From: a virus
Virus record (IMG/VR): IMGVR_UViG_3300046167_000815
Span: 1-64,000 of that record
Length of the DNA stretch: 64,000 bases
Reading direction: 5' to 3' (one strand)
A program made the position numbers and the translations under genes. The notes beneath the pieces were generated by a model. That model was not told where the DNA came from, did no database searches, and saw nothing but the letters and a program-made list of their open reading frames with translations. This document shows positions 1 through 64,000 of the stretch, one piece after another; the first letter of the stretch is position 1; each line of letters begins with the position of its first letter.

Positions 1-1
1 T

Positions 2-454
2 GAAGATAAATCTAAAGGTAAATTAGAATCTTCTAAAATTATGTGGGCTATACAAATGTGCGAGACACCTAACTCAAAGTTTTATAATCGTCCTGGAAAA
101 TATAAAGAAATGTCTGCTACTTTTTTAAAAGATGTTTCTCATAACTGGAAAAAACTTAATCCTGTAGTAGAGTCTTATAAAAATTCTGCATTAACAGATG
201 CAGAAAGAGCCTTGACTTCTTGGAACGATACTATTAAGATGAGAGATAAAGCTATTAAATCTATGTACGAAGAATTACTTGTTAATGCTTTAGGAGATTT
301 AGATACAAAAGCTTTAGCAGATGTAGATAAGATGTTAGCACTTACACCTAAATTATTTGACGATTATAATAAAATAAAGACAACGTTTGAAGAAGAAAAG
401 ATTCAGAAAAAAGGAAAACAAACTTTTTCGTTGTCAGATGAAGATGCCTTATGA
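2..454 (+). CDS. Conserved crAss-like protein upstream of TerL (possible small terminase); 5'-truncated by the window edge
   Basis: Frame is open from position 2 (EDKSKGKLESSKIMWAI...), so the start lies upstream of the window; the stop overlaps the TerL start (ATGA). Function inferred from position only. Confidence 0.55.
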   Translation, partial: EDKSKGKLESSKIMWAIQMCETPNSKFYNRPGKYKEMSATFLKDVSHNWKKLNPVVESYKNSALTDAERALTSWNDTIKMRDKAIKSMYEELLVNALGDLDTKALADVDKMLALTPKLFDDYNKIKTTFEEEKIQKKGKQTFSLSDEDAL

Positions 455-2625
455 TAGTAAACAACTCTAACTTTCTTGTAGGCACTATACCTAATCTACA
501 TCCTGAACTAGAATACTACGAAAGGATTTCTTATTGGCAAACACAAAAACGTAGATGCATTGAAGGATATTGGCAACAAGGCAAATGGATGCCAGGCCCA
601 TTATACTACTACGTAAATTTCCATAATATACTTTTTGAGGACGACAGCTCTGTGTCGCAAGCATCTGGTTTGCCTTGGCTACGTGACTTGGATTGGGAAA
701 TGTATTATATCTACGAAGAGTGTAGAGGTTTTTCAGGATTTTCAAAAGATAAAAAATATACCTGTGATAGAAGATACGGTCCAGAAAAAGATTTAGCTCT
801 TCTTTTAGGACGTATTACAGAAAAAGAAATTAATTCTAAAGTTTATATGGACGCAAGATCTTATTTGCGTATGAACCATAAAACAGACTTAGGAAAGCCT
901 TTATATAAAAACGAAGCAAAACATTTAATTAGTATACAGTCCCGTGGTGGGGGTAAGTCATATGGTAGTTCTGGTATTCTAAATCATAATTATTTATTTG
1001 ACGGAGCTACAGATTACGACGTTTATTTAGATCGTAAAAAAGCTAAGAACTACATTGCATCTGATACTATTATAGGCGCTATTGATACTAAGTATACTGG
1101 GCCTCTTGTTAAAAAAGTACTCCATGCTCTTGAGATGTTGCCTGGAGGATATAAAGTATCTGCAGAAGAATCACATCCTTCTCCGTTACTAGTTAGTCAT
1201 AGTGGGTCGCTTGCTGCCAATAAAGAATATCAATCTAAAACTGGTTCTTTGTTAAGGCATAGAACTTTTAAAGATAATCCGCTAGCAGCCAATGGTACTC
1301 GACCTAACTTAGTTGTGTTAGATGAGGTTGGTTTTATGAGTAACATAAAAGAATCTTGGGCAGCAATTGAAGCAACACAACAGTCAAAGCAAAAAAAGAA
1401 TCTAGTTATGTGGGCCCTAGGTACAGGAGGTCTTGTATCTGGTAGAGCTGCTTTGTATGCAGAAAGTATATTTAGAAATCCTAGTGATTATAATTGTCTA
1501 GTCTTTGAGGATATTTTTGAGAACAGAGGAGACATAGGATACTTTGTTCCTTTTTGGAAAACTCTTAACGAATTTAAAGAAGGCGATAATCTTATTACTA
1601 ATGAACAGCGATCTATGTTGTATATAGAACATAGACGTAAAGAAGCTAAAAAATCTGACGACCCTTCTGTTTACCAGGGAGAAATAATTAACGGACCTAT
1701 TGTTCCGTCAGAAGCATTCTTAGTTGTAGAAGGTAGTTATTTTCCTACTTTGTTTTTAAAAAATCATTTATCAGAATTAGAAGGAGGTAAGCTAACAAAA
1801 TATTTAGAAAGTTCTTTTAAGGGCACATTAATATTTGACAACAACGGAGAAGTAGATTTTTCTACAATACAAGATGCTAAACCTATTCGTAATTATCCTC
1901 TTAAAAAAGAAGATCCTAAAGCAGGGTGTGTAGAAGTTTGGGTTAAGCCGCAAAAAAATGAAGAAGGCGTAGTACCTAGAAATACTTATATAGCAGGAAT
2001 GGATGTCGTGGATAAAGCCAGGGCAACTACCACCTCTCTTCCTTCTATAGTAGTAATGAATAGATTTACTAGACAAATAGTTGCAGAGTACACAGGACGT
2101 ACAGACGATCCTAATGATTTTTATGAAATCTGTAGAAAATTATTATTATATTATAATGCTACAGGAATGTACGAGCAAAACTTACCTGGTTTGTTTACAT
2201 ACTTTGAACGTAAAAAATGTTTGTATTTATTAGCAGATACTCCTTATCAATTACGTAACTCAGATACTTTTAAACAAGGTAGTAACACTTCTAAGGGAAT
2301 TAATGCGTCTGAGAAAGTAAACCAGACTGCCAGAGATTTTATTAAATCTTTTTTATTAGAAACAGTTTCTAATAATTCTGATACAAGAGTATTAGAACTT
2401 ATTTATTCTACAGCAATGATAAAAGAACTTATTATGTGGAATAAGAGAGGTAACTTTGACCGTGTATCATCTTTAGGCATGCTTATGTGGCACGATGCTA
2501 CTACACAAATAAATATACAAGAAAATACTAAAAAAGTAAAAACTTTCTTAGAAGATCCTTACTGGGAAGAGTTTGGAGTTCTTAGAGATACAAACGTAAA
2601 CAAAGCTTCATTTAACGATTTCTGA
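451..2625 (+). CDS. terL: Terminase large subunit
   Basis: Walker A SRGGGKS, Walker B LVVLDEVG, nuclease motifs YIAGMDVV and NFDRVSSLGM; N-terminal YW..QKRRCIEGY/GPLYYYVNF resembles crAss-like TerL; lies directly before the portal. Confidence 0.95.
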   Translation: MIVNNSNFLVGTIPNLHPELEYYERISYWQTQKRRCIEGYWQQGKWMPGPLYYYVNFHNILFEDDSSVSQASGLPWLRDLDWEMYYIYEECRGFSGFSKDKKYTCDRRYGPEKDLALLLGRITEKEINSKVYMDARSYLRMNHKTDLGKPLYKNEAKHLISIQSRGGGKSYGSSGILNHNYLFDGATDYDVYLDRKKAKNYIASDTIIGAIDTKYTGPLVKKVLHALEMLPGGYKVSAEESHPSPLLVSHSGSLAANKEYQSKTGSLLRHRTFKDNPLAANGTRPNLVVLDEVGFMSNIKESWAAIEATQQSKQKKNLVMWALGTGGLVSGRAALYAESIFRNPSDYNCLVFEDIFENRGDIGYFVPFWKTLNEFKEGDNLITNEQRSMLYIEHRRKEAKKSDDPSVYQGEIINGPIVPSEAFLVVEGSYFPTLFLKNHLSELEGGKLTKYLESSFKGTLIFDNNGEVDFSTIQDAKPIRNYPLKKEDPKAGCVEVWVKPQKNEEGVVPRNTYIAGMDVVDKARATTTSLPSIVVMNRFTRQIVAEYTGRTDDPNDFYEICRKLLLYYNATGMYEQNLPGLFTYFERKKCLYLLADTPYQLRNSDTFKQGSNTSKGINASEKVNQTARDFIKSFLLETVSNNSDTRVLELIYSTAMIKELIMWNKRGNFDRVSSLGMLMWHDATTQINIQENTKKVKTFLEDPYWEEFGVLRDTNVNKASFNDF

Positions 2626-2666
2626 TAAGAATTTAGACTTGATAATGAAGTTTAAATTTTTATCTT

Positions 2667-2674
2667 TAACTTTG
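2667..2674 (+). promoter_or_regulatory. Bacteroidota-type -7 promoter box (TAACTTTG) before the portal
   Basis: Matches TAnnTTTG in the intergenic region about 20 nt before ATG 2695; no clear -33 element at canonical spacing. Confidence 0.5.
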
Positions 2675-2694
2675 TTATTAAAATAAAAATTCAC

Positions 2695-5139
2695 ATGGCA
2701 CAATCCTCAAGTGTAAAAATGAATAACTTAATTAGCTTTCCTAGGCAAAAGTTATCAGACAAAAAGAAAACAGATAAGTGGTATAAAGAGTGCGTAGATT
2801 ACGCAGAAAACCTTTTAACATCTGATTACGATCTAAGAGCACATTTTAAAAAGAAAGATACTAACTACAAGTTACGTTCTAATATTATTAATCCAAAAGA
2901 TTTTCAGAGATACATTAATCCTGATAACTTAGATCTAAGCAAACTTCCTGCACAATTTCAACACATAGGAATAGAAAATTCTAAAATAAATTTATTATTA
3001 GGAGAATATTCTAAGAGAAGAAAAGAATATAGAGCTTATATATCTGCTAATGATAAAGAAGGTATTTCTAGAAAAGAAATAGAACTTAAAAAACAAATGG
3101 ATGATGTCTTTACAAGAATCATTACAGGAGACGCTATTTCAGAAGAAGAGATACAAGAGAAGCTAAAAGAACAAATGGATTATGCTGCATATGATTTTCA
3201 AGACATTGCAGAAATTACAGCTAATAAAATTTTAAAACGAGAATATAAAGAGCAGAATTTAGATTTCTTATTCCTACGAACTTTTGAGGATTTGTTGGTA
3301 GCAGGAGAAGAGATTGTATACTGCGGTGTTCTAGGAGGCGAGCCTGTCATGAGAAGAGTCAATCCTATGAACCTTTATACTTTAGGAGGTAGCTCAATGT
3401 ATATTGAGGATTCTGATATTATTGTATGGCACGACTACATGTCAGTAGGCCAAGTTATTGACGATTACTGGGATGAGTTAGAACCTAAAGATGTAGAGTT
3501 TTTAGAAACAGGGTCATAAAACAAATTCAGAAACTAGTACTGCTATAGGTCTTAATAGAGACTACGCAATAAATGATATTTTTGGAGATGTAGATGCATT
3601 ACAAATTTTTCATCCATCAGAAATAGGAACTAAAACATTTGGCGGTTCTTTTGATACTAGCGGTAATGTAAGAGTTATAAAAGCTTGTTGGAGATCTAGA
3701 CGTAAAATATACAAACGTAAATATTACGATGAAGACGGAGAAGCTCAATATGACTATGTAGATGAAAACTACAAAGCAAAAAAAGATCTAGGAGAAGAGC
3801 TAGAAGAAACTTGGGTAAACGAATGGCTAGAAGGCTACTAAGATTGGAGACGATATTTATGTAGGAATGAAACCTATTGCTTACTCTGGAAAATCATTAG
3901 TTAATAAATCTAAAGGTACGCCTCCATTTATTGGTTCTGTAAATAGTACTAATGATTCACGTGTACAGTCTTTGTCAGATATAATGAAGCCTCTTACTTA
4001 CTCTTATGATATTGCATATTATAAACGTGAGTTAGAAATTGCTACATACAAAGGAAACTTTGCTGCAATTAATGCGTCTATGATTCCTGCAGGATGGAAA
4101 CCTGCTGAATGGATACGTTATATAACAGTAAATAAATTCGGATTCTTAGATCCTACAAACGAAATACTAAAGGGCCCTTCTCAAGGTAAGTCTGCAGGAG
4201 CATACAATACTTTGACTGCTACTAATGTACAGATAGGAGATCCTAATGCAATTCAGATGTATACTAATATACTAGTAGACATTGAAAATACACTTGGTAA
4301 ACTTGCAGGAGTATCTGGCGCAAGAGAAGGACAAATACAAAACCGTGAGGCTGTAGGAAATGTAGAACGTGAAGTTGCACAAACTTCTCACATTACAGAA
4401 AAATGGTTTGCAGTAGACAGCAACTTCCGTAAACGAGCAATGACTAAATTTTTAGATTGTGCTAAATATGCTTACAAAAAGAATCCAAAAAGAGCCCAGT
4501 ATCTTATGGACGACATGGGTATGGTAATGATAGATTACTTTGACGAGTTTGCTGCTTCCGAGATGGATATATTTGTAGGTAACTCTACAGAAGACACTGC
4601 TCTTTACCAACAAATTAAATCTTTATCTCAAGCTGCTATACAAAATGGCCAGGCTAAAATAGAAGATCTAATTGCAATATCTACGTCAGAATCTGTACAA
4701 GAAACTTCTCGTAAACTTAAAAATTCTGCAGAGCGTATTAGAAAAGAACAAAACGAAAGAGCTGAAGCAGATAGAGCGTCACAAGAAAAACTTCAGATGA
4801 TGAAGCAAGAATTCCAAGAAAAGATGTGGCAGAGAGATGATTTTAATAAAGAAGAAGATCGTAAAATAGAATATGCTAAGATCGAACAAAAAAGAGAAGA
4901 GGCGGTTATGAAAGAAGAAGTTTCTCTTGTTCGTGAAAATATGAAAATGGTAGATTCTGATGGAAACGGTATTCCTGATGAAATAGATCTTAGAAGAACA
5001 GAAGTTGACGAAACTTATAAACAAGATTCTATAGCATTAGGACAAGCAAAATTAGAAGAAACTAAAAGAAGTAATATGGCCTAATGAAGAAATAAAAAGA
5101 CAAAAACCTGTTAAAGTTGTAGCAGGAGGTAAAGAGTAA
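2695..5139 (+). CDS. Portal protein, split by three apparent single-base insertions (~3512, ~3836, ~5081)
   Basis: ORFs 2695-3519 and 3867-5084 are bridged by an open frame (GLNRDYAINDIFG...WRSRRKIY...WVNEWLEG-TKIGDDIYVGMKP), and the C-terminus continues NEEIKRQKPVKVVAGGKE* to 5139. Motifs FPRQKLS, INLLLGE and REGQI, a coiled-coil C-terminus, and position after TerL. Confidence 0.88.
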
Positions 5140-5235
5140 TTTTAATATTTGGCTATAGCACTAAGAGAAAAATAACATATATATAGTTTATGGACTATAA
5201 AAATAATTTTAATATTGTAATTAAATAAAGACAGC

Positions 5236-6438
5236 ATGAGTGAAGAAAACGAATTATTTGACGGTATTCAAATTTTATCACCTGGTGAAGTAGAAGCACA
5301 GCACAACAAAGGAAGTGAGGAACCTGTTGCTGAAGAAGCCTACTGAAACTGTAGAAGAAGAGGTAGCTCTTCCTGAAGCAGGAACAGAAGATAGCGATGA
5401 ATCCGCCATTGCTCCAGTTGAACGAGAGAGTTCACCTGTAATTGAAAATGAAGAAGACGATTCTATTGAATCCGAAGCACCCGCAGAAGGTACTACTCGT
5501 TACCAAGCCCTTATTAAAGACTTGGCAAACGAAGAAATCTTTGAAGGTACTACTGAAGAAGAGATGGAAGAAATGCTAAAGGATGCTTCAGGCAGATACC
5601 TATTAAGAAATTAATGGAACTTACTGTTGATACAAAACTTAAAGCTAAACAAAATGCTTGGTTAAATAACTTTGACGGAGCTAAGAGACGATTTTTAGAA
5701 ATCGAAGATAAGTTTAGCGATACAGATACAGCTATCCAAATGGCACAGCGTCTTGAGTTCTTTGATAATTTAACAGAGCAGAATCTTTCAGAAGATACTA
5801 ATCTTCAAAAGAATCTGTACTTTGAGTATTTAGTAGGCAAAAACTTTTCTGAAGAAGAGGCCAGAGAAATGGTAGAAGAAGCTGACGGAATAGATAAACT
5901 ATACGAAAAAGCAAGTTCTGCATTACCAGCCTTAAAAAGAGAAGCTACACAATTTGTAGCTAATTCTGAAGCAGAAAAAATACAAGCCCAAGAAAACTAC
6001 TCTAAACAACAACAAGAGCAGTTTGAAAATTTAATGCAAACAGTAGACAGTAAAGAATTTTTTATAGACGGTCTTAAAATTAATAAGACAGTTAAAGATA
6101 AAATTAAGTCTAATATGACTAGTCCTGTTTACAAAACTGAAGACGGACGAGAACTAACAAGTTTAATGTATAAACAAATGAGAAGCCCTGGAGAATTCCA
6201 AGCTCTTATGAGTTACTACGATACTATAGGATTGTTCGATGTAGATAAAGAAGGAAAGTTTTCTCCTAATATCGAAAAAATAAAAAAAGTAGCTAAAACA
6301 AAAGCGGTAACAGAGCTTGATAGAGTATTAGCTACAGAAGAACAAAGAGGAGTCGGAAGACAAAATTCTAACCGACCTTCTGGAAAGTCTTCTGGAATAT
6401 TAAGTATTCTAGAAGCAGGACAAAAGAAAAAAAGATAA
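5236..6438 (+). CDS. Acidic scaffold-like head protein between portal and MCP (frameshifted near 5340, 5591, 5600)
   Basis: ATG 5236 (MSEENELFDGIQILSPGEVE...) joins ORFs 5315-5614 and 5614-6438 after removing single extra bases; very acidic N-half, helical C-half; conserved crAss-like position. Confidence 0.65.
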
Positions 6439-6475
6439 ATAAATATATTCGTTGAATAAATAAATAAATAAACAA

Positions 6476-7984
6476 ATGTCACAATTACTTCCGTTACAAA
6501 AGTATGCTGCAGTTGATTATAACGGTTTGGTTACCGATAATCACTTCCATGCTTTGTATCAACAAAAACCAGAATTGATCTCTGATACTATCAAATCAAT
6601 TTACAAAACTAATTTGCAAGGAAAACTACGTGAATTCGTAGATCGTTTCCCAGTAAAAGAAGTTGAACAAGAAAATGGATTCTACAACTGGATGTTGCAG
6701 GGTCAACACGACAAGAACTTAGCAGTTTCAGATGCTGAGGATTTTGCAGGTAACACTTTGTCTGCTGGGACATTCCCAGGAAACATTGGCGCAAACGGTC
6801 AACGTTTTTACCTTATCTTCGATGAGCCTTTGTTTGAAGAAACAAACGTTATTCGTGGAGAATCTGATACGTACCACTTCTTAGTAAAGAAAGTACACGA
6901 TGCTGGATCTCGTTTTAAAGTAGAGGTTGAGTTGTTTACTGATGATGAGAACATGAGTGTTCCTTCAGATGAAATCGCAGTAGGTACTCGTTTCTCTAAA
7001 TTTTACGATGCAGTTCCTTCTACATTGTCTTACAAAGGTGCAGAGCCTTACTTCACTTCTCCTTGGAGAATGGAAAACCGTCCTACTACAATGCGTATGC
7101 AGTACAAAGTTGCTGGTAACACTATCAACAAAGGGAAAAACGAACCTTTAGAGTTTGGATTCACTTACAAAGGACAAACAGAATCAATGTGGATTAACTA
7201 CCAAGATATGGTAGCGCATCACCAATGTGAAGAAATGTTTGCAAGAATGTGTCTTTACGGAAAGAAAAATTGGACTGCAGATCACAAATATTTGAACAAA
7301 GACGACAATACTAAATATAGCATTGAGTCAGGTTCAGGTTTCTTTGAGCAAATTGCTCCATCAAACGTTCACTACTACAACACTTACGACCTTGATTGGC
7401 ACCTAGAGATGCTTCTTGATATGGGAGTTGGGAAATTGGAAAGAGGTAAACGTATCGTTCACATCATGACTGGTGAGTTCGGAGCAATTGAGATTTCTAA
7501 GCAAATCGCTCAGAAAACTGCTGCACAAGTAACTATCGTTTCTGATAAATATATTACTGGAAGCACAGCTCCAGGAAACCTTGGAGGTAAGAATACTAAG
7601 TACTCTATGGAGCCACAATACAACATTTACCAATGGTACAATGGAGTAGAGCTTCGTATTGAAATCTTGGACTTCCTTGATGATGATGTTTACTTCCCAC
7701 AACGTCACCCAGATGGACTAGGAGGAGTAGAGTCACACAGAATGATTGCTCTTGACTATGGCGAAGATGCAGGAATTTACCGAGTTAAGCCAAAAGGAGT
7801 TCCAGATTATAACTGGGCGTACATCGCAGGAATGCGTGATCCTTTCACGGCTGGAGGTAAAGGTTCTCCTAAATCAGTAGCTTCTGCAATTGATGGATAC
7901 GAAGTACACTTCCAAAAATGGGGAGGTATGATGATCGAAGATCCAACAAAAGTAGTAGATCTACAGTTGTTAGTTGAAAGATAG
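6476..7984 (+). CDS. Major capsid protein (crAss-like, HK97 fold)
   Basis: 502 aa, highly-expressed-type codon usage, crAss MCP-like motifs (GSGFFEQI, TGEFGA, HPDGLGGVESHR, GMRDPF, DGYEVH); synteny after portal and scaffold. Confidence 0.9.
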   Translation: MSQLLPLQKYAAVDYNGLVTDNHFHALYQQKPELISDTIKSIYKTNLQGKLREFVDRFPVKEVEQENGFYNWMLQGQHDKNLAVSDAEDFAGNTLSAGTFPGNIGANGQRFYLIFDEPLFEETNVIRGESDTYHFLVKKVHDAGSRFKVEVELFTDDENMSVPSDEIAVGTRFSKFYDAVPSTLSYKGAEPYFTSPWRMENRPTTMRMQYKVAGNTINKGKNEPLEFGFTYKGQTESMWINYQDMVAHHQCEEMFARMCLYGKKNWTADHKYLNKDDNTKYSIESGSGFFEQIAPSNVHYYNTYDLDWHLEMLLDMGVGKLERGKRIVHIMTGEFGAIEISKQIAQKTAAQVTIVSDKYITGSTAPGNLGGKNTKYSMEPQYNIYQWYNGVELRIEILDFLDDDVYFPQRHPDGLGGVESHRMIALDYGEDAGIYRVKPKGVPDYNWAYIAGMRDPFTAGGKGSPKSVASAIDGYEVHFQKWGGMMIEDPTKVVDLQLLVER

Positions 7985-8001
7985 ACTATAATTAAATAAT
8001 T

Positions 8002-8034
8002 AGCTCCCTTGCTTGATTGCAGGGGAGCTTCTTT
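8002..8034 (+). terminator. Intrinsic terminator after MCP
   Basis: AGCTCCCTTGC-ttgatt-GCAGGGGAGCT stem-loop followed by TCTTT. Confidence 0.7.
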
Positions 8035-8066
8035 AAAATTTTTGAGGAAAAATAAAAGACAGCAAA

Positions 8067-9020
8067 ATGGCAAAAACAAAAACAGAAGAGAAAACAGACA
8101 TTATTTGGGGAACGTATTTACAAAATAAAATTGTAGACGTAAAACCAATTGAATCCTCTGGAAAGTGGAGAAAACTTTTAGTTGCAGGACAAGACATGAA
8201 GAAAGAACCTTACATGTTTAACAAAGTAAAGAAAAGTTTCCAAGTTCCGTTAATGAGTGCCTCTAGAGGAGGAGGTGTAAAAGTAGTATTTAACGATGTT
8301 GAAAGAACATTTATTAAAAAATACTATTCCAAATACCCAACGGGTATGACGGAAAAAGAGTTCTTTGAAGAAGAGTTAGGTGTAGACCTAAATCCTTATG
8401 GCGAACCAGGAAATAATTTCTGGAGAGACAATAAAAAAAGTAGAGTCACACTTACTAAAGAAGGTATGACTTTAAACCTTAACACATCTATGGGTATGTT
8501 GAGATATAAAATTTTATTGTCTAATAAGAATCTCATTTCTCCTTCGTATGAAGATAGAAGAAAAAGAGCTACTTATGAATTTATGATAGTTAACCAAGGA
8601 AAACTTACTACTAAAAAAGCAGAAGCTGGTAAACTTAAAAGTAAAGCATTTGCTGCATACGGTAGAATTATATCCGATATGGATTCTATGAAAGGATTTG
8701 TTAGAGCATTAGGAAGAGCTATTCCTGCCAACTATACAAATGATTGGCTAGAAGCAGAAATTTTAGATGTACTAGAAGAAAATCCTGCTGGATTCCTTAG
8801 AATAGTAGAAGATCCTTCTTATGAAGCTAAGATCTTTATTCAGAAAGCAGTTGAATGTGGGGCTATCAAACGTATGAATGATAAACGTTACGTTCTAGAC
8901 AATGGTATTGAGATTGGAGATTTGCCGCAATCTATTCAGTACTTGAACGATCCTGAACATCAGGAAGTAAAATTGAGAATAAAATCTCAAGTAGAAATGG
9001 CAAAAAGAAAAGAAAACTAA
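8067..9020 (+). CDS. Conserved crAss-like head-module protein following MCP
   Basis: 317-aa ORF in the conserved post-MCP position; function not assignable from sequence. Confidence 0.65.
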   Translation: MAKTKTEEKTDIIWGTYLQNKIVDVKPIESSGKWRKLLVAGQDMKKEPYMFNKVKKSFQVPLMSASRGGGVKVVFNDVERTFIKKYYSKYPTGMTEKEFFEEELGVDLNPYGEPGNNFWRDNKKSRVTLTKEGMTLNLNTSMGMLRYKILLSNKNLISPSYEDRRKRATYEFMIVNQGKLTTKKAEAGKLKSKAFAAYGRIISDMDSMKGFVRALGRAIPANYTNDWLEAEILDVLEENPAGFLRIVEDPSYEAKIFIQKAVECGAIKRMNDKRYVLDNGIEIGDLPQSIQYLNDPEHQEVKLRIKSQVEMAKRKEN

Positions 9021-9027
9021 AAAATAG

Positions 9028-9783
9028 ATGGACGCTAACAGCATGGCAGACGAACTAGACCAGCAAGTAGACAGAGCATCGAGCTTTGGATCACCTGGTT
9101 ACGAGAATGAAGATTACTCTTCTGTACTTACAGAAGCTATGCATGTGTACATCAAACAGTTCATTGACAGAAAGAATAACCGTAAAGGTGAAAGTTTAGA
9201 AGAAACTGAAGTTAGAAACCAAGGACTCAGTGCGCTTATTAAAAGAGGCGCTGGTCTTTCGGTTTCTTCTAGTCAGGCAGGAACATTCACTAACGGGACT
9301 TTTTATGATTTGCCTTCTGATTTTATGTACACCATACACGAAGAAGGCACAATAGATAAAAACAAATGTGATGACCCTAATACTCGTATACCAACGTTTT
9401 TTAGAGTTATATCACATGACGAGGTAACACGTTTAGAAAAGAATAAATATAAAAGACCTTATTATTATTCTTACGGTGACTCAATGACATGGAGATTAGT
9501 ATTCTCCAGAGAAGTAGATGGTAATAATCCATCTCTTCCTGCTACAGCAAAAAGACATCAGCTAGTAACTGATGGAACTTATAATGTAGAAAGCTACTCT
9601 ATTAATTACTTGAAGTTCCCAGAACCTATAGTAGTAGATAGAGAAGTTCCGACAAATCAAAGAAATTGTATTCTTGATGAGTCAACTCATTTAGTTATTA
9701 TTGATATAGCTAAGAGTTTATTATTAGAAAGAGTAAAAGAACAGGAGATAACTAATGTAATGTCTCCAAAAGATTTAGAATAA
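9028..9783 (+). CDS. Tail ring/adaptor protein
   Basis: Motifs SPGYENEDYS..LTEA, YLKFPEPI and CILDESTH..IIDIA resemble crAss-like ring proteins. Confidence 0.7.
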   Translation: MDANSMADELDQQVDRASSFGSPGYENEDYSSVLTEAMHVYIKQFIDRKNNRKGESLEETEVRNQGLSALIKRGAGLSVSSSQAGTFTNGTFYDLPSDFMYTIHEEGTIDKNKCDDPNTRIPTFFRVISHDEVTRLEKNKYKRPYYYSYGDSMTWRLVFSREVDGNNPSLPATAKRHQLVTDGTYNVESYSINYLKFPEPIVVDREVPTNQRNCILDESTHLVIIDIAKSLLLERVKEQEITNVMSPKDLE

Positions 9784-9809
9784 TAATTATTAATTAAAAA
9801 CAAAGTAAA

Positions 9810-11105
9810 ATGCTAAGAAAAGCAAACAATGTTTTCGGAACAGTCGTAAGTGACGTTACGAAACTTACTGCGGACCTCCCTGGTATTGGTGACGTAGTAA
9901 CAAATGACAATTTAGAAGAAGGTGCCGTAGTTTTAGTAGACGGTGGAAATGTACGTAGAACTTTTGCTACTATAGCTACTGGTGATATTTTTCACATTGT
10001 ACAAGGACGTGGAGCGACAAAGCCGCTTAACAAATCTGCTGCTATTGAAAAAGGGACAGAAACTATGTCTTTTCAAAAACACCTAGCTGCTATTCAGCAA
10101 ATAACTACTATTGGATCTAACGGTACAACAGGAGATTTGCCATCTGCAGACGACACTTCTTACTACATCAAGTTGCGTAAAAACGACAACGATGAAGGAA
10201 ATCGTTCACAGCCTTTTAGCTTGTTCGGTCAGTACAAAACTGGAACTGGTGCTACTCAAAGAGAAGTTGCATTTGGTCTTGCAGTTAACTTTACTGCTAA
10301 CATGGCAAAAGAAGCTGCAGGTACTAATGGATACGTTGCTATTCAAGTTACAACAGAAGCTGCTGATGCGGTAATTGGCGGTATAACAAGTATTTCTATT
10401 GCTGAAGGATCTAAAACAGGAACTTTCTTTAACGGCGGATCTCCTGCTACTCCTACTCTTGCTGTAGGCGACTTAGTTCGAGTAGAAGGTTCAGGTTTTG
10501 ATAAACAAGTTTACGAAGTAAAAGCTTTAGCTGGAGCTGTAGTTACTTTTGATCGACCTTTAGTTCTTACTACTGGTTTTGGCACTACTTCATTTGCTAG
10601 CCCAAGAAAGATTGTTGCTGCAACTGCAAACACTGCTGTTTACGGTATCAAACTTACAGGTATTGAGTCTGCTTTTGACGTAAACAAATTCCGTAACTAT
10701 TTTGCAAATCGTTTTACAGCTACGTTTAGCGATGCTTCTACACTTGTTACTTCTGTTGCTGGTGCACGAGGAGGTTCTGGTGTATGGCAACAAGTTGCTA
10801 TGGATGAGTACATGAGTGCTGGTTTCGACGGTGAAAACGGTATGTTGGGTACACCTCCATCACTACGTGATGCTTCTGTTAAGATTCCTGGAGTAGGAGG
10901 TCAAACAGCGGCTACATGTCGATATTCTAGCGTTACTCTTGCATGGACTTCTGAGTCAAGCGAATTAGTAGGAATTAGCAAAGGAAAAGGAAGTGTAATC
11001 ATATACTTAAACCTTGATGCTTCAGGTGATCTTAGTAGTACAACCAATACTGGAAGAGCATTAGCTGACACACTAGGCGTTCCTTCTGGAGATTTGGACG
11101 CATAA
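9810..11105 (+). CDS. Auxiliary capsid (decoration) protein
   Basis: 431 aa, Ala/Gly/Thr-rich beta-type protein with high-expression codons, GSGVWQQVA motif, followed by a strong terminator; position matches crAss auxiliary capsid genes. Confidence 0.6.
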   Translation: MLRKANNVFGTVVSDVTKLTADLPGIGDVVTNDNLEEGAVVLVDGGNVRRTFATIATGDIFHIVQGRGATKPLNKSAAIEKGTETMSFQKHLAAIQQITTIGSNGTTGDLPSADDTSYYIKLRKNDNDEGNRSQPFSLFGQYKTGTGATQREVAFGLAVNFTANMAKEAAGTNGYVAIQVTTEAADAVIGGITSISIAEGSKTGTFFNGGSPATPTLAVGDLVRVEGSGFDKQVYEVKALAGAVVTFDRPLVLTTGFGTTSFASPRKIVAATANTAVYGIKLTGIESAFDVNKFRNYFANRFTATFSDASTLVTSVAGARGGSGVWQQVAMDEYMSAGFDGENGMLGTPPSLRDASVKIPGVGGQTAATCRYSSVTLAWTSESSELVGISKGKGSVIIYLNLDASGDLSSTTNTGRALADTLGVPSGDLDA

Positions 11106-11126
11106 TAATTTTTCTCCTCAACCCTT

Positions 11127-11171
11127 AGTAGCCTGCCGAAATTTTGCTGTCGAGGCAGGCTACTTTTTTTT
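11127..11171 (+). terminator. Intrinsic terminator with an unusually large 16-nt loop
   Basis: AGTAGCCTGCC / GGCAGGCTACT perfect 11-bp stem followed by a T-run. Confidence 0.85.
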
Positions 11172-11186
11172 ATCTTAAATATTTAT

Positions 11187-11194
11187 TACTTTTG
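11187..11194 (+). promoter_or_regulatory. Bacteroidota-type -7 box (TACTTTTG)
   Basis: TAnnTTTG directly after the terminator and before ATG 11220. Confidence 0.55.
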
Positions 11195-11219
11195 AAAGAG
11201 TAATATAAAACTACAACAA

Positions 11220-11837
11220 ATGGCTCTTGTACCTAAAATCAATATCTGTATTCAAAGTAAATGTGATAAAATTGATGTCTACGAAGAGACAGGCCCTTAT
11301 AGTTTAACTAACAACCTTGAAGGTTGGAAATCTTCTTCAGCACTTCCTGGAAATATAGACACTTCAGAAATAACTACTGCTGATCTTAAAATTTACGATC
11401 ACTTACAAAATAACCTTTACACTACAATAGTTTTAAAAGACGCTGTATCAATTGATGTATATTCTGGCGTAACAGGCGCTCCTGCTCCTGGTAGCTTTTT
11501 AGCTGTAAAAAACTCTGCATGGACACAACCAGATGGAGTATATAAATTAGTATACACTATTGTTTCGGCAGCAGGATCGTTTACTAATGAAACTCAATAT
11601 TCTTTACTAATTTGTAATATTAAAAATTGCTTAAACGGACTTAAAGCAAAAGCAGTTACAGAATGTAGTACTGAAAAATTATCTGATATAAAAGATAATA
11701 TAAACCAATTAGAAGTATTAATTTACGGAATAGAATCAGCTTTTTCCTGTAACGACATGACTACTGCTATAAATCTTATTGCTAATGCTAAAACCATTTG
11801 TGATAATTTATGCGACTGTGGTTGTTCAGGATGTTAA
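11220..11837 (+). CDS. Tail hub/fibre-attachment structural protein with Cys-rich C-terminus
   Basis: PDGVYKLVY motif; ends CDNLCDCGCSGC; sits before the fibre genes. Confidence 0.55.
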   Translation: MALVPKINICIQSKCDKIDVYEETGPYSLTNNLEGWKSSSALPGNIDTSEITTADLKIYDHLQNNLYTTIVLKDAVSIDVYSGVTGAPAPGSFLAVKNSAWTQPDGVYKLVYTIVSAAGSFTNETQYSLLICNIKNCLNGLKAKAVTECSTEKLSDIKDNINQLEVLIYGIESAFSCNDMTTAINLIANAKTICDNLCDCGCSGC

Positions 11838-11849
11838 AAAAATAATATT

Positions 11850-12932
11850 ATGAGTAATTGTTCAAATTGTGAATCTATCACATTGTTTAAAGGATCTGAC
11901 GGTAGAACTATATATAATGGTTCTGGAGCTCCTACATTAAATACAGCTAACGTTGGAGACTTCTACATAGATACTACTTCTTGGTTAATCTACGGACCTT
12001 ACACAGGAACTTCTTGGGGAGCAGGAACTTCTTTAGTAGGAGCTTCTGGAACAAACGGTTTGCCAGGTGCAACTGGACCACAAGGAGTTTATGGAGGATT
12101 CTCGTCAGAATGGGATTTTGATTCTAACACAGGTTCTGGAACAGGTTCTGGAGAATTTAGATTTGACAATGCTAGTCCAGGTTCTGCTACTTCTTTATAC
12201 GTTAATAAAATTAATGTAGATACTACAGACCTTACAGCTTTTTTAACTTCTTGGCAAAACTCAGGAAATTTTGGATTAGTACGTATCAGTAAAATAAATG
12301 ATTCTAATGTTTTCTGGATGGGAAGCATAGACGATATAGCAATAGGCGCTACAGAAATAGTTTACCCTGTAACTAGTATTTTGTCTAACGGAACTTTTGC
12401 AGATGGAGATAACTATGTAGTTTCTTTTGTAAGAACAGGAGACGCAGGTCCTACAGGAGGAGCAGTTAATATAATGGGAGCATACAATAACGCTACAGGT
12501 TTTGGTAGCCCTGCTACTGGAGAAACTACTGCACTATCAGTTCCTTTATATGCTAATGAGTTATCAGATAACGGAGACGAACTAGAAATAGATATTTTCT
12601 TAACTTACGCTAGTAATGATCCTGTAGATTTAATTTTAAGAATAGGAACAGGACAAGAACTACAATATAGATTAGTAAACTCTGATAATGATACTAGAAT
12701 TATCAAAGCAAAAATGGCTCGTATAGATGCTACTAATCAACTTTGGACATTAAGTTCTATAGGGAAAACAGAATTTTCTGTAACTTCTGTACAAGAAATA
12801 ACATCAGGAACTTCTACTTATAATTTAGCAACACCTGCTACATTTACAATATCTCTTAATAATCCTGGAGGAGCAGCAGTAGCTAATGCAGTAAGAATTA
12901 AAAAAGCAGTTGTATATAAAAATAAAATATAA
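11850..12932 (+). CDS. Fibre protein with collagen-like segment
   Basis: GSGAP....GDFYIDT....YGP motif and Gly-X-Y repeats (GASGTNGLPGATGPQG). Confidence 0.7.
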   Translation: MSNCSNCESITLFKGSDGRTIYNGSGAPTLNTANVGDFYIDTTSWLIYGPYTGTSWGAGTSLVGASGTNGLPGATGPQGVYGGFSSEWDFDSNTGSGTGSGEFRFDNASPGSATSLYVNKINVDTTDLTAFLTSWQNSGNFGLVRISKINDSNVFWMGSIDDIAIGATEIVYPVTSILSNGTFADGDNYVVSFVRTGDAGPTGGAVNIMGAYNNATGFGSPATGETTALSVPLYANELSDNGDELEIDIFLTYASNDPVDLILRIGTGQELQYRLVNSDNDTRIIKAKMARIDATNQLWTLSSIGKTEFSVTSVQEITSGTSTYNLATPATFTISLNNPGGAAVANAVRIKKAVVYKNKI

Positions 12933-13287
12933 TGCATACTAACGAACTTACATTTAACGAATTATCAGCTAGCGATTTTCTTCCAAATGATTGGGGGCAC
13001 ATCGACCTTTCTGGTTATTCTTATTTAGAAGACGAAGAAGTCTGCTTTAAATTAGCAGTATGGTCTTTACAATGTAAGTTTGCAAAGTTGACTCAAAATT
13101 ATTTTTATCAAATAGAATACGGCATAGATACTACTTGTACTTTAAACGGCCTTATAGATTATAAAAGAGGACTAGAGGTTTTAAATGCTTATAATCCTAG
13201 AGATATAGAAAATAATACTCTTGTACATAATTCTATCTCTATCAAAAAATTTTAAAAGTGTTACAAGCACTACATAAAAAATATTAA
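12932..13287 (+). CDS. Small structural (hub-like) protein, frameshifted near 13240
   Basis: ORF 12932-13255 continues QKILKVLQALHKKY* in another frame, ending at 13287 just before the next ATG. Confidence 0.5.
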
Positions 13288-13292
13288 AAGAA

Positions 13293-14117
13293 ATGGCAAA
13301 GCAGATTTATAAATCAGGTAATTATGTAATAGTAGATAACACTCCAGGAGATTATCAGTTTTCTACAAATTATTCTTACTTTATAGAAGAATACAATAAT
13401 TTTATAATTATTGACAAAGTAAATAGAGTTACTATTCCTATTTCAGATGCTGCTAATTATACTGACGATTCTGCTGTAGCTTATACAGAAAGTACTTTAA
13501 GAGATTTTTTAATTACTAATACATCTTCTCTTTCTAGTTCTGGAAGTGGCGGTGGTGGTGGTTCTACTCCAATAGGCGCAACTTTAATGAAAACGAACCA
13601 AACAGTAGTTCTGAGGACTGGTGATGACGGCGACATACAAGCGGGTAGAGAAACGGACTTTTTTACTTTGGCATCTGAAAATCCTTTTGGAACAACTGAT
13701 AGATTCACGGATGAATTAGGCGGTCAAACCTACACAAACAACATTGTTATTGATTGGTCAACTTATAACGGAACGGATGTTCTAGGATATTCAAGACTTT
13801 TTCAACAAGGAATATGGAATGATGCGATAGACAATGCTTTGGCTTATTCAGTAGGAACTTACACAAGTGGGTGGAGGGTATCAAATATAAAAGAAATGAT
13901 GAACATTGCTAATTATGGCACGGCAAACACTTTGAACTATTCACCATTTAATTTTTCAAGCTCTCTTATTTACAGTTCTACGGGCGCACCAAATAACGTA
14001 AATAACGTCATAATGTTTAGAAATCTGGACGGAGAAATTCAGGATTTCTCAAAAACCTTATCATGGCCATACATTCCCGTTAGAAACTTCACAGTAACAG
14101 GAACTACATTAACATAA
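13293..14117 (+). CDS. Fibre/receptor-binding protein with DUF1566 (Lcl C-terminal, C-type-lectin-like) domain
   Basis: WNDAID.A....GTYTSGWRVSNIKEMMNI resembles the DUF1566 W..A...GY.DWRLP...EL signature; Ser/Gly linker separates it from an N-terminal anchor shared with 14406. Confidence 0.65.
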   Translation: MAKQIYKSGNYVIVDNTPGDYQFSTNYSYFIEEYNNFIIIDKVNRVTIPISDAANYTDDSAVAYTESTLRDFLITNTSSLSSSGSGGGGGSTPIGATLMKTNQTVVLRTGDDGDIQAGRETDFFTLASENPFGTTDRFTDELGGQTYTNNIVIDWSTYNGTDVLGYSRLFQQGIWNDAIDNALAYSVGTYTSGWRVSNIKEMMNIANYGTANTLNYSPFNFSSSLIYSSTGAPNNVNNVIMFRNLDGEIQDFSKTLSWPYIPVRNFTVTGTTLT

Positions 14118-14135
14118 TTTAAAAAAAAATAAAAA

Positions 14136-14384
14136 ATGGCAACATACAAATTCCCACAATTTAACTCTGAAATAGTTGATCCAACTGTTACTGTTAATGA
14201 TGCTGATATTAAAATTAATGTTCCTAATATGAGTATATCATTATCAGTAACTCTTGAAACTGATAACAGTAAACTTTACGGAGTAGAGTTATCCGATATT
14301 CCTGCTGATAATCTTAATTATGAAGGAGAGTCAAATTTAATGTCTAAAGCAATGGAAGCATTAGAACAATACGAAGTAAAATAA
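14136..14384 (+). CDS. Small acidic protein, putative fibre partner/chaperone
   Basis: 82-aa ORF directly after a fibre gene, with an A-rich initiation region. Confidence 0.55.
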   Translation: MATYKFPQFNSEIVDPTVTVNDADIKINVPNMSISLSVTLETDNSKLYGVELSDIPADNLNYEGESNLMSKAMEALEQYEVK

Positions 14385-14405
14385 TAATACATAAAGTCAC
14401 AAATA

Positions 14406-15371
14406 ATGAAACAAATATATAAATCTGGAAATTATTTAATAGTAATTAATACTGCTAATAGTTTGCAGTTTCCTCTGTCTTCTATATATAGAGAGCAGTA
14501 TAATAATTTTATTATTACTGACGAAATTGGAGAAAGAGAAATTATAATACCTATTTCTGAATCTGCTACATATACAGATAATGATGGAGTATCTTACACT
14601 GAATCTACTTTAAGAGATTTCTTAAAAACAGAAACAGGTCTTAGAGCTGCATCGGGCGGTAGCGGAGCAGCATGGGGTGGTATCACGGGAACTTTGTCCG
14701 ATCAAACAGATTTGCAAAGTGAACTTGATAACAAACAAGACACCTTAGTAAGTGCAACAAACATCAAAACAATCAACGGAACTTCGGTTTTAGGAAGTGG
14801 TGATTTAGCCGTTGGAGGAAGTGGTGCGCCCGCAACACACGTTTTGACAGAACCAAGAACGGGTTTTTTCTATTCTGTGTCTTTCGGTTTTGCATCAAAT
14901 TTAACCACAATTGGAAGCGGTCAATTAATGTTGTCGGCATTTACACCAGGCTATGATTTAGAAATTGATGCGATTAGTTTTATTCAAGTTTCAACCGCAC
15001 TTGCGGGAGGGCTTTTAAAAGTAGTTATATATTCGGATGCTAACGGTCAACCAAACACAAAGCTATTTGAAAGCGCAACTGTTTCAGCAGATACAACGGG
15101 TAACAAACTTTTAACGGGATTAAGTTTTACATTTAACGCAAACGAAACTTATTGGATTTCTACGGTTTCAAATGGTAATATTGGATTAAGGGCTTACAAT
15201 AATAATCAAGACGTATTATTTCCAATTATTGCACACTCACAAAGCACTCAAGCGTATTCGGCATATTATTATCCATCTAATTTTAATTCGTTACCAACAA
15301 CAATGCCCAATTTACCAAGTAACTATTTTACAAACAATAGAATCCCGTGTATAACATTTAGAAAATCTTAA
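14406..15371 (+). CDS. Fibre protein
   Basis: N-terminus paralogous to 13293 (KQIYKSGNY...YTESTLRDFL); fibre shaft motif WGGITGTLSDQTDLQ..LDNKQDTLVSATNIKTING.SVLGSGDL; beta-rich C-terminal head. Confidence 0.75.
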   Translation: MKQIYKSGNYLIVINTANSLQFPLSSIYREQYNNFIITDEIGEREIIIPISESATYTDNDGVSYTESTLRDFLKTETGLRAASGGSGAAWGGITGTLSDQTDLQSELDNKQDTLVSATNIKTINGTSVLGSGDLAVGGSGAPATHVLTEPRTGFFYSVSFGFASNLTTIGSGQLMLSAFTPGYDLEIDAISFIQVSTALAGGLLKVVIYSDANGQPNTKLFESATVSADTTGNKLLTGLSFTFNANETYWISTVSNGNIGLRAYNNNQDVLFPIIAHSQSTQAYSAYYYPSNFNSLPTTMPNLPSNYFTNNRIPCITFRKS

Positions 15372-15376
15372 AAATT

Positions 15377-15535
15377 ATGGCACAAATTAGACAAGAAATA
15401 TATGACGACAACGGACTTGTCGAAGTGAAATTCATCGAAATAAATGAACCGACACAAGAGGAATTGATAGCAGAAAAAGAAGCGGAACTTTTGAAGATAT
15501 ACGCTGAACTTAACGAATTAAAAGAAACAAATTAA
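15377..15535 (+). CDS. Small coiled-coil fibre-associated protein (52 aa; not in ORF track)
   Basis: MAQIRQEIYDDNGLVEVKFIEINEPTQEELIAEKEAELLKIYAELNELKETN*; paralogue at 16399. Confidence 0.8.
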   Translation: MAQIRQEIYDDNGLVEVKFIEINEPTQEELIAEKEAELLKIYAELNELKETN

Positions 15536-15548
15536 AAATTTAAATAAA

Positions 15549-16388
15549 ATGGGACTTAATGTTTTTAAGAAAAAACCTTCTGAAGCCAGAAGAGAAACTA
15601 AAACAGGAATAGAAATATTTAAAAGTGTTTTAGATAAAAAATTATATTACAGAGACGTAAATAATAAATCAGTTCCTGTATCAGAAGAAACTACTATTAC
15701 TACAGACGCTTCTTTATCAGGTGACGGTACTGCTTCAGATCCTTTATCTGTTGAAGGAAAACAAGATACTTTAGTAAGCGGAACTAATATTAAAACTCTT
15801 AACGGAGCTTCTGTATTAGGCAACGGAGATCTAACCGTTGGTGGCGGCTCAGGTTTTCATGTACAATTGTTACCTGGAGGATCTATTTATGGCGGTATTT
15901 ATCAAGCAAATGTAACCGCAGCGGGTTCAAATTATAATAATGCGACTTCCGCAAATCAAATATATTACTTTCCTTTTATACCAAATCATACTTTTACAAG
16001 CACTGAACTTCGAATTAATTGTGGTTTAGCTGCTGCGGGAAGTGAGGCAAGGCTTTGTATTTATTCTCATGATGGACTTAATGCACCACAAGATTTATTA
16101 TTTGAAAGTACAAACCTTGATTTATCTACTACTGGTTATAAAACTGTAAACGTTACAAGAAATTGGACAAAAGGACAAGTGTATTGGTTTGCAGTTCATA
16201 TGAAAGATAATTCTACAAGAATTATTGGAATGGGAAACAATATTTCTGATTCACTTATTATTGGAGTTTTAAATAGTAATAGAATTAAAAGTTGGACTCA
16301 AAGTGGACAAACTTTTGCAAATGGTGCTCCAGCAACCGCCAATCCTAATGGATTTAGATATGACGCATTTTTAGTAGAATTTAAGTAA
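15549..16388 (+). CDS. Fibre protein
   Basis: LSGDGT.SDPL and KQDTLVSGTNIKTLNGASVLGNGDL motifs; C-terminal head homologous to that of 14406 (IYS..G..P...LFES......TTG.K, YW). Confidence 0.75.
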   Translation: MGLNVFKKKPSEARRETKTGIEIFKSVLDKKLYYRDVNNKSVPVSEETTITTDASLSGDGTASDPLSVEGKQDTLVSGTNIKTLNGASVLGNGDLTVGGGSGFHVQLLPGGSIYGGIYQANVTAAGSNYNNATSANQIYYFPFIPNHTFTSTELRINCGLAAAGSEARLCIYSHDGLNAPQDLLFESTNLDLSTTGYKTVNVTRNWTKGQVYWFAVHMKDNSTRIIGMGNNISDSLIIGVLNSNRIKSWTQSGQTFANGAPATANPNGFRYDAFLVEFK

Positions 16389-16398
16389 ATAAAAAATT

Positions 16399-16566
16399 AT
16401 GGCACAAATTAGAGAAGAAGTTTACAACGAAGATGGATTAGTAGAAGTTAAATTTCATGAAATTGAAAATGAATTAACTGCAGAAGACATTATTGCTCAA
16501 AAAGAAGCAGAACTTCTGGCTATGTATACAGAGCTTGAGGCTTTGAAAGAAGCTAACAAAGAATAA
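16399..16566 (+). CDS. Small coiled-coil fibre-associated protein (55 aa; not in ORF track)
   Basis: MAQIREEVYNEDGLVEVKFHEIENELTAEDIIAQKEAELLAMYTELEALKEANKE*; paralogue of 15377. Confidence 0.8.
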   Translation: MAQIREEVYNEDGLVEVKFHEIENELTAEDIIAQKEAELLAMYTELEALKEANKE

Positions 16567-16573
16567 GAATATT

Positions 16574-16608
16574 AATTTAGCAGGAGCATTTGTTTCTGCT
16601 AAATTTTT
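16574..16608 (+). terminator. Stem-loop / probable terminator after the fibre cluster
   Basis: AATTTAGCAG...CTGCTAAATT inverted repeat followed by TTT. Confidence 0.55.
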
Positions 16609-16619
16609 ACACTATAACT

Positions 16620-17162
16620 ATGATAAAATTATTTAAATACACGGCTATATCTAACGGATACGACAGTGTACAGCATATGAAAGAAAGTTTATTTCACCCA
16701 GAAAGTTTTTCTTGGGCAGCACCTTTAGCAGGTGTATTAGGAACAGTGTCGGTAATATTTGAACAAATTTTTGGAATTCATATTGTAGTATTTTTAGTAC
16801 TATGTATTTTATTTTTTTTGGAATTATATACAGGCATAAAAGCGTCTAGAAAAGAAGGCAAAGGATTTAGGTCTTCTAAGTTTCAAAAAGGATGGTTTAA
16901 ATTAGGAGTATATGCGGTTATGATAGGGTCAATGAATATTTGCGCTATCTATATACCTAACAAACCTATATTCGGAATAAATATAAATATTTACGGATAT
17001 TTACATTACGTATTTTATAATTACGTATTGATTGCTCTATTTATATCTAACGTAGAAAATTTTGTAAGACTAGGATGGAATATGAACGGCTTTATTCCAT
17101 TAATAGCTAAAAGACTAAATTTAGAAGTTGTTGAAAAAGAAAAAGACAAAGACTCTAAATAA
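16620..17162 (+). CDS. Holin (phage holin 4-like)
   Basis: Several hydrophobic helices, ELYTGIKAS..EGKGFRSSKF.KG..K, ISNVENF..LG, charged C-terminus; ATG 16620 preferred over the TTG at 16590, which lies inside a hairpin. Confidence 0.75.
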   Translation: MIKLFKYTAISNGYDSVQHMKESLFHPESFSWAAPLAGVLGTVSVIFEQIFGIHIVVFLVLCILFFLELYTGIKASRKEGKGFRSSKFQKGWFKLGVYAVMIGSMNICAIYIPNKPIFGININIYGYLHYVFYNYVLIALFISNVENFVRLGWNMNGFIPLIAKRLNLEVVEKEKDKDSK

Positions 17163-17171
17163 CTGTGGGCA

Positions 17172-17549
17172 TTGAAAAATTTTATAGAAAAGACAAGTAC
17201 TTGGGCAGGTAATATTAGCAGTATTAGTAAGTTACTAATAGGCTTGTTTTTTTTAATTTTTACAATCGGAACAGAGTGGTATCAAATACAAGTAAATCTA
17301 AAAACTAATATTAAACAAGAAGAAGATATAAAAGATTCTAAATCTTATGCAGAAAAAATATTTAATGAGTTATCTCAAAACATTAAAAAAGAAAATAAAC
17401 TGCAACAAGAAAAATTTAATGAAACAAATAAACGTTTTATAGAAAATTTAAAAGAGTTTAATAAGTATAAAGAAACACAAGAAAACAAATTATTACAGTC
17501 TAGAGAAAGAATATCTTTTTTAGAAGGAAGATTACACAGTATAAAATAA
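17172..17549 (+). CDS. Membrane-anchored coiled-coil protein (lysis cassette)
   Basis: One N-terminal TM helix followed by a coiled coil ending RISFLEG; TTG start uncertain. Confidence 0.55.
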   Translation: MKNFIEKTSTWAGNISSISKLLIGLFFLIFTIGTEWYQIQVNLKTNIKQEEDIKDSKSYAEKIFNELSQNIKKENKLQQEKFNETNKRFIENLKEFNKYKETQENKLLQSRERISFLEGRLHSIK

Positions 17550-17555
17550 TTAGTT

Positions 17556-17856
17556 ATGAAGTTACCTAAAACATTTATTGGTTGGACAAGTATAAAATGG
17601 TTTATAAGAGAAATTATAAAACTATATTCTGACGAACCGTCTTACTTTTTCTAAAAAAAGAATAGAATCAGGAGTTGCTTTTATCATTGCTCAAATAGGT
17701 ATGGTTTTCTTTTTAATTAAAAAAATAGACACTCTAGATGTATATGAATTTGTTATGTGGGCTAGTGTAGAATTCTTAGTTGCTGGATATACTATTAATA
17801 AAATACAAAGAGAAAAAAGGCTATCGTCTATTAAGAGAATGACGAATAAAAAATAG
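17556..17856 (+). CDS. Two-TM holin-like membrane protein, frameshifted at ~17650 (not in ORF track)
   Basis: Removing one T from the run at 17646-17650 gives MKLPKTFIGW...SYFSKKRIESGVAFIIAQIGMVFFL...FVMWASVEFLVAGYTINKIQREK..*; fills the intergenic gap exactly. Confidence 0.6.
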
Positions 17857-17874
17857 AATTTGTATATTTACAGC

Positions 17875-18540
17875 ATGTTTACACTTTTAAATAAGTTTAG
17901 TAACTACATATTTATAGCAATAATTATATTAATTTGCTTTTTATATTTTAAAGGATGCGTTCAACATAACGCTGATAAATCTCGTATCGAAAAGCTTTTA
18001 GAATACAAACACACTGTAAAAAATTATACTACTAAAAAAGGAACGGTTGTTAACTATAACAACTCGCTGGCAGTGTCTCCTGAGGATTTGAAGATCGTTC
18101 AGGACACTCTGCTGACGTACATAGAAAACTTAGAACTAAAACTAAAAAACGTCAAGTCTACTACTATTATTACTGAACGTATACAAATAGACTCAGTAGA
18201 AGTTCCTGTATATCTTACAGATTGTGATTTTGATACTACTATTAATGTTACAAAACCTTTTTACGACTTTAACATTACAATGACTAATACTGGGTTAACT
18301 TTTAATTCTTTAAAGTTTCCCTAATCGTTTAGGAGTAACTTTAACAGATAAAAAAGAAAAATGGTATAAACCTAAAAATTCTATTGTAGTTGTTACTAAC
18401 AGTAATCCGTATATGAAAACAGACGGTATATCCACCTTATACTTTTAAAAAACAAAAAAAAGTGGTATAACAGACAAATAACTTCTTTAACAGCAGGAAT
18501 TTTATTAGGAGCATTTATGTCATATCAAATAACAAAATAG
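17875..18540 (+). CDS. Spanin-like envelope protein (frameshifts near 18320, 18437, 18460)
   Basis: N-terminal hydrophobic segment ending FKGC, coiled/beta middle, continues ...VVVTNSNPYMK...KKWYNR...AGILLGAFMSYQITK* with a C-terminal hydrophobic helix. Confidence 0.55.
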
Positions 18541-18568
18541 TTTTGTTATATAATTAAGGAGAAAAGTT

Positions 18569-19376
18569 ATGAAGAGACACAGATTATTTTACGACATCGA
18601 AACATCATTTTGTAAAGGGCACTTTTGGAGACCTGGTTATAATCAAAGAATTGGTCCTGAACAAATTACAGACTACGCTAAAATTATTTCTGCACATTGG
18701 AAATGGGAAGGTGAAGAAGAAGAAGTGCACCATGCTCATTGGGGTCTAGAAAAACAATGTGACAAATCTTTAATAAAAAAACTGATTAAAACAATTTGAG
18801 AAAGCAGATGAAATAGTTACTCATAACGGAAAAAAGTTTGACACTCCTTGGGTAAGAACACGAGCTTTGTATCATGGAATACCTATGAGACCAGATTACA
18901 ATGAAATAGATACATATAAATTAGCAAAGTCTTATCTTAATTTGCCTAGTTTTAGTCTTAAAGAAATTTGTAAATATTATAATCTAGAAGCAAAAAAAGA
19001 TGCGGGAGGATTAGATACTTGGAAAGACGTAGTATTTAAAAAATGTCCTAAAGCATTTGAGCATTTATTATATTATGGAGACGGAGACATTATTTCTTTA
19101 GAAGCAGTGTTTAATAAATTAAGGCCATATGTTAAACCTAATATGCACTATCATTCAGAACATATTAGTATTTTAGGAATTAAAGCAGTTCCTGGAAAGT
19201 TTTTCTGTCCTGAATGTGGTAAAATAGGAAGACATCGTAAACAGTATAGAACAATGGCAGGAACAATAAGACACTACATGAGCTGCACAGACGACAAATG
19301 CGGAACATCATTTAAACTTAGTCATAAATCATTTGTTGATTTTAATACATATAAAATAGCAAATAACATAACGTAA
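18569..19376 (+). CDS. DnaQ/RNase H-like 3'-5' exonuclease with C-terminal Zn ribbon (frameshift at ~18790)
   Basis: ExoI LFYDIETS, ExoII HNGKKFD (in the bridging frame), IDTYKLAK, ExoIII Y..GDI; CPECG...C....C. Confidence 0.8.
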
Positions 19377-19383
19377 TTTTTAA

Positions 19384-19391
19384 TATATTTG
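19384..19391 (+). promoter_or_regulatory. -7 box TATATTTG, 4 nt before ATG 19396
   Basis: Match to TAnnTTTG in a short intergenic gap. Confidence 0.55.
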
Positions 19392-19395
19392 TATA

Positions 19396-20106
19396 ATGTT
19401 ACCATTAGTAGATTTACATAGTCAGTTAGACGAAGCTTTGAATATTAATAATTCAGATTCAATCTTTAGTACACTGTACTATACAGATTTAATTAATGAA
19501 CAACGATCTTTATATATCAGAAACGAATATAACAGAACAAGAGAAGTAGACCCTAATGTTCAGCAATCATTTTGTGAGGATTTAGAATTAGTAGATCCTA
19601 ACAATTGTCCTTGTGCAAACATACCAGTAGGGTGTAAAATTTTACGTACTAAACGTAAGATTCCTAATACAATAGAATTTCATCACAGCAAAGCTATTAC
19701 GTCTGTCGGTCCTGTAATTATTACAGCAAAAAGATTTAACTTAATAGATTACGATAGAGTTCCTTTTGTAGGACACGGTAGAACTACACATAACACCGTC
19801 TATGCATTTTTATACGATAATTACTTATACGTAATATCTAAAAATCCTGCAAAGCTTCTTTTGAAAAAAGTTACTATTCGTGGAATCTTTGAAGATCCTA
19901 CTGCTATTGCAGAATTTTTAGATTGCAGCGAAAACAATATCTGCTGGTCTCCTGACGATGTTTATCCATTAAATCAATGGATGTGGACATATGTTAAACA
20001 ACAAGTGTTACAGCAACTTTTCCAAAAAAGACAAGTCCCACAAGACGACTCTGGAAATGCACAAGATGATTTAGCAGACGGAACAGCGCCAGTACAATCT
20101 AAATAA
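19396..20106 (+). CDS. Tail ring protein
   Basis: Motifs QR.LYIR, C.DLELVD, LRTKRKIP, YLYV, RGIFEDP and YPL resemble crAss-like ring proteins; position before the IHF-like gene. Confidence 0.7.
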   Translation: MLPLVDLHSQLDEALNINNSDSIFSTLYYTDLINEQRSLYIRNEYNRTREVDPNVQQSFCEDLELVDPNNCPCANIPVGCKILRTKRKIPNTIEFHHSKAITSVGPVIITAKRFNLIDYDRVPFVGHGRTTHNTVYAFLYDNYLYVISKNPAKLLLKKVTIRGIFEDPTAIAEFLDCSENNICWSPDDVYPLNQWMWTYVKQQVLQQLFQKRQVPQDDSGNAQDDLADGTAPVQSK

Positions 20107-20113
20107 CATAATA

Positions 20114-20641
20114 GTGGAACCAATAAGGGGGAAAGGAAAACACAAAGCGGATATAAAAAAATATAATTTTTATAGCCATTATAGGAAGAATACTACTTTC
20201 AGTCGTTTAGACAGAAAAGAATATTCTGCCTTTTTAAAAGATTTGCTTACTACATTTAGTGAAGCTATCGTAAAAGAAAATATGGAATTAAAACTTGGGA
20301 AACTAGGTTTTATTAGAATACAAGCTAAGAAACTTCATTTTTTCGATAAAGAAGGTAATAGAGCCAAGACACTAAGAGTAGATTGGAAGAAGACCCTAGA
20401 TTATTGGAAGGTAAAGTATCCTGGTAAAACAAAAGAAGAACTGAAGAAGATTAAAAACAAACCTGTTTTATATCATGAAAATGATCATACAAAAGGAGAG
20501 TTTTATCAGCATCTTTGGGACAAGCTTACTTCTGTAGTAAAATACAGAGGGCTATATAAGTTTATTCCTTCTCGTCAGTATTCTAGATTAATAGCAGAGG
20601 TAGTAAAAGATCCTCATAGAACAGTATTTTATTACGGGTAA
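20114..20641 (+). CDS. IHF/HU-like basic protein of the crAss tail module
   Basis: Very basic; LGFIRI, VDWKKT..YW, YHENDHT.G, YKFIPSR motifs; conserved position before the tube and muzzle genes. Confidence 0.75.
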   Translation: MEPIRGKGKHKADIKKYNFYSHYRKNTTFSRLDRKEYSAFLKDLLTTFSEAIVKENMELKLGKLGFIRIQAKKLHFFDKEGNRAKTLRVDWKKTLDYWKVKYPGKTKEELKKIKNKPVLYHENDHTKGEFYQHLWDKLTSVVKYRGLYKFIPSRQYSRLIAEVVKDPHRTVFYYG

Positions 20642-20660
20642 AACCAAAATTAAAAAAAAA

Positions 20661-20897
20661 ATGATGGAAAGTAAATCAACAAAGTCTTGGGAAAATTCAG
20701 AAAAATTTGAAGACGGATCAAGTACAAAAGTTTGTGTTAGAGAAGTAGAAAACGGTTTTATTAAAACTGTAACTAAACACTATATGGACGACAAAGGATC
20801 GTGGAAATACGACGATACTGTAACTGTTCATTTTGAAAATCCTATGGAAGAAAAAAGTCTTGCGGATAAATTACAAACCTTTTTAGAAGAGAACTAA
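20661..20897 (+). CDS. Hypothetical protein (78 aa)
   Basis: ORF fills the gap, with an A-rich initiation region; VREVENGFI motif. Confidence 0.6.
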   Translation: MMESKSTKSWENSEKFEDGSSTKVCVREVENGFIKTVTKHYMDDKGSWKYDDTVTVHFENPMEEKSLADKLQTFLEEN

Positions 20898-20898
20898 G

Positions 20899-21687
20899 AT
20901 GTACACAGGAAATACAGTATCATATAAAGCAATCATGGATAAACAGATCCGTGATTTTGGTTTTGAAATAGACGACGACTCAGGAATGGAGTGGTTAGCA
21001 GAATTTATGGCGCAAACTAAAGTCGGAATAGTAATGATCAATGATGTTGTATATATTCCTATTTGTGACGGACGTGGAGAACTTCCTATGAATTTGTATA
21101 AGATTGTACAAACTGCAAGATTAGGAGGAGTCGATAATTTAGAAGAAGCTAAATGCGGTAAAGGAAATATGGTGCCTATGAGATGGGCAACAGATCATTT
21201 TCATAAACAATACCATAAAGACGATAGAGATTATACTACGCAATCTGCTGACACATATACAGTAGAAAACGGTTATATATTTACTTCTTTTAGTAGTGGA
21301 TTTGTTTCTATGGCTATAGAGTCTTTGCCTGTTGATGCAGACGGAGCTCCTTTAATTCCTGCAGAACAAGCTTGGTTAGAAGCAGCGTCTCATCATCTTG
21401 CCTGGAAAACAGCAAGAAAACTTAGACGTACAAACTCTATTGATAAAGATTTCTATATGGAAATTATGCAAGATAGAGATTGGTACTTTGCACAAGCAGT
21501 AAATCAATCTAAACTAGATCAGAACGTAGATCAAGCAGAGTCTAGTAAAAACGCAATAGTTAGAACTATACCTGATATACAAGCTCATGCTTCTTTCTTT
21601 GCTAATCTTCAGTTACCAGAACAACGTAACTTTAGAGATATGTCATCATCAGGAACATCAAGCCCTAACAAAATTATTTCTGGATAA
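20899..21687 (+). CDS. Tail tubular / ring-1 protein
   Basis: Y.VENGYIFTSF..G, LP.D.DG.PLIP and WYFAQA motifs; directly before the muzzle gene. Confidence 0.75.
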   Translation: MYTGNTVSYKAIMDKQIRDFGFEIDDDSGMEWLAEFMAQTKVGIVMINDVVYIPICDGRGELPMNLYKIVQTARLGGVDNLEEAKCGKGNMVPMRWATDHFHKQYHKDDRDYTTQSADTYTVENGYIFTSFSSGFVSMAIESLPVDADGAPLIPAEQAWLEAASHHLAWKTARKLRRTNSIDKDFYMEIMQDRDWYFAQAVNQSKLDQNVDQAESSKNAIVRTIPDIQAHASFFANLQLPEQRNFRDMSSSGTSSPNKIISG

Positions 21688-21689
21688 AA

Positions 21690-24600
21690 ATGAAAAGAGC
21701 CGTTAATGTATATAAAGGTTTAAACTCCGATACTGCAAGAGACAGTATTAGCGGTGGTCTCTACATAGACGCACTAGATGTTAGAATTACTACTGACACA
21801 GGAGAGTCGCAAGGATGTATTACTAATATTAAAGGAAATAAAAAATATTTTACAATACCTGTTAGTGACCCAGACTTAGTAGTAAACGGAACCCCAGAAA
21901 TAATAGGAAGCACTTCTATAAGAAATACTATTATATTATTTGTTGCAGATGACGGTGGACAAAATGGTTGGATATACAGTATAGAATATTCTGATGATGA
22001 GCAACAACTTATTGGAGGACTTACTTTAATTTATAAAAACAATTCTTTAAAATTTAAAAAAGAATTTCCTATAGAAGCTGTAGGAAGATATGAAAATAGT
22101 AATATACAAAGAGTTTACTGGGTAGACTATAATAATTATATACGATCTTTAAATATTAAAGACATTGCTTTATCTACTCTTACACCTGGACTTATAGATA
22201 GTTTTCCTAGTGTAAAATTTGAACAGCCTCTATTAAAAAATGTTTTAGGCGGGGGTTCTTTACTTGTAGGTATTAATCAATATGCTTATAGATTAACTAC
22301 TGTAGACGGTAAACAAACTTTAATATCTCCTCCAGGAAATTTAATACACACTACTTCAGAGACCGAATCTGCGTTACAAAGTAGAACTTATACTGGAGAT
22401 AAAAAAGGCACTAACTCTGGGAAATCTTTACAAATAACAATAGATACTTCTAACTATTCTCATTTTGACACTATTGAACTAATTCATATACTACATGAAG
22501 ATTTAACAGGAACATCAGAAGTTTTTTCTGTAGAAACAAAAGGAATTAATGGAGCTGCTTCTGTAACATTTGTACACACAGGAACTGAGAACACAATTGT
22601 TCCTTTAGATATTGCAGAATACACAGTAAAAAACTACCCTTTTGTAACTGCAAAAAGTATAACTCAAAAAGATAATTCTTTAGTAGCCGCAAATATAAAA
22701 GGATCTAATTTTGATATAAACGATTTAATTCCTGATACAGAAAGTTTTGACGCTAAAGTTCCTAGACATAATTCTACAGGGTCTCTTCCAAATCCTGTTG
22801 TAGGAACTCCTGCACAACAAGAAATTGCTAAATTAGCCAATGCTTTTAATGTTGACTATAATATAGATGCTCATTGGGAACAAACTTGGCACGACAATAG
22901 CCAATATAAATTTCAATCGAATGGAACACGTTTAGGAGGAACAGGGCCTAACATAGAATATAATTTTCATTTACAGCCTTACCTTATAGATAATGTAGCT
23001 TCTTGTGAATTTCCTAATAATAATCATATAGGAACTGTATTAGTTAATTTAAATGATGGATACGGAAATTATGCCAATAATACCTGGGAAAACATGGCAT
23101 CTCCTTTTGTGTCTGGACTTTTAAAAGGTTACAAAAGAGGAGAAACATATAGATTTGGTATTGTATTTTATAATAAAAAAGGAGAAGCATCTTTTACAGA
23201 GTTTATAGGAGACATTAAATTTCCAGATATTTCTGATGAAGATTCTGTAAATAACTCTTCAGGAACTAATTTTTTTCCTACTAGTTTAGAAACAAATTCT
23301 AATCTTCCTGTTTCTGTAGATACTACAGCTTATGCTTTGGGAATAGAATTTAATGTAGACTTTAGTACTTGTCCTAGCTTACTTAATGAAATAGAAAGCT
23401 ATCAAATAGTAAGAGTTAAAAGATCTATTTCAGATACTAGACGTTTGTGTTCTGGTATTATGAAAGTAGGAATGAAATTTGATATTACTAGTAATGATGG
23501 AGGAGGAGGATCTGCTGACGATCCTGCTAATAACGGAGGTTATAATTTAGGAGGACCTAATTATAGCGAGGAAATACTGCACCACTTTACTTATCATCAA
23601 AGAAGATCTAATGCAGCAGATGCCCAAGAATTTCCTGGATATGGAATAAGTGGTAACTTTGCAACTATTAATAATAATCATATATTAGGCAATCCTTTTA
23701 AAGTATTTGGTGCATATGCTACTTTTTATTCTCCCGACGTATCTTATAATTTTAATGCAGTTAGAAATTCTATAGATCAAAATTCTTGTTTATTAATGAC
23801 AGGAAGATATGGGCAATATTTTTCTAACATTAATTCAGCAGTTTCTACTGCAGGAGTAGAACAAATATTTACTGATAATAATGTTACTGAAGGAAGTATA
23901 AAATCTTTTGATATAGTTTACTCTGCTCCTGCAACTACAGAAAACTTAGGAGCAAAAATAGAAGACCACAGACGTAAATTAAGGTCTGTAGGACAAGTAG
24001 ATAAAGATACTTCTCTTAAAGCTATTGAGTATGTTAAACAATGGAATGAATTAAATGTAGTAGATTTTTCTAATAGTGCACAATCAGATTCTGTAATGAG
24101 CACAGAGTTAACTACTGCTTGGGGGCCTTATTTAGGATATGATGATGTAGGAGTAAATAGTAATCTTTATTTTAGAAACTTTTTTACCTATTTAGGAAAC
24201 GCAGGTGCAGGATTAAATGATCACGAAGCAAGTAGTCCTACTCAGCCTCATCAAACTATTTTTCATAAAGGAGCTACAGGTATTACAGGGTCTTTGGCTA
24301 AAATAGATTATAATCCTTTAACAGGGCTTCCAGTAGCACAACTGTTACTAATCATGCTTTTAATACAGGAACTACTGTAGGTAGTGGGCCCGTAAGAGCA
24401 GTTAATCAAACTTTTGCTCCTTTAAATAAAGGTTTAGTACAAGAAAACTATACTAGTACTCCTATAATAGATATACTACTTCCTAAACAAGAAATTTATG
24501 GCGGCTACACTGCAGATATTTTATCAGGAAATATTTTCCAACCTGCTTCGCCTATTATATCAGTAGCTAACTTAAATCCTAAAGTTTTTGGTGGAGATAT

Positions 24601-26239
24601 ATTTCTACACATGTTTACTTTCCAGGAAAGTACAGCTTGGCTATGGGATAAATTTTATCAAAACGCTTTAAGTAACTCAAATGTAAAACAAGAGTTTAAC
24701 GAAAACAGAACTTCTACTCTTTGTTTTGTAGTAGAAACTGCAGTTAACGGAGAACTGTCTTACGGAGCAGATGTAAAAAGAGAAGTTACGTTTGATGTTG
24801 CAGGAGGTTCTTCTGGAGTAAATTCTACTATTTGGAGACAAGAAAATAATAATAGCACTACTACTTGGGGTAAACCAAATACTGCAGGACAAAAGGCTAT
24901 GTATAAAGATGTTTACAATACAGTATATTCTTCTGAAAACGATGATGTATCATTCTTTACAAAACCTCCAGCTTTTAATTCTTTAGGAAATGTAAACGAC
25001 ATTAGAGCTTATATATCACAAGTAAAGATAAATTCAGAAACTGTAGATTCTTGGACTTCTTTTGGGGTAAACGATTACTACGACGTAGATGATTACGGAC
25101 CTATAAATAAAATAATTACTTGGAGAGATAACGTATACTATTTCCAAGATAAAGCTGTAGGAGCATATTCTATTAACCCTAGAGCGATATCTTCACCTGG
25201 AGACGGTATTCCTACAGAGTTAGGATCTGCAAAAGGATTTAATGACCATACTTATCTTTCTACTAAATATGGAAGTATACACCAATGGTCAGTAAAAGAT
25301 TTAGAATCGGGAATATATTATTTTGACGGAACACATAAAAAGATTTTTAGAATATCTGGATCATCAGAACCTTTATCAGAAATGAAAGGACTTCACGGTT
25401 TACTAAAAAACTTTAACGGAAATATTTCTTTACGTAAAGAAAATGCAGGAGACAATCCTATATTAGGAGCGGGTGTACATACTACTAGAGACAGAGTTAA
25501 TAATGAAATATTATTTACTTTCTTAGGTACTTGGAAAGCCTCTGAGTTAAACGGAAACACTTTGTATTCTGAAGGTGAAATAGTAACTTACGGAGGAGCT
25601 AACTTTATAATAAGTACTACTTATACTTCTACAAACACTTCAAAAGAAGATGTGTTAGTAGCAGAGCTATATCAAAACTCTACAGTAACTACATTGTTGC
25701 CAGACGATAAAATTACTCTTGTATTTGACGAGCTTGTAAATCAGTTCTCTTCTCGTTATAGTGCTACTCCTCCAATCTATATAGAAAACGGAGATATATT
25801 ACTTTCTGCAGATCCTAGCAAACACAACGAAATTTACCAACACAATAAGGGTAACTGGGGAGAGTTCTATGGAAAAACAGAAGAGATGTCTATTAAGTTA
25901 GTACTAAACGAAAATGCTGACTTTAATAAAATACTTAGAACTTTAGAATTTAATTCTATTGTAAGAGATAATCAAAAAAATATAGACCGTACTAAAACTA
26001 TTACGGCTTTCCGTGTAGAAACAGAATACCAAGACACAGGTAAAATAGATTACGATTCAGGAAGAATTAAACGTAGATTCGACAAGTGGAGAGTACATTT
26101 ACCTAGAGATACAAAAAGCCCTGGACAAGATCGTTTGAGAAGTACTTATTTTATTTTAACTTTATACTTTGATAATACAGACAATCGTGAGCTAATTCTC
26201 GATAGAATTTTGTATTATTATGACATACAGATATTCTAA
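21690..26239 (+). CDS. Tail stabilisation / muzzle (nozzle) protein, one frameshift at ~24339
   Basis: KGLNSD, RVYWVDY.N, KGYKRGETYRFGIVFY, YGGY and FGGDIF (in the frame bridging 24340-24611), YG.I.K, RLRSTY motifs; the two ORFs join into about 1500 aa. Confidence 0.85.
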
Positions 26240-29200
26240 TGGCAAAGAAAAAAATTTATATAGATCCTTCAAAACGTGGTACGTTTACAGCAGAAGCTAA
26301 AAAACGTGGTATGGGTGTACAAGAATTTGCTTCAAAAGTAATGTCTAATAAAGATAGGTACTCTTCTTCAATGGTTAAACAAGCAAACTTTGCACGTAAT
26401 GCTGCTAATTGGAATCAAGACGGAGGAAATATAGATTCTATGAATGCTATGATGAAAGCAAGATTAGCATATGCTAATGAATTTGGAAATAATAGTGCTA
26501 AAAGAATGGTTGCTCCTGTAGATAATTCATATGATTTTGGCGATGGTAGAACAGGTACTCATTATATGGGCAGTTACGGCAATTATGCTATTCCTAATAT
26601 ACAAGACGTAGAAGGAAGTCTTCAAATGACAGGTCCTAGAATGGACGAAGCTATATTTTTTGATCGTCCTGAAGATGCTACTTATTTTGCCAATGAAAAC
26701 TATAAACGTGTATCTCCAGCATTCCAACAAAACGGAGGAAATATGAATGCTGTAAGTTTAATGGGTTACAGAGATGATTCTCCTTTTCGTAATGAAGAAA
26801 GTCTTAATATATACTCTCCTGACGGGCTTATAGATATGTCTAATGTAGGCATGCCTATAGTAGCTAACGGCCAAGTATTAGATCCTTATTCTGGAATAAA
26901 TCAAGTACCTCCTACAAAAAGTGGTTACGTAAGGGAAACTCCTTTAGAAACTTTTGAAAATGGAGGACGTATGGTTCCGCCTAATATTCCTATGTATTAC
27001 CAAGATTTTGGAACACCTATTTATAGAGATACAACTGAGATTCCTCCTAGTTTTCAAAATGGAGGCGGTCTTTATACATATCCTGGAAGACCTGGAGCAG
27101 TATATGAAAAAGGAACAGACGGAAATTGGAAAATTAATTTAGGAGCTGATACGCAAGGAAAATTTATTCCTATTGTAGATCCTAGATTAACAAGAACAGA
27201 ACAGTTAAATTTAAATGCTGTTCCTTTAGAAGAAACAGAATCTGTTGTTCCAGGTTACAATGAGTCTGCTTACTTTGACGATTTAAAATATTTAGAAAAC
27301 AGTATTAAAAAAGGATTTAAAGACGGTAGATGGTATCCGCATGTTTCTTTAGAAGGAGGTGAAAAAACAATTGCATACGGCCATAAATTAAAAAAAGGAG
27401 AAGATTTTTCTAAAGGACTCTCTCAAGAAGAGGCCGAGGCTTTAATGCTTAAAGACTATACTGTTAAAAAATCTTCTGCTCAAAAACATGTAGATAAAGA
27501 ATTTGGAAAAGGAACTTTTGAAAATTTAGATCCTCGTAAACAAATACTATTAACAGACTATCAATATAATGTAGGACTTACTAAATTTCCTAAATTAACT
27601 GAGGCAGTAGTAACAGATAATATAGATGCTGCTTTAAAAGAATACAAAAGATATCACAGTGGTAAAAAACCTTTAGTAGAAAGAAATAAATGGACAGAAG
27701 AACAAATAAAATCTTTTGCCTACGGAGGTAATATTTATAAATCTGGCGGCTACACAGTTACTAGATCTAACGACAGAAAAGGTAAAACTCATAAGGTAAC
27801 TAGAAAGTCAGATGGCAAAGTTAAATATTACGGCCATCCTATGAGAAACCAACCAAAGAATAAAAAAGTAAAAGAGGCTGCTGAAGCTAGACACAGAGCT
27901 CAAGGAAATTTCCGTAATCCTTTCTTTAAAGCTTATTGGGATAAAACTTGGAAAAACGGTGGAGTAATGGACTCTTATAATTCTTATCAATTTGGAGGTT
28001 CTATGCAAGAACTGCAAGAAAAAGAATCTAAAAGTTATTACGATGTAGAAGGTGTAAATAAAGAAAAACTACAAGAATGGTATAATATTGGTAAAGTTGC
28101 TCCTACTAATATTGGAGAAGCAAAGTTATTAGCAGAAGCAATAGGATATACTCCTGCTCAATCAAATATTGTAGCGGCACAATGGGCTTTAGAATCTGCT
28201 AGAGGAACAAAAACAGGAGGACAATTTAATTATTTTGGTATTAAATCTCATAGTAAAGCAACTAGAGATAAATTAAAAAATAAATACAATATAAATGTAT
28301 CTACTGCTGCACCAGTATCTACTCAAGAAGAATTTACTCCAGGCAAAAAAGAAACAATTAAATCTAGTTTTTTAAATTTTGATGATCCTATAGCTGCTTT
28401 TTTAGGACACAAAGCATTTTTAGAAACTAATAAAAGATATGAAAAAGCTTTAAAAGCAGAAACTTCTTTTGATTTTGCTAAAGAGTTAAAAAATGCAGGA
28501 TATGCAACTTCTGCAAAATATGCTCCTACTTTAGGGTCTATAGCTTATCCTTTTTTATCTTCAGAAGAAATAGAAAAGTTTAAAAGTTTAGGATCAAAAA
28601 TAAAAGACACATTACCAAAAGATAAAAAAACAAAATTAGTACAAGATAATATTGCACCCACACCCGTAGTTAAAGATGTTTTTACTCCTACAGAAATTCC
28701 AGGAACTAAAGTATCAGACGCTAAATTATTTGAAAGAAATATGAAACTGCCAAAAAACACAACCAACTTAGAAATAAAAAATGTCGTTCCTAAAAGAACT
28801 CCACAATTTGGGGCTTCTGCATTTGGACAAGGACAAATGTTTAAAACATACGGAGGTAAAACTTACCAAGGAAATGTGTATAGAAACGGAGAAATTCTTG
28901 CTGGAATAGGCGCAGGATTATATGGTGCTGCAGAAGGAATTCTTGATACAGTGACTCTTGGTCTTACTGATAACCTAACTGATAAAGGTTTTGACGCTCT
29001 TTTTACAGGAGAAAAAAATAAAAATGTAGGCGGAATTAGAGGAGCAGGTAATGTTGTAGGGGGAGTTGCAGGAGGATTTATTAATCCTGCAGGAACAGGA
29101 GCTGCGGTAGGACAAGTTGCTGGAGGTATGGGAGAAATGGCAGAAGCAACAGGAAACGAAAGATTAGACGCTGCAGGAAATGTTATAGAAGCTACAGGAA

Positions 29201-31408
29201 ATGTAGTAGGGAACTTTGTAGCTTATGGCGGGAACATACATCAAGTTGATCCTAATATGTCTGTAGGAACAAATATGTTAGGAAAACAATATGCTATTCC
29301 TGCAGGATATAAAGAAATGTATCAACAAAATTTAGGAGAAGCTATTCCTGAAGGAGCTACTTTATCACAAAGTGCTTTTGATTTATTTAATACTCAAGGA
29401 AAAATATCTAGTTGGAACGCTCCAAATACTCCAGACCCTTCTGCTGAAAAAGCTTATAAATACGCTGACTACAGTACTGGAAGCGGAGATGTAAGAGCTA
29501 ACCCACAAAGTAGAGCAAAACAAAGTGATTACGTTAAACCAGGACAAGTAAAAATGGTACATCCAGACGGAAGGTCTATGTATACAGATCCGCAAAATGC
29601 ACAGTTATTAATACAAAAAGGTTACCAACAAGAAGGAGTTAATCTTGTTGACGCTGCTACTTTTGGATACGGAGGTAAATATTATGGTTACGGAAGTAAG
29701 ATGTACAACGATTATGCAAAAGGAGGTAAACTTCCTGAAAGTGTATTACGTAGTAGACTAGAATCTCATATGTCAAAATCAGAAGCTGATGATTACATCA
29801 ACAGTTATAAGAAAGGCGGTAACATGATTAAAAGAGCAGACGGTTCTTATAGTCAAAGAGGATTGTGGGATAATATTAGAGCTAATAAAGGTTCTGGTAA
29901 AAAGCCTACTAAAGAAATGCTAAAACAAGAAAAGAAAATAAAAGGCAATAAAAAAACTTACGGAAGCAACATGTACAATAATGGAGGTTTCGGTATGAAT
30001 ACTATGAATGAAATTCCTGTAACAGAATTTAATGCAGGAGGCACTCACGAACAAAATCCTTTAGGAGGAATTCCACAAGGAATGGGAACTAATGGAAAAG
30101 TTAATTTAGTAGAACAAGGAGAGTTAAAAATAACAGATCCTAGAGATCCTTCTGGACAGTCTAAATTTATTGTATCTGCACAAAAAGATATGATTATTAC
30201 TAAAGAAATAGCAGAAGAAAATAATCTTCCTAAAACTTTTGTAAATAAAACTGTTCGTAAAGCAGCAGACATGTTGTTAAGAAAAGATTCTAGAAGAGAA
30301 GGAGATACTATTGAAGAAAATTCTAAACAACAAGACCTTATAGGATTTTTACAAGCTCATGAAACTTTAACTGCTATGAAAGAAGCAGAACAAAATGCAG
30401 AGTTTCAAGAAAAAATGATGACTCTTTCAGAAGAGTACCCTGAGCAAATGGCTACTATAATGCCTCCTCAATCAGAAATGGAAACAGAGATGGCTCCAGA
30501 AATGCCTAACCAAATTCCATTAGGAATGGCTATGCGATATGGAGGTAAAAAGAAAAAATACAAATATGGACACGGATCTAATATGTATACAATGGGAACA
30601 AATGTTCACCAAGTAGATCCAAACATGACATCTTTTACTCCTACTTTTCCTGAACCTACGCCTTTTTCTGCTGGTGTTGCCGACACTCTTCCTTTAAGAC
30701 CTTTTGCAGAAATGGATACTGCAGGTACTCCTAGTACTTCAGATTTTTTAGGATTATCTGACTCTCAAAAATTTGAAACAACAGACAGAGAATTAGCTAG
30801 TTATAAAGAAATGCAAGATACAGATAGTCAAGATTCTGAAAAACAAAGTTTTGTAAATTATGCAGGACAGCTTTTACCTGCTGCTTTAAATATAGGTATG
30901 GGGACTTTTTGGAAAAGAAGACACTGTTAATCTAGGAAGAGTATCTTCTAGAACTTTGCCAGAAACAGACGTTAGTCAACAATTAAGAGATGCAAGAATG
31001 AGCGCTGCTAGAACTGCTAATCAAATGCGAGGATCAGGACAAGCAGGAAGTTATTTAGCAAATATTGCTAATTTAAAAAATATTGATGATGCTACAAAAG
31101 CTAGAATATATCAAGATAAATACAATAGAGATGCGGCCATAGCTGCTAGACAAGCACAAATGGATATAAATGTAGATCGAGCTAACTTAGGTCTAAAAGC
31201 ACAAGAAGAACAATACAAGAGAGCTGCTGAAGCTGCTAAACAAAAACAACTATTTACAGGAATAGGGCAGGCAGCACAAAAACTTAGAGCAGATCAATTA
31301 GATGATATAGCTCAAGCATACAATAGACAATTTTCTGATAGATATGGATTTGATTATGAAAAACCTTTTCAAAGAAAAAATAAAAGAAAAAATAAAAACG
31401 GTAACTAA
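26239..31408 (+). CDS. Multidomain cargo/ejection protein with lysozyme-like and GH73 glucosaminidase-like domains (frameshift at ~30902)
   Basis: Removing one G at 30900-30903 gives IGMGLFGKEDTVNLGRVSSRTLPETDVSQ, fusing ORFs 26239-30930 and 30956-31408 (about 1720 aa). Lysozyme-like LEN...EGGEKTIAYGHKL...YNVG (~27270-27720); GH73 AAQWALES.RG, NYFGIK, GYAT..KYA (~28100-28550); GGTHEQNPLGG core motif. Confidence 0.8.
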
Positions 31409-31436
31409 GGTTAAGAGAAAAAAGCCAAAATAAATA

Positions 31437-34415
31437 ATGGATATGAATAAGTTTCAATTAGGCACTATATTGCCGCAGACACAAGCAATTCCTTTTCAAT
31501 ATACTCCTTTAGGATTAGAAGCTTTTGCTCAACCTATTGCTATGAAGCAACAAAGGTTTGATACTGTTTTAGGCGCTGTAGAGGATACAGAATTTAATAT
31601 AGAACATCTTTCGGGAGATAAACAATCTCAAGAAAAATTAAAACAAGAATTAGAAGAACACAAAGCTGCTTTACTTGCAGACTTAGATAAAACTTCTAAT
31701 TATAAAGATGCCGCACGTAGACTTAAAACTCTTAATAAAATTTATAATTCAGATGCAGAAATTACAGGCATTAGAAATCAAGCAGCTTCTTTTGCTGCAG
31801 AAGATAAAGTTGCAAGAGAGCGTATAGATGGAAAAACTTATACTCAAGATGATTACGAAAAGTGGAAGTTTAAAGCATTAAATAGTTATAATGAACAAGG
31901 AGGTCTTAATTTTGATAGAGCTACTGGAAACTATACTCCTATAGACGTATCTCAACGAGGTGATAATTTAGAAAAAGAAATTAGAGACGATGCTCAAAAA
32001 TCCGCTAAGAGTACTCCTATGCAAATAAGAGAAACTTATGGTGATATAGATCCTGGTACTATGTCTAGAATAGAAACTCTTTATAAAGAAAGATCTTTAG
32101 ACCCTACAGCTACTCATCAAGGTATTGCATTAGAAATAGAAAACTGGCTTAAACAATCAGATCGTTATAAAAACTTTATTGAGGAAAAAGCAGAATACGA
32201 TTTTTATTACGACTCAAGACATAATCCTAATTTTATTGATGATGTTCTTAGTAATCAAGAAGCAAGATATGAAGATACTATGTCTATTTATTCTCAACTT
32301 GCTCAACAACCAGAAGTAGGAAGCGATAAAAGGGAGGAATATCAAAATATAGTAAAAAAATTAGGAAGAAATTATAATGAATTTTTAGATTTAAAAGAAC
32401 AAGCACAAGCTAGTAATAAAATGTTGCCGCTTGCAGAACAACTTTATATAGAAAATGTTAAAGGAGACTATTTAGGAGATGTAGCTAGAGCAGCAGGAGA
32501 CTTAGTAGATGTAAGCCAAGTTAAATTTAATATTAAAGAAGGCGGATCTGGATCAGGAAGTGGCGTTGCAAAAAAACTTGAAAATATTGAAAATTTAGAA
32601 GTAAATACTTCTACTATAGATTATAGTGCTAAAAATGCTCCTATAATACAAGGAGGTTCTACTTCTGCTCTTGATGTAACTGAACAAGAAAAAATATTTA
32701 ATAAAGGGCAAGCAGAATTAGTTAGAGATTTTGATTTCCCGCATAGAGATTCAGAAGCTTTTAAAGCTAGTCAAATTATAAGTAACGATGACAATATAAA
32801 TCTTTTAAAAGAAGAAGACCAAACTAAATTTAGAGCAGTTTCTGACGACGCAAACGATTTTTATACTCTTATGAAGAGAGATGAAAAGTTTGAAAAGAGT
32901 ATAGAAGATAAAGACTTACAAATAGAAGAGTTAAGGAAAGTTCTTAGTACAGGAACTGCAAATGAAATAGCAGAAGCTACTTCTAAAATTACAGGTCTTA
33001 ACCAAGATAAAGAAGAAATAAAATTACAAAGAGAAGCAGAGTTTAATGAAATAGATAATTTATTAGATGAAGCTTATCCTGTAGTTACTGGAGGCAATAG
33101 ACTAGTTCCTGAATTAGATAATTTTAATCTTACTACTGCTACTAGACAAGAAAAATATAAAGCATTTTATAATTTATATAAAGATCAACTTGTAAGTCAA
33201 TCTAATCTTTTTAGTACAGAAAGGGCTGCTTCTAGTCAAGTAGAAAGTGATCTAGGTACTTTAGAAGAAGTACGTAAACAAGAAGAATTAGAAAAACAAC
33301 AAAGACTACAAGATGAAGGAACTTTAGCTGAAGTAGGAAAAGTTTCTTTATCAGAAACTCCTACTGAATTTACTCTTAGTATTTTTAATGCAAGTTATCC
33401 TAGTCATACAGCAATTCAAACTTTAAGAAATTCTTTAACTGCTCGTAGTGCTGCAACAACTCATGAAGTTATTGTAGATGAACACAGTAATGCATTTACA
33501 GAGGGTACTCTTAAAAAAATTACAGATGAATTTGAAAAAAATCCTCCAGGTTCTGATGGAGCAGGAAAAGTAGTAAACTTTGATGCAGCTACTGGAAAAA
33601 TTACTTATCTACCTAAAGTGGTTAACTATAATTTAGAAAATTATGAAAAACCTGCATATGAAGGAAGAGCTAAAGGACCTGAAGAAAATACTATAGATCT
33701 TTTTAGATACAATAGAATGCCTTTAGACAAAGCAGAAATAGCCAAAATAATTAAAAGAACAAAAACAACAGAAGGAGAAGTTACTAATGAAGAGGTTAGA
33801 GAGTGGAAACAAAATAATCCTCAAACTATGGTACTTGCTTCAATAGGTAAAAGTTATAATGTTGATCAAAAAGCTGCTAAAACATTTACAGAGTACGCAG
33901 GAGCTGCAATAGCAGGCGATAACCCTTACGCTTTTGAAACAGTGTTAAATAGTTATTCTGCTATAAATATTTTAACAGATCCTGATAGAAGAAAAAGATA
34001 TAACCAAATGTCTTCGTCTTTACAGCAGTTAATTAAACAAAAAAATACTAATAGAGTATTAACGCAAACTCCTAATATATGGCAAAGTGACGGAGAAACT
34101 AGTTCGGGGTATTTTTTAGATTATAGATATGAACCAGATCCAATTAATAAAGAATTAGGAAAAATAATAGTAGACGTTAGTCAAATTACTATAAATAATG
34201 CAACAGGAGAACAGTTATCAAACACTCCAGTAACTACTCATACAATGCCTGGTATAAATTCTCAAAGTATTAGAGCTATGGATGTTTTTTATGGAGTAGG
34301 TAATGATGATGACGTAGTAAGAAATCCACAAGCAAACTTAGGAGAAGATGCTTTTCTTCCTGCAAGTTTTTTGCCTTTAGACTATTTAAAACTAAAGCAT
34401 AGATACGGTAAATAA
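31437..34415 (+). CDS. Cargo/ejection protein (992 aa)
   Basis: Large, helical, no Cys seen; N-terminal YTPL..E motif; located in the ejection-protein cluster. Confidence 0.6.
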   Translation: MDMNKFQLGTILPQTQAIPFQYTPLGLEAFAQPIAMKQQRFDTVLGAVEDTEFNIEHLSGDKQSQEKLKQELEEHKAALLADLDKTSNYKDAARRLKTLNKIYNSDAEITGIRNQAASFAAEDKVARERIDGKTYTQDDYEKWKFKALNSYNEQGGLNFDRATGNYTPIDVSQRGDNLEKEIRDDAQKSAKSTPMQIRETYGDIDPGTMSRIETLYKERSLDPTATHQGIALEIENWLKQSDRYKNFIEEKAEYDFYYDSRHNPNFIDDVLSNQEARYEDTMSIYSQLAQQPEVGSDKREEYQNIVKKLGRNYNEFLDLKEQAQASNKMLPLAEQLYIENVKGDYLGDVARAAGDLVDVSQVKFNIKEGGSGSGSGVAKKLENIENLEVNTSTIDYSAKNAPIIQGGSTSALDVTEQEKIFNKGQAELVRDFDFPHRDSEAFKASQIISNDDNINLLKEEDQTKFRAVSDDANDFYTLMKRDEKFEKSIEDKDLQIEELRKVLSTGTANEIAEATSKITGLNQDKEEIKLQREAEFNEIDNLLDEAYPVVTGGNRLVPELDNFNLTTATRQEKYKAFYNLYKDQLVSQSNLFSTERAASSQVESDLGTLEEVRKQEELEKQQRLQDEGTLAEVGKVSLSETPTEFTLSIFNASYPSHTAIQTLRNSLTARSAATTHEVIVDEHSNAFTEGTLKKITDEFEKNPPGSDGAGKVVNFDAATGKITYLPKVVNYNLENYEKPAYEGRAKGPEENTIDLFRYNRMPLDKAEIAKIIKRTKTTEGEVTNEEVREWKQNNPQTMVLASIGKSYNVDQKAAKTFTEYAGAAIAGDNPYAFETVLNSYSAINILTDPDRRKRYNQMSSSLQQLIKQKNTNRVLTQTPNIWQSDGETSSGYFLDYRYEPDPINKELGKIIVDVSQITINNATGEQLSNTPVTTHTMPGINSQSIRAMDVFYGVGNDDDVVRNPQANLGEDAFLPASFLPLDYLKLKHRYGK

Positions 34416-34419
34416 TTTT

Positions 34420-34427
34420 TATCTTTG
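34420..34427 (+). promoter_or_regulatory. -7 box TATCTTTG, 4 nt before ATG 34432
   Basis: Match to TAnnTTTG in the 16-nt intergenic gap. Confidence 0.55.
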
Positions 34428-34431
34428 AAAC

Positions 34432-37400
34432 ATGGAAGAAGAAGAGTACTTAGATGATTCTAAAAAAGTAGAAGTTAAAGGTGTAGAAACTGCTCCTATT
34501 GCAGAAGAGGTTATAAAACCTGTTGAAGATATTGTAGTAGATATAGAAGAGCCTAAAAAAACTAAACCTAAAGCTACTAGTACTAAAGATACTACCGAAC
34601 CTATTGTTGATACTACTTCTAAAATAGAAGAAGAGGTACAAACAAAAGATATTTTTGACGGCCTAAGAAAAAAACCTTTTCCTGCAGCTATGGAGTTTTC
34701 TACTCCTAAAACACAACAAGAAGCTTTTTCTAGACAATTAGGATCAAGAGCTGCCGCACCTACTACTTCTACTATAAAAGGATTTACAGGAATAATAGAT
34801 TATGATGCTTTACAAGAAGTATATGCTCCAGTAGATTTAGCTGTTGGAATTCCTGACCCACAAGAACGTGAAAGTTTTATAGCCAGTAATGGCAGTAAAA
34901 TGGTAAAACTTTTTAATGAAAATGATTTTGGAGTAAAGTTTGAATCTGATCTAGCAGACTTAGCAAAATATAAAGAAAAACAATATCCATTAGCAGTTAA
35001 AAAGTTTATAGACGACCTAGATGCAAATCAAGGATGGATGGCAGAGTCAATGCTAACTCTTACTAAATTTATAGGTAAAATAGCAGTAGGTGTACCTGCT
35101 ACTATGTTAGCTTCAGTATATGGAGCAGGGTCTGCATTAGTTAATTGGGATTCCCGTAAGTTTTACGACAATGCTGTAATGGACGCTGCAGAACTTTTAG
35201 ACCAGTCTGTAGATAAATATACTGCTATATATGGAGGATCAGATGTTTTTGATTTTGAAATAAACCCAGATACAGGAATATACGAATTTAAACAAAAAGA
35301 TTTTTTAGCCAGAATGGCCTCTGATCCTTTAAAATCTATTAATGCCGACGTAGTTCCTGCTGCAGCTTTTATTGCAGATATGGTTATTTCTGAAAGTGCT
35401 TTTGGAGCATTAACTGCCGCTACAGGAGGTTTAGCTACAGGAGGACTTGCAGTAAATACCGCTAGGTTAGCAAATAAAGCAAAACAATTAAGTGGTTGGG
35501 CTACAAGAACAGGACAATATTCTAAAGCTAATCGCATACTAAGAGGGATAGACAAAGTAGACGATGTTAAAGCTGCTGCAGATATAGCAGAAAAAACACA
35601 AAGATATAGATCTGCTTTTGGAACAATAGGATCTATGTATCGTTCTTCTGCTTACGAATCTGCTTTAATAGCTAGAGACACAGATAAACATACATTAGAA
35701 CTATTAATTTCTCAGCATAAAGAACGTGAAGGTACAGAACCTACAAAATTAGATTTAATACGTTATAAAGAGTTAGCTAAAAGTGCAGGAGAACAAGCTT
35801 ACGGTCTTAATGCAATATTAGTAGGTGGTAGTAACTTAATACAATTTCCTAGACTACTAACAAAAAACTATAAAGTAGCGTCTTCTAGAAAAGGAGTATT
35901 TGATTCTTTAAAGCTAGGAGGAACTCAGTTTAAAAACGGAAAGCATATAGCAAATGTAGATGCTAAAAAATATTTAAAAACTTTAGGTTATACTAAAGCC
36001 GCTATTAAAGGAGGTATAACAGAAGGATTTGAAGAACTTTCTCAAGGTGCACTAGAAGAAGGATTAGTAGATTATTTTGCATCTAAGTACAGCGAAGACT
36101 CTAATAGAAATGCTTTAGAATTAATAAATGCAGTAACAAATAAAGCCTCCACATACTTAAATACTGTTGAAGGACGAGATAGTGTTACTATTGGAGCAAT
36201 GATGGGTATGCTAGGAATTAGAGTTCCTTTTGTTAAAAAAAGTGATTCTAAGTTGGGGTTCTCTCTTACTACAAAAGGTTTTGGTGGAGCTCGGCAAGAA
36301 ATCCAAGAAACTAGAAAAAAAATAAAGGAAGCTAGATCTAATGCAGAACTTTTAAATTCTGATTTAAATTTTAATCCTGTATTAAGCACTACTTTTGAAA
36401 ATTCTATGCGGCATATTCAGAGCCAAAAAAATATGGATGCTGCAGCTAATAATGGAGATACTTATAGATATAAAAATTCAGAATTTGATTCTTTATTTAG
36501 TTTAGTACACACAAGAACTAAAAACGGATTAGAAGATACTATAGCACAAGAATTAGACGGTGCTTTAGAAATGCCTATTGAAAAGTTTAACGAAACTTAT
36601 GCTACTAAAGGAGTAGAAAATTATACAGAAGAAACTAGGGCCCAAGCTGTAGAGTCTGCTAAAAATACTGCCGCTAAAATGGTAGAGTCTATAAAAAGTG
36701 TAGAAGCTTTATTAGCGAATAAAAAACCAGATCTTTTAACAAGAGCTGCAGAAGAAGCCTGGTTAGCAATAACTGGCAAAGAAGCAAAAACTACTTTAGA
36801 TCTTTCACAAGTAGAACAAGGTATTAAAGACCAAATGGTTTATTTACATGCTGCAGTAGAAAATACTTCAAAACGTGAAGCAGAGCTTTTAGAACAAATA
36901 AGAGAAAAAACTGGTCACAGTTTTCCTTTGTCTACATTAGATAGATTATTAACACAAGTTTCTGGAATAAGAATAGAGGACGGCAAACTTACATTTAGTA
37001 ATAGAGCACAACAAGTAAAAGAAGAAGTACTTAAAGAATATGAAAATCTTTTAGATTCTTATAAAAAGGAAGACCCTGTTAATTATAACATGAATGTAGC
37101 AGAAGTGTCTGATTTACTAGATGATGTTTTAAAATTAAAAATTAGAAGAGGGGAAGCTTCTAGAATGTACCGTGAGCTTTTTACAGAAAAAGGATCTAAA
37201 GCATTTGCTGATTTTGCAGTAGCTTTATCTATTGCTGCAGATAAAAACAGAAATAAGATAGCAAAAGAAGATATTATTGAAAAGGAAGTGCAAGAAAGTA
37301 GAAATGCAACTCTTTCTAGACAACAAAAAAATGAACTTTCTGTTTTTGGAAATACTGATATTGTAGATGCTAAAATAAATTCTGATACAGTAAACGGTAT

Positions 37401-39462
37401 AAAAGAAATACAAGCAAGAGAAGAAGACCCTACTAATTCTGACGAAGATTTAGTAGACGGTATGCTAAAAACTTTAGATACTTATCCTGGTTTACTTACA
37501 TTAATAAAAGAAAGATTAGAAGATAAAGGAGTCCCTACTGAGGGCATTACTGTTGCTCAAGAAATTCAACTAAGAGATTCTGACGGAACTATGTTAAGTA
37601 ATTTCTTTAAGGAAATAGCTATTTTAAAGAAAGAAGTAAAAGCCATGGAAGAAGCCATGGGAGATACTTTTAAAGCAGACTCGGCAGATCAATTAGGACA
37701 AGTACAATCTAAAGAAGGAGTTCCTGTTTTAGATAAAGATGTAATAGAAGATGATGTTTCAGAAGCTCTTTCTAAGGGAAAACAAGTTACTGATAAGATA
37801 ACTATTATAAACACTTTTGATAAAAAAATAGAAGCAGGAAAAACTGTAAAAGGAGAGGACGGAAAAGCTGTTAAACATTCTGTAAATAAACAGTACTATC
37901 CTTTAGATGCTAATAAAGTTAATGATCCTGATTTTTTAAATAATCTAGAACTTACTTCAGAAAAACGTAATTTTACTTTTAGAGTACAAAAAGACAACCC
38001 TTATAACGATACTGCCAGTGTAGAAAACATGGCTATTGAAGTTGTTTATATAGATCCAGTAACACAAGAAGAAACATTTATTTCTAGATTACCTGCTTAT
38101 AAAAAAGGAATGCCTAAACAATTGTTAGAGCTTAGAAAAGAGGTAGTAAAAAGATCAGAAGTTACAGAAGATGTTAGTGAAGACAACGTCAAAAGAATTC
38201 AAGAAATAAAAGCTAGAAAAAAAGAAATTAAAGAAGAGCTTAAAAAAGAACCTAAAACTCCTGCTTTAGAACCTATTATTTCTACAAATGAACTTGCTCT
38301 AGAACAAGAAAAAACTGCTCTTGAAGAAGAACAAAAACTTGATAGTCCTAATGAAAAAATTATAGCAGGGCATAAAACTCGTATTAAAGAATTAGAAAAA
38401 ATAATTAAAGAGTCTAAACCAACACCACAAACTAGTAAGGTTGAAGCTAATAAAAATATTTTAAATTCAAAGTACTTACAAGAATTTGGAATTAAATGGG
38501 AAGATAAACCTTTTCCTGGTGATATTATAGAGTACAATGGTTCTTATTATAAAGTTGATTATTCAGAAAATCAGGAGCTAACAGGGAATGAAATATTAAG
38601 TCTTGCAGAAGATGGTTTAATTGAATATACAGGAGTAGCTGAAGTTTACAAAAATGAAACCTTTGACTTATTACCTTGGAATATTAAAAAAAATAAAGAT
38701 GACGTTAATGAAAATCATCCAACGGGTCCTTTGTTTTCTGTTCCTTTAGAAATACTTGTTGATAGAGCTAAGTTTACAAAAATAAAAAAAGGAGAAGAAA
38801 GCACTTCTATAGATACTTTTTATGAAGAAGCTACTATAGTAGAACCAACACAACCAACTAGTGAAGTTGAATTACCTATAGGTACAGAAGTAAGAGTTGA
38901 AAATGAAGAAGGTACATGGTTTATTTCAAAATATGTAGATGTAACCTATTTAGGAACAGAAAAAATTGATAAAGCAGCGATAGTAACTAAAAACTTAGGA
39001 GATAATACTGAGATGTTAGAGGTCGTGTTAAAAGATTATAAAGTAACTCCTGCTACTCAACCAATTGCTGAAGTAACAGAAGAGACAAATCAGATAAGAT
39101 TAGAGTTTGAAGAATTTACTGATAATGCTACAGTTAAAGTTGTAAATAACAAAAAAGAATTAGCAGAAGAGCTAAACTCCCTTACAAAAGAACTTAAAGA
39201 ATTAATGGGAGATATATCTCCTCAAATAAATTTAAAAGAAGAAAGTGTTTTTGAATACATTTCTGATCTAACACTTATAGAAGACACTAAATTAAAAAAT
39301 AGCAAAGAAACAGAATTAAAAAAGAATTTTGGAGAGGATAATGTTGAAAGAGCAAATGCAATTAATGCAAACTTTGATACTATTATAGAAGAAATTAATA
39401 AAAGCGGAATTAATATCTTCTTTGATCCTAAAACAAATAAGCATCAAAATGGTTGTGATTAA
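34432..39462 (+). CDS. Giant ejection protein with putative membrane-inserting segments (1676 aa)
   Basis: Gly/Ala-rich hydrophobic stretches, TEGFEELSQ motif, long coiled coils; immediately precedes the virion RNAP. Confidence 0.7.
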   Translation: MEEEEYLDDSKKVEVKGVETAPIAEEVIKPVEDIVVDIEEPKKTKPKATSTKDTTEPIVDTTSKIEEEVQTKDIFDGLRKKPFPAAMEFSTPKTQQEAFSRQLGSRAAAPTTSTIKGFTGIIDYDALQEVYAPVDLAVGIPDPQERESFIASNGSKMVKLFNENDFGVKFESDLADLAKYKEKQYPLAVKKFIDDLDANQGWMAESMLTLTKFIGKIAVGVPATMLASVYGAGSALVNWDSRKFYDNAVMDAAELLDQSVDKYTAIYGGSDVFDFEINPDTGIYEFKQKDFLARMASDPLKSINADVVPAAAFIADMVISESAFGALTAATGGLATGGLAVNTARLANKAKQLSGWATRTGQYSKANRILRGIDKVDDVKAAADIAEKTQRYRSAFGTIGSMYRSSAYESALIARDTDKHTLELLISQHKEREGTEPTKLDLIRYKELAKSAGEQAYGLNAILVGGSNLIQFPRLLTKNYKVASSRKGVFDSLKLGGTQFKNGKHIANVDAKKYLKTLGYTKAAIKGGITEGFEELSQGALEEGLVDYFASKYSEDSNRNALELINAVTNKASTYLNTVEGRDSVTIGAMMGMLGIRVPFVKKSDSKLGFSLTTKGFGGARQEIQETRKKIKEARSNAELLNSDLNFNPVLSTTFENSMRHIQSQKNMDAAANNGDTYRYKNSEFDSLFSLVHTRTKNGLEDTIAQELDGALEMPIEKFNETYATKGVENYTEETRAQAVESAKNTAAKMVESIKSVEALLANKKPDLLTRAAEEAWLAITGKEAKTTLDLSQVEQGIKDQMVYLHAAVENTSKREAELLEQIREKTGHSFPLSTLDRLLTQVSGIRIEDGKLTFSNRAQQVKEEVLKEYENLLDSYKKEDPVNYNMNVAEVSDLLDDVLKLKIRRGEASRMYRELFTEKGSKAFADFAVALSIAADKNRNKIAKEDIIEKEVQESRNATLSRQQKNELSVFGNTDIVDAKINSDTVNGIKEIQAREEDPTNSDEDLVDGMLKTLDTYPGLLTLIKERLEDKGVPTEGITVAQEIQLRDSDGTMLSNFFKEIAILKKEVKAMEEAMGDTFKADSADQLGQVQSKEGVPVLDKDVIEDDVSEALSKGKQVTDKITIINTFDKKIEAGKTVKGEDGKAVKHSVNKQYYPLDANKVNDPDFLNNLELTSEKRNFTFRVQKDNPYNDTASVENMAIEVVYIDPVTQEETFISRLPAYKKGMPKQLLELRKEVVKRSEVTEDVSEDNVKRIQEIKARKKEIKEELKKEPKTPALEPIISTNELALEQEKTALEEEQKLDSPNEKIIAGHKTRIKELEKIIKESKPTPQTSKVEANKNILNSKYLQEFGIKWEDKPFPGDIIEYNGSYYKVDYSENQELTGNEILSLAEDGLIEYTGVAEVYKNETFDLLPWNIKKNKDDVNENHPTGPLFSVPLEILVDRAKFTKIKKGEESTSIDTFYEEATIVEPTQPTSEVELPIGTEVRVENEEGTWFISKYVDVTYLGTEKIDKAAIVTKNLGDNTEMLEVVLKDYKVTPATQPIAEVTEETNQIRLEFEEFTDNATVKVVNNKKELAEELNSLTKELKELMGDISPQINLKEESVFEYISDLTLIEDTKLKNSKETELKKNFGEDNVERANAINANFDTIIEEINKSGINIFFDPKTNKHQNGCD

Positions 39463-39466
39463 TTCG

Positions 39467-39474
39467 TATATTTG
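39467..39474 (+). promoter_or_regulatory. -7 box TATATTTG before the virion RNAP gene
   Basis: Match to TAnnTTTG in the intergenic gap, about 20 nt before ATG 39494. Confidence 0.55.
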
Positions 39475-39493
39475 CTAGGATAAATCGTTTATT

Positions 39494-42400
39494 ATGGCTT
39501 GTAGATATTTTGTTGGTGGTTACTCACTAACCGAAGCACAATTTAAAAAAGTGCTTAATGATGGTCTTCTAGATCAATTACTAGTTAAACAAGGTATTGA
39601 AATACCAGGGTTTAATATTAAAGAGGAGTTTATAGAAAGTACTCTTGAAAGTGCTAAACAAGGTCCTGTAGAATTAAGAGTAGTATCTAAAATAAACAGT
39701 AAGAAGCGAATAAACAATCAATTAGAAAAAGTAAGCTACACAGAAGGAGACGTTATAGGCGGGACTAATAGAAGAAGTGCTGCACGTAAATTAACTACTG
39801 TTATAAAAGAAGCTAACGATCAAATTAAAAAAGAAAATAAAAGGTTAAATAAAAAAAGAAAACCAATAGACCTCATACTGGTAACTTCTGTTGGAGGTAA
39901 ACTACAATACGGAGAAAATATTTCTAAAAAAGTAGTACAAGAAATAGAAGACAGTCCTTATGTAAATCTAGAAGATGGTTTTATATATATGCTGGTTCCT
40001 AGTTCTTACGGTTTATATCCAATAAGATTAGAGTCCCGTTTCTTAGGAGAAACAAATGTAGGTAGCCAAGTAAAAGAAAACGTAAAAAAATTATTTACTG
40101 AAACAGACAACAAAGTTTTTGACAATATTGCAAAAAATATAAGTAGGTTTTTATATAAAACAACAATAAAAAAGACTCCTGAAGGAGTTAATATAACTAC
40201 TACTAAAGCAGATAAAGAACAAGTATCAAAGACTTTTGAAACTGCCGAAGAACTAATTACTTTTATTTTAGGAGACCGAGCAGGTAAAAAACTAAACAAA
40301 GATAAAGACGGCAACCTTAGTACTAATAAAGGTTTATTGGCTCATGTAAACAGTTTAAAAATAAACAATAATGTTAAAGACCCTAATTCTTTATCTAATG
40401 ATTTTTATGCTAACAATGAATTTATAACTACAGATGTCTATACTGAAGGAGGTAACTTTTTTAATAGCAGTAGTTTTGTTGTAGAAGCATTTAATCCTAC
40501 AACCCAAACAACAAAAGTATTAGGAGAGATATTAAGCAGCTCTATACCTGTTAAAGAAGAAAGTGAGGCTAGCTCTAAAATAGTTAAACCTATTGTAAAA
40601 GAAGAAACTAAAGAAGACGAACTTCCAATTAATAATAAAACAATAGAAGAAGTACAAGAACTTCAATCTATTTATATACCTATAGAAAACTCTAATTTAC
40701 AATATAGAGTTTACGTAAGAGCTAAAGAAAATACTTTAGAAATGTATGAAGTAGAAAAAGGAAGTTTAGTAGCTGTTCCTAATTCTAATGCAAAAAAATG
40801 GAAAGTATCTTCTAAGGCAAATTCTAAAGAAACTAGTATTGCTCGTAAAGAAGCAAAGCCTAAGTTTGACGAACTTAAAAAACAGTTTGGTACAAAAGAT
40901 ACTACTACTCCAGAAGGAGGTATATACCAAGATCCTAAAACTGGAGAAGATGTAGGAACAGGTTTGTTTGATAATCCTATTGTTGAAGAAACAGAATCTA
41001 CTCCTGAGACAGAAACAAACATATCAGGAATATTTGATTACGGAGAAGAAGGAGATGTAGGGGAAGATTTAGATATAAAACCACGTACTCGTACTGTAGA
41101 TAATAAAGAAAACGCTGTACAATGGGATAAAGAAAAAGAACTTAAATGGTTAATAGATAAACTAGGCAGAAAAGTTCTAGATGGAAAAGTATCTTTATTT
41201 AATTCTGTAGAAGACTTAGAATCTTATTTGCCTAAAGAAACTTACGAAATGCTATTAGAAGCACGTAAAAACGGAAAGTTTCTTAACGGTTTGTTTACTA
41301 AAGCAGGAATGTACATATCAAACAATGCTTTTGATGGAACAGGTTTTCACGAAGCATTTCACGTAGTATTTAATCTAGGGCTTAACTTAGAACAAAGAAT
41401 TAGTTTATTAAATGAAGCAGTAGAAAAATACTCTGACGAAATCTCACCAGAAGCTACTTTAATAAAAATAGAAGAAGTACTTGCAGATAAGTTTATGGAG
41501 TACGTACAAGCAGAAGGAGAAGTAAAAGGTCTTGTAGGAAAAATAGGCAAATGGTTTAAAGCTATGTTTAGAGGTTTTAAATTATTTTTTAATAAAAACT
41601 CTGTAGTTTCTATATCAGATTTGTTTAGTGATATTCAATTAGGTGTTTATAAAAACAAAATTACTTTTGAAAATACGGACTTAACTAAAATACATCCTGA
41701 AAATATTAAGCTGCGTGAAACAGAAAATACTAATAAAAGTAATAACGATCCTATACCAGAGTTAGATCCTAGATTAAAAAAAGATGCTTTTCAATATATG
41801 GAAAACAGACTTTTTCAAGAACTAGATAAAATAAGAGAAGAAAACGCTGATTTTAAAAATTTATCAGATTCTGAATTAATTAATGAAATATCTAAACAAG
41901 GAGGTATAAAACGTATTTACGGGGTGCTTCTTTATAGAATGTCCCTGGACGCTAAGGCTAGTGCAAACGCAGGTAAAGATATTTCTAATTTATTAGAAAT
42001 ATGGAATGCGTTTACAAATAACAATAAAGCAATAGAAAAAACAATAATTGCTGGAAAAAGAATGCCTATTTTTAAACTAGGCCTTACTCCTTTAGCTAAA
42101 GAGTTTAATCGTTCTTTACGTAATAGAGGTATTAATATTAATTTAGATTCAATAGAAGACTTAAAATATACTTTTACAGAAGAAGAAGAAAATTCTTTTG
42201 CTAAAGATGTAGAGAATAGCACTGCAGAAGAGCGTTGGCAACAAGCTTATATAGAAATAAATCCACAAGAAACTTTATCTCAACTTACTAGAAGAAGACT
42301 AAGTACTATTCCAAAAATGATTATAGTAGACGGAGAAGAAGTGAGAGCTACTAATAGATTAGGAATTCCTATTAACTATTCTGAAAAAGAAGTATTTGCT

Positions 42401-45400
42401 TATTTAGCCCATAATATTACTGATTCTTATAGTCCTTCTAAAATGGTAAATAGACTAAAAGAATTGTCTGACAAAAAACCTTTTATAGAAGAGATTTTAA
42501 ATATGATACAAAAGTATCCTAATTTTAAAAATTCTTTGTACACTACTTTGGCTTCTAAAACTTTTCAAAAGTTTTTAATGGTTTTAGAAGTAGATGGAAA
42601 TTACAGAACTTTTTATTCTAACAGAAAATCTATAGATAATCTTATTACAGAAACTATGATTAACGGTTTTGTAGTAGATGAGAATCCTCTTTTTGATAAA
42701 CACGATAGTGAAAGTGAACTAAAAGGACAAATAGATTTTGAAACTCCTATTAAGAAAAAAGTATCAGAACAAATTGCTAGATTAAATAGTCTAACAGAGC
42801 GTAGTAAGGTTACTACTACTAAAGAAGAAATAACTGATTTTATTAGTGACTTTGCAAAATTTTTAAAAGACAATCATTTAAGTGTAAGTGAAGATCAGTT
42901 ATTAGAAATATGGAATCCTGATACAGAAAATACTAAATCTAAATGGAATAATATTGTAAAATTACTTAGTAGTACTGGTAAAATATTTAAAGAACTTGAG
43001 CAAGGTAGAAATCCTTTTTTACAAATGCGAGTGTCGGACGACAGTGTATTTAAAAATGTATTAAAAGAATTTGTATTTAGAGCAAAATCAGGAATGGAAA
43101 AAGACCTAAGTATTGCTTTTGTAAATGGAAATAAAAAAGCAGTATACGCAGTTCAATATTCTAATTACTTAAATAAACTAATTTCTAAATTTAAAAATCC
43201 TAAAGATTTTAAAGAATACAAAGCAGAAATAGCAAACGATCCTTTGCTTAGTAGTATGCCAATGATTACAGATCTTTTAACCGAAGAAGGAGAGGCTTCT
43301 CAGTTAATGGATAATTTAGAAACAGTTATTTTTGATTCTTTAGCAAGAAGCGGAAAAAATACAAATGTAGACTATTCTGATTTGTCAGATATTGAAATAG
43401 AATCTATGGCAATGGCGGCCTTTTTTAAACAAGGTAACAAAAGCAACTATGGTTATTACAAACTTCCTATTCCTGCAGATAACTCTGTATTGCCTCTAAT
43501 TCAATATAAAAAATATGACTTTAAAGAAGTCGTAGATAGATTTGTTCAAGTAGCCAATGCAGAAAGAAAAAGAATAAATTTCTTTAAAAATTTACCAGAA
43601 GACTCTTCTCTTCTTTTAATAGAAAACTTTAAGAAGAACGCAGGTAAATATCATATATTAAACTTTTTAAATGGCAAAGTATCTGAAAATACTAGTGTTG
43701 ATGATATTAGAATTATAATAGAAGACCATTTACTAACAGAGTTTTTAGAGTTACAAAAAGAAAAATATAAAGATGCGGGCATAATAAAAGAATACGAAAA
43801 GGGCCCTAATGGTAAAATTACTTTTACTGATGGAGTAATTAGTAAAAGCCAAGAAAAAAATTCTTCAGAGTTCTTTAAAAGTTATTTGTTTAATTCATAT
43901 TTAATGAATACTCAAATGACTACTATTTTTGCAGGGGACCCTGCTTTTTATACAGGCACAGGAGATTATCAAAAAAGATACAAACAAATAGTATCTCCTG
44001 GAACTTTTACTAATTCTGAAATTATATATGATAAGTATTCTGGTTTAGTATTCAATGATGAAGTAGCTCCTACAGAATCTTACGTTGTAGATAATATTAT
44101 AGATTTAGTAAGAGCTTCTGATCTGCCTGCAGAAAACAAAAAAGAATTAATAGCTAGATGGGAATCAACTAGAAGTACTACTTCTGATAAAGGCCATAAT
44201 AATCTTACTGATGCGGCTACTTTTATATCTTTAGATAGAGCTAAAAATATTTTAGTATCTCTTGATAGATATACTCCAGCACATAAAAAAGCATTTGAAA
44301 GAATAAAAAAAGGAATTGAAAAACCAGAAGACTCTGCTTTGTTTAGTGTCTCAAAACCTTTTATGTTTAGTAAGATGAATATAGAAGGAGTAGAAGTTCC
44401 TATTCAAATTAAAAACTCAGAAGTACTTTTAACTAAAGCACTTGCATATAAAAAAGATGCAGACGGAAACTTTATGCGTCCTAAACTAGTAGCTGCTTAC
44501 GATTTATTAAACAATCCTAAACCAGATGGTCCGCAAATAGATTTTATTGCTTTTGAATCTGCTGTAAAAGTAGGAGCTATAGGAAGTAAACTAGACGAAG
44601 AAGGAAACGTTACATATAATGAATTAGTAGAAGATGATGAAGGCAAACTAATATTAAACGGACCTCCTGCTATTGTTACTTTAGACCATGCAGACTGGAG
44701 ACTTCAACAAGAAGTACCGCCTAAATACGAAGATGCTTCTGGTAACTTTGGTAGCCAATTACGTAATCTAATTATAAGTGATATGTCAATGGACGGCATA
44801 TACAAAATAAATAAAAAAGATTATACAGGAAGAGAAGTAGCAAGAATGTATCAAGATCTTATAGTAGAAAATCTACAAGAGTCTTACGAAGATGTAGAAG
44901 AAATGTTCCTGGACGAAGACGGGGAAATAGACTATAAAAAAATTACTACTCATTTAAGAGCAGAAATTACAAGAAGAAACTTAGGAGAAGAATATTTTAA
45001 AGCAATAGAGCTTGTAGATAATGTTCGTAAAAATAAAAAAACACCTACTTTACCTCTTTGGCATCCTTTAGTTTCTTATAAAGTAGAAAGCCTTCTAAAC
45101 TCTTTCTTTAAAAATAATGTTACCAAACAAAAAATTAAAGGAGGAGCAATGGTCAATGCTACTTCTTACGGAGTATCTGAAGAACTAGAGTTCTACATAG
45201 ATAAAAACGGTAATTATTTAATGGAAGCTTTGCTGCCTTGGTGGACTAAAAGATTCTTTCCTAAAAATAAAGATGGCGAGATAGATTTAAAAACACTGCC
45301 AAAAGAATTAACAGCGCTTTTAGGTTACCGTATTCCTACTGAAGATAAATACTCTATGTTTAATATTAAAGTAGTAGGGTTTACGGATTCAGCAGCAGGA

Positions 45401-48400
45401 GGTACTATTATTCTTCCTCAAGAAGCTACTACTCAAGCAGGACTCGATTTTGATATTGATAAACTTTCTATGATTATTCCTGAGTACAGAATAACAAAAG
45501 AAGGTAAAATAGAATACAAAAAATATTTAAATGAAAATTCTTCTGCTGAAGAAATTGTGGACGCTATTTTTGACAGTAATAGTTCTTACGAATCTTTTGT
45601 TAATAAGTATGTTCCAAAAAGCAGTCAAAAAAGAATACTAAAGTTAAAAGAAGAAGCTGATCAAGATATTTTTAATTCTGTTTTATCAAGAAACAACTGG
45701 AAAAAAGATGTAGGTTTTACAGAGATTGTAACAGAAATAAAAGATTTAACAGAAGAAAGTAAAAAAGAAACAGACCCTGTAAAAAAAGCCGCTCTTAAAA
45801 AACAAATTAATTCTTTACGTAATAAAGTATACGAAGAAAAAGATTTATTTGATGCAGGTGTTAATACTGCGCATGAAAGATACAAGACTCTTAAAAAAGA
45901 TATAGCTGGTTTTGTAGAAACGATTTCTAAAGACGAATACGTAGACTTTAATACTAAAGCAACACGTAATAATCAATTATTACAAATAATGATTGGTATT
46001 ATGGAAAATAAAGAAACGGCTCTTTCTATTATTGACTCTGGTAACTTTGATAAGTTAATAGAATTAGGAACTAGTACTAGAATACTACAACTACCAAAAG
46101 ATTCTAATCTTAAAAAAGAAGGTATAGATATTTTAAAAGATTTTAAATCTGGAAAAATAGATGTTTTACAATATAGAGAACTACTTAAAGATTTTTCTAA
46201 AAAATTAGATGATAAGGATTTTAATATAAATTATCCTTCTACACAATTGACTTTGTTTAGACGTAATATGACAGGTAAAAAGCTAATTGGTATTTTTGCA
46301 AATCATAATTCTAATCATGCTAAAGCACAATACACAAATCTTGCTTTGAATTCAAGTGTTAAATTTGATGGAATAGAATACAACAGTTTAAATAATGTAA
46401 AAAATTCTGAAGGAGAAAGAATATCTAAATCATTAGCAATTAAATTAGCTGCTGTTGTAGACAACGCTCAAGAACCTGTATCTGCTTATTTAAATATGAA
46501 CACTTACACGGCCAATGTAATCGCATACTTATCTAGATTAGGAGTTAAAGAAGATACTATTTTTGCTTTTGTTAATCAACCTTCAATTGTAGAACTTACA
46601 AAAGAGCACTTTAACGAAAAAGGATCTGCTGCAACAGAAAAAAATAGAGTAGACAAACACATTGCACAGCTAAAAGGAGATTTAGGCATCAATAATATTA
46701 GTTTAGATTCTATAGAAATGGAAGAAGGGAATCTAAATTTAAAAGAATTGCAAGATGCTTTAGATAATAATAACTCTAAAGAAACATTAATTACTCAGTA
46801 TAAAGCGTTAGTAGCTTTTAAAGATCATTACAATATAGCAGAAGAATTAAGCCAAATAACGCAAGCTTCTAAAGTAGATACTCAACCTGTAGGTCCTTCT
46901 AATGGAGAAAACTATGTAATGATTAATAAACAACAAAGAGTATTAAATAGAAGTAACTCTATGATTACAGGTAAAGAAGAATTATTTTTTACAGAATCAG
47001 AGCAATTAATTAATCCTGCTTTTAATAAATATGGATGGTTAAAACCTTTAGGTATTTTAAATAAAGTATTTCCTTCTATAGGAAAAATTTCTACAGAAAC
47101 AGGTAGTATACAATACTCTATGCTAGGAAAAATAAAAAATTTCTTTTCTGATTTAAAAACAGATTTTAATTTAACAGCTTCGGAAGCACGCCAGGTAGAC
47201 AGTCTGTTTATGTCTTACATAGGGTCTAAACTTCCTTTCTTTAATTACAAAGATGCTACAAGAGTTTTAAATGAAGTTCCTGATACATTGCGTAAGTACA
47301 AAGAAGAAAACCCAGATTCTATTTACATGCCGCTTTTAGAAGCTTTGTATACTAAAGATGCTACAAGAACTGTTCCTGTACGTAGAATAGAATACTACAA
47401 TACAGGTAAGAAGAGTTTAGATCATGAAGAAGCAAGAGCAGCTTGGAAACAAATGCTAACTGCAGAAAATGCTAAAGACAGAAAACTAGCGTTAGATTTA
47501 GTTAAATATACTTTTTTCTCTAATGGATATAGTTTTAGTTCTTATTCATTCTTTAATATGATTCCTGTAGAGTTTTGGAAAGACTCTTTTGCAAAAGAAG
47601 ATATTAATAAAGGAGTAGGACTTTTAGACGAAAACAATAATAGTTTTAATGATATAGCTGAATTAGTTTTTGAAGATTTAAAAAACGAACCTGCGGTAGG
47701 AGTTGACGGTTACATAACACAATCAGGCGCTGTATATAATTTTATTAAACAGTTTATACAAAATACTGCAGAAAAATCTATGGTAGTACCTTCTTTAAAT
47801 TTAAAAGAAGATACTCCAAGAGGATTTACTCCTAAAAAAGGAGTTTTAAAATTAGCACCTGACGAAGTATTTGTTTTTGGAACTACACAAGAAGGAGCTC
47901 ATAATATAGATGCTGCAGGGTTTGCTTTTAGCGGAAACGCTACAACAAATAAATCTTTGTATAAAAAAGGAGACACAGGTAAATGGACTCAATACGGTAT
48001 AACGGGTCAAATTACACTTGGTACAGAAGGACAAGGATTTGGTATAAGAATGCAAAAAGCTACTTTTAAAGATGGGTCTTTAGAAAAAATAGAAGGTCCT
48101 AAACAATTAGAAGAAGCTGAAAGTAGAAAGCTTATAACATCTATGAAATCTGATTTAAGAAAATTAATTAAAGCAGCTAACGAAAATAATAATAAAACTT
48201 TTATTGTAGGAAATTTAGATAATTCTACTAATGATACAGGAAGAACAAGTTTTAAAATTATTAAACAAGCTTTAGAAGAAGTTAACAAAGAAGCTATGTT
48301 TCCTGAAAATGTAATTTTTCCTGAAAAATACGATCCAAGGATAAATAACAATAGAAAAATTGTAAAAGTTGATAATACTCAAAGTTTAATTATTAGAAAA

Positions 48401-48964
48401 GCAGCTCATCAAAACTATAAAAATAATGATGGAGTTTTTCCTTCTTTCTTTAAAGTAACTAAAAATAAAGTTACTAGTGTTTACGAAATAAATAAAGAAA
48501 CTTTAGATAAGGATTACTTAGAATACAATAAGATTCCTACATTAGGAACTAACAATTTTATTGTAGAATTTAATTACAATAATCCTATAAATGAGTCTAT
48601 AGTTCCTAAAATTATTAAGAAGAGCAGCGGTTTAACTTTGACCAACAAAAAAGAAATAGAGGAAAAGTATCAAGAAGCTCCTCCAATAGATCCTACAAAC
48701 TCTTCTTTGTTTACTATTTCTACAAAAGAAGTACTGGAAGATTTAAAAGACGACGATTACCCAGACATAGATGTTTTACAATTTTCTGCGCCTACAATAA
48801 AATCAAACATAGAAACACCAAATATTGGGCCCAAGGAAGCTCCTTACTCAGAATATAGTACTTTAGCAAAAAGTAAAAAGCAAGTTCCTATGCCAGAAAG
48901 TATTTGGGAAAAAGCAAGCGCTTTAGAAAAAGCAAGTATTATGATACAACTTAAAGAATGTTAA
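39494..48964 (+). CDS. Virion-packaged RNA polymerase polyprotein (crAss/phi14:2 gp66-like) with zincin-like and Macro-like accessory domains
   Basis: Catalytic AGLDFDIDKL (DFDID at 45446-45460), GYRIPTED, FESAVKVG, KRYKQIVSPG, TDAATFI, AAVVDNA; HEAFH zincin motif at 41348-41362. Confidence 0.92.
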   Translation: MACRYFVGGYSLTEAQFKKVLNDGLLDQLLVKQGIEIPGFNIKEEFIESTLESAKQGPVELRVVSKINSKKRINNQLEKVSYTEGDVIGGTNRRSAARKLTTVIKEANDQIKKENKRLNKKRKPIDLILVTSVGGKLQYGENISKKVVQEIEDSPYVNLEDGFIYMLVPSSYGLYPIRLESRFLGETNVGSQVKENVKKLFTETDNKVFDNIAKNISRFLYKTTIKKTPEGVNITTTKADKEQVSKTFETAEELITFILGDRAGKKLNKDKDGNLSTNKGLLAHVNSLKINNNVKDPNSLSNDFYANNEFITTDVYTEGGNFFNSSSFVVEAFNPTTQTTKVLGEILSSSIPVKEESEASSKIVKPIVKEETKEDELPINNKTIEEVQELQSIYIPIENSNLQYRVYVRAKENTLEMYEVEKGSLVAVPNSNAKKWKVSSKANSKETSIARKEAKPKFDELKKQFGTKDTTTPEGGIYQDPKTGEDVGTGLFDNPIVEETESTPETETNISGIFDYGEEGDVGEDLDIKPRTRTVDNKENAVQWDKEKELKWLIDKLGRKVLDGKVSLFNSVEDLESYLPKETYEMLLEARKNGKFLNGLFTKAGMYISNNAFDGTGFHEAFHVVFNLGLNLEQRISLLNEAVEKYSDEISPEATLIKIEEVLADKFMEYVQAEGEVKGLVGKIGKWFKAMFRGFKLFFNKNSVVSISDLFSDIQLGVYKNKITFENTDLTKIHPENIKLRETENTNKSNNDPIPELDPRLKKDAFQYMENRLFQELDKIREENADFKNLSDSELINEISKQGGIKRIYGVLLYRMSLDAKASANAGKDISNLLEIWNAFTNNNKAIEKTIIAGKRMPIFKLGLTPLAKEFNRSLRNRGININLDSIEDLKYTFTEEEENSFAKDVENSTAEERWQQAYIEINPQETLSQLTRRRLSTIPKMIIVDGEEVRATNRLGIPINYSEKEVFAYLAHNITDSYSPSKMVNRLKELSDKKPFIEEILNMIQKYPNFKNSLYTTLASKTFQKFLMVLEVDGNYRTFYSNRKSIDNLITETMINGFVVDENPLFDKHDSESELKGQIDFETPIKKKVSEQIARLNSLTERSKVTTTKEEITDFISDFAKFLKDNHLSVSEDQLLEIWNPDTENTKSKWNNIVKLLSSTGKIFKELEQGRNPFLQMRVSDDSVFKNVLKEFVFRAKSGMEKDLSIAFVNGNKKAVYAVQYSNYLNKLISKFKNPKDFKEYKAEIANDPLLSSMPMITDLLTEEGEASQLMDNLETVIFDSLARSGKNTNVDYSDLSDIEIESMAMAAFFKQGNKSNYGYYKLPIPADNSVLPLIQYKKYDFKEVVDRFVQVANAERKRINFFKNLPEDSSLLLIENFKKNAGKYHILNFLNGKVSENTSVDDIRIIIEDHLLTEFLELQKEKYKDAGIIKEYEKGPNGKITFTDGVISKSQEKNSSEFFKSYLFNSYLMNTQMTTIFAGDPAFYTGTGDYQKRYKQIVSPGTFTNSEIIYDKYSGLVFNDEVAPTESYVVDNIIDLVRASDLPAENKKELIARWESTRSTTSDKGHNNLTDAATFISLDRAKNILVSLDRYTPAHKKAFERIKKGIEKPEDSALFSVSKPFMFSKMNIEGVEVPIQIKNSEVLLTKALAYKKDADGNFMRPKLVAAYDLLNNPKPDGPQIDFIAFESAVKVGAIGSKLDEEGNVTYNELVEDDEGKLILNGPPAIVTLDHADWRLQQEVPPKYEDASGNFGSQLRNLIISDMSMDGIYKINKKDYTGREVARMYQDLIVENLQESYEDVEEMFLDEDGEIDYKKITTHLRAEITRRNLGEEYFKAIELVDNVRKNKKTPTLPLWHPLVSYKVESLLNSFFKNNVTKQKIKGGAMVNATSYGVSEELEFYIDKNGNYLMEALLPWWTKRFFPKNKDGEIDLKTLPKELTALLGYRIPTEDKYSMFNIKVVGFTDSAAGGTIILPQEATTQAGLDFDIDKLSMIIPEYRITKEGKIEYKKYLNENSSAEEIVDAIFDSNSSYESFVNKYVPKSSQKRILKLKEEADQDIFNSVLSRNNWKKDVGFTEIVTEIKDLTEESKKETDPVKKAALKKQINSLRNKVYEEKDLFDAGVNTAHERYKTLKKDIAGFVETISKDEYVDFNTKATRNNQLLQIMIGIMENKETALSIIDSGNFDKLIELGTSTRILQLPKDSNLKKEGIDILKDFKSGKIDVLQYRELLKDFSKKLDDKDFNINYPSTQLTLFRRNMTGKKLIGIFANHNSNHAKAQYTNLALNSSVKFDGIEYNSLNNVKNSEGERISKSLAIKLAAVVDNAQEPVSAYLNMNTYTANVIAYLSRLGVKEDTIFAFVNQPSIVELTKEHFNEKGSAATEKNRVDKHIAQLKGDLGINNISLDSIEMEEGNLNLKELQDALDNNNSKETLITQYKALVAFKDHYNIAEELSQITQASKVDTQPVGPSNGENYVMINKQQRVLNRSNSMITGKEELFFTESEQLINPAFNKYGWLKPLGILNKVFPSIGKISTETGSIQYSMLGKIKNFFSDLKTDFNLTASEARQVDSLFMSYIGSKLPFFNYKDATRVLNEVPDTLRKYKEENPDSIYMPLLEALYTKDATRTVPVRRIEYYNTGKKSLDHEEARAAWKQMLTAENAKDRKLALDLVKYTFFSNGYSFSSYSFFNMIPVEFWKDSFAKEDINKGVGLLDENNNSFNDIAELVFEDLKNEPAVGVDGYITQSGAVYNFIKQFIQNTAEKSMVVPSLNLKEDTPRGFTPKKGVLKLAPDEVFVFGTTQEGAHNIDAAGFAFSGNATTNKSLYKKGDTGKWTQYGITGQITLGTEGQGFGIRMQKATFKDGSLEKIEGPKQLEEAESRKLITSMKSDLRKLIKAANENNNKTFIVGNLDNSTNDTGRTSFKIIKQALEEVNKEAMFPENVIFPEKYDPRINNNRKIVKVDNTQSLIIRKAAHQNYKNNDGVFPSFFKVTKNKVTSVYEINKETLDKDYLEYNKIPTLGTNNFIVEFNYNNPINESIVPKIIKKSSGLTLTNKKEIEEKYQEAPPIDPTNSSLFTISTKEVLEDLKDDDYPDIDVLQFSAPTIKSNIETPNIGPKEAPYSEYSTLAKSKKQVPMPESIWEKASALEKASIMIQLKEC

Positions 48965-48965
48965 T

Positions 48966-51900
48966 ATGAATTGTATAAATATAAATCACCCAGAATATAA
49001 GTCTTTATTAAACAGTACAAAAGAACATCCGCATGTTTTAAACTACAAAATAAGTTTATGGATGGACAAAAACGGAACAGATAGTTTTCCTACTGCTAAT
49101 GAAGTTTTGTCTATTCCTTTTGGCCAAGGGGTATTTTATAATATTAATCCTATAAAACAATTAGGTATTAAATACAATATGAACCAAGCAGGTTTTATGC
49201 CTGCAAATGTAGACTTAGCACAGGTTCAAAGAGACGCTAGAAAATTAAATTTAACGGTCCATAGAGCTGCTTCTCGTATGTGGTTCTTTAAAGACTCTAG
49301 TAAAAGATTCATCAATCCCTTCAAATACAGACAGTTAGAAACAAGTACTCCTCTCAATCCCAACCAAGATCTAACTGACAGACTTTTAAAGTGGGCTAAT
49401 ACTCACGGTATTGCCGTAACTACTTTAGAAGAAATGATGAATAGGGCAACAGACTCAGACTCTTTAAAAGGGTCTGTAGCTGTTGCTGACTTACTTAATA
49501 GAATAATAGCTATAGATCCACAAAAAGAAGGATACGATACATTAGCGGAAGAAGTAGCACACTTTGCTACTAGCATATTAAAAGACGATGTTTCTGTAAA
49601 GAAAGCTATGGAGAAAATAGTAGATACAGAAATGTATAAAGAGGTAAAAGAGGTTTACGCTGAACTATATAATAATGAAGAAGACTTTAGAAAAGAAGCC
49701 GTAGATAAACTACTTACTCAAGTTATTCTAGATAAGTTTCAAGAAACAAAAGAAACAAAAGGAGTGCTGCCTTTTATTAAAGGAATCTTTAGCAAGTTTA
49801 AAAAATGGGTTTCTAAATTTAGAAAGTCAGATGCTGCAGAAGAAATTAAAAATGATTTATATCCTCTTGCACAATCTATTCTTAACAATGAATATTTAGG
49901 AACTGCTAATACTGTAGACGCAACAAGTAACACTGTATTCTACCAAAAAGGATTAGTGTATACTCCAGAATCTGAAACAGAATTACTAGAATCTTTACCT
50001 GAATCAATAGAAAAAGTTAAAGCTAAATTTGTTATAGCGGCTACTAATAAACTTAATGAACGATTAGAACAACTTAGAAGAAATAGCGCTAAGGCAAAAA
50101 AAGTAAAAAGTTTACAAAAAGAAATAGATACTTTAAAAGAACAAATAGAAAAAAATGAACTTACTGTAAGTGCTTTAGGAGTAATAGAATTAGCCAGAAA
50201 AGAGCTTGTTCCTATAAATAAAATGCTAGATACTTTTATTGAAAAAAATGCTACTAATGGTAAGGACTTAGAAATGATAGAAAAATTTTCTGAAATGTAT
50301 CAGAATTTATTTACAGATTTTCAAGAAGGAATGTCTGTATTAAATTTTTCTAAAGAAGAAAATCAAAATCTTCTTAATATGCTACAAGAAGTTCGTTCCG
50401 AAATATTACAAATGGATTCTAGAAATAGAGCTCTTATAAAAGAAAACGCACTTACTGTATTAGAAGAAGGCAATGTAGGCCCTGACGGTCAAAAAATAGA
50501 TCCTGATTTTAATGCAGAAACCGCTTTTAATTTTACTAAAGAAGATGCTTCTGCCTGGAGACTACAAGTAGGTAATTACAAACTTTCTAATTCTCCTATT
50601 ATAAGAGCAGTCCATAAAATATTATTTGATGCTACTCAAGCTGTAAAAAGATTTGCAATTTCAAAAGGTAACGTTTTACTAAGGGCACAACTAGAAATGG
50701 AAAATGCTGGAGTAAAAGTAGAAGATTTAATAGAAAAAGATGCAAATGGAAAGTATACTCAGTACCTTATACGTAAAGAAGACTGGGCAGGATACTATGC
50801 TGAAAGATCTAAAATGCAAGAAAAACTTGCAAAAGAATTAGGTTACGATAGCTATGCAGATCTTGATACTAGCCAGCTTTCTGAAAAAGATTTAAAAACT
50901 TATAAAAGAGTTACTAAAGCATTTTTTAGAGAAAATTCTCTTTTAAGTTATGATTCTGAAGGAACAATTATAGGCAGAAAACCTAAAACTCTTAATCCTA
51001 AGTTTGCAGAATTAATGAAAAATCCTGCAGTTAAAAATTATTATGATTTACTAATAGATACTAAAACAGAAGCTCTTTCTAAATTGCCTACTCAATATAG
51101 AACTTCTGCTTCTATATATTTATTGCCAGGAATAAGAGCTCAGTTTTTAGAAAAACTTACTGATAACAACCAGTCTTTTTTAACTAATATGAGAGAGACT
51201 GTAAAAGAAGCTTTCTTTATTGATGAAGATGATACTCAGTTTGGGGAAATATCTGCACTAAATAATAGAATGGTCCCTATATATTTTAACCAACGTTTTG
51301 ATAATCCTGCAAATTTATCTAGAGATTTAACTAGAAGTTATACTGTGTATTCTGAAATGGCAGAAAACTTTAAATCTATGAACACCATAGCAGGTGATGT
51401 ATATACTATTTCTAGTGCTTTAAGTAGAAAAAAATACCAAAAAGGAAAACAACAAGTAGAAGGTATCGTTTCTAGAGATTTTAAAATACTGCAAAACATG
51501 TTAGATCAAAATGTTTACGGTATAGTAAAGAAAGATGTTAGTGTAACAGTAAAAGATACTCCTCTTACTAGAAAATTACATCTTGCTAATAAGTCTTTTT
51601 CTTTTACTAAGTTGGCGCAAAAAGTTTCTAAGTATATTTCTTTAAATAACTTGGCCTTAAATCCTTTTACTTCTACTGCAGGTTATTTAAAAGGGTCTAT
51701 TGATTCTCTTGTAGAAGATCAAATAGGATTATATACTACATTAGAATCTAAAAACTGGGCAAGAGGAGAGTATGCTAAAAATATACTACATGTCTTACAA
51801 GAAGTTCCTAAAAAAAGACAGACAAATAAAATGCATCTTTTATTACAACGTAACGGAGTTGTAGAGCTTAGTAAAATGCTTAGAAATACTAATAAGAATA

Positions 51901-53060
51901 AACTACTTTCTGATGTTACTAGTAGAGACCTTATGTTTTTAAATTATCGTACTGCTGACTACGCTATTAAAGGTAGAGTAGCATTGTCTATTTACGATAA
52001 CATAAGATTAGTAGACGGTAATTTTATAAACAAAAAGAACTTTTTAGAAAAGTCTGAAAAAGAAGGCCTATCTAAAAAAGAAGCTAATAAAAAATGGAAA
52101 GAGTCTAGAGACAAAAGTTTGTACAATGCTTATGAAGTAGTAGACGGCATTCTGCAAGTAAAACCAGAGTTTAAGCAATACGTTACTGATGGGGTAGAAA
52201 ATGCGGCTGTGGGACAAGTTAATCATGTAGCTAACACAGTAGACGGTACGCTATCAGAAAGTGATAAAGGAGCACTAGCTCGTACAGTATATGGAGATTT
52301 TGTACTTATGCACCGTGGATGGTTTATAAATATGATAGATTCTAGATTTACTAAGAAAAAAGTAAACTTTATTACTGGAGAAGAAGAGATGGGTATATAC
52401 CCTGCTGCAGGAGATTTCATATATCAAGATATAATTAAAGGTAAGAATCTTACTCCTTGGGATATTTATTCTGCTTATAAAAATATAGCTAGTCCTGCTA
52501 AAAAACGAGGAGTTAAAAAAGCAACTTTAGATCTTATTTATTTACAAGTTGTAGCTCTCATAAGTGCTATGGTAAATGTAGCAGCAGACGACGATGATGA
52601 AAATATGATGCTACAATTAGCAGCATACCAAATGAATAGAGTGCTCTTAGAACAAGCTGCAGGACAACCTTTGTTAAACACAGGGGAATTACTTCAAATT
52701 ATAGATGAACCTGTTGTGGGTGTAAGAACTGTAAAAGATTTAGTAGATATTAAAGAAATATTTAATTTTAAACCTTACCAAAGCGGAATGTATAAAGGAT
52801 GGACTCACGCAGGTAAGTGGGCCATTAAAAAAATACCTGGATACAAAAATATTTACGAAAGTCAGTTTCCTGATCTAAAAAATAATTTCTTAAAAAATCA
52901 AATTATAGATTCTTATACTTATGATTTATTAAAAGAAAAACAAGACGATAGTGAATTTACTTTATTAGAAAGACTAGCTCTTATATTTAAAGACCAACAG
53001 CCAGATAACGAAAGTACTGTGGTCCAATATATAGAAGCACTAGAAGAAGACAACTACTAA
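48966..53060 (+). CDS. Giant ejection protein downstream of vRNAP (1364 aa)
   Basis: MNCININHPEYK.L start, degenerate zincin LAEEVAHF...KEAVDKLL, helical C-terminal domain; last gene of the virion module. Confidence 0.7.
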   Translation: MNCININHPEYKSLLNSTKEHPHVLNYKISLWMDKNGTDSFPTANEVLSIPFGQGVFYNINPIKQLGIKYNMNQAGFMPANVDLAQVQRDARKLNLTVHRAASRMWFFKDSSKRFINPFKYRQLETSTPLNPNQDLTDRLLKWANTHGIAVTTLEEMMNRATDSDSLKGSVAVADLLNRIIAIDPQKEGYDTLAEEVAHFATSILKDDVSVKKAMEKIVDTEMYKEVKEVYAELYNNEEDFRKEAVDKLLTQVILDKFQETKETKGVLPFIKGIFSKFKKWVSKFRKSDAAEEIKNDLYPLAQSILNNEYLGTANTVDATSNTVFYQKGLVYTPESETELLESLPESIEKVKAKFVIAATNKLNERLEQLRRNSAKAKKVKSLQKEIDTLKEQIEKNELTVSALGVIELARKELVPINKMLDTFIEKNATNGKDLEMIEKFSEMYQNLFTDFQEGMSVLNFSKEENQNLLNMLQEVRSEILQMDSRNRALIKENALTVLEEGNVGPDGQKIDPDFNAETAFNFTKEDASAWRLQVGNYKLSNSPIIRAVHKILFDATQAVKRFAISKGNVLLRAQLEMENAGVKVEDLIEKDANGKYTQYLIRKEDWAGYYAERSKMQEKLAKELGYDSYADLDTSQLSEKDLKTYKRVTKAFFRENSLLSYDSEGTIIGRKPKTLNPKFAELMKNPAVKNYYDLLIDTKTEALSKLPTQYRTSASIYLLPGIRAQFLEKLTDNNQSFLTNMRETVKEAFFIDEDDTQFGEISALNNRMVPIYFNQRFDNPANLSRDLTRSYTVYSEMAENFKSMNTIAGDVYTISSALSRKKYQKGKQQVEGIVSRDFKILQNMLDQNVYGIVKKDVSVTVKDTPLTRKLHLANKSFSFTKLAQKVSKYISLNNLALNPFTSTAGYLKGSIDSLVEDQIGLYTTLESKNWARGEYAKNILHVLQEVPKKRQTNKMHLLLQRNGVVELSKMLRNTNKNKLLSDVTSRDLMFLNYRTADYAIKGRVALSIYDNIRLVDGNFINKKNFLEKSEKEGLSKKEANKKWKESRDKSLYNAYEVVDGILQVKPEFKQYVTDGVENAAVGQVNHVANTVDGTLSESDKGALARTVYGDFVLMHRGWFINMIDSRFTKKKVNFITGEEEMGIYPAAGDFIYQDIIKGKNLTPWDIYSAYKNIASPAKKRGVKKATLDLIYLQVVALISAMVNVAADDDDENMMLQLAAYQMNRVLLEQAAGQPLLNTGELLQIIDEPVVGVRTVKDLVDIKEIFNFKPYQSGMYKGWTHAGKWAIKKIPGYKNIYESQFPDLKNNFLKNQIIDSYTYDLLKEKQDDSEFTLLERLALIFKDQQPDNESTVVQYIEALEEDNY

Positions 53061-53073
53061 ACCGTAAAATTTT

Positions 53074-53099
53074 TTCAGAGAGCCCTTGAGCTCTCTGAA
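53074..53099. terminator. Probable bidirectional terminator between the convergent modules
   Basis: TTCAGAGAGC-ccttga-GCTCTCTGAA perfect 10-bp stem in an AT-rich gap between convergent stop codons. Confidence 0.75.
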
Positions 53100-53104
53100 T
53101 TAAT

Positions 53105-53973
53105 TTAAAAAATATATCTAATTTTATTCCACGGAATCATTTCATCGTGTAAGTTTTTAAAATATTTTATATACTTAGATTTTAATCCTTTAGCATATCT
53201 AATATTTTTACCGCCATATTGAGAAGTTTTTACTTCTTGTTTTTTAGGCTGCCACAATAAATCTTCTCCTGATACGTTATTAGCTACATTATACTTATGT
53301 TTATTTTCATTATGAGTTAAAAAATAACCTCTGACAATACATCTTTTTTATACTCTTCTTTAATATGCATATCACATAAAGCAAATAACTTAGCATAATG
53401 TTTTAGCCAATCGTCAAACACAACTACTGGACTAAAATTTAAGTGCACTTCATACCCAGCTTCAATAAATTTATTTACTGATTTAATCCTGTCTATAATA
53501 TCTGGAGTATTAGGCTCTAATTTTTCTTTGATTATTTGCGGCATAAGACTAAATCTAATTCTTACTTTCTTTTTAGGATTAAATTCTAAGAACTTAGTAG
53601 GAATTATTTTAGTAGCAAACGTTGCTTTAGCAATAGGATGCTCTACAAAAAACTCAAATATTTTTTGCCATTCGTGGTATTTAGCATGTAAAGCAAAATC
53701 TTCGTTACAAGCAATGTCATAAGTAACATACTCAGGATCCGTTTGATTAGGCTTTTTTACATCAGCATAAAAATATGCATGATTGTTAATCGCTGTTAGT
53801 ATATCGCCATAGTTTTTTGCAACAGTAAGGCCTTCTGGCAAATGCCTTTTCATATAACAGTAGGAGCATTTAAGTAAACAGCCGAACCCAAAAGAAGGCG
53901 AGATATAATCGCTACTTCTTTCTGACAATCGGATTTCCATAGCTTTTCTACTGACTTTCTTTATTTCAGTCAT
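53105..53973 (-). CDS. splB: Spore photoproduct lyase-like radical SAM protein (one-base deletion in homopolymer at ~53322)
   Basis: CxxxCxxC (GCLLKCSYCY), FATK, RIRFSLMP, LEP.T..I.DRI, GYEVHLNFSPV; corrected frame continues EVIFLTHN...YGGKNIRY...IPWNKIRYIF*. Confidence 0.82.
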
Positions 53974-53985
53974 ATGTACTTCTAT

Positions 53986-54156
53986 TTATGATCCACAACC
54001 AATGCAATCTATATGGCTATCCATAGGTTTAATTCCTTTAAGTTTCATTTGTAAGTTATGAATTTCGTCTTTAATATTCATATCTTGAAACATGTCACCA
54101 GTTAATTGCGATTCTAAAGAAGCTATAGTAGCTTCTAATTCTTCTTTGTTTTCCAT
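53986..54156 (-). CDS. Small protein with C-terminal CxxC (56 aa; not in ORF track)
   Basis: MENKEELEATIASLESQLTGDMFQDMNIKDEIHNLQMKLKGIKPMDSHIDCIGCGS*; fills the gap between neighbours. Confidence 0.75.
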   Translation of the reverse strand: MENKEELEATIASLESQLTGDMFQDMNIKDEIHNLQMKLKGIKPMDSHIDCIGCGS

Positions 54157-54166
54157 GATTTTTATT

Positions 54167-54491
54167 TTATGATTCGTATTCTAATTCTTCTTTTAACAAA
54201 ATTAAAAAATCTTCTTTAGTTCCTAAAACTCTAGGGCTCTTCATAAACAATTTCATAGTCTCTATACTCAAACTTTTCTGCTTCTGTATTATGCTTAGAA
54301 ATCATTTTTTCAAATATAGCCTCTACACTTTTTGTATAAAGCAATAAATCAGTTTCTAATTCTATTACAAAATTATAACCTCCTTTAGGTTTCCACTTTG
54401 GTTTTTTGTCTCCATAAGTATTAAATCCCTTGGGCCCTACATTATAGTTTTCATAATACTGAGTTTTGATAATAATTTTTTCTTCTACCAT
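54167..54491 (-). CDS. Hypothetical protein (frameshift at ~54235)
   Basis: TQYYENY...WKPKGG motif; corrected frame continues RVLGTKEDFLILLKEELEYES*. Confidence 0.6.
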
Positions 54492-55174
54492 TTTATAGTT
54501 TCTTTATATAAGTTATTTAAAATAACATTAGCCTCTTTAAAATTAGGACAATGCCAGTCTTTTTTAGGATAGACGTAATCTTTAGGGTCATCAAAAGTCA
54601 AAACATGATTATTTTTTTCTAAGAAAGGTTTTAGTTTTTGATTTTCTTCTCCCCATAAAATGTAAATAGTACCTGGTTTATACTGATTTAAAGCATTTAA
54701 AACTGCAGATATAAACTTACCCCAAGGCTTAGTATGTTCGCCTTTGTCGTCTTCTCTAATTGTCAACTGTTTGTTTAATAGAAGTACTCCTTGTTTAGCC
54801 CAGTCTTCTAAACTAAAATCAAACCCTAAATGCAAACCATTGTGAAATTCTCTTTCTACTTGTTCAAAAATTCTAGTAATAACAGGTGAATAAAACTGCG
54901 TTACAAATTCATTTCCATATGCTAAACCATTAGCAGCTTCTATGTTTCTGTGCGGCTGTTTGCCTATAATAACAACTCTGGTAGATTCCCAAGGGCAAAG
55001 TTTAAAAGCCTTAAATATGTTTTCTTTATTAGGTTTTACTTTGTTCATAGCATATTCTGCTCCGACAAAACCCATTAATTTAGAAGTACCATATTCTGTT
55101 TTAAGTGTTTCTTGTAACTGGATAGCCCACCCTTTTCCCAGGGTGTCTATCCAGAATTGTTTTTTATATTTCAT
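54485..55174 (-). CDS. ung: Family-1 uracil-DNA glycosylase homologue with substituted catalytic motifs
   Basis: P.KENIFKAF, VVIIG, ANGLAY, LEDWAKQGVLLLN..LT, H...WGKF, ILWG, F..AN..L.....I.W all match the UNG scaffold; GQDPY is replaced by GKQPH and HPSP by DDPK. Confidence 0.8.
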   Translation of the reverse strand: MKYKKQFWIDTLGKGWAIQLQETLKTEYGTSKLMGFVGAEYAMNKVKPNKENIFKAFKLCPWESTRVVIIGKQPHRNIEAANGLAYGNEFVTQFYSPVITRIFEQVEREFHNGLHLGFDFSLEDWAKQGVLLLNKQLTIREDDKGEHTKPWGKFISAVLNALNQYKPGTIYILWGEENQKLKPFLEKNNHVLTFDDPKDYVYPKKDWHCPNFKEANVILNNLYKETIKW

Positions 55175-55175
55175 A

Positions 55176-55803
55176 TTAGTTATCAAATTCTTTTGCAGGA
55201 TTTAGTTTATGCGTTACTCCTAATTGTTTTAACGTTTTACTACTAAGGCCTTCTTTATTTTTATCTATTATGGACCATACTTCTTGGTCTCCTAAAATTA
55301 CAGGATCATTCTCAGAAGAAGAAAGAGCTTTTTCCCAGCTTTTTCTAAGTTCAGGACATCTGCTTAAAATACGAGGAAGAATATTAGGGTTTAATTTAAA
55401 GAAACCGTTTTTTAATATAAGACCTTTTATTTCTGGAGACAAGTTTAGAATACTTACCTTCTAATAAAAGATTATATTGATCCAAATGTTTTTCAGGTAT
55501 CTTAAATACCATAACAATAAAATCGTCTTTTTCGTATTCGTCCACATAAGTTGCCATAGATATTATTGTCGAATAAAACTCTTCAAAATTATAATCTCTG
55601 TAAGGTTTTAGTACTATAAAAATATACGGCTCGTGATTAAAATCAAATTCTAGATCTTCGTCCCACATAAAAGCATTAGAAAATCTAGTAGTCATAATGC
55701 GTTTATTAAAACTGTTTGTAACATCGCATCTAAATAATTGTTTAGGTATTTCCAAAAGAGGAAACAAAAACGTTGATGTCTGCGTATATTTTTTATCGCT
55801 CAT
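55176..55803 (-). CDS. Conserved crAss-like hypothetical protein (frameshift at ~55440 joins two ORFs)
   Basis: T.TSTFLFPLL start; GKYSK-LSPEIK junction restored by removing one base. Confidence 0.6.
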
Positions 55804-56816
55804 ATTTCTATATTAATGTGTCCGTTTATATAATACTCCATAGGATAATCCCAATTGTCTTTTTCTTTATGAAATTTATACCTTTCTAAAGAATGTAAAA
55901 ACCCTTCGTATTTTCTACCAGAAACAAGTGTGCCTCCTTGCCATCCTATATTTGTTACTACATTAGGAACTCTAAAAATCATAGGAGGATTTACCATCTC
56001 TTTCTCTACCACTATATAGTTAAAAGGCAATACTTTATATCCTTTTTCTATAAGTTCTATTACTTTTGGGTCCTGTTTTATGCCGTAAGAATATACAGCA
56101 CATTGAAAATCATATCTAAATTTCCAAAAGTCATATTTAAACATATGTATAGAAGAACCAGTAGTTTTATAGTCTATAGGCAAAATTGTTTTTGCATTAT
56201 GATCTATATACACTTTATCTAGTTCTCCTTTAATAGAAAATGTTTCTTCGTCAAAAGGAGCAATATCAAATGTAATTACTTTGTGTTTCCATATTTCTAT
56301 TCCTTCTTTTTCTTCAGAGTATTTACCAGTAAAAGGATCCGTTTTTAAAGAAGCTACTGCTATAATAGCTTTGTAATGGTCTTCTTCTGTAATTAACTTT
56401 TTACCTTTAGAAGCTACTAAACTATTAAAATAGTTCTCGCATTCTTCTTTAATTTTCTTTACTCTAGTTTCTGATTTCCAATTAGTCTGAAAAGAGTATT
56501 CTTCACAAGCATCGTGAATCTCTTCGTCCATTGTAGACCAGGATAACTCTTCATTATCTTCGTTTACAAGATACATGTCATACACATATCTAGTTATGTT
56601 TCTTTTAACTTCTGATAAAGAATCTTTCATAACATAATACTTGTCTGATATTTCTATATCTGACAATAACATGTCGTCTACTAAAGAACCAAACACAAAA
56701 TGATCTTTTTCTGAATCATCTTGCTGGTCCAACTGCTTTAAAAAAGCAGAAGGACTAACAAGAATTTTCTTTAAAAGGCTTTGGTTTAATCCAGAGAGTT
56801 CTCTGTAATTTTCCAT
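55800..56816 (-). CDS. PD-(D/E)XK exonuclease (RecB/ExoVIII-like)
   Basis: LNQSLLK, FGSLVD, KGELDKV, PIDYKTT, YDFQCAVY motifs. Confidence 0.85.
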   Translation of the reverse strand: MENYRELSGLNQSLLKKILVSPSAFLKQLDQQDDSEKDHFVFGSLVDDMLLSDIEISDKYYVMKDSLSEVKRNITRYVYDMYLVNEDNEELSWSTMDEEIHDACEEYSFQTNWKSETRVKKIKEECENYFNSLVASKGKKLITEEDHYKAIIAVASLKTDPFTGKYSEEKEGIEIWKHKVITFDIAPFDEETFSIKGELDKVYIDHNAKTILPIDYKTTGSSIHMFKYDFWKFRYDFQCAVYSYGIKQDPKVIELIEKGYKVLPFNYIVVEKEMVNPPMIFRVPNVVTNIGWQGGTLVSGRKYEGFLHSLERYKFHKEKDNWDYPMEYYINGHINIEI

Positions 56817-57313
56817 TACTTTTTAATTGTTTTTAATTTATAAACTAACTTTCTTTCTTTAAGAGTTTCTACTTCTACAAATTCGTAAGAAGTTTTTGAC
56901 AGAAACTCTATTGTGTCATCAGGTAAAATTCCTCTTTTTTGCAGAACGTCGTCTAGACATTTTATCCACACTAAAGCTAAATTACCTATGTCCCATCTTG
57001 GACTATATCCTTCGGGAGCAGGTTTCCAACTAATTCTACCTTTACCTGTTTTTTTGTCTTTTAATCTTTTTACATCTCCATAATTAATAGGAGCGTATAT
57101 GATTAATTGTGTTTCTACGGGCAAAGATATTTTATAGTCTTGCGGCATATGCTTCTCAATATACTTGTGCATCGCTGCTACAAATGCATTACGAACGGTA
57201 AAGTGCGCTGAAGCATGTATCTTATTGTAACCTATTTTTACCCATTTTTTACCGCTTAACGGTACATGGGTAATAAATTCAGGAAACTCAATTGTCATTT
57301 CACTAATTGCCAT
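56816..57313 (-). CDS. RusA-like Holliday junction resolvase
   Basis: WDIGNL....K.LDD.L...GILPDD matches the RusA D.DN..K...D.L......DD pattern. Confidence 0.7.
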   Translation of the reverse strand: MAISEMTIEFPEFITHVPLSGKKWVKIGYNKIHASAHFTVRNAFVAAMHKYIEKHMPQDYKISLPVETQLIIYAPINYGDVKRLKDKKTGKGRISWKPAPEGYSPRWDIGNLALVWIKCLDDVLQKRGILPDDTIEFLSKTSYEFVEVETLKERKLVYKLKTIKK

Positions 57314-57322
57314 ATTTTAATT

Positions 57323-58456
57323 TTAAGACCAAACAATATTAGAAATACTTTTATCATCTAGTATTTTTTCTTCTTTTTCTATTTCTTTTTCCACAGGAAT
57401 AAAGTCTTCTATTATTTTTTGGTCGTAATTAAAATTTAAGAATTCAAGTGCCTCTGTGTTTAAAGTTATTACTTTAGCTTTAAAATGTTTAGATTCTCTG
57501 TTAGCGATTCTATCTGCGTACTCTTCAAAGATTATATCTACCCATTCTTTATTAAGAACTTTTCTTTCTATAAATAAGTCCATCATATAATCTATAGTAA
57601 CATATGTGTAACGATTTATGTTTAAGTACGCTAATAAAGACTTAAAATTAATATGACGACAATACTTATTTTTTAAAAACTTTTCTGAGTAAGCCTCGAA
57701 TAGCATACATAAGTACAACAAACTTTTTGTGTAATCACAGTTAGCTATCATTTCCATGGCTAAAACTAAGTTGTCTTCGTCAGAACTATCTATCATAGAT
57801 TTAAGCTGATTATATTCTTTTTTTTCTATGACTAAAGCATCTCTGCCGTTTACTATTTCCATTAAATCTTGTTGATTATATACAACTATGTCATTATCTA
57901 AAAAATATTCGTAACACTCATAGTCAGGACCTTCTTTTAAATACTTGTTATAGTCATAACTAGTTTCTACATTAGGATAAAATCTTTTAATAGAATTAAG
58001 AGTTCTATAATCTACTGTTACTGTTCCTTCTTCTTCAATGTGATTTCCTAATATATCTATATCAATATCTGCCAGCGTAAATAAAGAGTCTACATTATTT
58101 TTTACAGAATGTTTAAAATAGTCTGCTGATTTTGTGTGATTTTTATTATTTAAAATATAACCCCCAGAACTTTCTGAAATTGCGTTAATGCCAGAATCAC
58201 TTGAATTTATAAAACAAAAATCTGCTTCTTTAAAATTTTTAGTAATTCTTAAATTGTGGCTCATCATTACAGTACGCAATTTTACTTTTGGAATACTACA
58301 ATTTTTTGATATAAAAACAGTTTGATTGGGTTTTAAAGAATATTTATTTTTAGACATAATAAAATTATTATCTTTATTATCTTCATTTAATTTAATTCTG
58401 CCTTTTAAAACAGTTTTTTCCAATTCTGCATCTACTACTATTTGTAATGTTTTCAT
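57323..58456 (-). CDS. Hypothetical protein associated with the MoxR/VWA genes
   Basis: 377-aa ORF; SSDEDNLVLAMEMIANCDY motif; tightly coupled to the ATPase gene. Confidence 0.6.
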   Translation of the reverse strand: MKTLQIVVDAELEKTVLKGRIKLNEDNKDNNFIMSKNKYSLKPNQTVFISKNCSIPKVKLRTVMMSHNLRITKNFKEADFCFINSSDSGINAISESSGGYILNNKNHTKSADYFKHSVKNNVDSLFTLADIDIDILGNHIEEEGTVTVDYRTLNSIKRFYPNVETSYDYNKYLKEGPDYECYEYFLDNDIVVYNQQDLMEIVNGRDALVIEKKEYNQLKSMIDSSDEDNLVLAMEMIANCDYTKSLLYLCMLFEAYSEKFLKNKYCRHINFKSLLAYLNINRYTYVTIDYMMDLFIERKVLNKEWVDIIFEEYADRIANRESKHFKAKVITLNTEALEFLNFNYDQKIIEDFIPVEKEIEKEEKILDDKSISNIVWS

Positions 58457-58458
58457 GA

Positions 58459-59628
58459 TTATTTAATTAAAATTTTAGTTATTGTTGGGTTCAACATTAG
58501 TTTAGAAAACTTTTGTTTATTACCGTTCAACAATTCTTTAACAATAAAATATTTTAAGTCTTCTGTAAAAGAAGTACACTCTGTAAATATTTCTTCTACT
58601 CTCTGTACTATTTCTTTAGAAATAGGATTTGTTTTTGCAAAATTCAACAAGTAGTTTACTATTCTAGTAGAAACTACACTAGAGATGTCGGCTCTAAATT
58701 CGTCCTCTTCTCCTATCATTTTTCTTAACTCAGCAAAAACGTAATCTTTGTCTTTTGAAATAATGTTTTTTGGCGATATAATTTTATCAAGCTTATTATT
58801 AATAAACATTGTAAACATGCTTGAAAAATCTTGTCCTACAGAACCCTCACCTATCATTTGAATCATAGGTAACTCGTCTTCAAACTTTTCTATCGAACTA
58901 ATTGCATTAAAAAATGTAGTAAAACTTCTAGGATTAACTTTTTCGTTTACTAATTCTGGATGCATAAGTAAAAAGTTTATGCAACGGCTGTCCATATTAA
59001 CAGACTCTGCCCATTTTGCCCATACTTTTTCATCAAACTTTAGCTCCACAGAAACAAAACGTGTTTGCTGTGCAACATCTAAGCTTGTTACATTATATTC
59101 TCCATTGTCAGGATTAGAAGTAAGAATTACATGCCAGTTCTTAGGCAATTTCCAAGAAATATACTCTTGTCTATCGCAAATTTCCATAACAGCTTGCATA
59201 AATCTATGGTCTGCACGTGTAAAATCGTCGAGTATAAGTACACCGCCATCTTTTTTACCTTGTACCCAAGATGGTTTTGCGTGTGACATTCTTTTATCTA
59301 CTACTCTATATCCTTTTTCATTTGCAGTAGCAATTTCTTGCTCAGTAATCCACAATACTTTTCCTTCATTGTTTTTTACTTTGTATTCTTTGACAGGAAA
59401 ACCTATCAAATCGCCTAACTCTTCTAGCTGAGATAGATTTATTTTTTCTACTTGCAAGTCTAGATCTTTTGCTAGCTGTATAATAGAAGAAGTTTTACCT
59501 AATCCTGCATTACCTGATACATCTATAGTAACAGGTACTAATCCTTTTTCTTGAATGTGTTGATTATTTTTAATCATGTGAGATACAAAATCTCTTAATT
59601 CTTCTACGTTTAATTTAGTTTGATTCAT
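58459..59628 (-). CDS. MoxR-like AAA+ ATPase
   Basis: Walker A GNAGLGKTS, GDLIGFP, Walker B LILDDFTRA, sensor I LTSNP, D.AQ.TRF, NPRS. Confidence 0.88.
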   Translation of the reverse strand: MNQTKLNVEELRDFVSHMIKNNQHIQEKGLVPVTIDVSGNAGLGKTSSIIQLAKDLDLQVEKINLSQLEELGDLIGFPVKEYKVKNNEGKVLWITEQEIATANEKGYRVVDKRMSHAKPSWVQGKKDGGVLILDDFTRADHRFMQAVMEICDRQEYISWKLPKNWHVILTSNPDNGEYNVTSLDVAQQTRFVSVELKFDEKVWAKWAESVNMDSRCINFLLMHPELVNEKVNPRSFTTFFNAISSIEKFEDELPMIQMIGEGSVGQDFSSMFTMFINNKLDKIISPKNIISKDKDYVFAELRKMIGEEDEFRADISSVVSTRIVNYLLNFAKTNPISKEIVQRVEEIFTECTSFTEDLKYFIVKELLNGNKQKFSKLMLNPTITKILIK

Positions 59629-59633
59629 TTTTT

Positions 59634-60795
59634 TTAAATTTCTAGTTTAATAACTTTTCCTGGTAATTCATTATTCATATCAGATCTTTCTGACAGAACC
59701 CATAAAATATTCTTATTTGGTTTTAACTCTGTATATGCTTCACCGTCAGTAAAATATACAAGACTTGTAAACTTAGGATTGTCCATGTAATAATCTAATA
59801 CTGGATCAAAACTAGTACCTCCTCTACCTGATATTTCAAGCTCAAATTTACCTTTGTATTCTTGTATACTATTTATTTTAGTGTCACACTGTACAATTTC
59901 AATAGCTACTCCTGATCTATATAAATGATAAATTTCATTCATAAATTCAGTAAGCTCATCGTTGTTTACAGAAGCAGATGTATCTATTGCAACTAACATT
60001 TTTTGTCGCATCTTTACTCTTAAACCAGGATTATCAGAGTATCTATGATTCTCTTTTCTTCTTTGTTTCTTAGTAAAGGTTCTAAGAGAGTTGCCCTGTA
60101 AATCTTCTAATAAACTTTCGCCAATTAAATTTTGGTTTTTCTACTACAGAAAGTTTTATGATTTCTTCTATTTCTCCAGGTACTACTCCTCTTTTCTTAA
60201 TAGTCTGTTCTTGTGCCTCTTTTATTAATGTTTGTACTTGCTTATCCATTAACTTTTGTTCTCCTTCAGAAAGATCTTCAAACTGTTCCCATTCAGAATG
60301 GTCTACACCTTCTTCTAGCATTTTGTCAAAAGCTTCTGACCCAGAAGTTCCGTTTTCTTCTTTTTCTTTTTGAGCTTGTTGCATCTTTTCATAATAATAT
60401 CTGCAACCTGCTTTACGATCAAGATTTAATTCTGGGTAATTGTCAATGTCTACGCCTCCTTCTGGCAACCATTCTTTGTCTATATACTGATTTATCTCAC
60501 AATCCATAGCAATGTTTGCTAGTTTCTTATCTTTAAAATCAGTAAAAACATTTAGATGTTTAAATGCAATATGAAGTAATTCATGTTTTATTAAACCTAT
60601 TCTTTTTATGTGCGGCAGTTCTTCCCAAAAAGAAGAATTTATCATTAAATGATAATTGATTCCTTGTTTTCCAACACATGCAGTAGGTACTTTTTCATTC
60701 CATACTTTGTTTAGCATTATTAAAAAGAATCCGTAAAACGGTTCTTTAAACATAAGGTCTTTGGTAACCTTACTTAAGGACTGTGATTTATCCAT
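59634..60795 (-). CDS. Metallopeptidase-VWA protein (DUF2201-like), frameshift at ~60090
   Basis: HELLH, NIAMDCEINQ, MIDAS DTSAS, GRGGTSF, FTDGE; corrected frame RFTGNSLRTF...NPGLRVKMRQK joins the two ORFs. Confidence 0.85.
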
Positions 60796-61796
60796 AACTT
60801 TGATATTTTTTGATTAAATAATTCTTTGGCTTTTTCTTTTCCTACTTTACTAACTAAGTCGCTAAAATCTGTTACACCAGGTAATTCTGGCATAAAAAAA
60901 TGCGGTACATTATATTTTTTAGTAAAATCTTTAGAGAGTTTAACACCTGCTGTATCATTATCGAATAAACAAAACACTTGTTTAAATCTAGATTTATACT
61001 CGTTCATTACTGAAACTTTCATCATTACTGATTCTGATTGTAAACCCACACTATCTATTTCCATTACATCTTTTAAACTCATTACGTCTTTTAAAGATTT
61101 AGTAATGATTAAAAGTTCTCCTGATGAAGGAAGTTTTGTATAACCTTGGTGCACAGTATAATTGGCATTGTTAATCCATTTAAACTTTTTACTATAAGGC
61201 TGATAAATTTTATAGCTAACACTATCGTCTTTATATTCTATATATGCATAAGCATTCTTGTCTGCTTTATTAGCATTCCCGTTAAAGAATACGTGGCTTA
61301 TAGGCACCACGTTATACTTTTTTAAAGTAGTTTTTTTAATGCCGTATTGTTTCCAATATTTAGCATCGTGAATTTGCCATTTTCTTTTTCTTATCCCTAT
61401 TTTAACTTGCTTTTTCTGTACTACTTTTTTAGCTTTAACTAACTGTTTACGTTCTCCTGTTATTTCTGCATCTGATAGTTTAAAATCATATGCAATTTTC
61501 CACAAAGCTTCTTTGTAATTTATATCATAAAGCAGACTTACAAACACGATAACATCGCCACTATCTTTAGTAGCAAAATCGTAGAACATTAATGTTCCTG
61601 AACCATTCTTATGATAATATATTACAAACGAAGGCACATTGTCTTCTCTTAAAGGACTATTAATTTTAGTACCTTGTTCTATAGGAGAGCCTATGTAATA
61701 GGAGTATATTTCTTCTTGTGTAATTACAGAAAGTATATCTTCTTTAGTAATTTGCTCGTTAAAAATAAAAGAATTTAAATTTATTTTTTTATGCAT
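60774..61796 (-). CDS. DnaG-like (Toprim) primase of crAss type
   Basis: SPLREDN.PSF N-domain, YKIYQP, LIITKSLKDVM, LFDNDTAG, DFSD. Confidence 0.85.
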   Translation of the reverse strand: MHKKINLNSFIFNEQITKEDILSVITQEEIYSYYIGSPIEQGTKINSPLREDNVPSFVIYYHKNGSGTLMFYDFATKDSGDVIVFVSLLYDINYKEALWKIAYDFKLSDAEITGERKQLVKAKKVVQKKQVKIGIRKRKWQIHDAKYWKQYGIKKTTLKKYNVVPISHVFFNGNANKADKNAYAYIEYKDDSVSYKIYQPYSKKFKWINNANYTVHQGYTKLPSSGELLIITKSLKDVMSLKDVMEIDSVGLQSESVMMKVSVMNEYKSRFKQVFCLFDNDTAGVKLSKDFTKKYNVPHFFMPELPGVTDFSDLVSKVGKEKAKELFNQKISKLWINHSP

Positions 61797-61815
61797 TTAC
61801 TATAAATTTTAGAAT

Positions 61816-61850
61816 AAAAAAAGAAAGGACAACATAGTCGCCCTTCCTTT
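61816..61850 (-). terminator. Intrinsic terminator downstream of the SSB-like gene
   Basis: Minus strand AGGAAGGGCGAC-tat-GTTGTCCTTTCT followed by a T-run; G-U pairs work only on the minus strand. Confidence 0.75.
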
Positions 61851-61870
61851 TATTTTAATTAAAAAAAGTC

Positions 61871-62467
61871 CTACCACTCATCATCATCAGAGTCAGCAGT
61901 ACTTGTCGCTAATGCAGCGCTTTCTTCTCCGTCTTCTTGCAGACGAGTCATTCCGTCAAGATCTGTTTGTTTAAGAACAGATGTCTCAGCAGAAACATTC
62001 ATAGCTTCCATAAAAGGAACCCAAGAACGAGGTTGAATGTATTTTTTACGATACTCGTTTGTACCATAGTTAGCAAAAATACGAACAGCTCCTAAATTAG
62101 GTAAAGCTCCTCTAAGCAATTTCATAGCTTCGTCTAACATTGCTTCTGCAGAATTAACAACAGGCAATTGAGCGTTAGGGCCCAAAGCAACATGCAAGAT
62201 ATGCTTTAAAACTTTACCTTGTTTTTGAATTAATTGCTCAACAGTATTCCAAGAAGTTTCTTTTGTTACATACCAGAAAGGCATATTACAAGATCCACCA
62301 TTAGAATCTGTAAAAGTAATTTTATAGTCTGGGGCAAATTCTTTGTCTTCAGAGTTTTTCTTATGAATAGTCATCTTAACATCGTTAACTACTCCTGCAT
62401 TTCCTCCGTTGAAAATTGCTTTACCCTCTACAGCATTAAAGCTGTCATCATTTAAATTAATGTTCAT
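61871..62467 (-). CDS. Putative single-stranded DNA-binding protein
   Basis: Position between the Sak4-like ATPase and primase, high-expression codons, acidic tail ending DSDDDEW, own terminator. Confidence 0.6.
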   Translation of the reverse strand: MNINLNDDSFNAVEGKAIFNGGNAGVVNDVKMTIHKKNSEDKEFAPDYKITFTDSNGGSCNMPFWYVTKETSWNTVEQLIQKQGKVLKHILHVALGPNAQLPVVNSAEAMLDEAMKLLRGALPNLGAVRIFANYGTNEYRKKYIQPRSWVPFMEAMNVSAETSVLKQTDLDGMTRLQEDGEESAALATSTADSDDDEW

Positions 62468-62509
62468 TACTTGTTTTTATTTACTAATTAAAAATTTAAT
62501 AGCGGTTTT

Positions 62510-63085
62510 TTACCACTGATCGTCTACTATTTCTTCTTCTTCAACTGTATTAGCTACACTTTGATAAGAATCTGCGTTAGAAACAATTTCTTCTTCTTCG
62601 TTTGATTCTACTTGTACTTCTTCTTGTACAACTTCTTGTACAATAGGCGCTTCTTCAACAACAGTATTGTCATTAGTAGCGCTTGTTACCATAAAATAAG
62701 GTTGGTTTTCTACAGTCTCAAAGTGAAGATAATTTTCTACATCATTGTTCAAAGAAAAACTGTTTGTAAGAAACTCATATGTTTTCTTGTCACTAAAAGA
62801 ATAAGACTTGTTAGTCTTAAAAGCCTTCATGTTTTCGTTTTCTTCTGCTAAAGCCATAAGTACTACATCTCCTGTTTCTGCATTTCTACCGAAAGTTACA
62901 TAAGATTGTGCTCCTGTTTCTTTGTCAGGAGAAACTAATCCTAATGCATCAATAGCAGCTTTGTTAAATGTAAATTTACGACCAGAACCTTTGCCTAACA
63001 ATGCAGACATAGTTACTACTGGCGTGTTAAACTTTTCTACTTTAGTAGAAGATTTTCTGTTTGTTGGTACTCCCCAATCAATCAT
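62510..63085 (-). CDS. Hypothetical protein with long acidic tail
   Basis: Beta-rich N-domain (RKFTFNKAAIDALGL), Glu-rich C-terminus ending IVDDQW. Confidence 0.65.
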   Translation of the reverse strand: MIDWGVPTNRKSSTKVEKFNTPVVTMSALLGKGSGRKFTFNKAAIDALGLVSPDKETGAQSYVTFGRNAETGDVVLMALAEENENMKAFKTNKSYSFSDKKTYEFLTNSFSLNNDVENYLHFETVENQPYFMVTSATNDNTVVEEAPIVQEVVQEEVQVESNEEEEIVSNADSYQSVANTVEEEEIVDDQW

Positions 63086-63124
63086 TTTTCTTGTGTTTTA
63101 AAAAATTAATAATATTAAATAATT

Positions 63125-63185
63125 TGTTTAGCTCCGTGCTAAACATAAACAGATCTATTTTTTATCAGAGTAGATCCAATTCTGA
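63125..63185 (-). promoter_or_regulatory. Structured RNA leader: H-type pseudoknot plus hairpin
   Basis: Minus strand TCAGA-att-GGATCTA-c-TCTGA-taaaaaa-TAGATCT, then TGTTTAGC-acgga-GCTAAACA. Confidence 0.55.
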
Positions 63186-63249
63186 ATAGTTTAAAGTGTT
63201 TGCTTTAACAGCACTATAAGTACTCCAAAGCAGTTAATAAAAAAATTGT

Positions 63250-63921
63250 TTAGTAATACTCGTTGATAGCAGTATCGACTAATGTTAAATCGTTAGGAAT
63301 AGTTTCCTCCTCAAACATGTCAATAGGTGTCTTACAAGTATCTGAGCCAGAAGTCTTTGTTCTAAATACATGTTCGTTAGGTTGCCCAGGAGCACTCTTA
63401 ACCTCACAATATAAAACAATAGAGCTAAAACTCTCAGGTACAAATTTTTCAAGCTGTTTACCTTGTACAGCTACTCTTTCCATAGGAAAGCCTGTTTCAT
63501 CATAATGAGTTTCTGGATGAGCAAAGAAGTAAACATGTAAGTCGTCTCTTACTTTGTCATTCACAATATTCATTAGATCATAAATAGATGCAGAAAACTT
63601 ACCCCATTTCTCAAAACCTTTAGCCGTTCTAAACGCTTTACTCATGACATGGTCAGTCATAATTCTAGACCATGTGTCTATCACTAAAGTTTTAATTTGC
63701 GGTTTGTTCTTATGAACATCCTTTAAGATATTAATAACTTCTACTATATCAGAAGTTTTTTTGTAATTACCCTTTTCTTCAGAATACTTTTCTTGAAATT
63801 TTCTAAAAGGTAAGGGCTTCTGGTCTGTATTCAAGATGAACGTCTCATCAGGATTAAGATTACGTAGGGAAGTAGATTTCCCCATACCAGATTTACCTGT
63901 AATAAACACTAATTTTCCCAT
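63250..63921 (-). CDS. Sak4-like / AAA_24 P-loop ATPase
   Basis: Walker A GKSGMGKST, LVIDT, GFEKW, F.IVLY, KTP.DMF, IPNDL..V...I.EYY; ATG 63921 follows GGAG-AAAAAA. Confidence 0.85.
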   Translation of the reverse strand: MGKLVFITGKSGMGKSTSLRNLNPDETFILNTDQKPLPFRKFQEKYSEEKGNYKKTSDIVEVINILKDVHKNKPQIKTLVIDTWSRIMTDHVMSKAFRTAKGFEKWGKFSASIYDLMNIVNDKVRDDLHVYFFAHPETHYDETGFPMERVAVQGKQLEKFVPESFSSIVLYCEVKSAPGQPNEHVFRTKTSGSDTCKTPIDMFEEETIPNDLTLVDTAINEYY

Positions 63922-63949
63922 TTTTTCTCCTCGTTTTAATTGATTAAAA

Positions 63950-63981
63950 ATACTAAAATCCTTACTTATCTGCAAGGATTT
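63950..63981 (-). terminator. Stem-loop / probable terminator upstream of the ATPase gene
   Basis: Minus strand AAATCCTTGC-agataa-GTAAGGATTT followed by a T-rich tract. Confidence 0.55.
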
Positions 63982-64000
63982 CGTGCTTTACTAAAACACT

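Follow-up and report, generated by a model that had tools for sequence, protein, structure and literature searches.

A conserved aromatic-x-x-Gly-Gly joint at the borders of exchangeable modules in the cargo protein C1 of a marine crassvirus

Here, we describe a short peptide, aromatic-x-x-G-G-x-aliphatic, that forms a conserved inter-module joint, or "seam", in the cargo protein C1 of crassviruses and at which modules are deleted, inserted, relocated and exchanged in frame among wild relatives. The source phage, represented by a window of 64,000 nt (positions 1 to 64,000 of IMG/VR record IMGVR_UViG_3300046167_000815), is a marine crassvirus (crAss-like phage) encoding C1, a very long, modular protein that, by analogy with its counterpart in Bacteroides phage crAss001, is probably delivered by injection. 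A preliminary description of the window had placed about 15 such motifs at the borders of discrete units and read them as di-glycine protease sites or as docking signals for the capsid interior, in either case allowing gain and loss of payload. The module borders and the payload turnover are both upheld by comparison across the family, whereas we consider both proposed mechanisms unlikely.

The C1 gene and its neighborhood

By sequence, the ORF at 26239-30930 encodes a homologue of crassvirus cargo protein 1 (C1), known as gp45 in crAss001 (structure 7QOG, chain M; Bayfield et al. 2023, PMC10172136). It matched the CARG1 profile PF25725 of Pfam (E 4e-13; bit score 50, cut-off 27), is directly preceded by muzzle ORFs (21690-24380 and 24611-26239; PF25731), and is followed by ORFs matching gp47, gp49 and gp50, the RNA-polymerase-associated cargo; this order, after the muzzle gene and before the virion RNA polymerase (vRNAP) genes, is the one expected of a gp45-like C1. 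The whole gene spans 26239..31408 on the plus strand and encodes about 1722 aa. The window shows it as two ORFs, 26239-30930 and 30956-31408, because a single extra G near 30900 breaks the reading frame: the orthologues P0002-P0006 are uninterrupted across this site and their sequence is continued by the +1 frame of the window, locus L004 reads GGG where the window reads GGGG, and the extra base is missing from three public assemblies (contigs of runs X1, X3 and X10). The protein end initially placed at 30620, like the ORF end at 30930, is therefore wrong, given that both the orthologues and these assemblies continue to 31408.

A recurrent Gly-Gly motif enriched in C1

All 15 Gly-Gly sites originally listed, along with four degenerate ones, are present in the translation of 26239-30930. 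Ten of the 15 match the strict pattern [FYW]-x-x-G-G (FENGG, FQNGG, FAYGG, YKSGG, WKNGG, YQFGG, FGYGG, YAKGG, YKKGG and YNNGG), and the first strand of the CARG1 domain holds an eleventh strict site that had escaped the list, FNAGG at residue 1264. The variant sites NQDGG, QQNGG, KTYGG and VAYGG carry W or F at -4, and MRYGG carries M at -3. Gly-Gly pairs within the recognised folds lack the aromatic residue (SLEGG in the lysozyme-like domain, TKTGG in GH73, NPLGG in CARG1), as do four pairs in a Gly-rich stretch.

The 11 strict motifs in C1 compare with 1.55 +/- 1.25 expected, a count reached in 0 of 5000 shuffles, and with an expectation of 1.9-2.3 when local composition is kept (blocks of 10-40 residues). 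Across 16 other large ORFs of the window, no enrichment was found (6 observed vs about 5 expected, summed). The 82 distant relatives of C1 together contain 589 motifs, compared to 91 expected and to 103-119 +/- 11 in shuffles keeping local composition. In this family, the residue at -3 is aromatic in 38% of all Gly-Gly pairs and that at +2 is aliphatic in 48%, a proportion rising to 57% among pairs carrying the -3 residue; at +2 of the latter, Met is 6.5-fold enriched and acidic residues are 5- to 10-fold depleted. Immediately after the Gly-Gly, Pro is not depleted (55 of 770 sites, 1.28-fold), and Ala is depleted 3-fold. Our literature searches found no published description of this motif.

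Seams coincide with module borders and with natural exchange

Across the family, 50.6% of 16,228 local-alignment ends fall at most 6 residues from a motif, whereas shifting the motifs lowers this share to 8.6 +/- 1.0%. Starts of alignments are most frequent at the aromatic residue and ends at the second Gly. Closely related orthologues display the same borders as indels that begin and end at the motif. Over the aligned columns preceding the frameshift, P0003 is identical to the window protein except for one residue and for the 104-residue module M2, whose absence extends from seam 1 to seam 2. M2 is likewise missing from P0005, P0006 and L004, is found at seam 3 instead in P0004, and in P0005 the site of seams 3 and 4 holds a different module of about 300 aa with a GH19-like GRGLNQLT motif.

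Independent seawater assemblies contain equivalent variants, in which the 104-residue module is exactly deleted from seam to seam or about 290 extra residues are present at another seam. Contig X10 skips M2 with a 13-nt microhomology at GGAGGAAATAT and also replaces 26915-27051, in the region of seams 3 and 4, by 872 nt. In run X3, M2 is covered at about half depth and both indel forms are present. At seam 1, DNA identity to L004 drops from 99.7% to 95.3%. Seam-to-seam gain and loss of payload is thus observed both in near-identical orthologues and in independent seawater assemblies.

Modular organization of C1

All features below lie on the plus strand. The N-terminal module M1 (residues 1-61; 26239..26421) is basic and helical (KKIYIDPSKRGTFT...QANFARNAANW), matches phrog_20603 and is promiscuous. 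Seam 1 (NWNQD-GG-NI; 26407..26433) and seam 2 (AFQQN-GG-NM; 26719..26745) are the left and right borders of the natural 312-nt indel corresponding to M2 (residues 62-165, 104 aa; 26422..26733), a polymorphic payload with no assigned fold. M3 (residues 168-238; 26740..26952), predicted by AF2 to be a small beta domain, is followed by seams 3 (FENGG, residues 239-243) and 4 (FQNGG, residues 272-276), which enclose a short Pro-rich piece (26953..27066).

The lysozyme-like domain (residues 341-492; 27259..27714) matched PF00959 over residues 373-482 when the module was scanned alone (E 7.4e-6, 26.7 bits vs a cut-off of 22.3), a match not reported in the Pfam scan of the whole protein. Next come seams 5 and 6 (FAYGG-NI-YKSGG; 27715..27750), with 25 alignment starts within residues 481-500, a basic R/K module (residues 505-570; 27751..27948) that forms a seam-bounded block in about 42 family members, and seams 7 and 8 (WKNGG ... 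YQFGG; 27949..27999), with 34 alignment ends within residues 561-600. The GH73 glucosaminidase module (residues 588-868; 28000..28842) matched PF01832 over residues 642-768 (E 5.6e-15, 56.5 bits vs a cut-off of 30.2) and the phrog_3513 endolysin; ALES and YATS can be picked out by eye in its sequence. Together with the conserved CARG1 core, these profile matches confirm three of the units named in the preliminary description.

About 870 residues of payload stand N-terminal to a Gly/Ala-rich hydrophobic stretch (residues 874-993), read from the sequence and bounded by seams 9 (KTYGG) and 10 (VAYGG; 28843..29232 in all). This stretch has a weak TMP_2 match, and its residues 886-990 resemble by eye residues 136-158 of gp45, the predicted transmembrane segment of that protein (PMC10172136), with no transmembrane flag by Kyte-Doolittle analysis (19 residues, threshold 1.3). 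The following segment (29233..29805) comprises a module at residues 999-1141, seams 11 and 12 (FGYGG and YAKGG) and a helical mini-module (residues 1164-1189), with alignment starts clustered at residues 1141-1160. Seam 13 (YKKGG), the GLWDNIRA module (residues 1195-1245), which is common to 77 of the 82 relatives, and seam 14 (YNNGG) occupy 29806..29988, and the predicted portal-binding domain CARG1 (residues 1251-1431; PF25725) and seam 15 (MRYGG) occupy 29989..30546. Among the payload of C1 are two predicted peptidoglycan hydrolases, a pair of basic modules and small domains without a fold assignment.

In AF2 models, the seams at residues 62, 166, 242, 1146, 1163, 1194, 1250 and 1436 lie in stretches with pLDDT below 50 beside better-predicted elements: M3 reaches 62-89 and CARG1 up to 90, and the two helices of the 1164-1189 mini-module reach 48-66, with both seams flanking M3 and those neighboring the mini-module below 50. 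Because these models are shallow (mean pLDDT 50-57), low pLDDT at a seam is weak evidence of disorder; the shallowness of the underlying alignments stems from global MAFFT alignment of a mosaic family, which mis-aligns shuffled modules. The CARG1 model matched 7qog_M with 32% identity and a target-normalised TM-score of 0.67 (rmsd 3.3 over 126 residues; E 2.5e-5). M2 and the GLWDNIRA module had no confident AF2 prediction. A Foldseek search of the PDB with the model of residues 40-260 returned nothing at E <= 0.001, a second PDB structure search with this model found only helical-hairpin look-alikes over model residues 1-54, and an ESM Atlas search with M2 retrieved only unnamed viral clusters.

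Free-standing modules and the nature of the motif

Two modules of C1, M1 and GLWDNIRA, also occur as free-standing micro-proteins encoded near capsid genes. M1, which is 60-68% identical to diverse crassviruses, occurs at 67 IMG/VR loci and is free-standing in 46 proteins of 58-111 aa. In most of these, the conserved core is immediately preceded by a GG that closes a variable leader of 5-55 residues. Some annotated leaders are very short (MKAGG and MKKNGG, with starts as called). The GLWDNIRA module, found at 80 IMG/VR loci and up to 97% identical, is mostly a free-standing basic micro-protein of about 50 aa, and these proteins have no leader, beginning exactly at the residue that follows the seam in fusions. 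Neither full-length C1 nor the free-standing GLWDNIRA and M1 proteins have a seam at the C-terminus. The motif is therefore a feature of junctions and not a per-module tag.

A C-terminal tag was also sought directly: no ORF among about 160 loci ends in Ar-x-x-GG, and the only recurrent GG ends there belong to capsid proteins ending in ...TGGSF. No tiny basic seam-bearing proteins were found among the small ORFs of the window phage genome. In phage cr10_1, the gene next to free-standing M1 is annotated as a "peptidase"; it was discarded as a candidate, having no Pfam peptidase match and no homologue in the window genome. Among the relatives of C1, P0026, P0035 and P0088 carry ART-PolyVal, and P0026 combines an NAD-dependent ART with LysM and GH19 in one chain.

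Discussion

The closest known system is gp45 of crAss001, the only phage in which C1 is known to be a virion protein that resides partly in the tail barrel and is ejected (PMC10172136). The window C1 shares with gp45 the CARG1 domain, by sequence and fold, the gene position after the muzzle and, as far as can be judged by eye, a Gly-rich hydrophobic segment upstream, and gp45 itself holds an M1-like module (residues 375-428) and bears the same seam motif at residues 209, 263, 332, 391, 427 and 562. The window C1, however, is twice as long, gp45 has almost no payload before its hydrophobic segment, and M1 is N-terminal in the former, whereas its counterpart in gp45 adjoins CARG1. The published description of gp45 mentions neither the motif nor module exchange (PMC10172136). 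Polyvalent proteins (Iyer et al. 2017, PMC5512222) are similar in being long, multidomain, thought to be packed and injected, and equipped with rapidly changing repertoires of cell-wall hydrolases and ARTs, the latter represented here by the ART-PolyVal of P0026, P0035 and P0088; zincin-like peptidases have been proposed to process them, in a paper that does not use the term "linker" and names no crAss phages (PMC5512222). Unlike these proteins, C1 contains no MPTase, the HExxH motif being located in the separate vRNAP ORF, and its domains are bounded by one specific peptide.

T7 gp16, N4 gp51 and gp52 (PMC13434306), and the tape measures of mycobacteriophage TM4 and of T5 (Pb2) are stored inside the virion, exit before the DNA, and combine peptidoglycan hydrolase domains with membrane-active segments on a single polypeptide. 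We know of no repeated junction motif, and of no comparable within-species cassette exchange, in lysin-bearing ejection or tape-measure proteins. C1 resembles all of these in predicted architecture, joining peptidoglycan hydrolases and a possibly membrane-active segment in a single chain. Sites of the Gly-Gly type are familiar from adenovirus ((M/I/L)XGG↓X), ASFV pS273R (GG↓X), potyvirus HC-Pro (YXVG↓G) and C39 double-glycine leaders, as well as from T4 capsid-targeting sequences. Seams have in common with processing sites of this type a short GG-ending motif with a hydrophobic residue a few positions upstream, located between the units of packaged proteins or after variable leaders. They differ in that the aromatic residue is one position farther out than the P4 hydrophobic, conservation of the aliphatic at +2 equals that of the upstream residue, Pro may follow the Gly-Gly, and Pfam detected no cognate cysteine protease in nearly all ORFs of at least 100 aa, only HExxH-type candidates. 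A capsid-targeting sequence of the T4 type, a leader at the N-terminus of every packaged protein that is removed once packaging is complete, does not fit, as C1 begins directly with M1, the free-standing GLWDNIRA proteins lack a leader, and a GG-ending leader is present in only a portion of the free-standing M1 relatives.

Our preferred reading, to which we assign roughly an even chance, is that C1 is an ejection protein threaded without being cut, in which the seam is a structured joint doubling as an in-frame exchange point. By homology with crAss001 gp45, C1 would be anchored to the portal via CARG1 and ejected N-terminus first. The chain would stay whole, with Gly-Gly acting as a hinge so that each bead could fold, unfold and thread the portal and tail independently, while the two hydrophobic anchors might cap adjoining modules or build a small local structure. 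Because all seams would be equivalent, recombination between any two of them would yield a working protein, and this equivalence, along with short DNA microhomology at the GG codons that may aid recombination, would result in fast payload turnover. The tolerance of Pro after the Gly-Gly is more readily reconciled with a joint than with cleavage at GG↓X, and N4 vRNAP, which is packaged unprocessed (PMC5512222), provides an analogy for C1 without processing.

Several observations sit uneasily with an uncut joint. The conserved -3 aromatic and +2 aliphatic exceed the needs of a mere flexible hinge, such that something should recognise or pack these residues. Other observations speak for the protease sites first suggested, a reading that we consider unlikely, in which the C1 polyprotein would be cut at or within the Gly-Gly, in the virion after assembly or on ejection, setting free lysins and small basic proteins as separate effectors. 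The motif has the shape of the Gly-Gly-type sites listed above. The variable GG-ending leaders of M1 relatives look as if they were processed, some modules are encoded by genes of their own, with the N-termini of free-standing GLWDNIRA proteins coinciding with the post-seam residue, and the chain of P0026 is awkward for an uncut protein because its ART and its LysM and GH19 modules act in different compartments, cytoplasm and periplasm. The enzyme would be phage-encoded: either the zincin-like domain fused to the predicted vRNAP polyprotein (39494..48964, plus strand, 3156 aa; HEAFH at residue 619, DFDID at residue 1985), which, by sequence, is the sole packaged candidate protease of this phage, or a candidate DUF2201_N metallopeptidase of the HExxH type (60082-60795, minus strand; Pfam). 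We know of no GG specificity among zincins. Cleavage of fused crassvirus vRNAP polyproteins has been proposed (bioRxiv 10.1101/2020.03.07.982082); the fused gp47C-gp50 polyprotein of the window phage, however, has no seam near its junction (about residue 700-756).

In re-analysed peptide-mass fingerprints of crAss001 virions (PMC6235969, supplement 14), which recovered gp47/50, gp49/44, gp20, gp26/22, gp25 and gp23, gp45 was absent from gel bands 1-10, including bands 5-7, placed at about 80-100 kDa by our own mass matching, where intact gp45 gave no signal, a point in favor of cleavage. The portal, of comparable copy number (12 portal and up to 12 gp45 copies; PMC10172136), was weakly visible in band 5. 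Against cleavage, nearly all ORFs of at least 100 aa were scanned with Pfam without a match to a protease of the C39, C48, adenain-like or prohead type (a divergent one being possible), Pro is not depleted after the Gly-Gly whereas the small residue Ala is depleted 3-fold, the motif is no rarer than expected in other virion proteins (6 observed vs about 5 expected), and the literature reports no gp45 cleavage.

Docking, the other mechanism initially put forward, appears improbable: seams would be short linear motifs whose two hydrophobic anchors recognise a site repeated along the tail barrel, the portal or the procapsid, thereby laying out the string of modules in the particle or loading it during assembly. 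Their bipartite hydrophobic form and many copies per protein (median 9, up to 26) would suit such a role, and the resolved segments of crAss001 gp45 begin at or just after a seam (214-245 after FSAYGG at 205-210, and 425-552 at AFGG). However, the remaining cargo proteins of the window phage, the free-standing module proteins and the C-terminal ends all lack the motif, C1 is already equipped with its own portal-binding domain, the seam residues lie mostly outside the resolved cryo-EM map, and gp45 homology would place the N-terminal payload in the tail barrel and not the capsid interior (PMC10172136). That the motif lacks any function in the protein, being a by-product of Gly/Tyr/Asn-rich linkers or a DNA-level signal such as a recombination hot spot or an internal Shine-Dalgarno sequence with a start (GGAGG-N4-ATG), is very improbable indeed. 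Compared with the genome, the C1 ORF has a 4-fold higher density of GGAGG, Met often stands two residues past the Gly-Gly, and the natural indel has a 13-nt microhomology, but the enrichment persists in local-block shuffles, is specific to -3 and +2, and is conserved in relatives with unrelated DNA. Moreover, genes of this phage have A-rich leaders without Shine-Dalgarno sequences, and Gly codons at seams are used as elsewhere and vary (GGA, GGT, GGC). We accordingly rejected both compositional artefact and internal translation starts.

Crassviruses are among the most abundant phages of the gut and the sea, and the crAss001 structure raised the question of how protein cargo is stored and ejected. 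The joint peptide provides a simple rule for parsing huge, poorly annotated cargo proteins into functional modules, explains the turnover of payload (lysins, ADP-ribosyltransferases, kinases) between near-identical strains, and offers natural insertion points for engineering phage-delivered proteins. Seams are also a sharp target for deciding between one threaded chain and cut cargo. If they were cleaved, C1 would be a packed polyprotein yielding lysins, toxins and small basic proteins in a mixture that differs between strains, a bacteriophage counterpart of the GG-directed maturation of adenovirus and ASFV in which cassettes are swapped at the cleavage sites.

A cargo protein gene in a marine crassvirus

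The window, a stretch of a 79-kb crass-like phage contig, encodes a crassvirus major capsid protein (6476-7984) and ring proteins, and its muzzle gene is divided between two ORFs. The target ORF (26239-30930) directly follows the muzzle ORFs and is itself followed by four large ORFs matching crAss001 gp47, gp49 and gp50. Its product, P0001 (1563 aa as read in the window), contains a GH73 domain (residues 642-768), a crAss_CARG1 portal-binding domain (1260-1386) and, seen on scanning the module alone, a T4-type lysozyme domain (~373-482). Residues 1140-1445, modelled with AlphaFold, match 7QOG chain M, the portal-bound domain of crAss001 gp45 (PMC10172136), with an E-value of 2.5e-5 and a target-normalised TM-score of 0.67. 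These domain and fold matches identify P0001 as a crassvirus cargo protein 1 (C1). In crAss001, the N-terminal part of C1 lies in the tail barrel and its C-terminal domain on the portal, and exit is thought to proceed N-terminus first (PMC10172136). The phage is marine; across 15 studies, 20 public metagenome runs (seawater or viral) contain its C1 gene.

The muzzle protein (PF25731) is encoded in ORFs 21690-24380 and 24611-26239 (896 and 542 aa), between which lie 230 nt carrying stops in every frame, and PF25731 profile positions ~720-948 are absent; an IMG/VR relative, L004, matches 22483-26432, gap included, at 99.7% DNA identity. Elsewhere in the window, two paralogous small acidic ORFs (15377-15535 and 16399-16566; 52 and 55 aa), both beginning MAQIR.E.Y...GLVEVKF, each immediately precede a larger ORF, 15549-16388 in the first case and the holin-like 16590-17162 in the second.

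The preliminary description ended the protein at 30620, which did not hold: according to orthologues and run contigs, the gene continues to 31408. A single surplus G in the G-run at 30899-30902 (GGGG versus GGG in L004) ends the ORF at 30930 and splits the gene into 26239-30930 and 30956-31408. Five close orthologues extend ~160 residues past this stop, and their C-terminal tail is exactly what the window encodes in its +1 frame. L004 and the contigs of all three public runs compared lack the surplus G, and the X1 contig shows no other difference over 4 kb. The base is therefore probably a private mutation or an assembly error, and the true C1 product is ~1722 aa.

A recurrent motif at module borders

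All the GG sites named in the preliminary description were found in the translation. P0001 contains 11 [FYW]xxGG motifs against 1.55 expected, a count reached in none of 5000 shuffles, and 16 other large ORFs of the window showed no such enrichment. Across 82 distant family members, 589 motifs were observed versus 91 expected; shuffles preserving composition in 10-40 residue blocks raised the expectation to 103-119 ± 11, ruling out a compositional explanation. In these relatives, an aromatic residue occupies -3 in 38% of all GG, compared with 5-17% at neighbouring positions, so the signal is positional. An aliphatic residue follows at +2 in 48% of all GG and in 57% of those with the -3 residue; Met is 6.5-fold enriched there and acidic residues are 5- to 10-fold depleted. 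A DNA-level explanation was rejected. The motif, hereafter seam, is real, and full-text literature searches found no published description of it. Regarding motifs inside folded domains, a possibility raised in the preliminary description, GGs within recognised folds lack the aromatic, except FNAGG in the first strand of CARG1.

In an all-against-all BLASTP comparison of 83 family members yielding 16,228 internal alignment ends, 50.6% of ends fell at most 6 residues from a motif, versus 8.6 ± 1.0% for shifted motif positions. Alignment starts peak at the aromatic and the first Gly, and ends at the second Gly and +3. In two AlphaFold models, eight seams lie in stretches with pLDDT below 50, while the small domain M3 (170-238) and CARG1 score 62-90; since the models are shallow, this is supportive evidence only.

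Orthologue alignment showed whole modules gained and lost between seams. P0003 is identical to P0001 over the aligned columns before the frameshift, except for one residue and a missing 104-residue module, M2 (62-165), its junction (NWNQD joined to GGNMNA) running from seam 1 to seam 2. In P0004 this module is placed at seam 3 instead, and in P0005 seam 3 holds another module, ~300 residues long and bearing a GH19-like motif. Seam 1 is also the exact point at which the window's DNA identity to L004 drops, 99.7% before it and 95.3% after. In a 7.2-kb contig from run X10, 26420-26731 is missing, the junction showing 13 nt of microhomology, and 872 nt stand in place of 26915-27051. In run X3, the M2 contig has a depth of 23, about half that of the flanking sequence (47-49), and seam 2 is linked by a loose end to what precedes seam 1; we infer that forms with and without M2 coexist in that sample. 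The earlier proposals that the motifs delimit modules and permit gain and loss of payload are strongly supported by the alignment ends and by the seam-to-seam indels of orthologues and seawater contigs. Payload is very diverse in this family: C1 relatives P0026, P0030, P0035, P0038, P0069 and P0088 carry ART-PolyVal (five copies in P0088), ADP-ribosyl exoenzyme, CHAP, LysM and GH19 domains and a weak kinase match.

Free-standing forms of two modules

The GLWDNIRA module (residues ~1195-1240; 29821-29973), which no Pfam or PHROG family covers, occurs in 80 IMG/VR loci from many samples, at up to 97% identity. In ~60 of the 80 it is a basic micro-protein of ~50 residues, starting M..MIKRADG and ending in a Lys run. 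At L060, the one locus whose neighbours were tested by Pfam, a crassvirus capsid gene lies ~1.4 kb upstream of it; ~20 further loci have, a few kb upstream, a capsid-sized ORF that ends in the same sequence. The N-terminal module M1 (26239-26421; consensus IxIxPSKRGTFT...KKANFARNAxKW) occurs in 46 small proteins and at 67 additional loci. It can stand alone, form the C-terminus of a 180-370 aa protein or lie within a C1 protein, and GG nearly always precedes it. It begins MAKKKxK-IYIKP, as in the window, or follows a variable leader or larger domain whose terminal GG stands 0 or 1 residue before the M1 core, a start pattern that holds in ~65 of the 67 loci. In phage cr10_1, M1 is a 75-residue protein (MT774382 47339-47566), MKELEGVYPLYPVPSYKNGG followed by IHIKK..., whose gene immediately precedes that of the capsid protein and is annotated 'transcriptional regulator'. 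Since free-standing modules end before the position of the C-side GG, the motif belongs to the junctions rather than tagging each module.

Joint, cleavage site or docking signal

Two loci encode features relevant to proteolysis. ORF 39494-48964 (3156 aa) fuses a gp47-C-terminal zincin-like region to a gp50-like virion RNA polymerase (vRNAP), with HEAFH at residue 619 and DFDID at residue 1985. On the minus strand, 58459-60795, in the replication-side gene block, encodes a MoxR-like AAA ATPase, a VWA-like DUF2201 protein and a DUF2201_N/PhageMetallopep putative metallopeptidase, the last a second candidate protease. We also re-assigned the published MALDI peak lists of crAss001 virion gel bands (PMC6235969 supplement 14), clearly identifying eight virion proteins and, weakly, the portal. 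The co-occurrence of gp34, gp44, gp40 and gp35 in the two uppermost bands (1-2) is suggestive of an SDS-resistant tail complex; gp45 was not detected in bands 1-10.

The reading we rank first, at roughly even odds, is that the seam is an uncut, structured joint. The seams lie in linkers and the motif is confined to junctions; N4 vRNAP, moreover, is packaged unprocessed (PMC5512222). The conservation of the hydrophobic anchors counts against such a joint, since they would need a partner, and none was identified. The preliminary description had offered protease sites or docking signals, both of which we place below the uncut joint. Processing at the seams seems rather unlikely, although leader-like M1 forms, free-standing modules whose start matches the residue that follows a seam, and the presence of ART, LysM and GH19 on a single chain in P0026 all point towards it. 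The packaged HEAFH zincin motif, which may cut fused crassvirus polyproteins according to the literature (bioRxiv 10.1101/2020.03.07.982082), does so too, as does, weakly and as a negative, the missing gp45 signal in bands that our own assignment places at ~80-100 kDa. Speaking against processing and for the uncut joint, Pfam scans of nearly all ORFs of at least 100 aa revealed no GG-type protease, the fusion point of the phage's own vRNAP polyprotein (~residues 700-756) has no seam, and Pro is not avoided after GG. Seams as docking motifs would agree with the resolved crAss001 gp45 segments beginning at seams, but the motif is missing from other cargo proteins and from free-standing modules, making this reading improbable.

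In the literature, the nearest frames of reference are crAss001 C1 (PMC10172136) and the polyvalent proteins described by Iyer et al. 2017 (PMC5512222). Our results include a corrected C1 gene end, statistics for the positions after GG and free-standing forms of two modules, and the contig and depth evidence from seawater documents seam-to-seam exchange of modules in the sea.

Follow-up and report, generated by a model that had tools for sequence, protein, structure and literature searches.

How do crassviruses, more abundant in the human gut than any other phages, bring at least ~700 kDa of protein, including the RNA polymerase that starts the infection, through a narrow tail? This question, raised by the crAss001 atlas and by a recent N4 paper, is posed by a block of three giant genes in the 64,000-nt stretch of DNA analyzed here (the window), whose products contain cysteine residues only where one protein faces the next. 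The block lies downstream of the crassvirus muzzle (crAss_MUZ) and cargo-1 (crAss_CARG1) genes, and the following features were distinguished:

21690-26239: match to crAss_MUZ
26239..30930, + strand: 1563-aa upstream cargo protein carrying Glucosaminidase and crAss_CARG1 domains
30956-31408: small Cys-free ORF (150 aa) preceding the 992-aa gene
31437..34415, + strand: Cys-free cargo-block protein (992 aa), between the 1563-aa protein and protein A
34432..39462, + strand: protein A (1676 aa, 187 kDa), counterpart of crAss001 gp47 and phi14:2 gp67
39494..48964, + strand: protein B, the virion RNA polymerase (3156 aa, 358 kDa)
48887..48961, + strand: conserved C-terminal segment of B (~25 residues, Cys at its end), from an alignment of close relatives
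48966..53060, + strand: protein C (1364 aa, 156 kDa), counterpart of crAss001 gp49 and phi14:2 gp65

A sequence-only reading of the window had counted one, two and one Cys at the abutting termini of the 1676-, 3156- and 1364-aa proteins, and a script count, which found no internal Cys inside A, B or C, reproduced this exactly. The sole Cys of A is its penultimate residue, 1675 (..NGCD; codon 39454-39456), B contains Cys3 (MAC..; codon 39500-39502) and, as its last residue, Cys3156 (..KEC; codon 48959-48961), and the sole Cys of C is residue 3 (MNC..; codon 48972-48974). The three proteins thus have 4 Cys in 6196 residues, all encoded by TGT and all at facing termini, and the outer ends (the N-terminus of A and the C-terminus of C) have none. 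The two upstream cargo proteins had both been read as Cys-free, which is true of the 992-aa protein; the script count revealed one Cys in the 1563-aa protein, its very last residue (codon 30925-27). Under a model in which five Cys are placed uniformly over 8901 residues, the probability that all of them fall within the 24 "terminal" positions is p ~1e-13; the mean Cys content of the remaining window ORFs of at least 150 aa is 0.5%. The terminal Cys of the 1563-aa protein is not conserved among relatives (the upstream cargo proteins of five of them have no terminal Cys), and it has no partner in a chain composed of A, B and C, which counts against such a chain.

The 3156-aa protein is, by its homology, the crassvirus virion RNA polymerase (two-barrel type): it matches PDB entry 6VR4 (phi14:2 gp66; E 1.2e-21), and its catalytic motif DFDID (residues 1985-1989; 45446-45460) conforms to the DFDxD signature, which is invariant in a 12-sequence alignment including crAss001, phi14:2 and p-crAssphage (LMMB). 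The homology of A is transitive, as both A of the window and crAss001 gp47 match the N-terminal part of a fused protein of lineage L019 (phmmer), while C and crAss001 gp49 match the same C proteins (phmmer), and phrog_37651 also matches C. No Pfam or PHROGs domains were found in A or B, no PDB sequence matches were obtained for A or C, and an iterated HMM built from A of the window reached 19 sequences only. The homologous sets, namely gp47, gp50 and gp49 of crAss001 (PMC10172136) and gp67, gp66 and gp65 of phi14:2 (bioRxiv 10.1101/2020.03.07.982082; 6VR4), comprise a polymerase with DFDxD flanked by homologous giant proteins; they are likewise encoded after the muzzle and cargo genes and have the same terminal Cys pattern. 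The polymerase of the window is larger than these (3156 vs. 2180-2412 aa) and shares 25-31% core identity with them. In phi14:2 and crAss001 the corresponding proteins were detected in virions by mass spectrometry, and by homology A, B and C are probably the packed and injected cargo of a crAss-like phage.

The conservation of the pattern was surveyed in 48 clusters (lineages) that share less than 80% identity in the polymerase core; phi14:2, crAss001 and p-crAssphage are among them. The same arrangement of Cys was found in the 13 closest relatives of the window (34-42% polymerase identity), and across the 48 lineages the paired terminal Cys proved to be conserved: a separately encoded polymerase has a Cys at residues 3-8 in 34/34 cases, the polymerase has a C-terminal Cys less than 10 residues from its end in 46/46 cases where C is separate, and an A-like partner has a C-terminal Cys in 27/27. 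The N-terminal Cys is present in all C proteins but two (those of L069 and L093), and the outer ends never carry one. Among control ORFs of the same loci, an N-terminal Cys occurs in 13/159 and a C-terminal Cys in 20/159; their overall Cys content is 1.33%, compared with 0.074% for internal Cys in the cargo proteins. The purge of Cys is not absolute, since 10-20 internal Cys are tolerated in B of some gut lineages (e.g., L091). In phi14:2, g067 ends with Cys1797, g066 has Cys3 and Cys2179/2180, and g065 has Cys3. In crAss001 the respective residues are Cys2339/2341 of gp47, Cys5 and Cys2404/2412 of gp50, and Cys5 of gp49. In p-crAssphage (LMMB), a 1957-aa protein with Cys1956 is followed by a polymerase fusion of 4070 aa that has Cys3 and lacks a C-terminal Cys.

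Fused and split genes are the most informative cases. In nine giant proteins in which A and the polymerase are presumably fused, the N-terminal Cys is absent, 0-2 internal Cys are present, and the preceding protein lacks a C-terminal Cys. The N-terminal part is homologous to separate A proteins in six of the nine; in the other three presumed fusions (L029, L070 and L087), called from size and position of the polymerase core only, homology to A was not detected. Two fusions of the polymerase with C (L094 and LMMB) have no C-terminal Cys. The C-terminal part of the L094 protein is homologous to crAss001 gp49, and the LMMB call rests on the GenBank annotation, as phmmer detected no homology to C. 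Conversely, in L001 protein A is split into a 1260-aa (..LCK) and a 288-aa (MISC..RCD) protein, collinear with A of the window, with an extra Cys pair at the new junction, and in L023 a stand-alone ADP-ribosyltransferase module, flanked by GIY-YIG genes, carries Cys3 and also terminates in a Cys. The idea that the pair reconnects fragments of a chain that elsewhere is encoded as one polyprotein is strongly supported by these fusions without the pair and splits with it.

The expectation that every gene split creates a pair holds for the true splits of L001 and L023; several apparent splits add none. The polymerase genes of L068, L082 and L086 are interrupted within conserved motifs by endonuclease-bearing introns (HNH or LAGLIDADG), one of them inside DFDxD; they are not gene fissions. 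Joining of the exons restores the crAss001 sequence, and no Rfam intron family was found at these interruptions at the gathering score. The split of C in L019 is a frameshift and adds no Cys pair. Of the two C proteins without an N-terminal Cys, that of L069 is a start-codon miscall, and that of L093 is read as truncated, because the first 101 residues of its sister from L095, which has Cys3, are missing. Taken over the 48 lineages, the sequences show that the facing Cys pair is gained and lost together with gene fission and fusion. In practice, this gives annotators a rule: a terminal Cys pair tells true gene splits in these giant genes from introns and frameshifts.

The pairing of partners does not strictly follow gene order, contrary to what had been proposed. 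In crAss001, gp47 is encoded on the strand opposite to gp50, and the facing Cys pair is still present; in many relatives a ferritin-like gene (~480 nt) lies between partner genes, and homing-endonuclease genes can also intervene. This arrangement bears on whether the pair is a matter of proteins or of gene junctions. The B/C junction of the window reads TGT TAA T ATG AAT TGT, with the second Cys codon 10 nt on in the +1 frame (48959-48974), as might be expected if matched Cys codons served as take-off and landing sites of hopping ribosomes (as in T4 gene 60), or if remnants of trans-splicing split inteins gave a single polypeptide. Ribosome hopping of the gene 60 type is contradicted by the opposite strands in crAss001 and by the intervening ferritin-like genes; moreover, the matched codon is always Cys and never another. 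A split intein would need room for its halves (~100 and 35 residues), and the Cys lie 0-9 residues from the C-terminus or at residues 3-8. An origin of the pattern at the gene junctions is thus extremely improbable, and the retention of the pair in crAss001 with gp47 on the opposite strand points to protein chemistry.

We consider it likely, judging from the sequences, that A, B and C are tied head to tail by inter-protein disulfides, each bond joining the C-terminal tip Cys of one protein to the Cys found at residues 3-8 of its successor. A short C-terminal helix would probably dock on the N-terminal domain of the partner before the disulfide forms, and the conserved ~25-residue segment at the end of B is a candidate for such a helix. 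The bonds would form after the particle has left the reducing cytoplasm and give a linear A-S-S-B-S-S-C thread of ~700 kDa, which would move through the narrow channel of portal and tail in a partly unfolded state, in a fixed order and at 1:1:1 stoichiometry. Passage through such a channel would be possible because an end-to-end link keeps the thread unbranched, and internal Cys may have been purged because branches or loops are thereby avoided. The host cytoplasm would then reduce the links and free the polymerase. Wherever the gene for the giant polyprotein has been cut, often beside an inserted ferritin-like or homing-endonuclease gene, the disulfide would take over from the peptide bond. 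The putative pairing of the C-terminal Cys of each protein with the N-terminal Cys of the next, as put forward in the sequence-only reading, gains its support from the fission and fusion covariation. Crassviruses assemble in a reducing cytoplasm, and many of their hosts are strict anaerobes, which counts against a disulfide. Many inter-subunit disulfides are present in the tail and portal vertex of crAss001 virions (PMC10172136).

A bond of this kind has been described in another phage. In the cryo-EM structure of cyanopodophage A4 (Anabaena phage A-4L), Cys1715 of gp27 forms a disulfide with Cys5 of gp26, and the C-terminal helix of gp27 lies in a cleft of gp26 (PNAS 2025; PMC12002296). Like the predicted cargo of the window, these two ejection proteins are giants without further Cys, and their genes are neighbours: in the A-4L genome, Cys1715 is the sole Cys of gp27 (1717 aa) and Cys5 the sole Cys of gp26 (1114 aa), so that a sole Cys at a C-terminal tip is followed by a Cys near residue 5 of the next protein. 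A4 differs in that a single link is present instead of at least two in series and that no RNA polymerase takes part, and the A4 paper describes a single bond of a single phage and no general rule tied to fission and fusion. No similarity of gp26 or gp27 to crassvirus proteins was detected by phmmer. An AF2 model of residues 1-340 of C (pLDDT 83.6) gave only generic helical matches with Foldseek and VIA-align (Z <6), and since none of them is convincing, the model could not be connected with A4 gp26 by structure. The sequence-only reading knew of no description of such a pairing; this stands for the Crassvirales, for whose cargo proteins no account of terminal Cys turned up in our literature searches, but not for phages in general, given A4. 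The crAss001 and phi14:2 papers (PMC10172136; bioRxiv 10.1101/2020.03.07.982082) mention neither terminal Cys nor a link among the three proteins. The ejected virion proteins of Schitoviridae (N4 gp50, DEV gp71-73; PMC11445570), which include a giant polymerase, also show strong suppression of Cys, for which passage through the periplasm has been suggested as the reason (PMC11445570). The N4-like proteins differ in having essentially zero Cys and no terminal pairs, and their polymerase belongs to the T7-like fold class. T7 gp15 and the first 1135 residues of gp16 are Cys-free and have no facing pair.

Two other kinds of link between the proteins have to be weighed. The facing Cys, together with a nearby His or acidic residue, might share a Zn, Fe or Cu ion in a reversible, non-covalent clasp. 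Covariation with fission and fusion would suit any pairwise thiol link, a metal site could form in a reducing, anaerobic cytoplasm, and in the clade of the window C starts with C-x4-H, its nearly invariant His lying within the conserved N-terminal motif CINxxHPEY that contains the sole Cys. That His, however, is missing in phi14:2 (MSCKLQT) and crAss001 (MAKKCAII), each partner offers one Cys only, and when close relatives are aligned, no column other than the Cys is invariant in the last 120 residues of B, whose C-termini thus provide no second conserved ligand. As the only solved analogue, A4, is moreover a disulfide, we regard a metal site as quite unlikely.

The termini might instead be docking peptides in which the Cys serves for packing, or as a thiol whose function does not involve the partner, such as anchoring to the portal or capsid, or acylation following ejection. 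This would suit the conserved motifs that extend beyond the Cys in the terminal segments. Modeling of the terminal peptides, proposed in the sequence-only reading, also lends weak support to docking of the B C-terminus on the C N-terminus, a step of the disulfide chain as well: the complex prediction for the last 55 aa of B and the first 70 aa of C, run with own alignments, scored 0.45 vs. 0.00 for the best of three controls, where the mark used is reached by 58/80 solved complexes and 2/110 mismatched pairs, and at scores of 0.60 or below by 7 of the 80 solved complexes only and by both mismatches that passed. The runs agreed in at least 88% of contacts, the partner pLDDT was at least 69, and no contacts were returned. 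Docking peptides alone, however, would not explain why the Cys is the sole invariant residue while flanking motifs differ between families, nor its retention despite an otherwise extreme purge, and if the Cys served to attach the proteins to a third party, neither the loss of both Cys on fusion nor the Cys-less outer ends would be expected. Purely non-covalent docking is therefore unlikely.

With the disulfide chain as the preferred reading, we see an even balance for and against its extension to the whole order, according to which the injected polymerase complex would be one covalent, unbranched disulfide thread, with peptide bonds and disulfides interchanged whenever the polyprotein gene is interrupted by a selfish or moron gene or a fusion reverses the cut, and with cytoplasmic reduction releasing and activating the polymerase. 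A chain of terminal disulfides would explain concretely in what order, stoichiometry and topology the proteins are ejected, and would point to a redox trigger for release of the polymerase. The covariation with gene fission and fusion would also be a clear-cut case from nature in which a disulfide takes the place of a peptide bond.

The crassvirus structural and cargo block was located on the + strand of the window by ORF, profile and domain analysis.

Structural and cargo features of the window
21690-24380 and 24611-26239, + strand, muzzle protein in two ORFs (Pfam crAss_MUZ)
26239-30930, + strand, 1563-aa cargo protein (Glucosaminidase and crAss_CARG1 domains)
between the 1563-aa cargo protein and A, + strand, a 150-aa ORF, then a 992-aa ORF, both Cys-free
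34432-39462, + strand, A, 1676 aa, 187 kDa
39494-48964, + strand, B, predicted virion RNA polymerase, 3156 aa, 358 kDa (PDB 6VR4 match)
48966-53060, + strand, C, 1364 aa, 156 kDa

On homology grounds B is identified as the virion RNA polymerase, with a match to phi14:2 gp66 (PDB 6VR4; E 1.2e-21) and a DFDID motif (residues 1985-1989) that is invariant in the alignment with crAss001, phi14:2 and p-crAssphage. The muzzle protein of relatives is a single ORF of 1406-1464 aa; the two window ORFs, separated by a 230-nt gap, match crAss_MUZ at profile positions 6-719 and 949-1220 together with the C-terminal domain. A deletion, an intron or true gene fission could account for this. Two Cys-rich ORFs also lie among the structural genes, one of 205 aa with 11 Cys, ending CDCGCSGC (11220-11837), and one of 360 aa, starting MSNCSNCE (11850-12932).

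A script count of Cys in the window agreed exactly with the sequence-only reading, which had placed the Cys of the three giant proteins solely at their abutting termini: A has one (residue 1675 of 1676), B two (Cys3 and the final residue, Cys3156) and C one (Cys3). That reading had also taken the upstream cargo proteins to be Cys-free, which holds for the 992-aa ORF (as for the 150-aa ORF) but not for the 1563-aa protein, whose single, overlooked Cys is the final residue (codon 30925-30927). Under uniform placement, the probability of all five Cys landing in such terminal positions is ~1e-13. No N-terminal partner was found for the terminal Cys of the 1563-aa protein, and this Cys is absent in five relatives. 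A similar near-terminal Cys860 occurs in an 861-aa protein of p-crAssphage LMMB.

The pattern is matched residue for residue in 13 IMG/VR relatives (34-42% identical in the polymerase core), in which the upstream protein and the polymerase both have Cys as last or penultimate residue (Cys or Cys-x), and the polymerase opens with MAC and the downstream protein with M-x(1-2)-C-I-N. It also occurs in two cultured phages, phi14:2 (g067, Cys1797, final residue; g066, Cys3 and Cys2179; g065, Cys3) and crAss001 (gp47, Cys2339/2341; gp50, Cys5 and Cys2404/2412; gp49, Cys5). A profile search added 80 further crassvirus loci, giving 48 clusters at <80% core identity. The proposed counting across Crassvirales bore out the terminal Cys: they were found at residues 3-8 of every separately encoded polymerase (34/34), within 10 residues of the C-terminus of every polymerase followed by a separate protein (46/46) and at the C-terminus of every A-like partner (27/27). 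The downstream protein has an N-terminal Cys in all but two loci, L069, which is a start miscall, and L093, read as a truncated protein. No Cys was found in this survey at the outer ends, i.e., the A N-terminus and the C C-terminus. Among control ORFs from the same loci (≥250 aa, n=159), 13 carry an N-terminal and 20 a C-terminal Cys; their Cys content is 1.33%, versus 0.134% in the cargo proteins, or 0.074% without the terminal Cys.

Natural fusions and fissions point the same way, suggesting from gene organization that a facing Cys pair is present only where the two partners are made as separate chains. A giant of 3524-6057 aa whose polymerase core starts past residue 2200 occurs in nine lineages; these giants have no N-terminal Cys and 0-2 internal Cys, the preceding protein lacks a C-terminal Cys, and in six of them the N-terminal part shows homology to A-like proteins that are encoded separately elsewhere. 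Where B and C are fused (L094, by homology found here; LMMB, by GenBank annotation), Cys3 is kept and the C-terminal Cys is absent. The expectation that every gene split creates a facing pair stood for two fissions. In L001, A is cut into 1260 and 288 aa, collinear with A of the window, with new ends ..LCK-stop and MISC.. and a ferritin-like gene between the pieces. L023 (7625-9949) has a stand-alone 345-aa ART-PolyVal (ADP-ribosyltransferase) and GNAT-like module, flanked by two GIY-YIG homing-endonuclease genes; it carries Cys3 and ends in Cys. In L004 the ADP-ribosyltransferase module lies within C, and in L059 within the fused giant. Pseudo-splits, by intron or frameshift, created no such pair. 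Polymerase interruptions in three gut crassvirus loci (L068:11614-12513, L082:11476-12396 and L086:8834-10160) carry HNH or LAGLIDADG endonuclease genes, lie at highly conserved sites, one inside DFDxD, and lack the Cys pair; their exon ends rejoin to uninterrupted crAss001 sequence, and they are classed as introns on these sequence features, with no Rfam family at gathering score. An apparent split of C in L019 was rejected as a frameshift. All tests that the data allow thus agree that each C-terminal Cys is partnered by the N-terminal Cys of the protein that follows.

In several lineages a ferritin-like gene lies exactly at a Cys-pair junction, namely A/B, B/C or inside the split A (L001).

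Ferritin-like genes in crassvirus loci
L001:4940-5425, L002:5743-6225, L003:5980-6453, L025:14278-14775 and L062:8776-9264, ~160 aa, Pfam PF00210, also Rubrerythrin
L018:5073-5555 and L021:4962-5444, assigned by position and sequence resemblance only

The 79-kb record of the window has none. Possibly it is a moron responsible for cutting the genes, or it is tied to redox chemistry.

The partnership is probably best explained by head-to-tail inter-protein disulfides between the facing terminal Cys, giving a linear thread of ~700 kDa (187 + 358 + 156 kDa). Three lines of evidence support a disulfide. Cryo-EM of cyanopodophage A4 (PMC12002296) resolved a gp27 Cys1715-gp26 Cys5 disulfide, exactly the type of bond proposed here, and places the C-terminal helix of gp27 in a cleft of gp26; the 1717-aa and 1114-aa proteins have no other Cys in the A-4L genome; and many inter-subunit disulfides are present in crAss001 virions (PMC10172136). 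Less likely alternatives are that the same Cys form a metal clasp, that the ends merely dock, or that the thiol serves a third party. Ribosome hopping or inteins were also considered; in crAss001 the pattern persists although gp47 is encoded on the other strand from gp50 and gp49, so the pattern cannot be a by-product of gene-junction nucleotide sequence.

In the clade of the window, B ends in a conserved segment of ~25 residues behind a variable linker, with the Cys as sole invariant column, and the N-terminus of C is a conserved domain of ~45 residues. Complex prediction for these ends, with alignments made in this analysis, scored 0.45 versus 0.00 for the best control (contacts agreeing ≥88% between runs, partner pLDDT ≥69) and lends weak support to their association. 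Of 80 solved complexes, 58 reached the mark, as did 2 of 110 mismatched pairs; with a score of ≤0.60 this held for just 7 of the 80 and for both passing mismatches.

Cys avoidance in ejected proteins is already known, including the Cys purge of N4-like ejected proteins (PMC11445570), as is a single terminal disulfide between two ejection proteins (A4). Phage T7 ejection proteins (L111, genes 14-16) likewise avoid Cys yet lack facing terminal pairs: Cys is absent from gp15 and from residues 1-1135 of gp16, and gp14 has one Cys, at residue 2. No literature description was found of the terminal Cys of crassvirus cargo, a chain through the polymerase or the fission/fusion rule. In crassviruses, A, B and C would be joined head to tail by disulfides; tip-to-tip linkage would avoid branches in the chain as it passes the tail, internal Cys may have been purged against loops and periplasmic oxidation, and the links would be reduced in the host cytoplasm.
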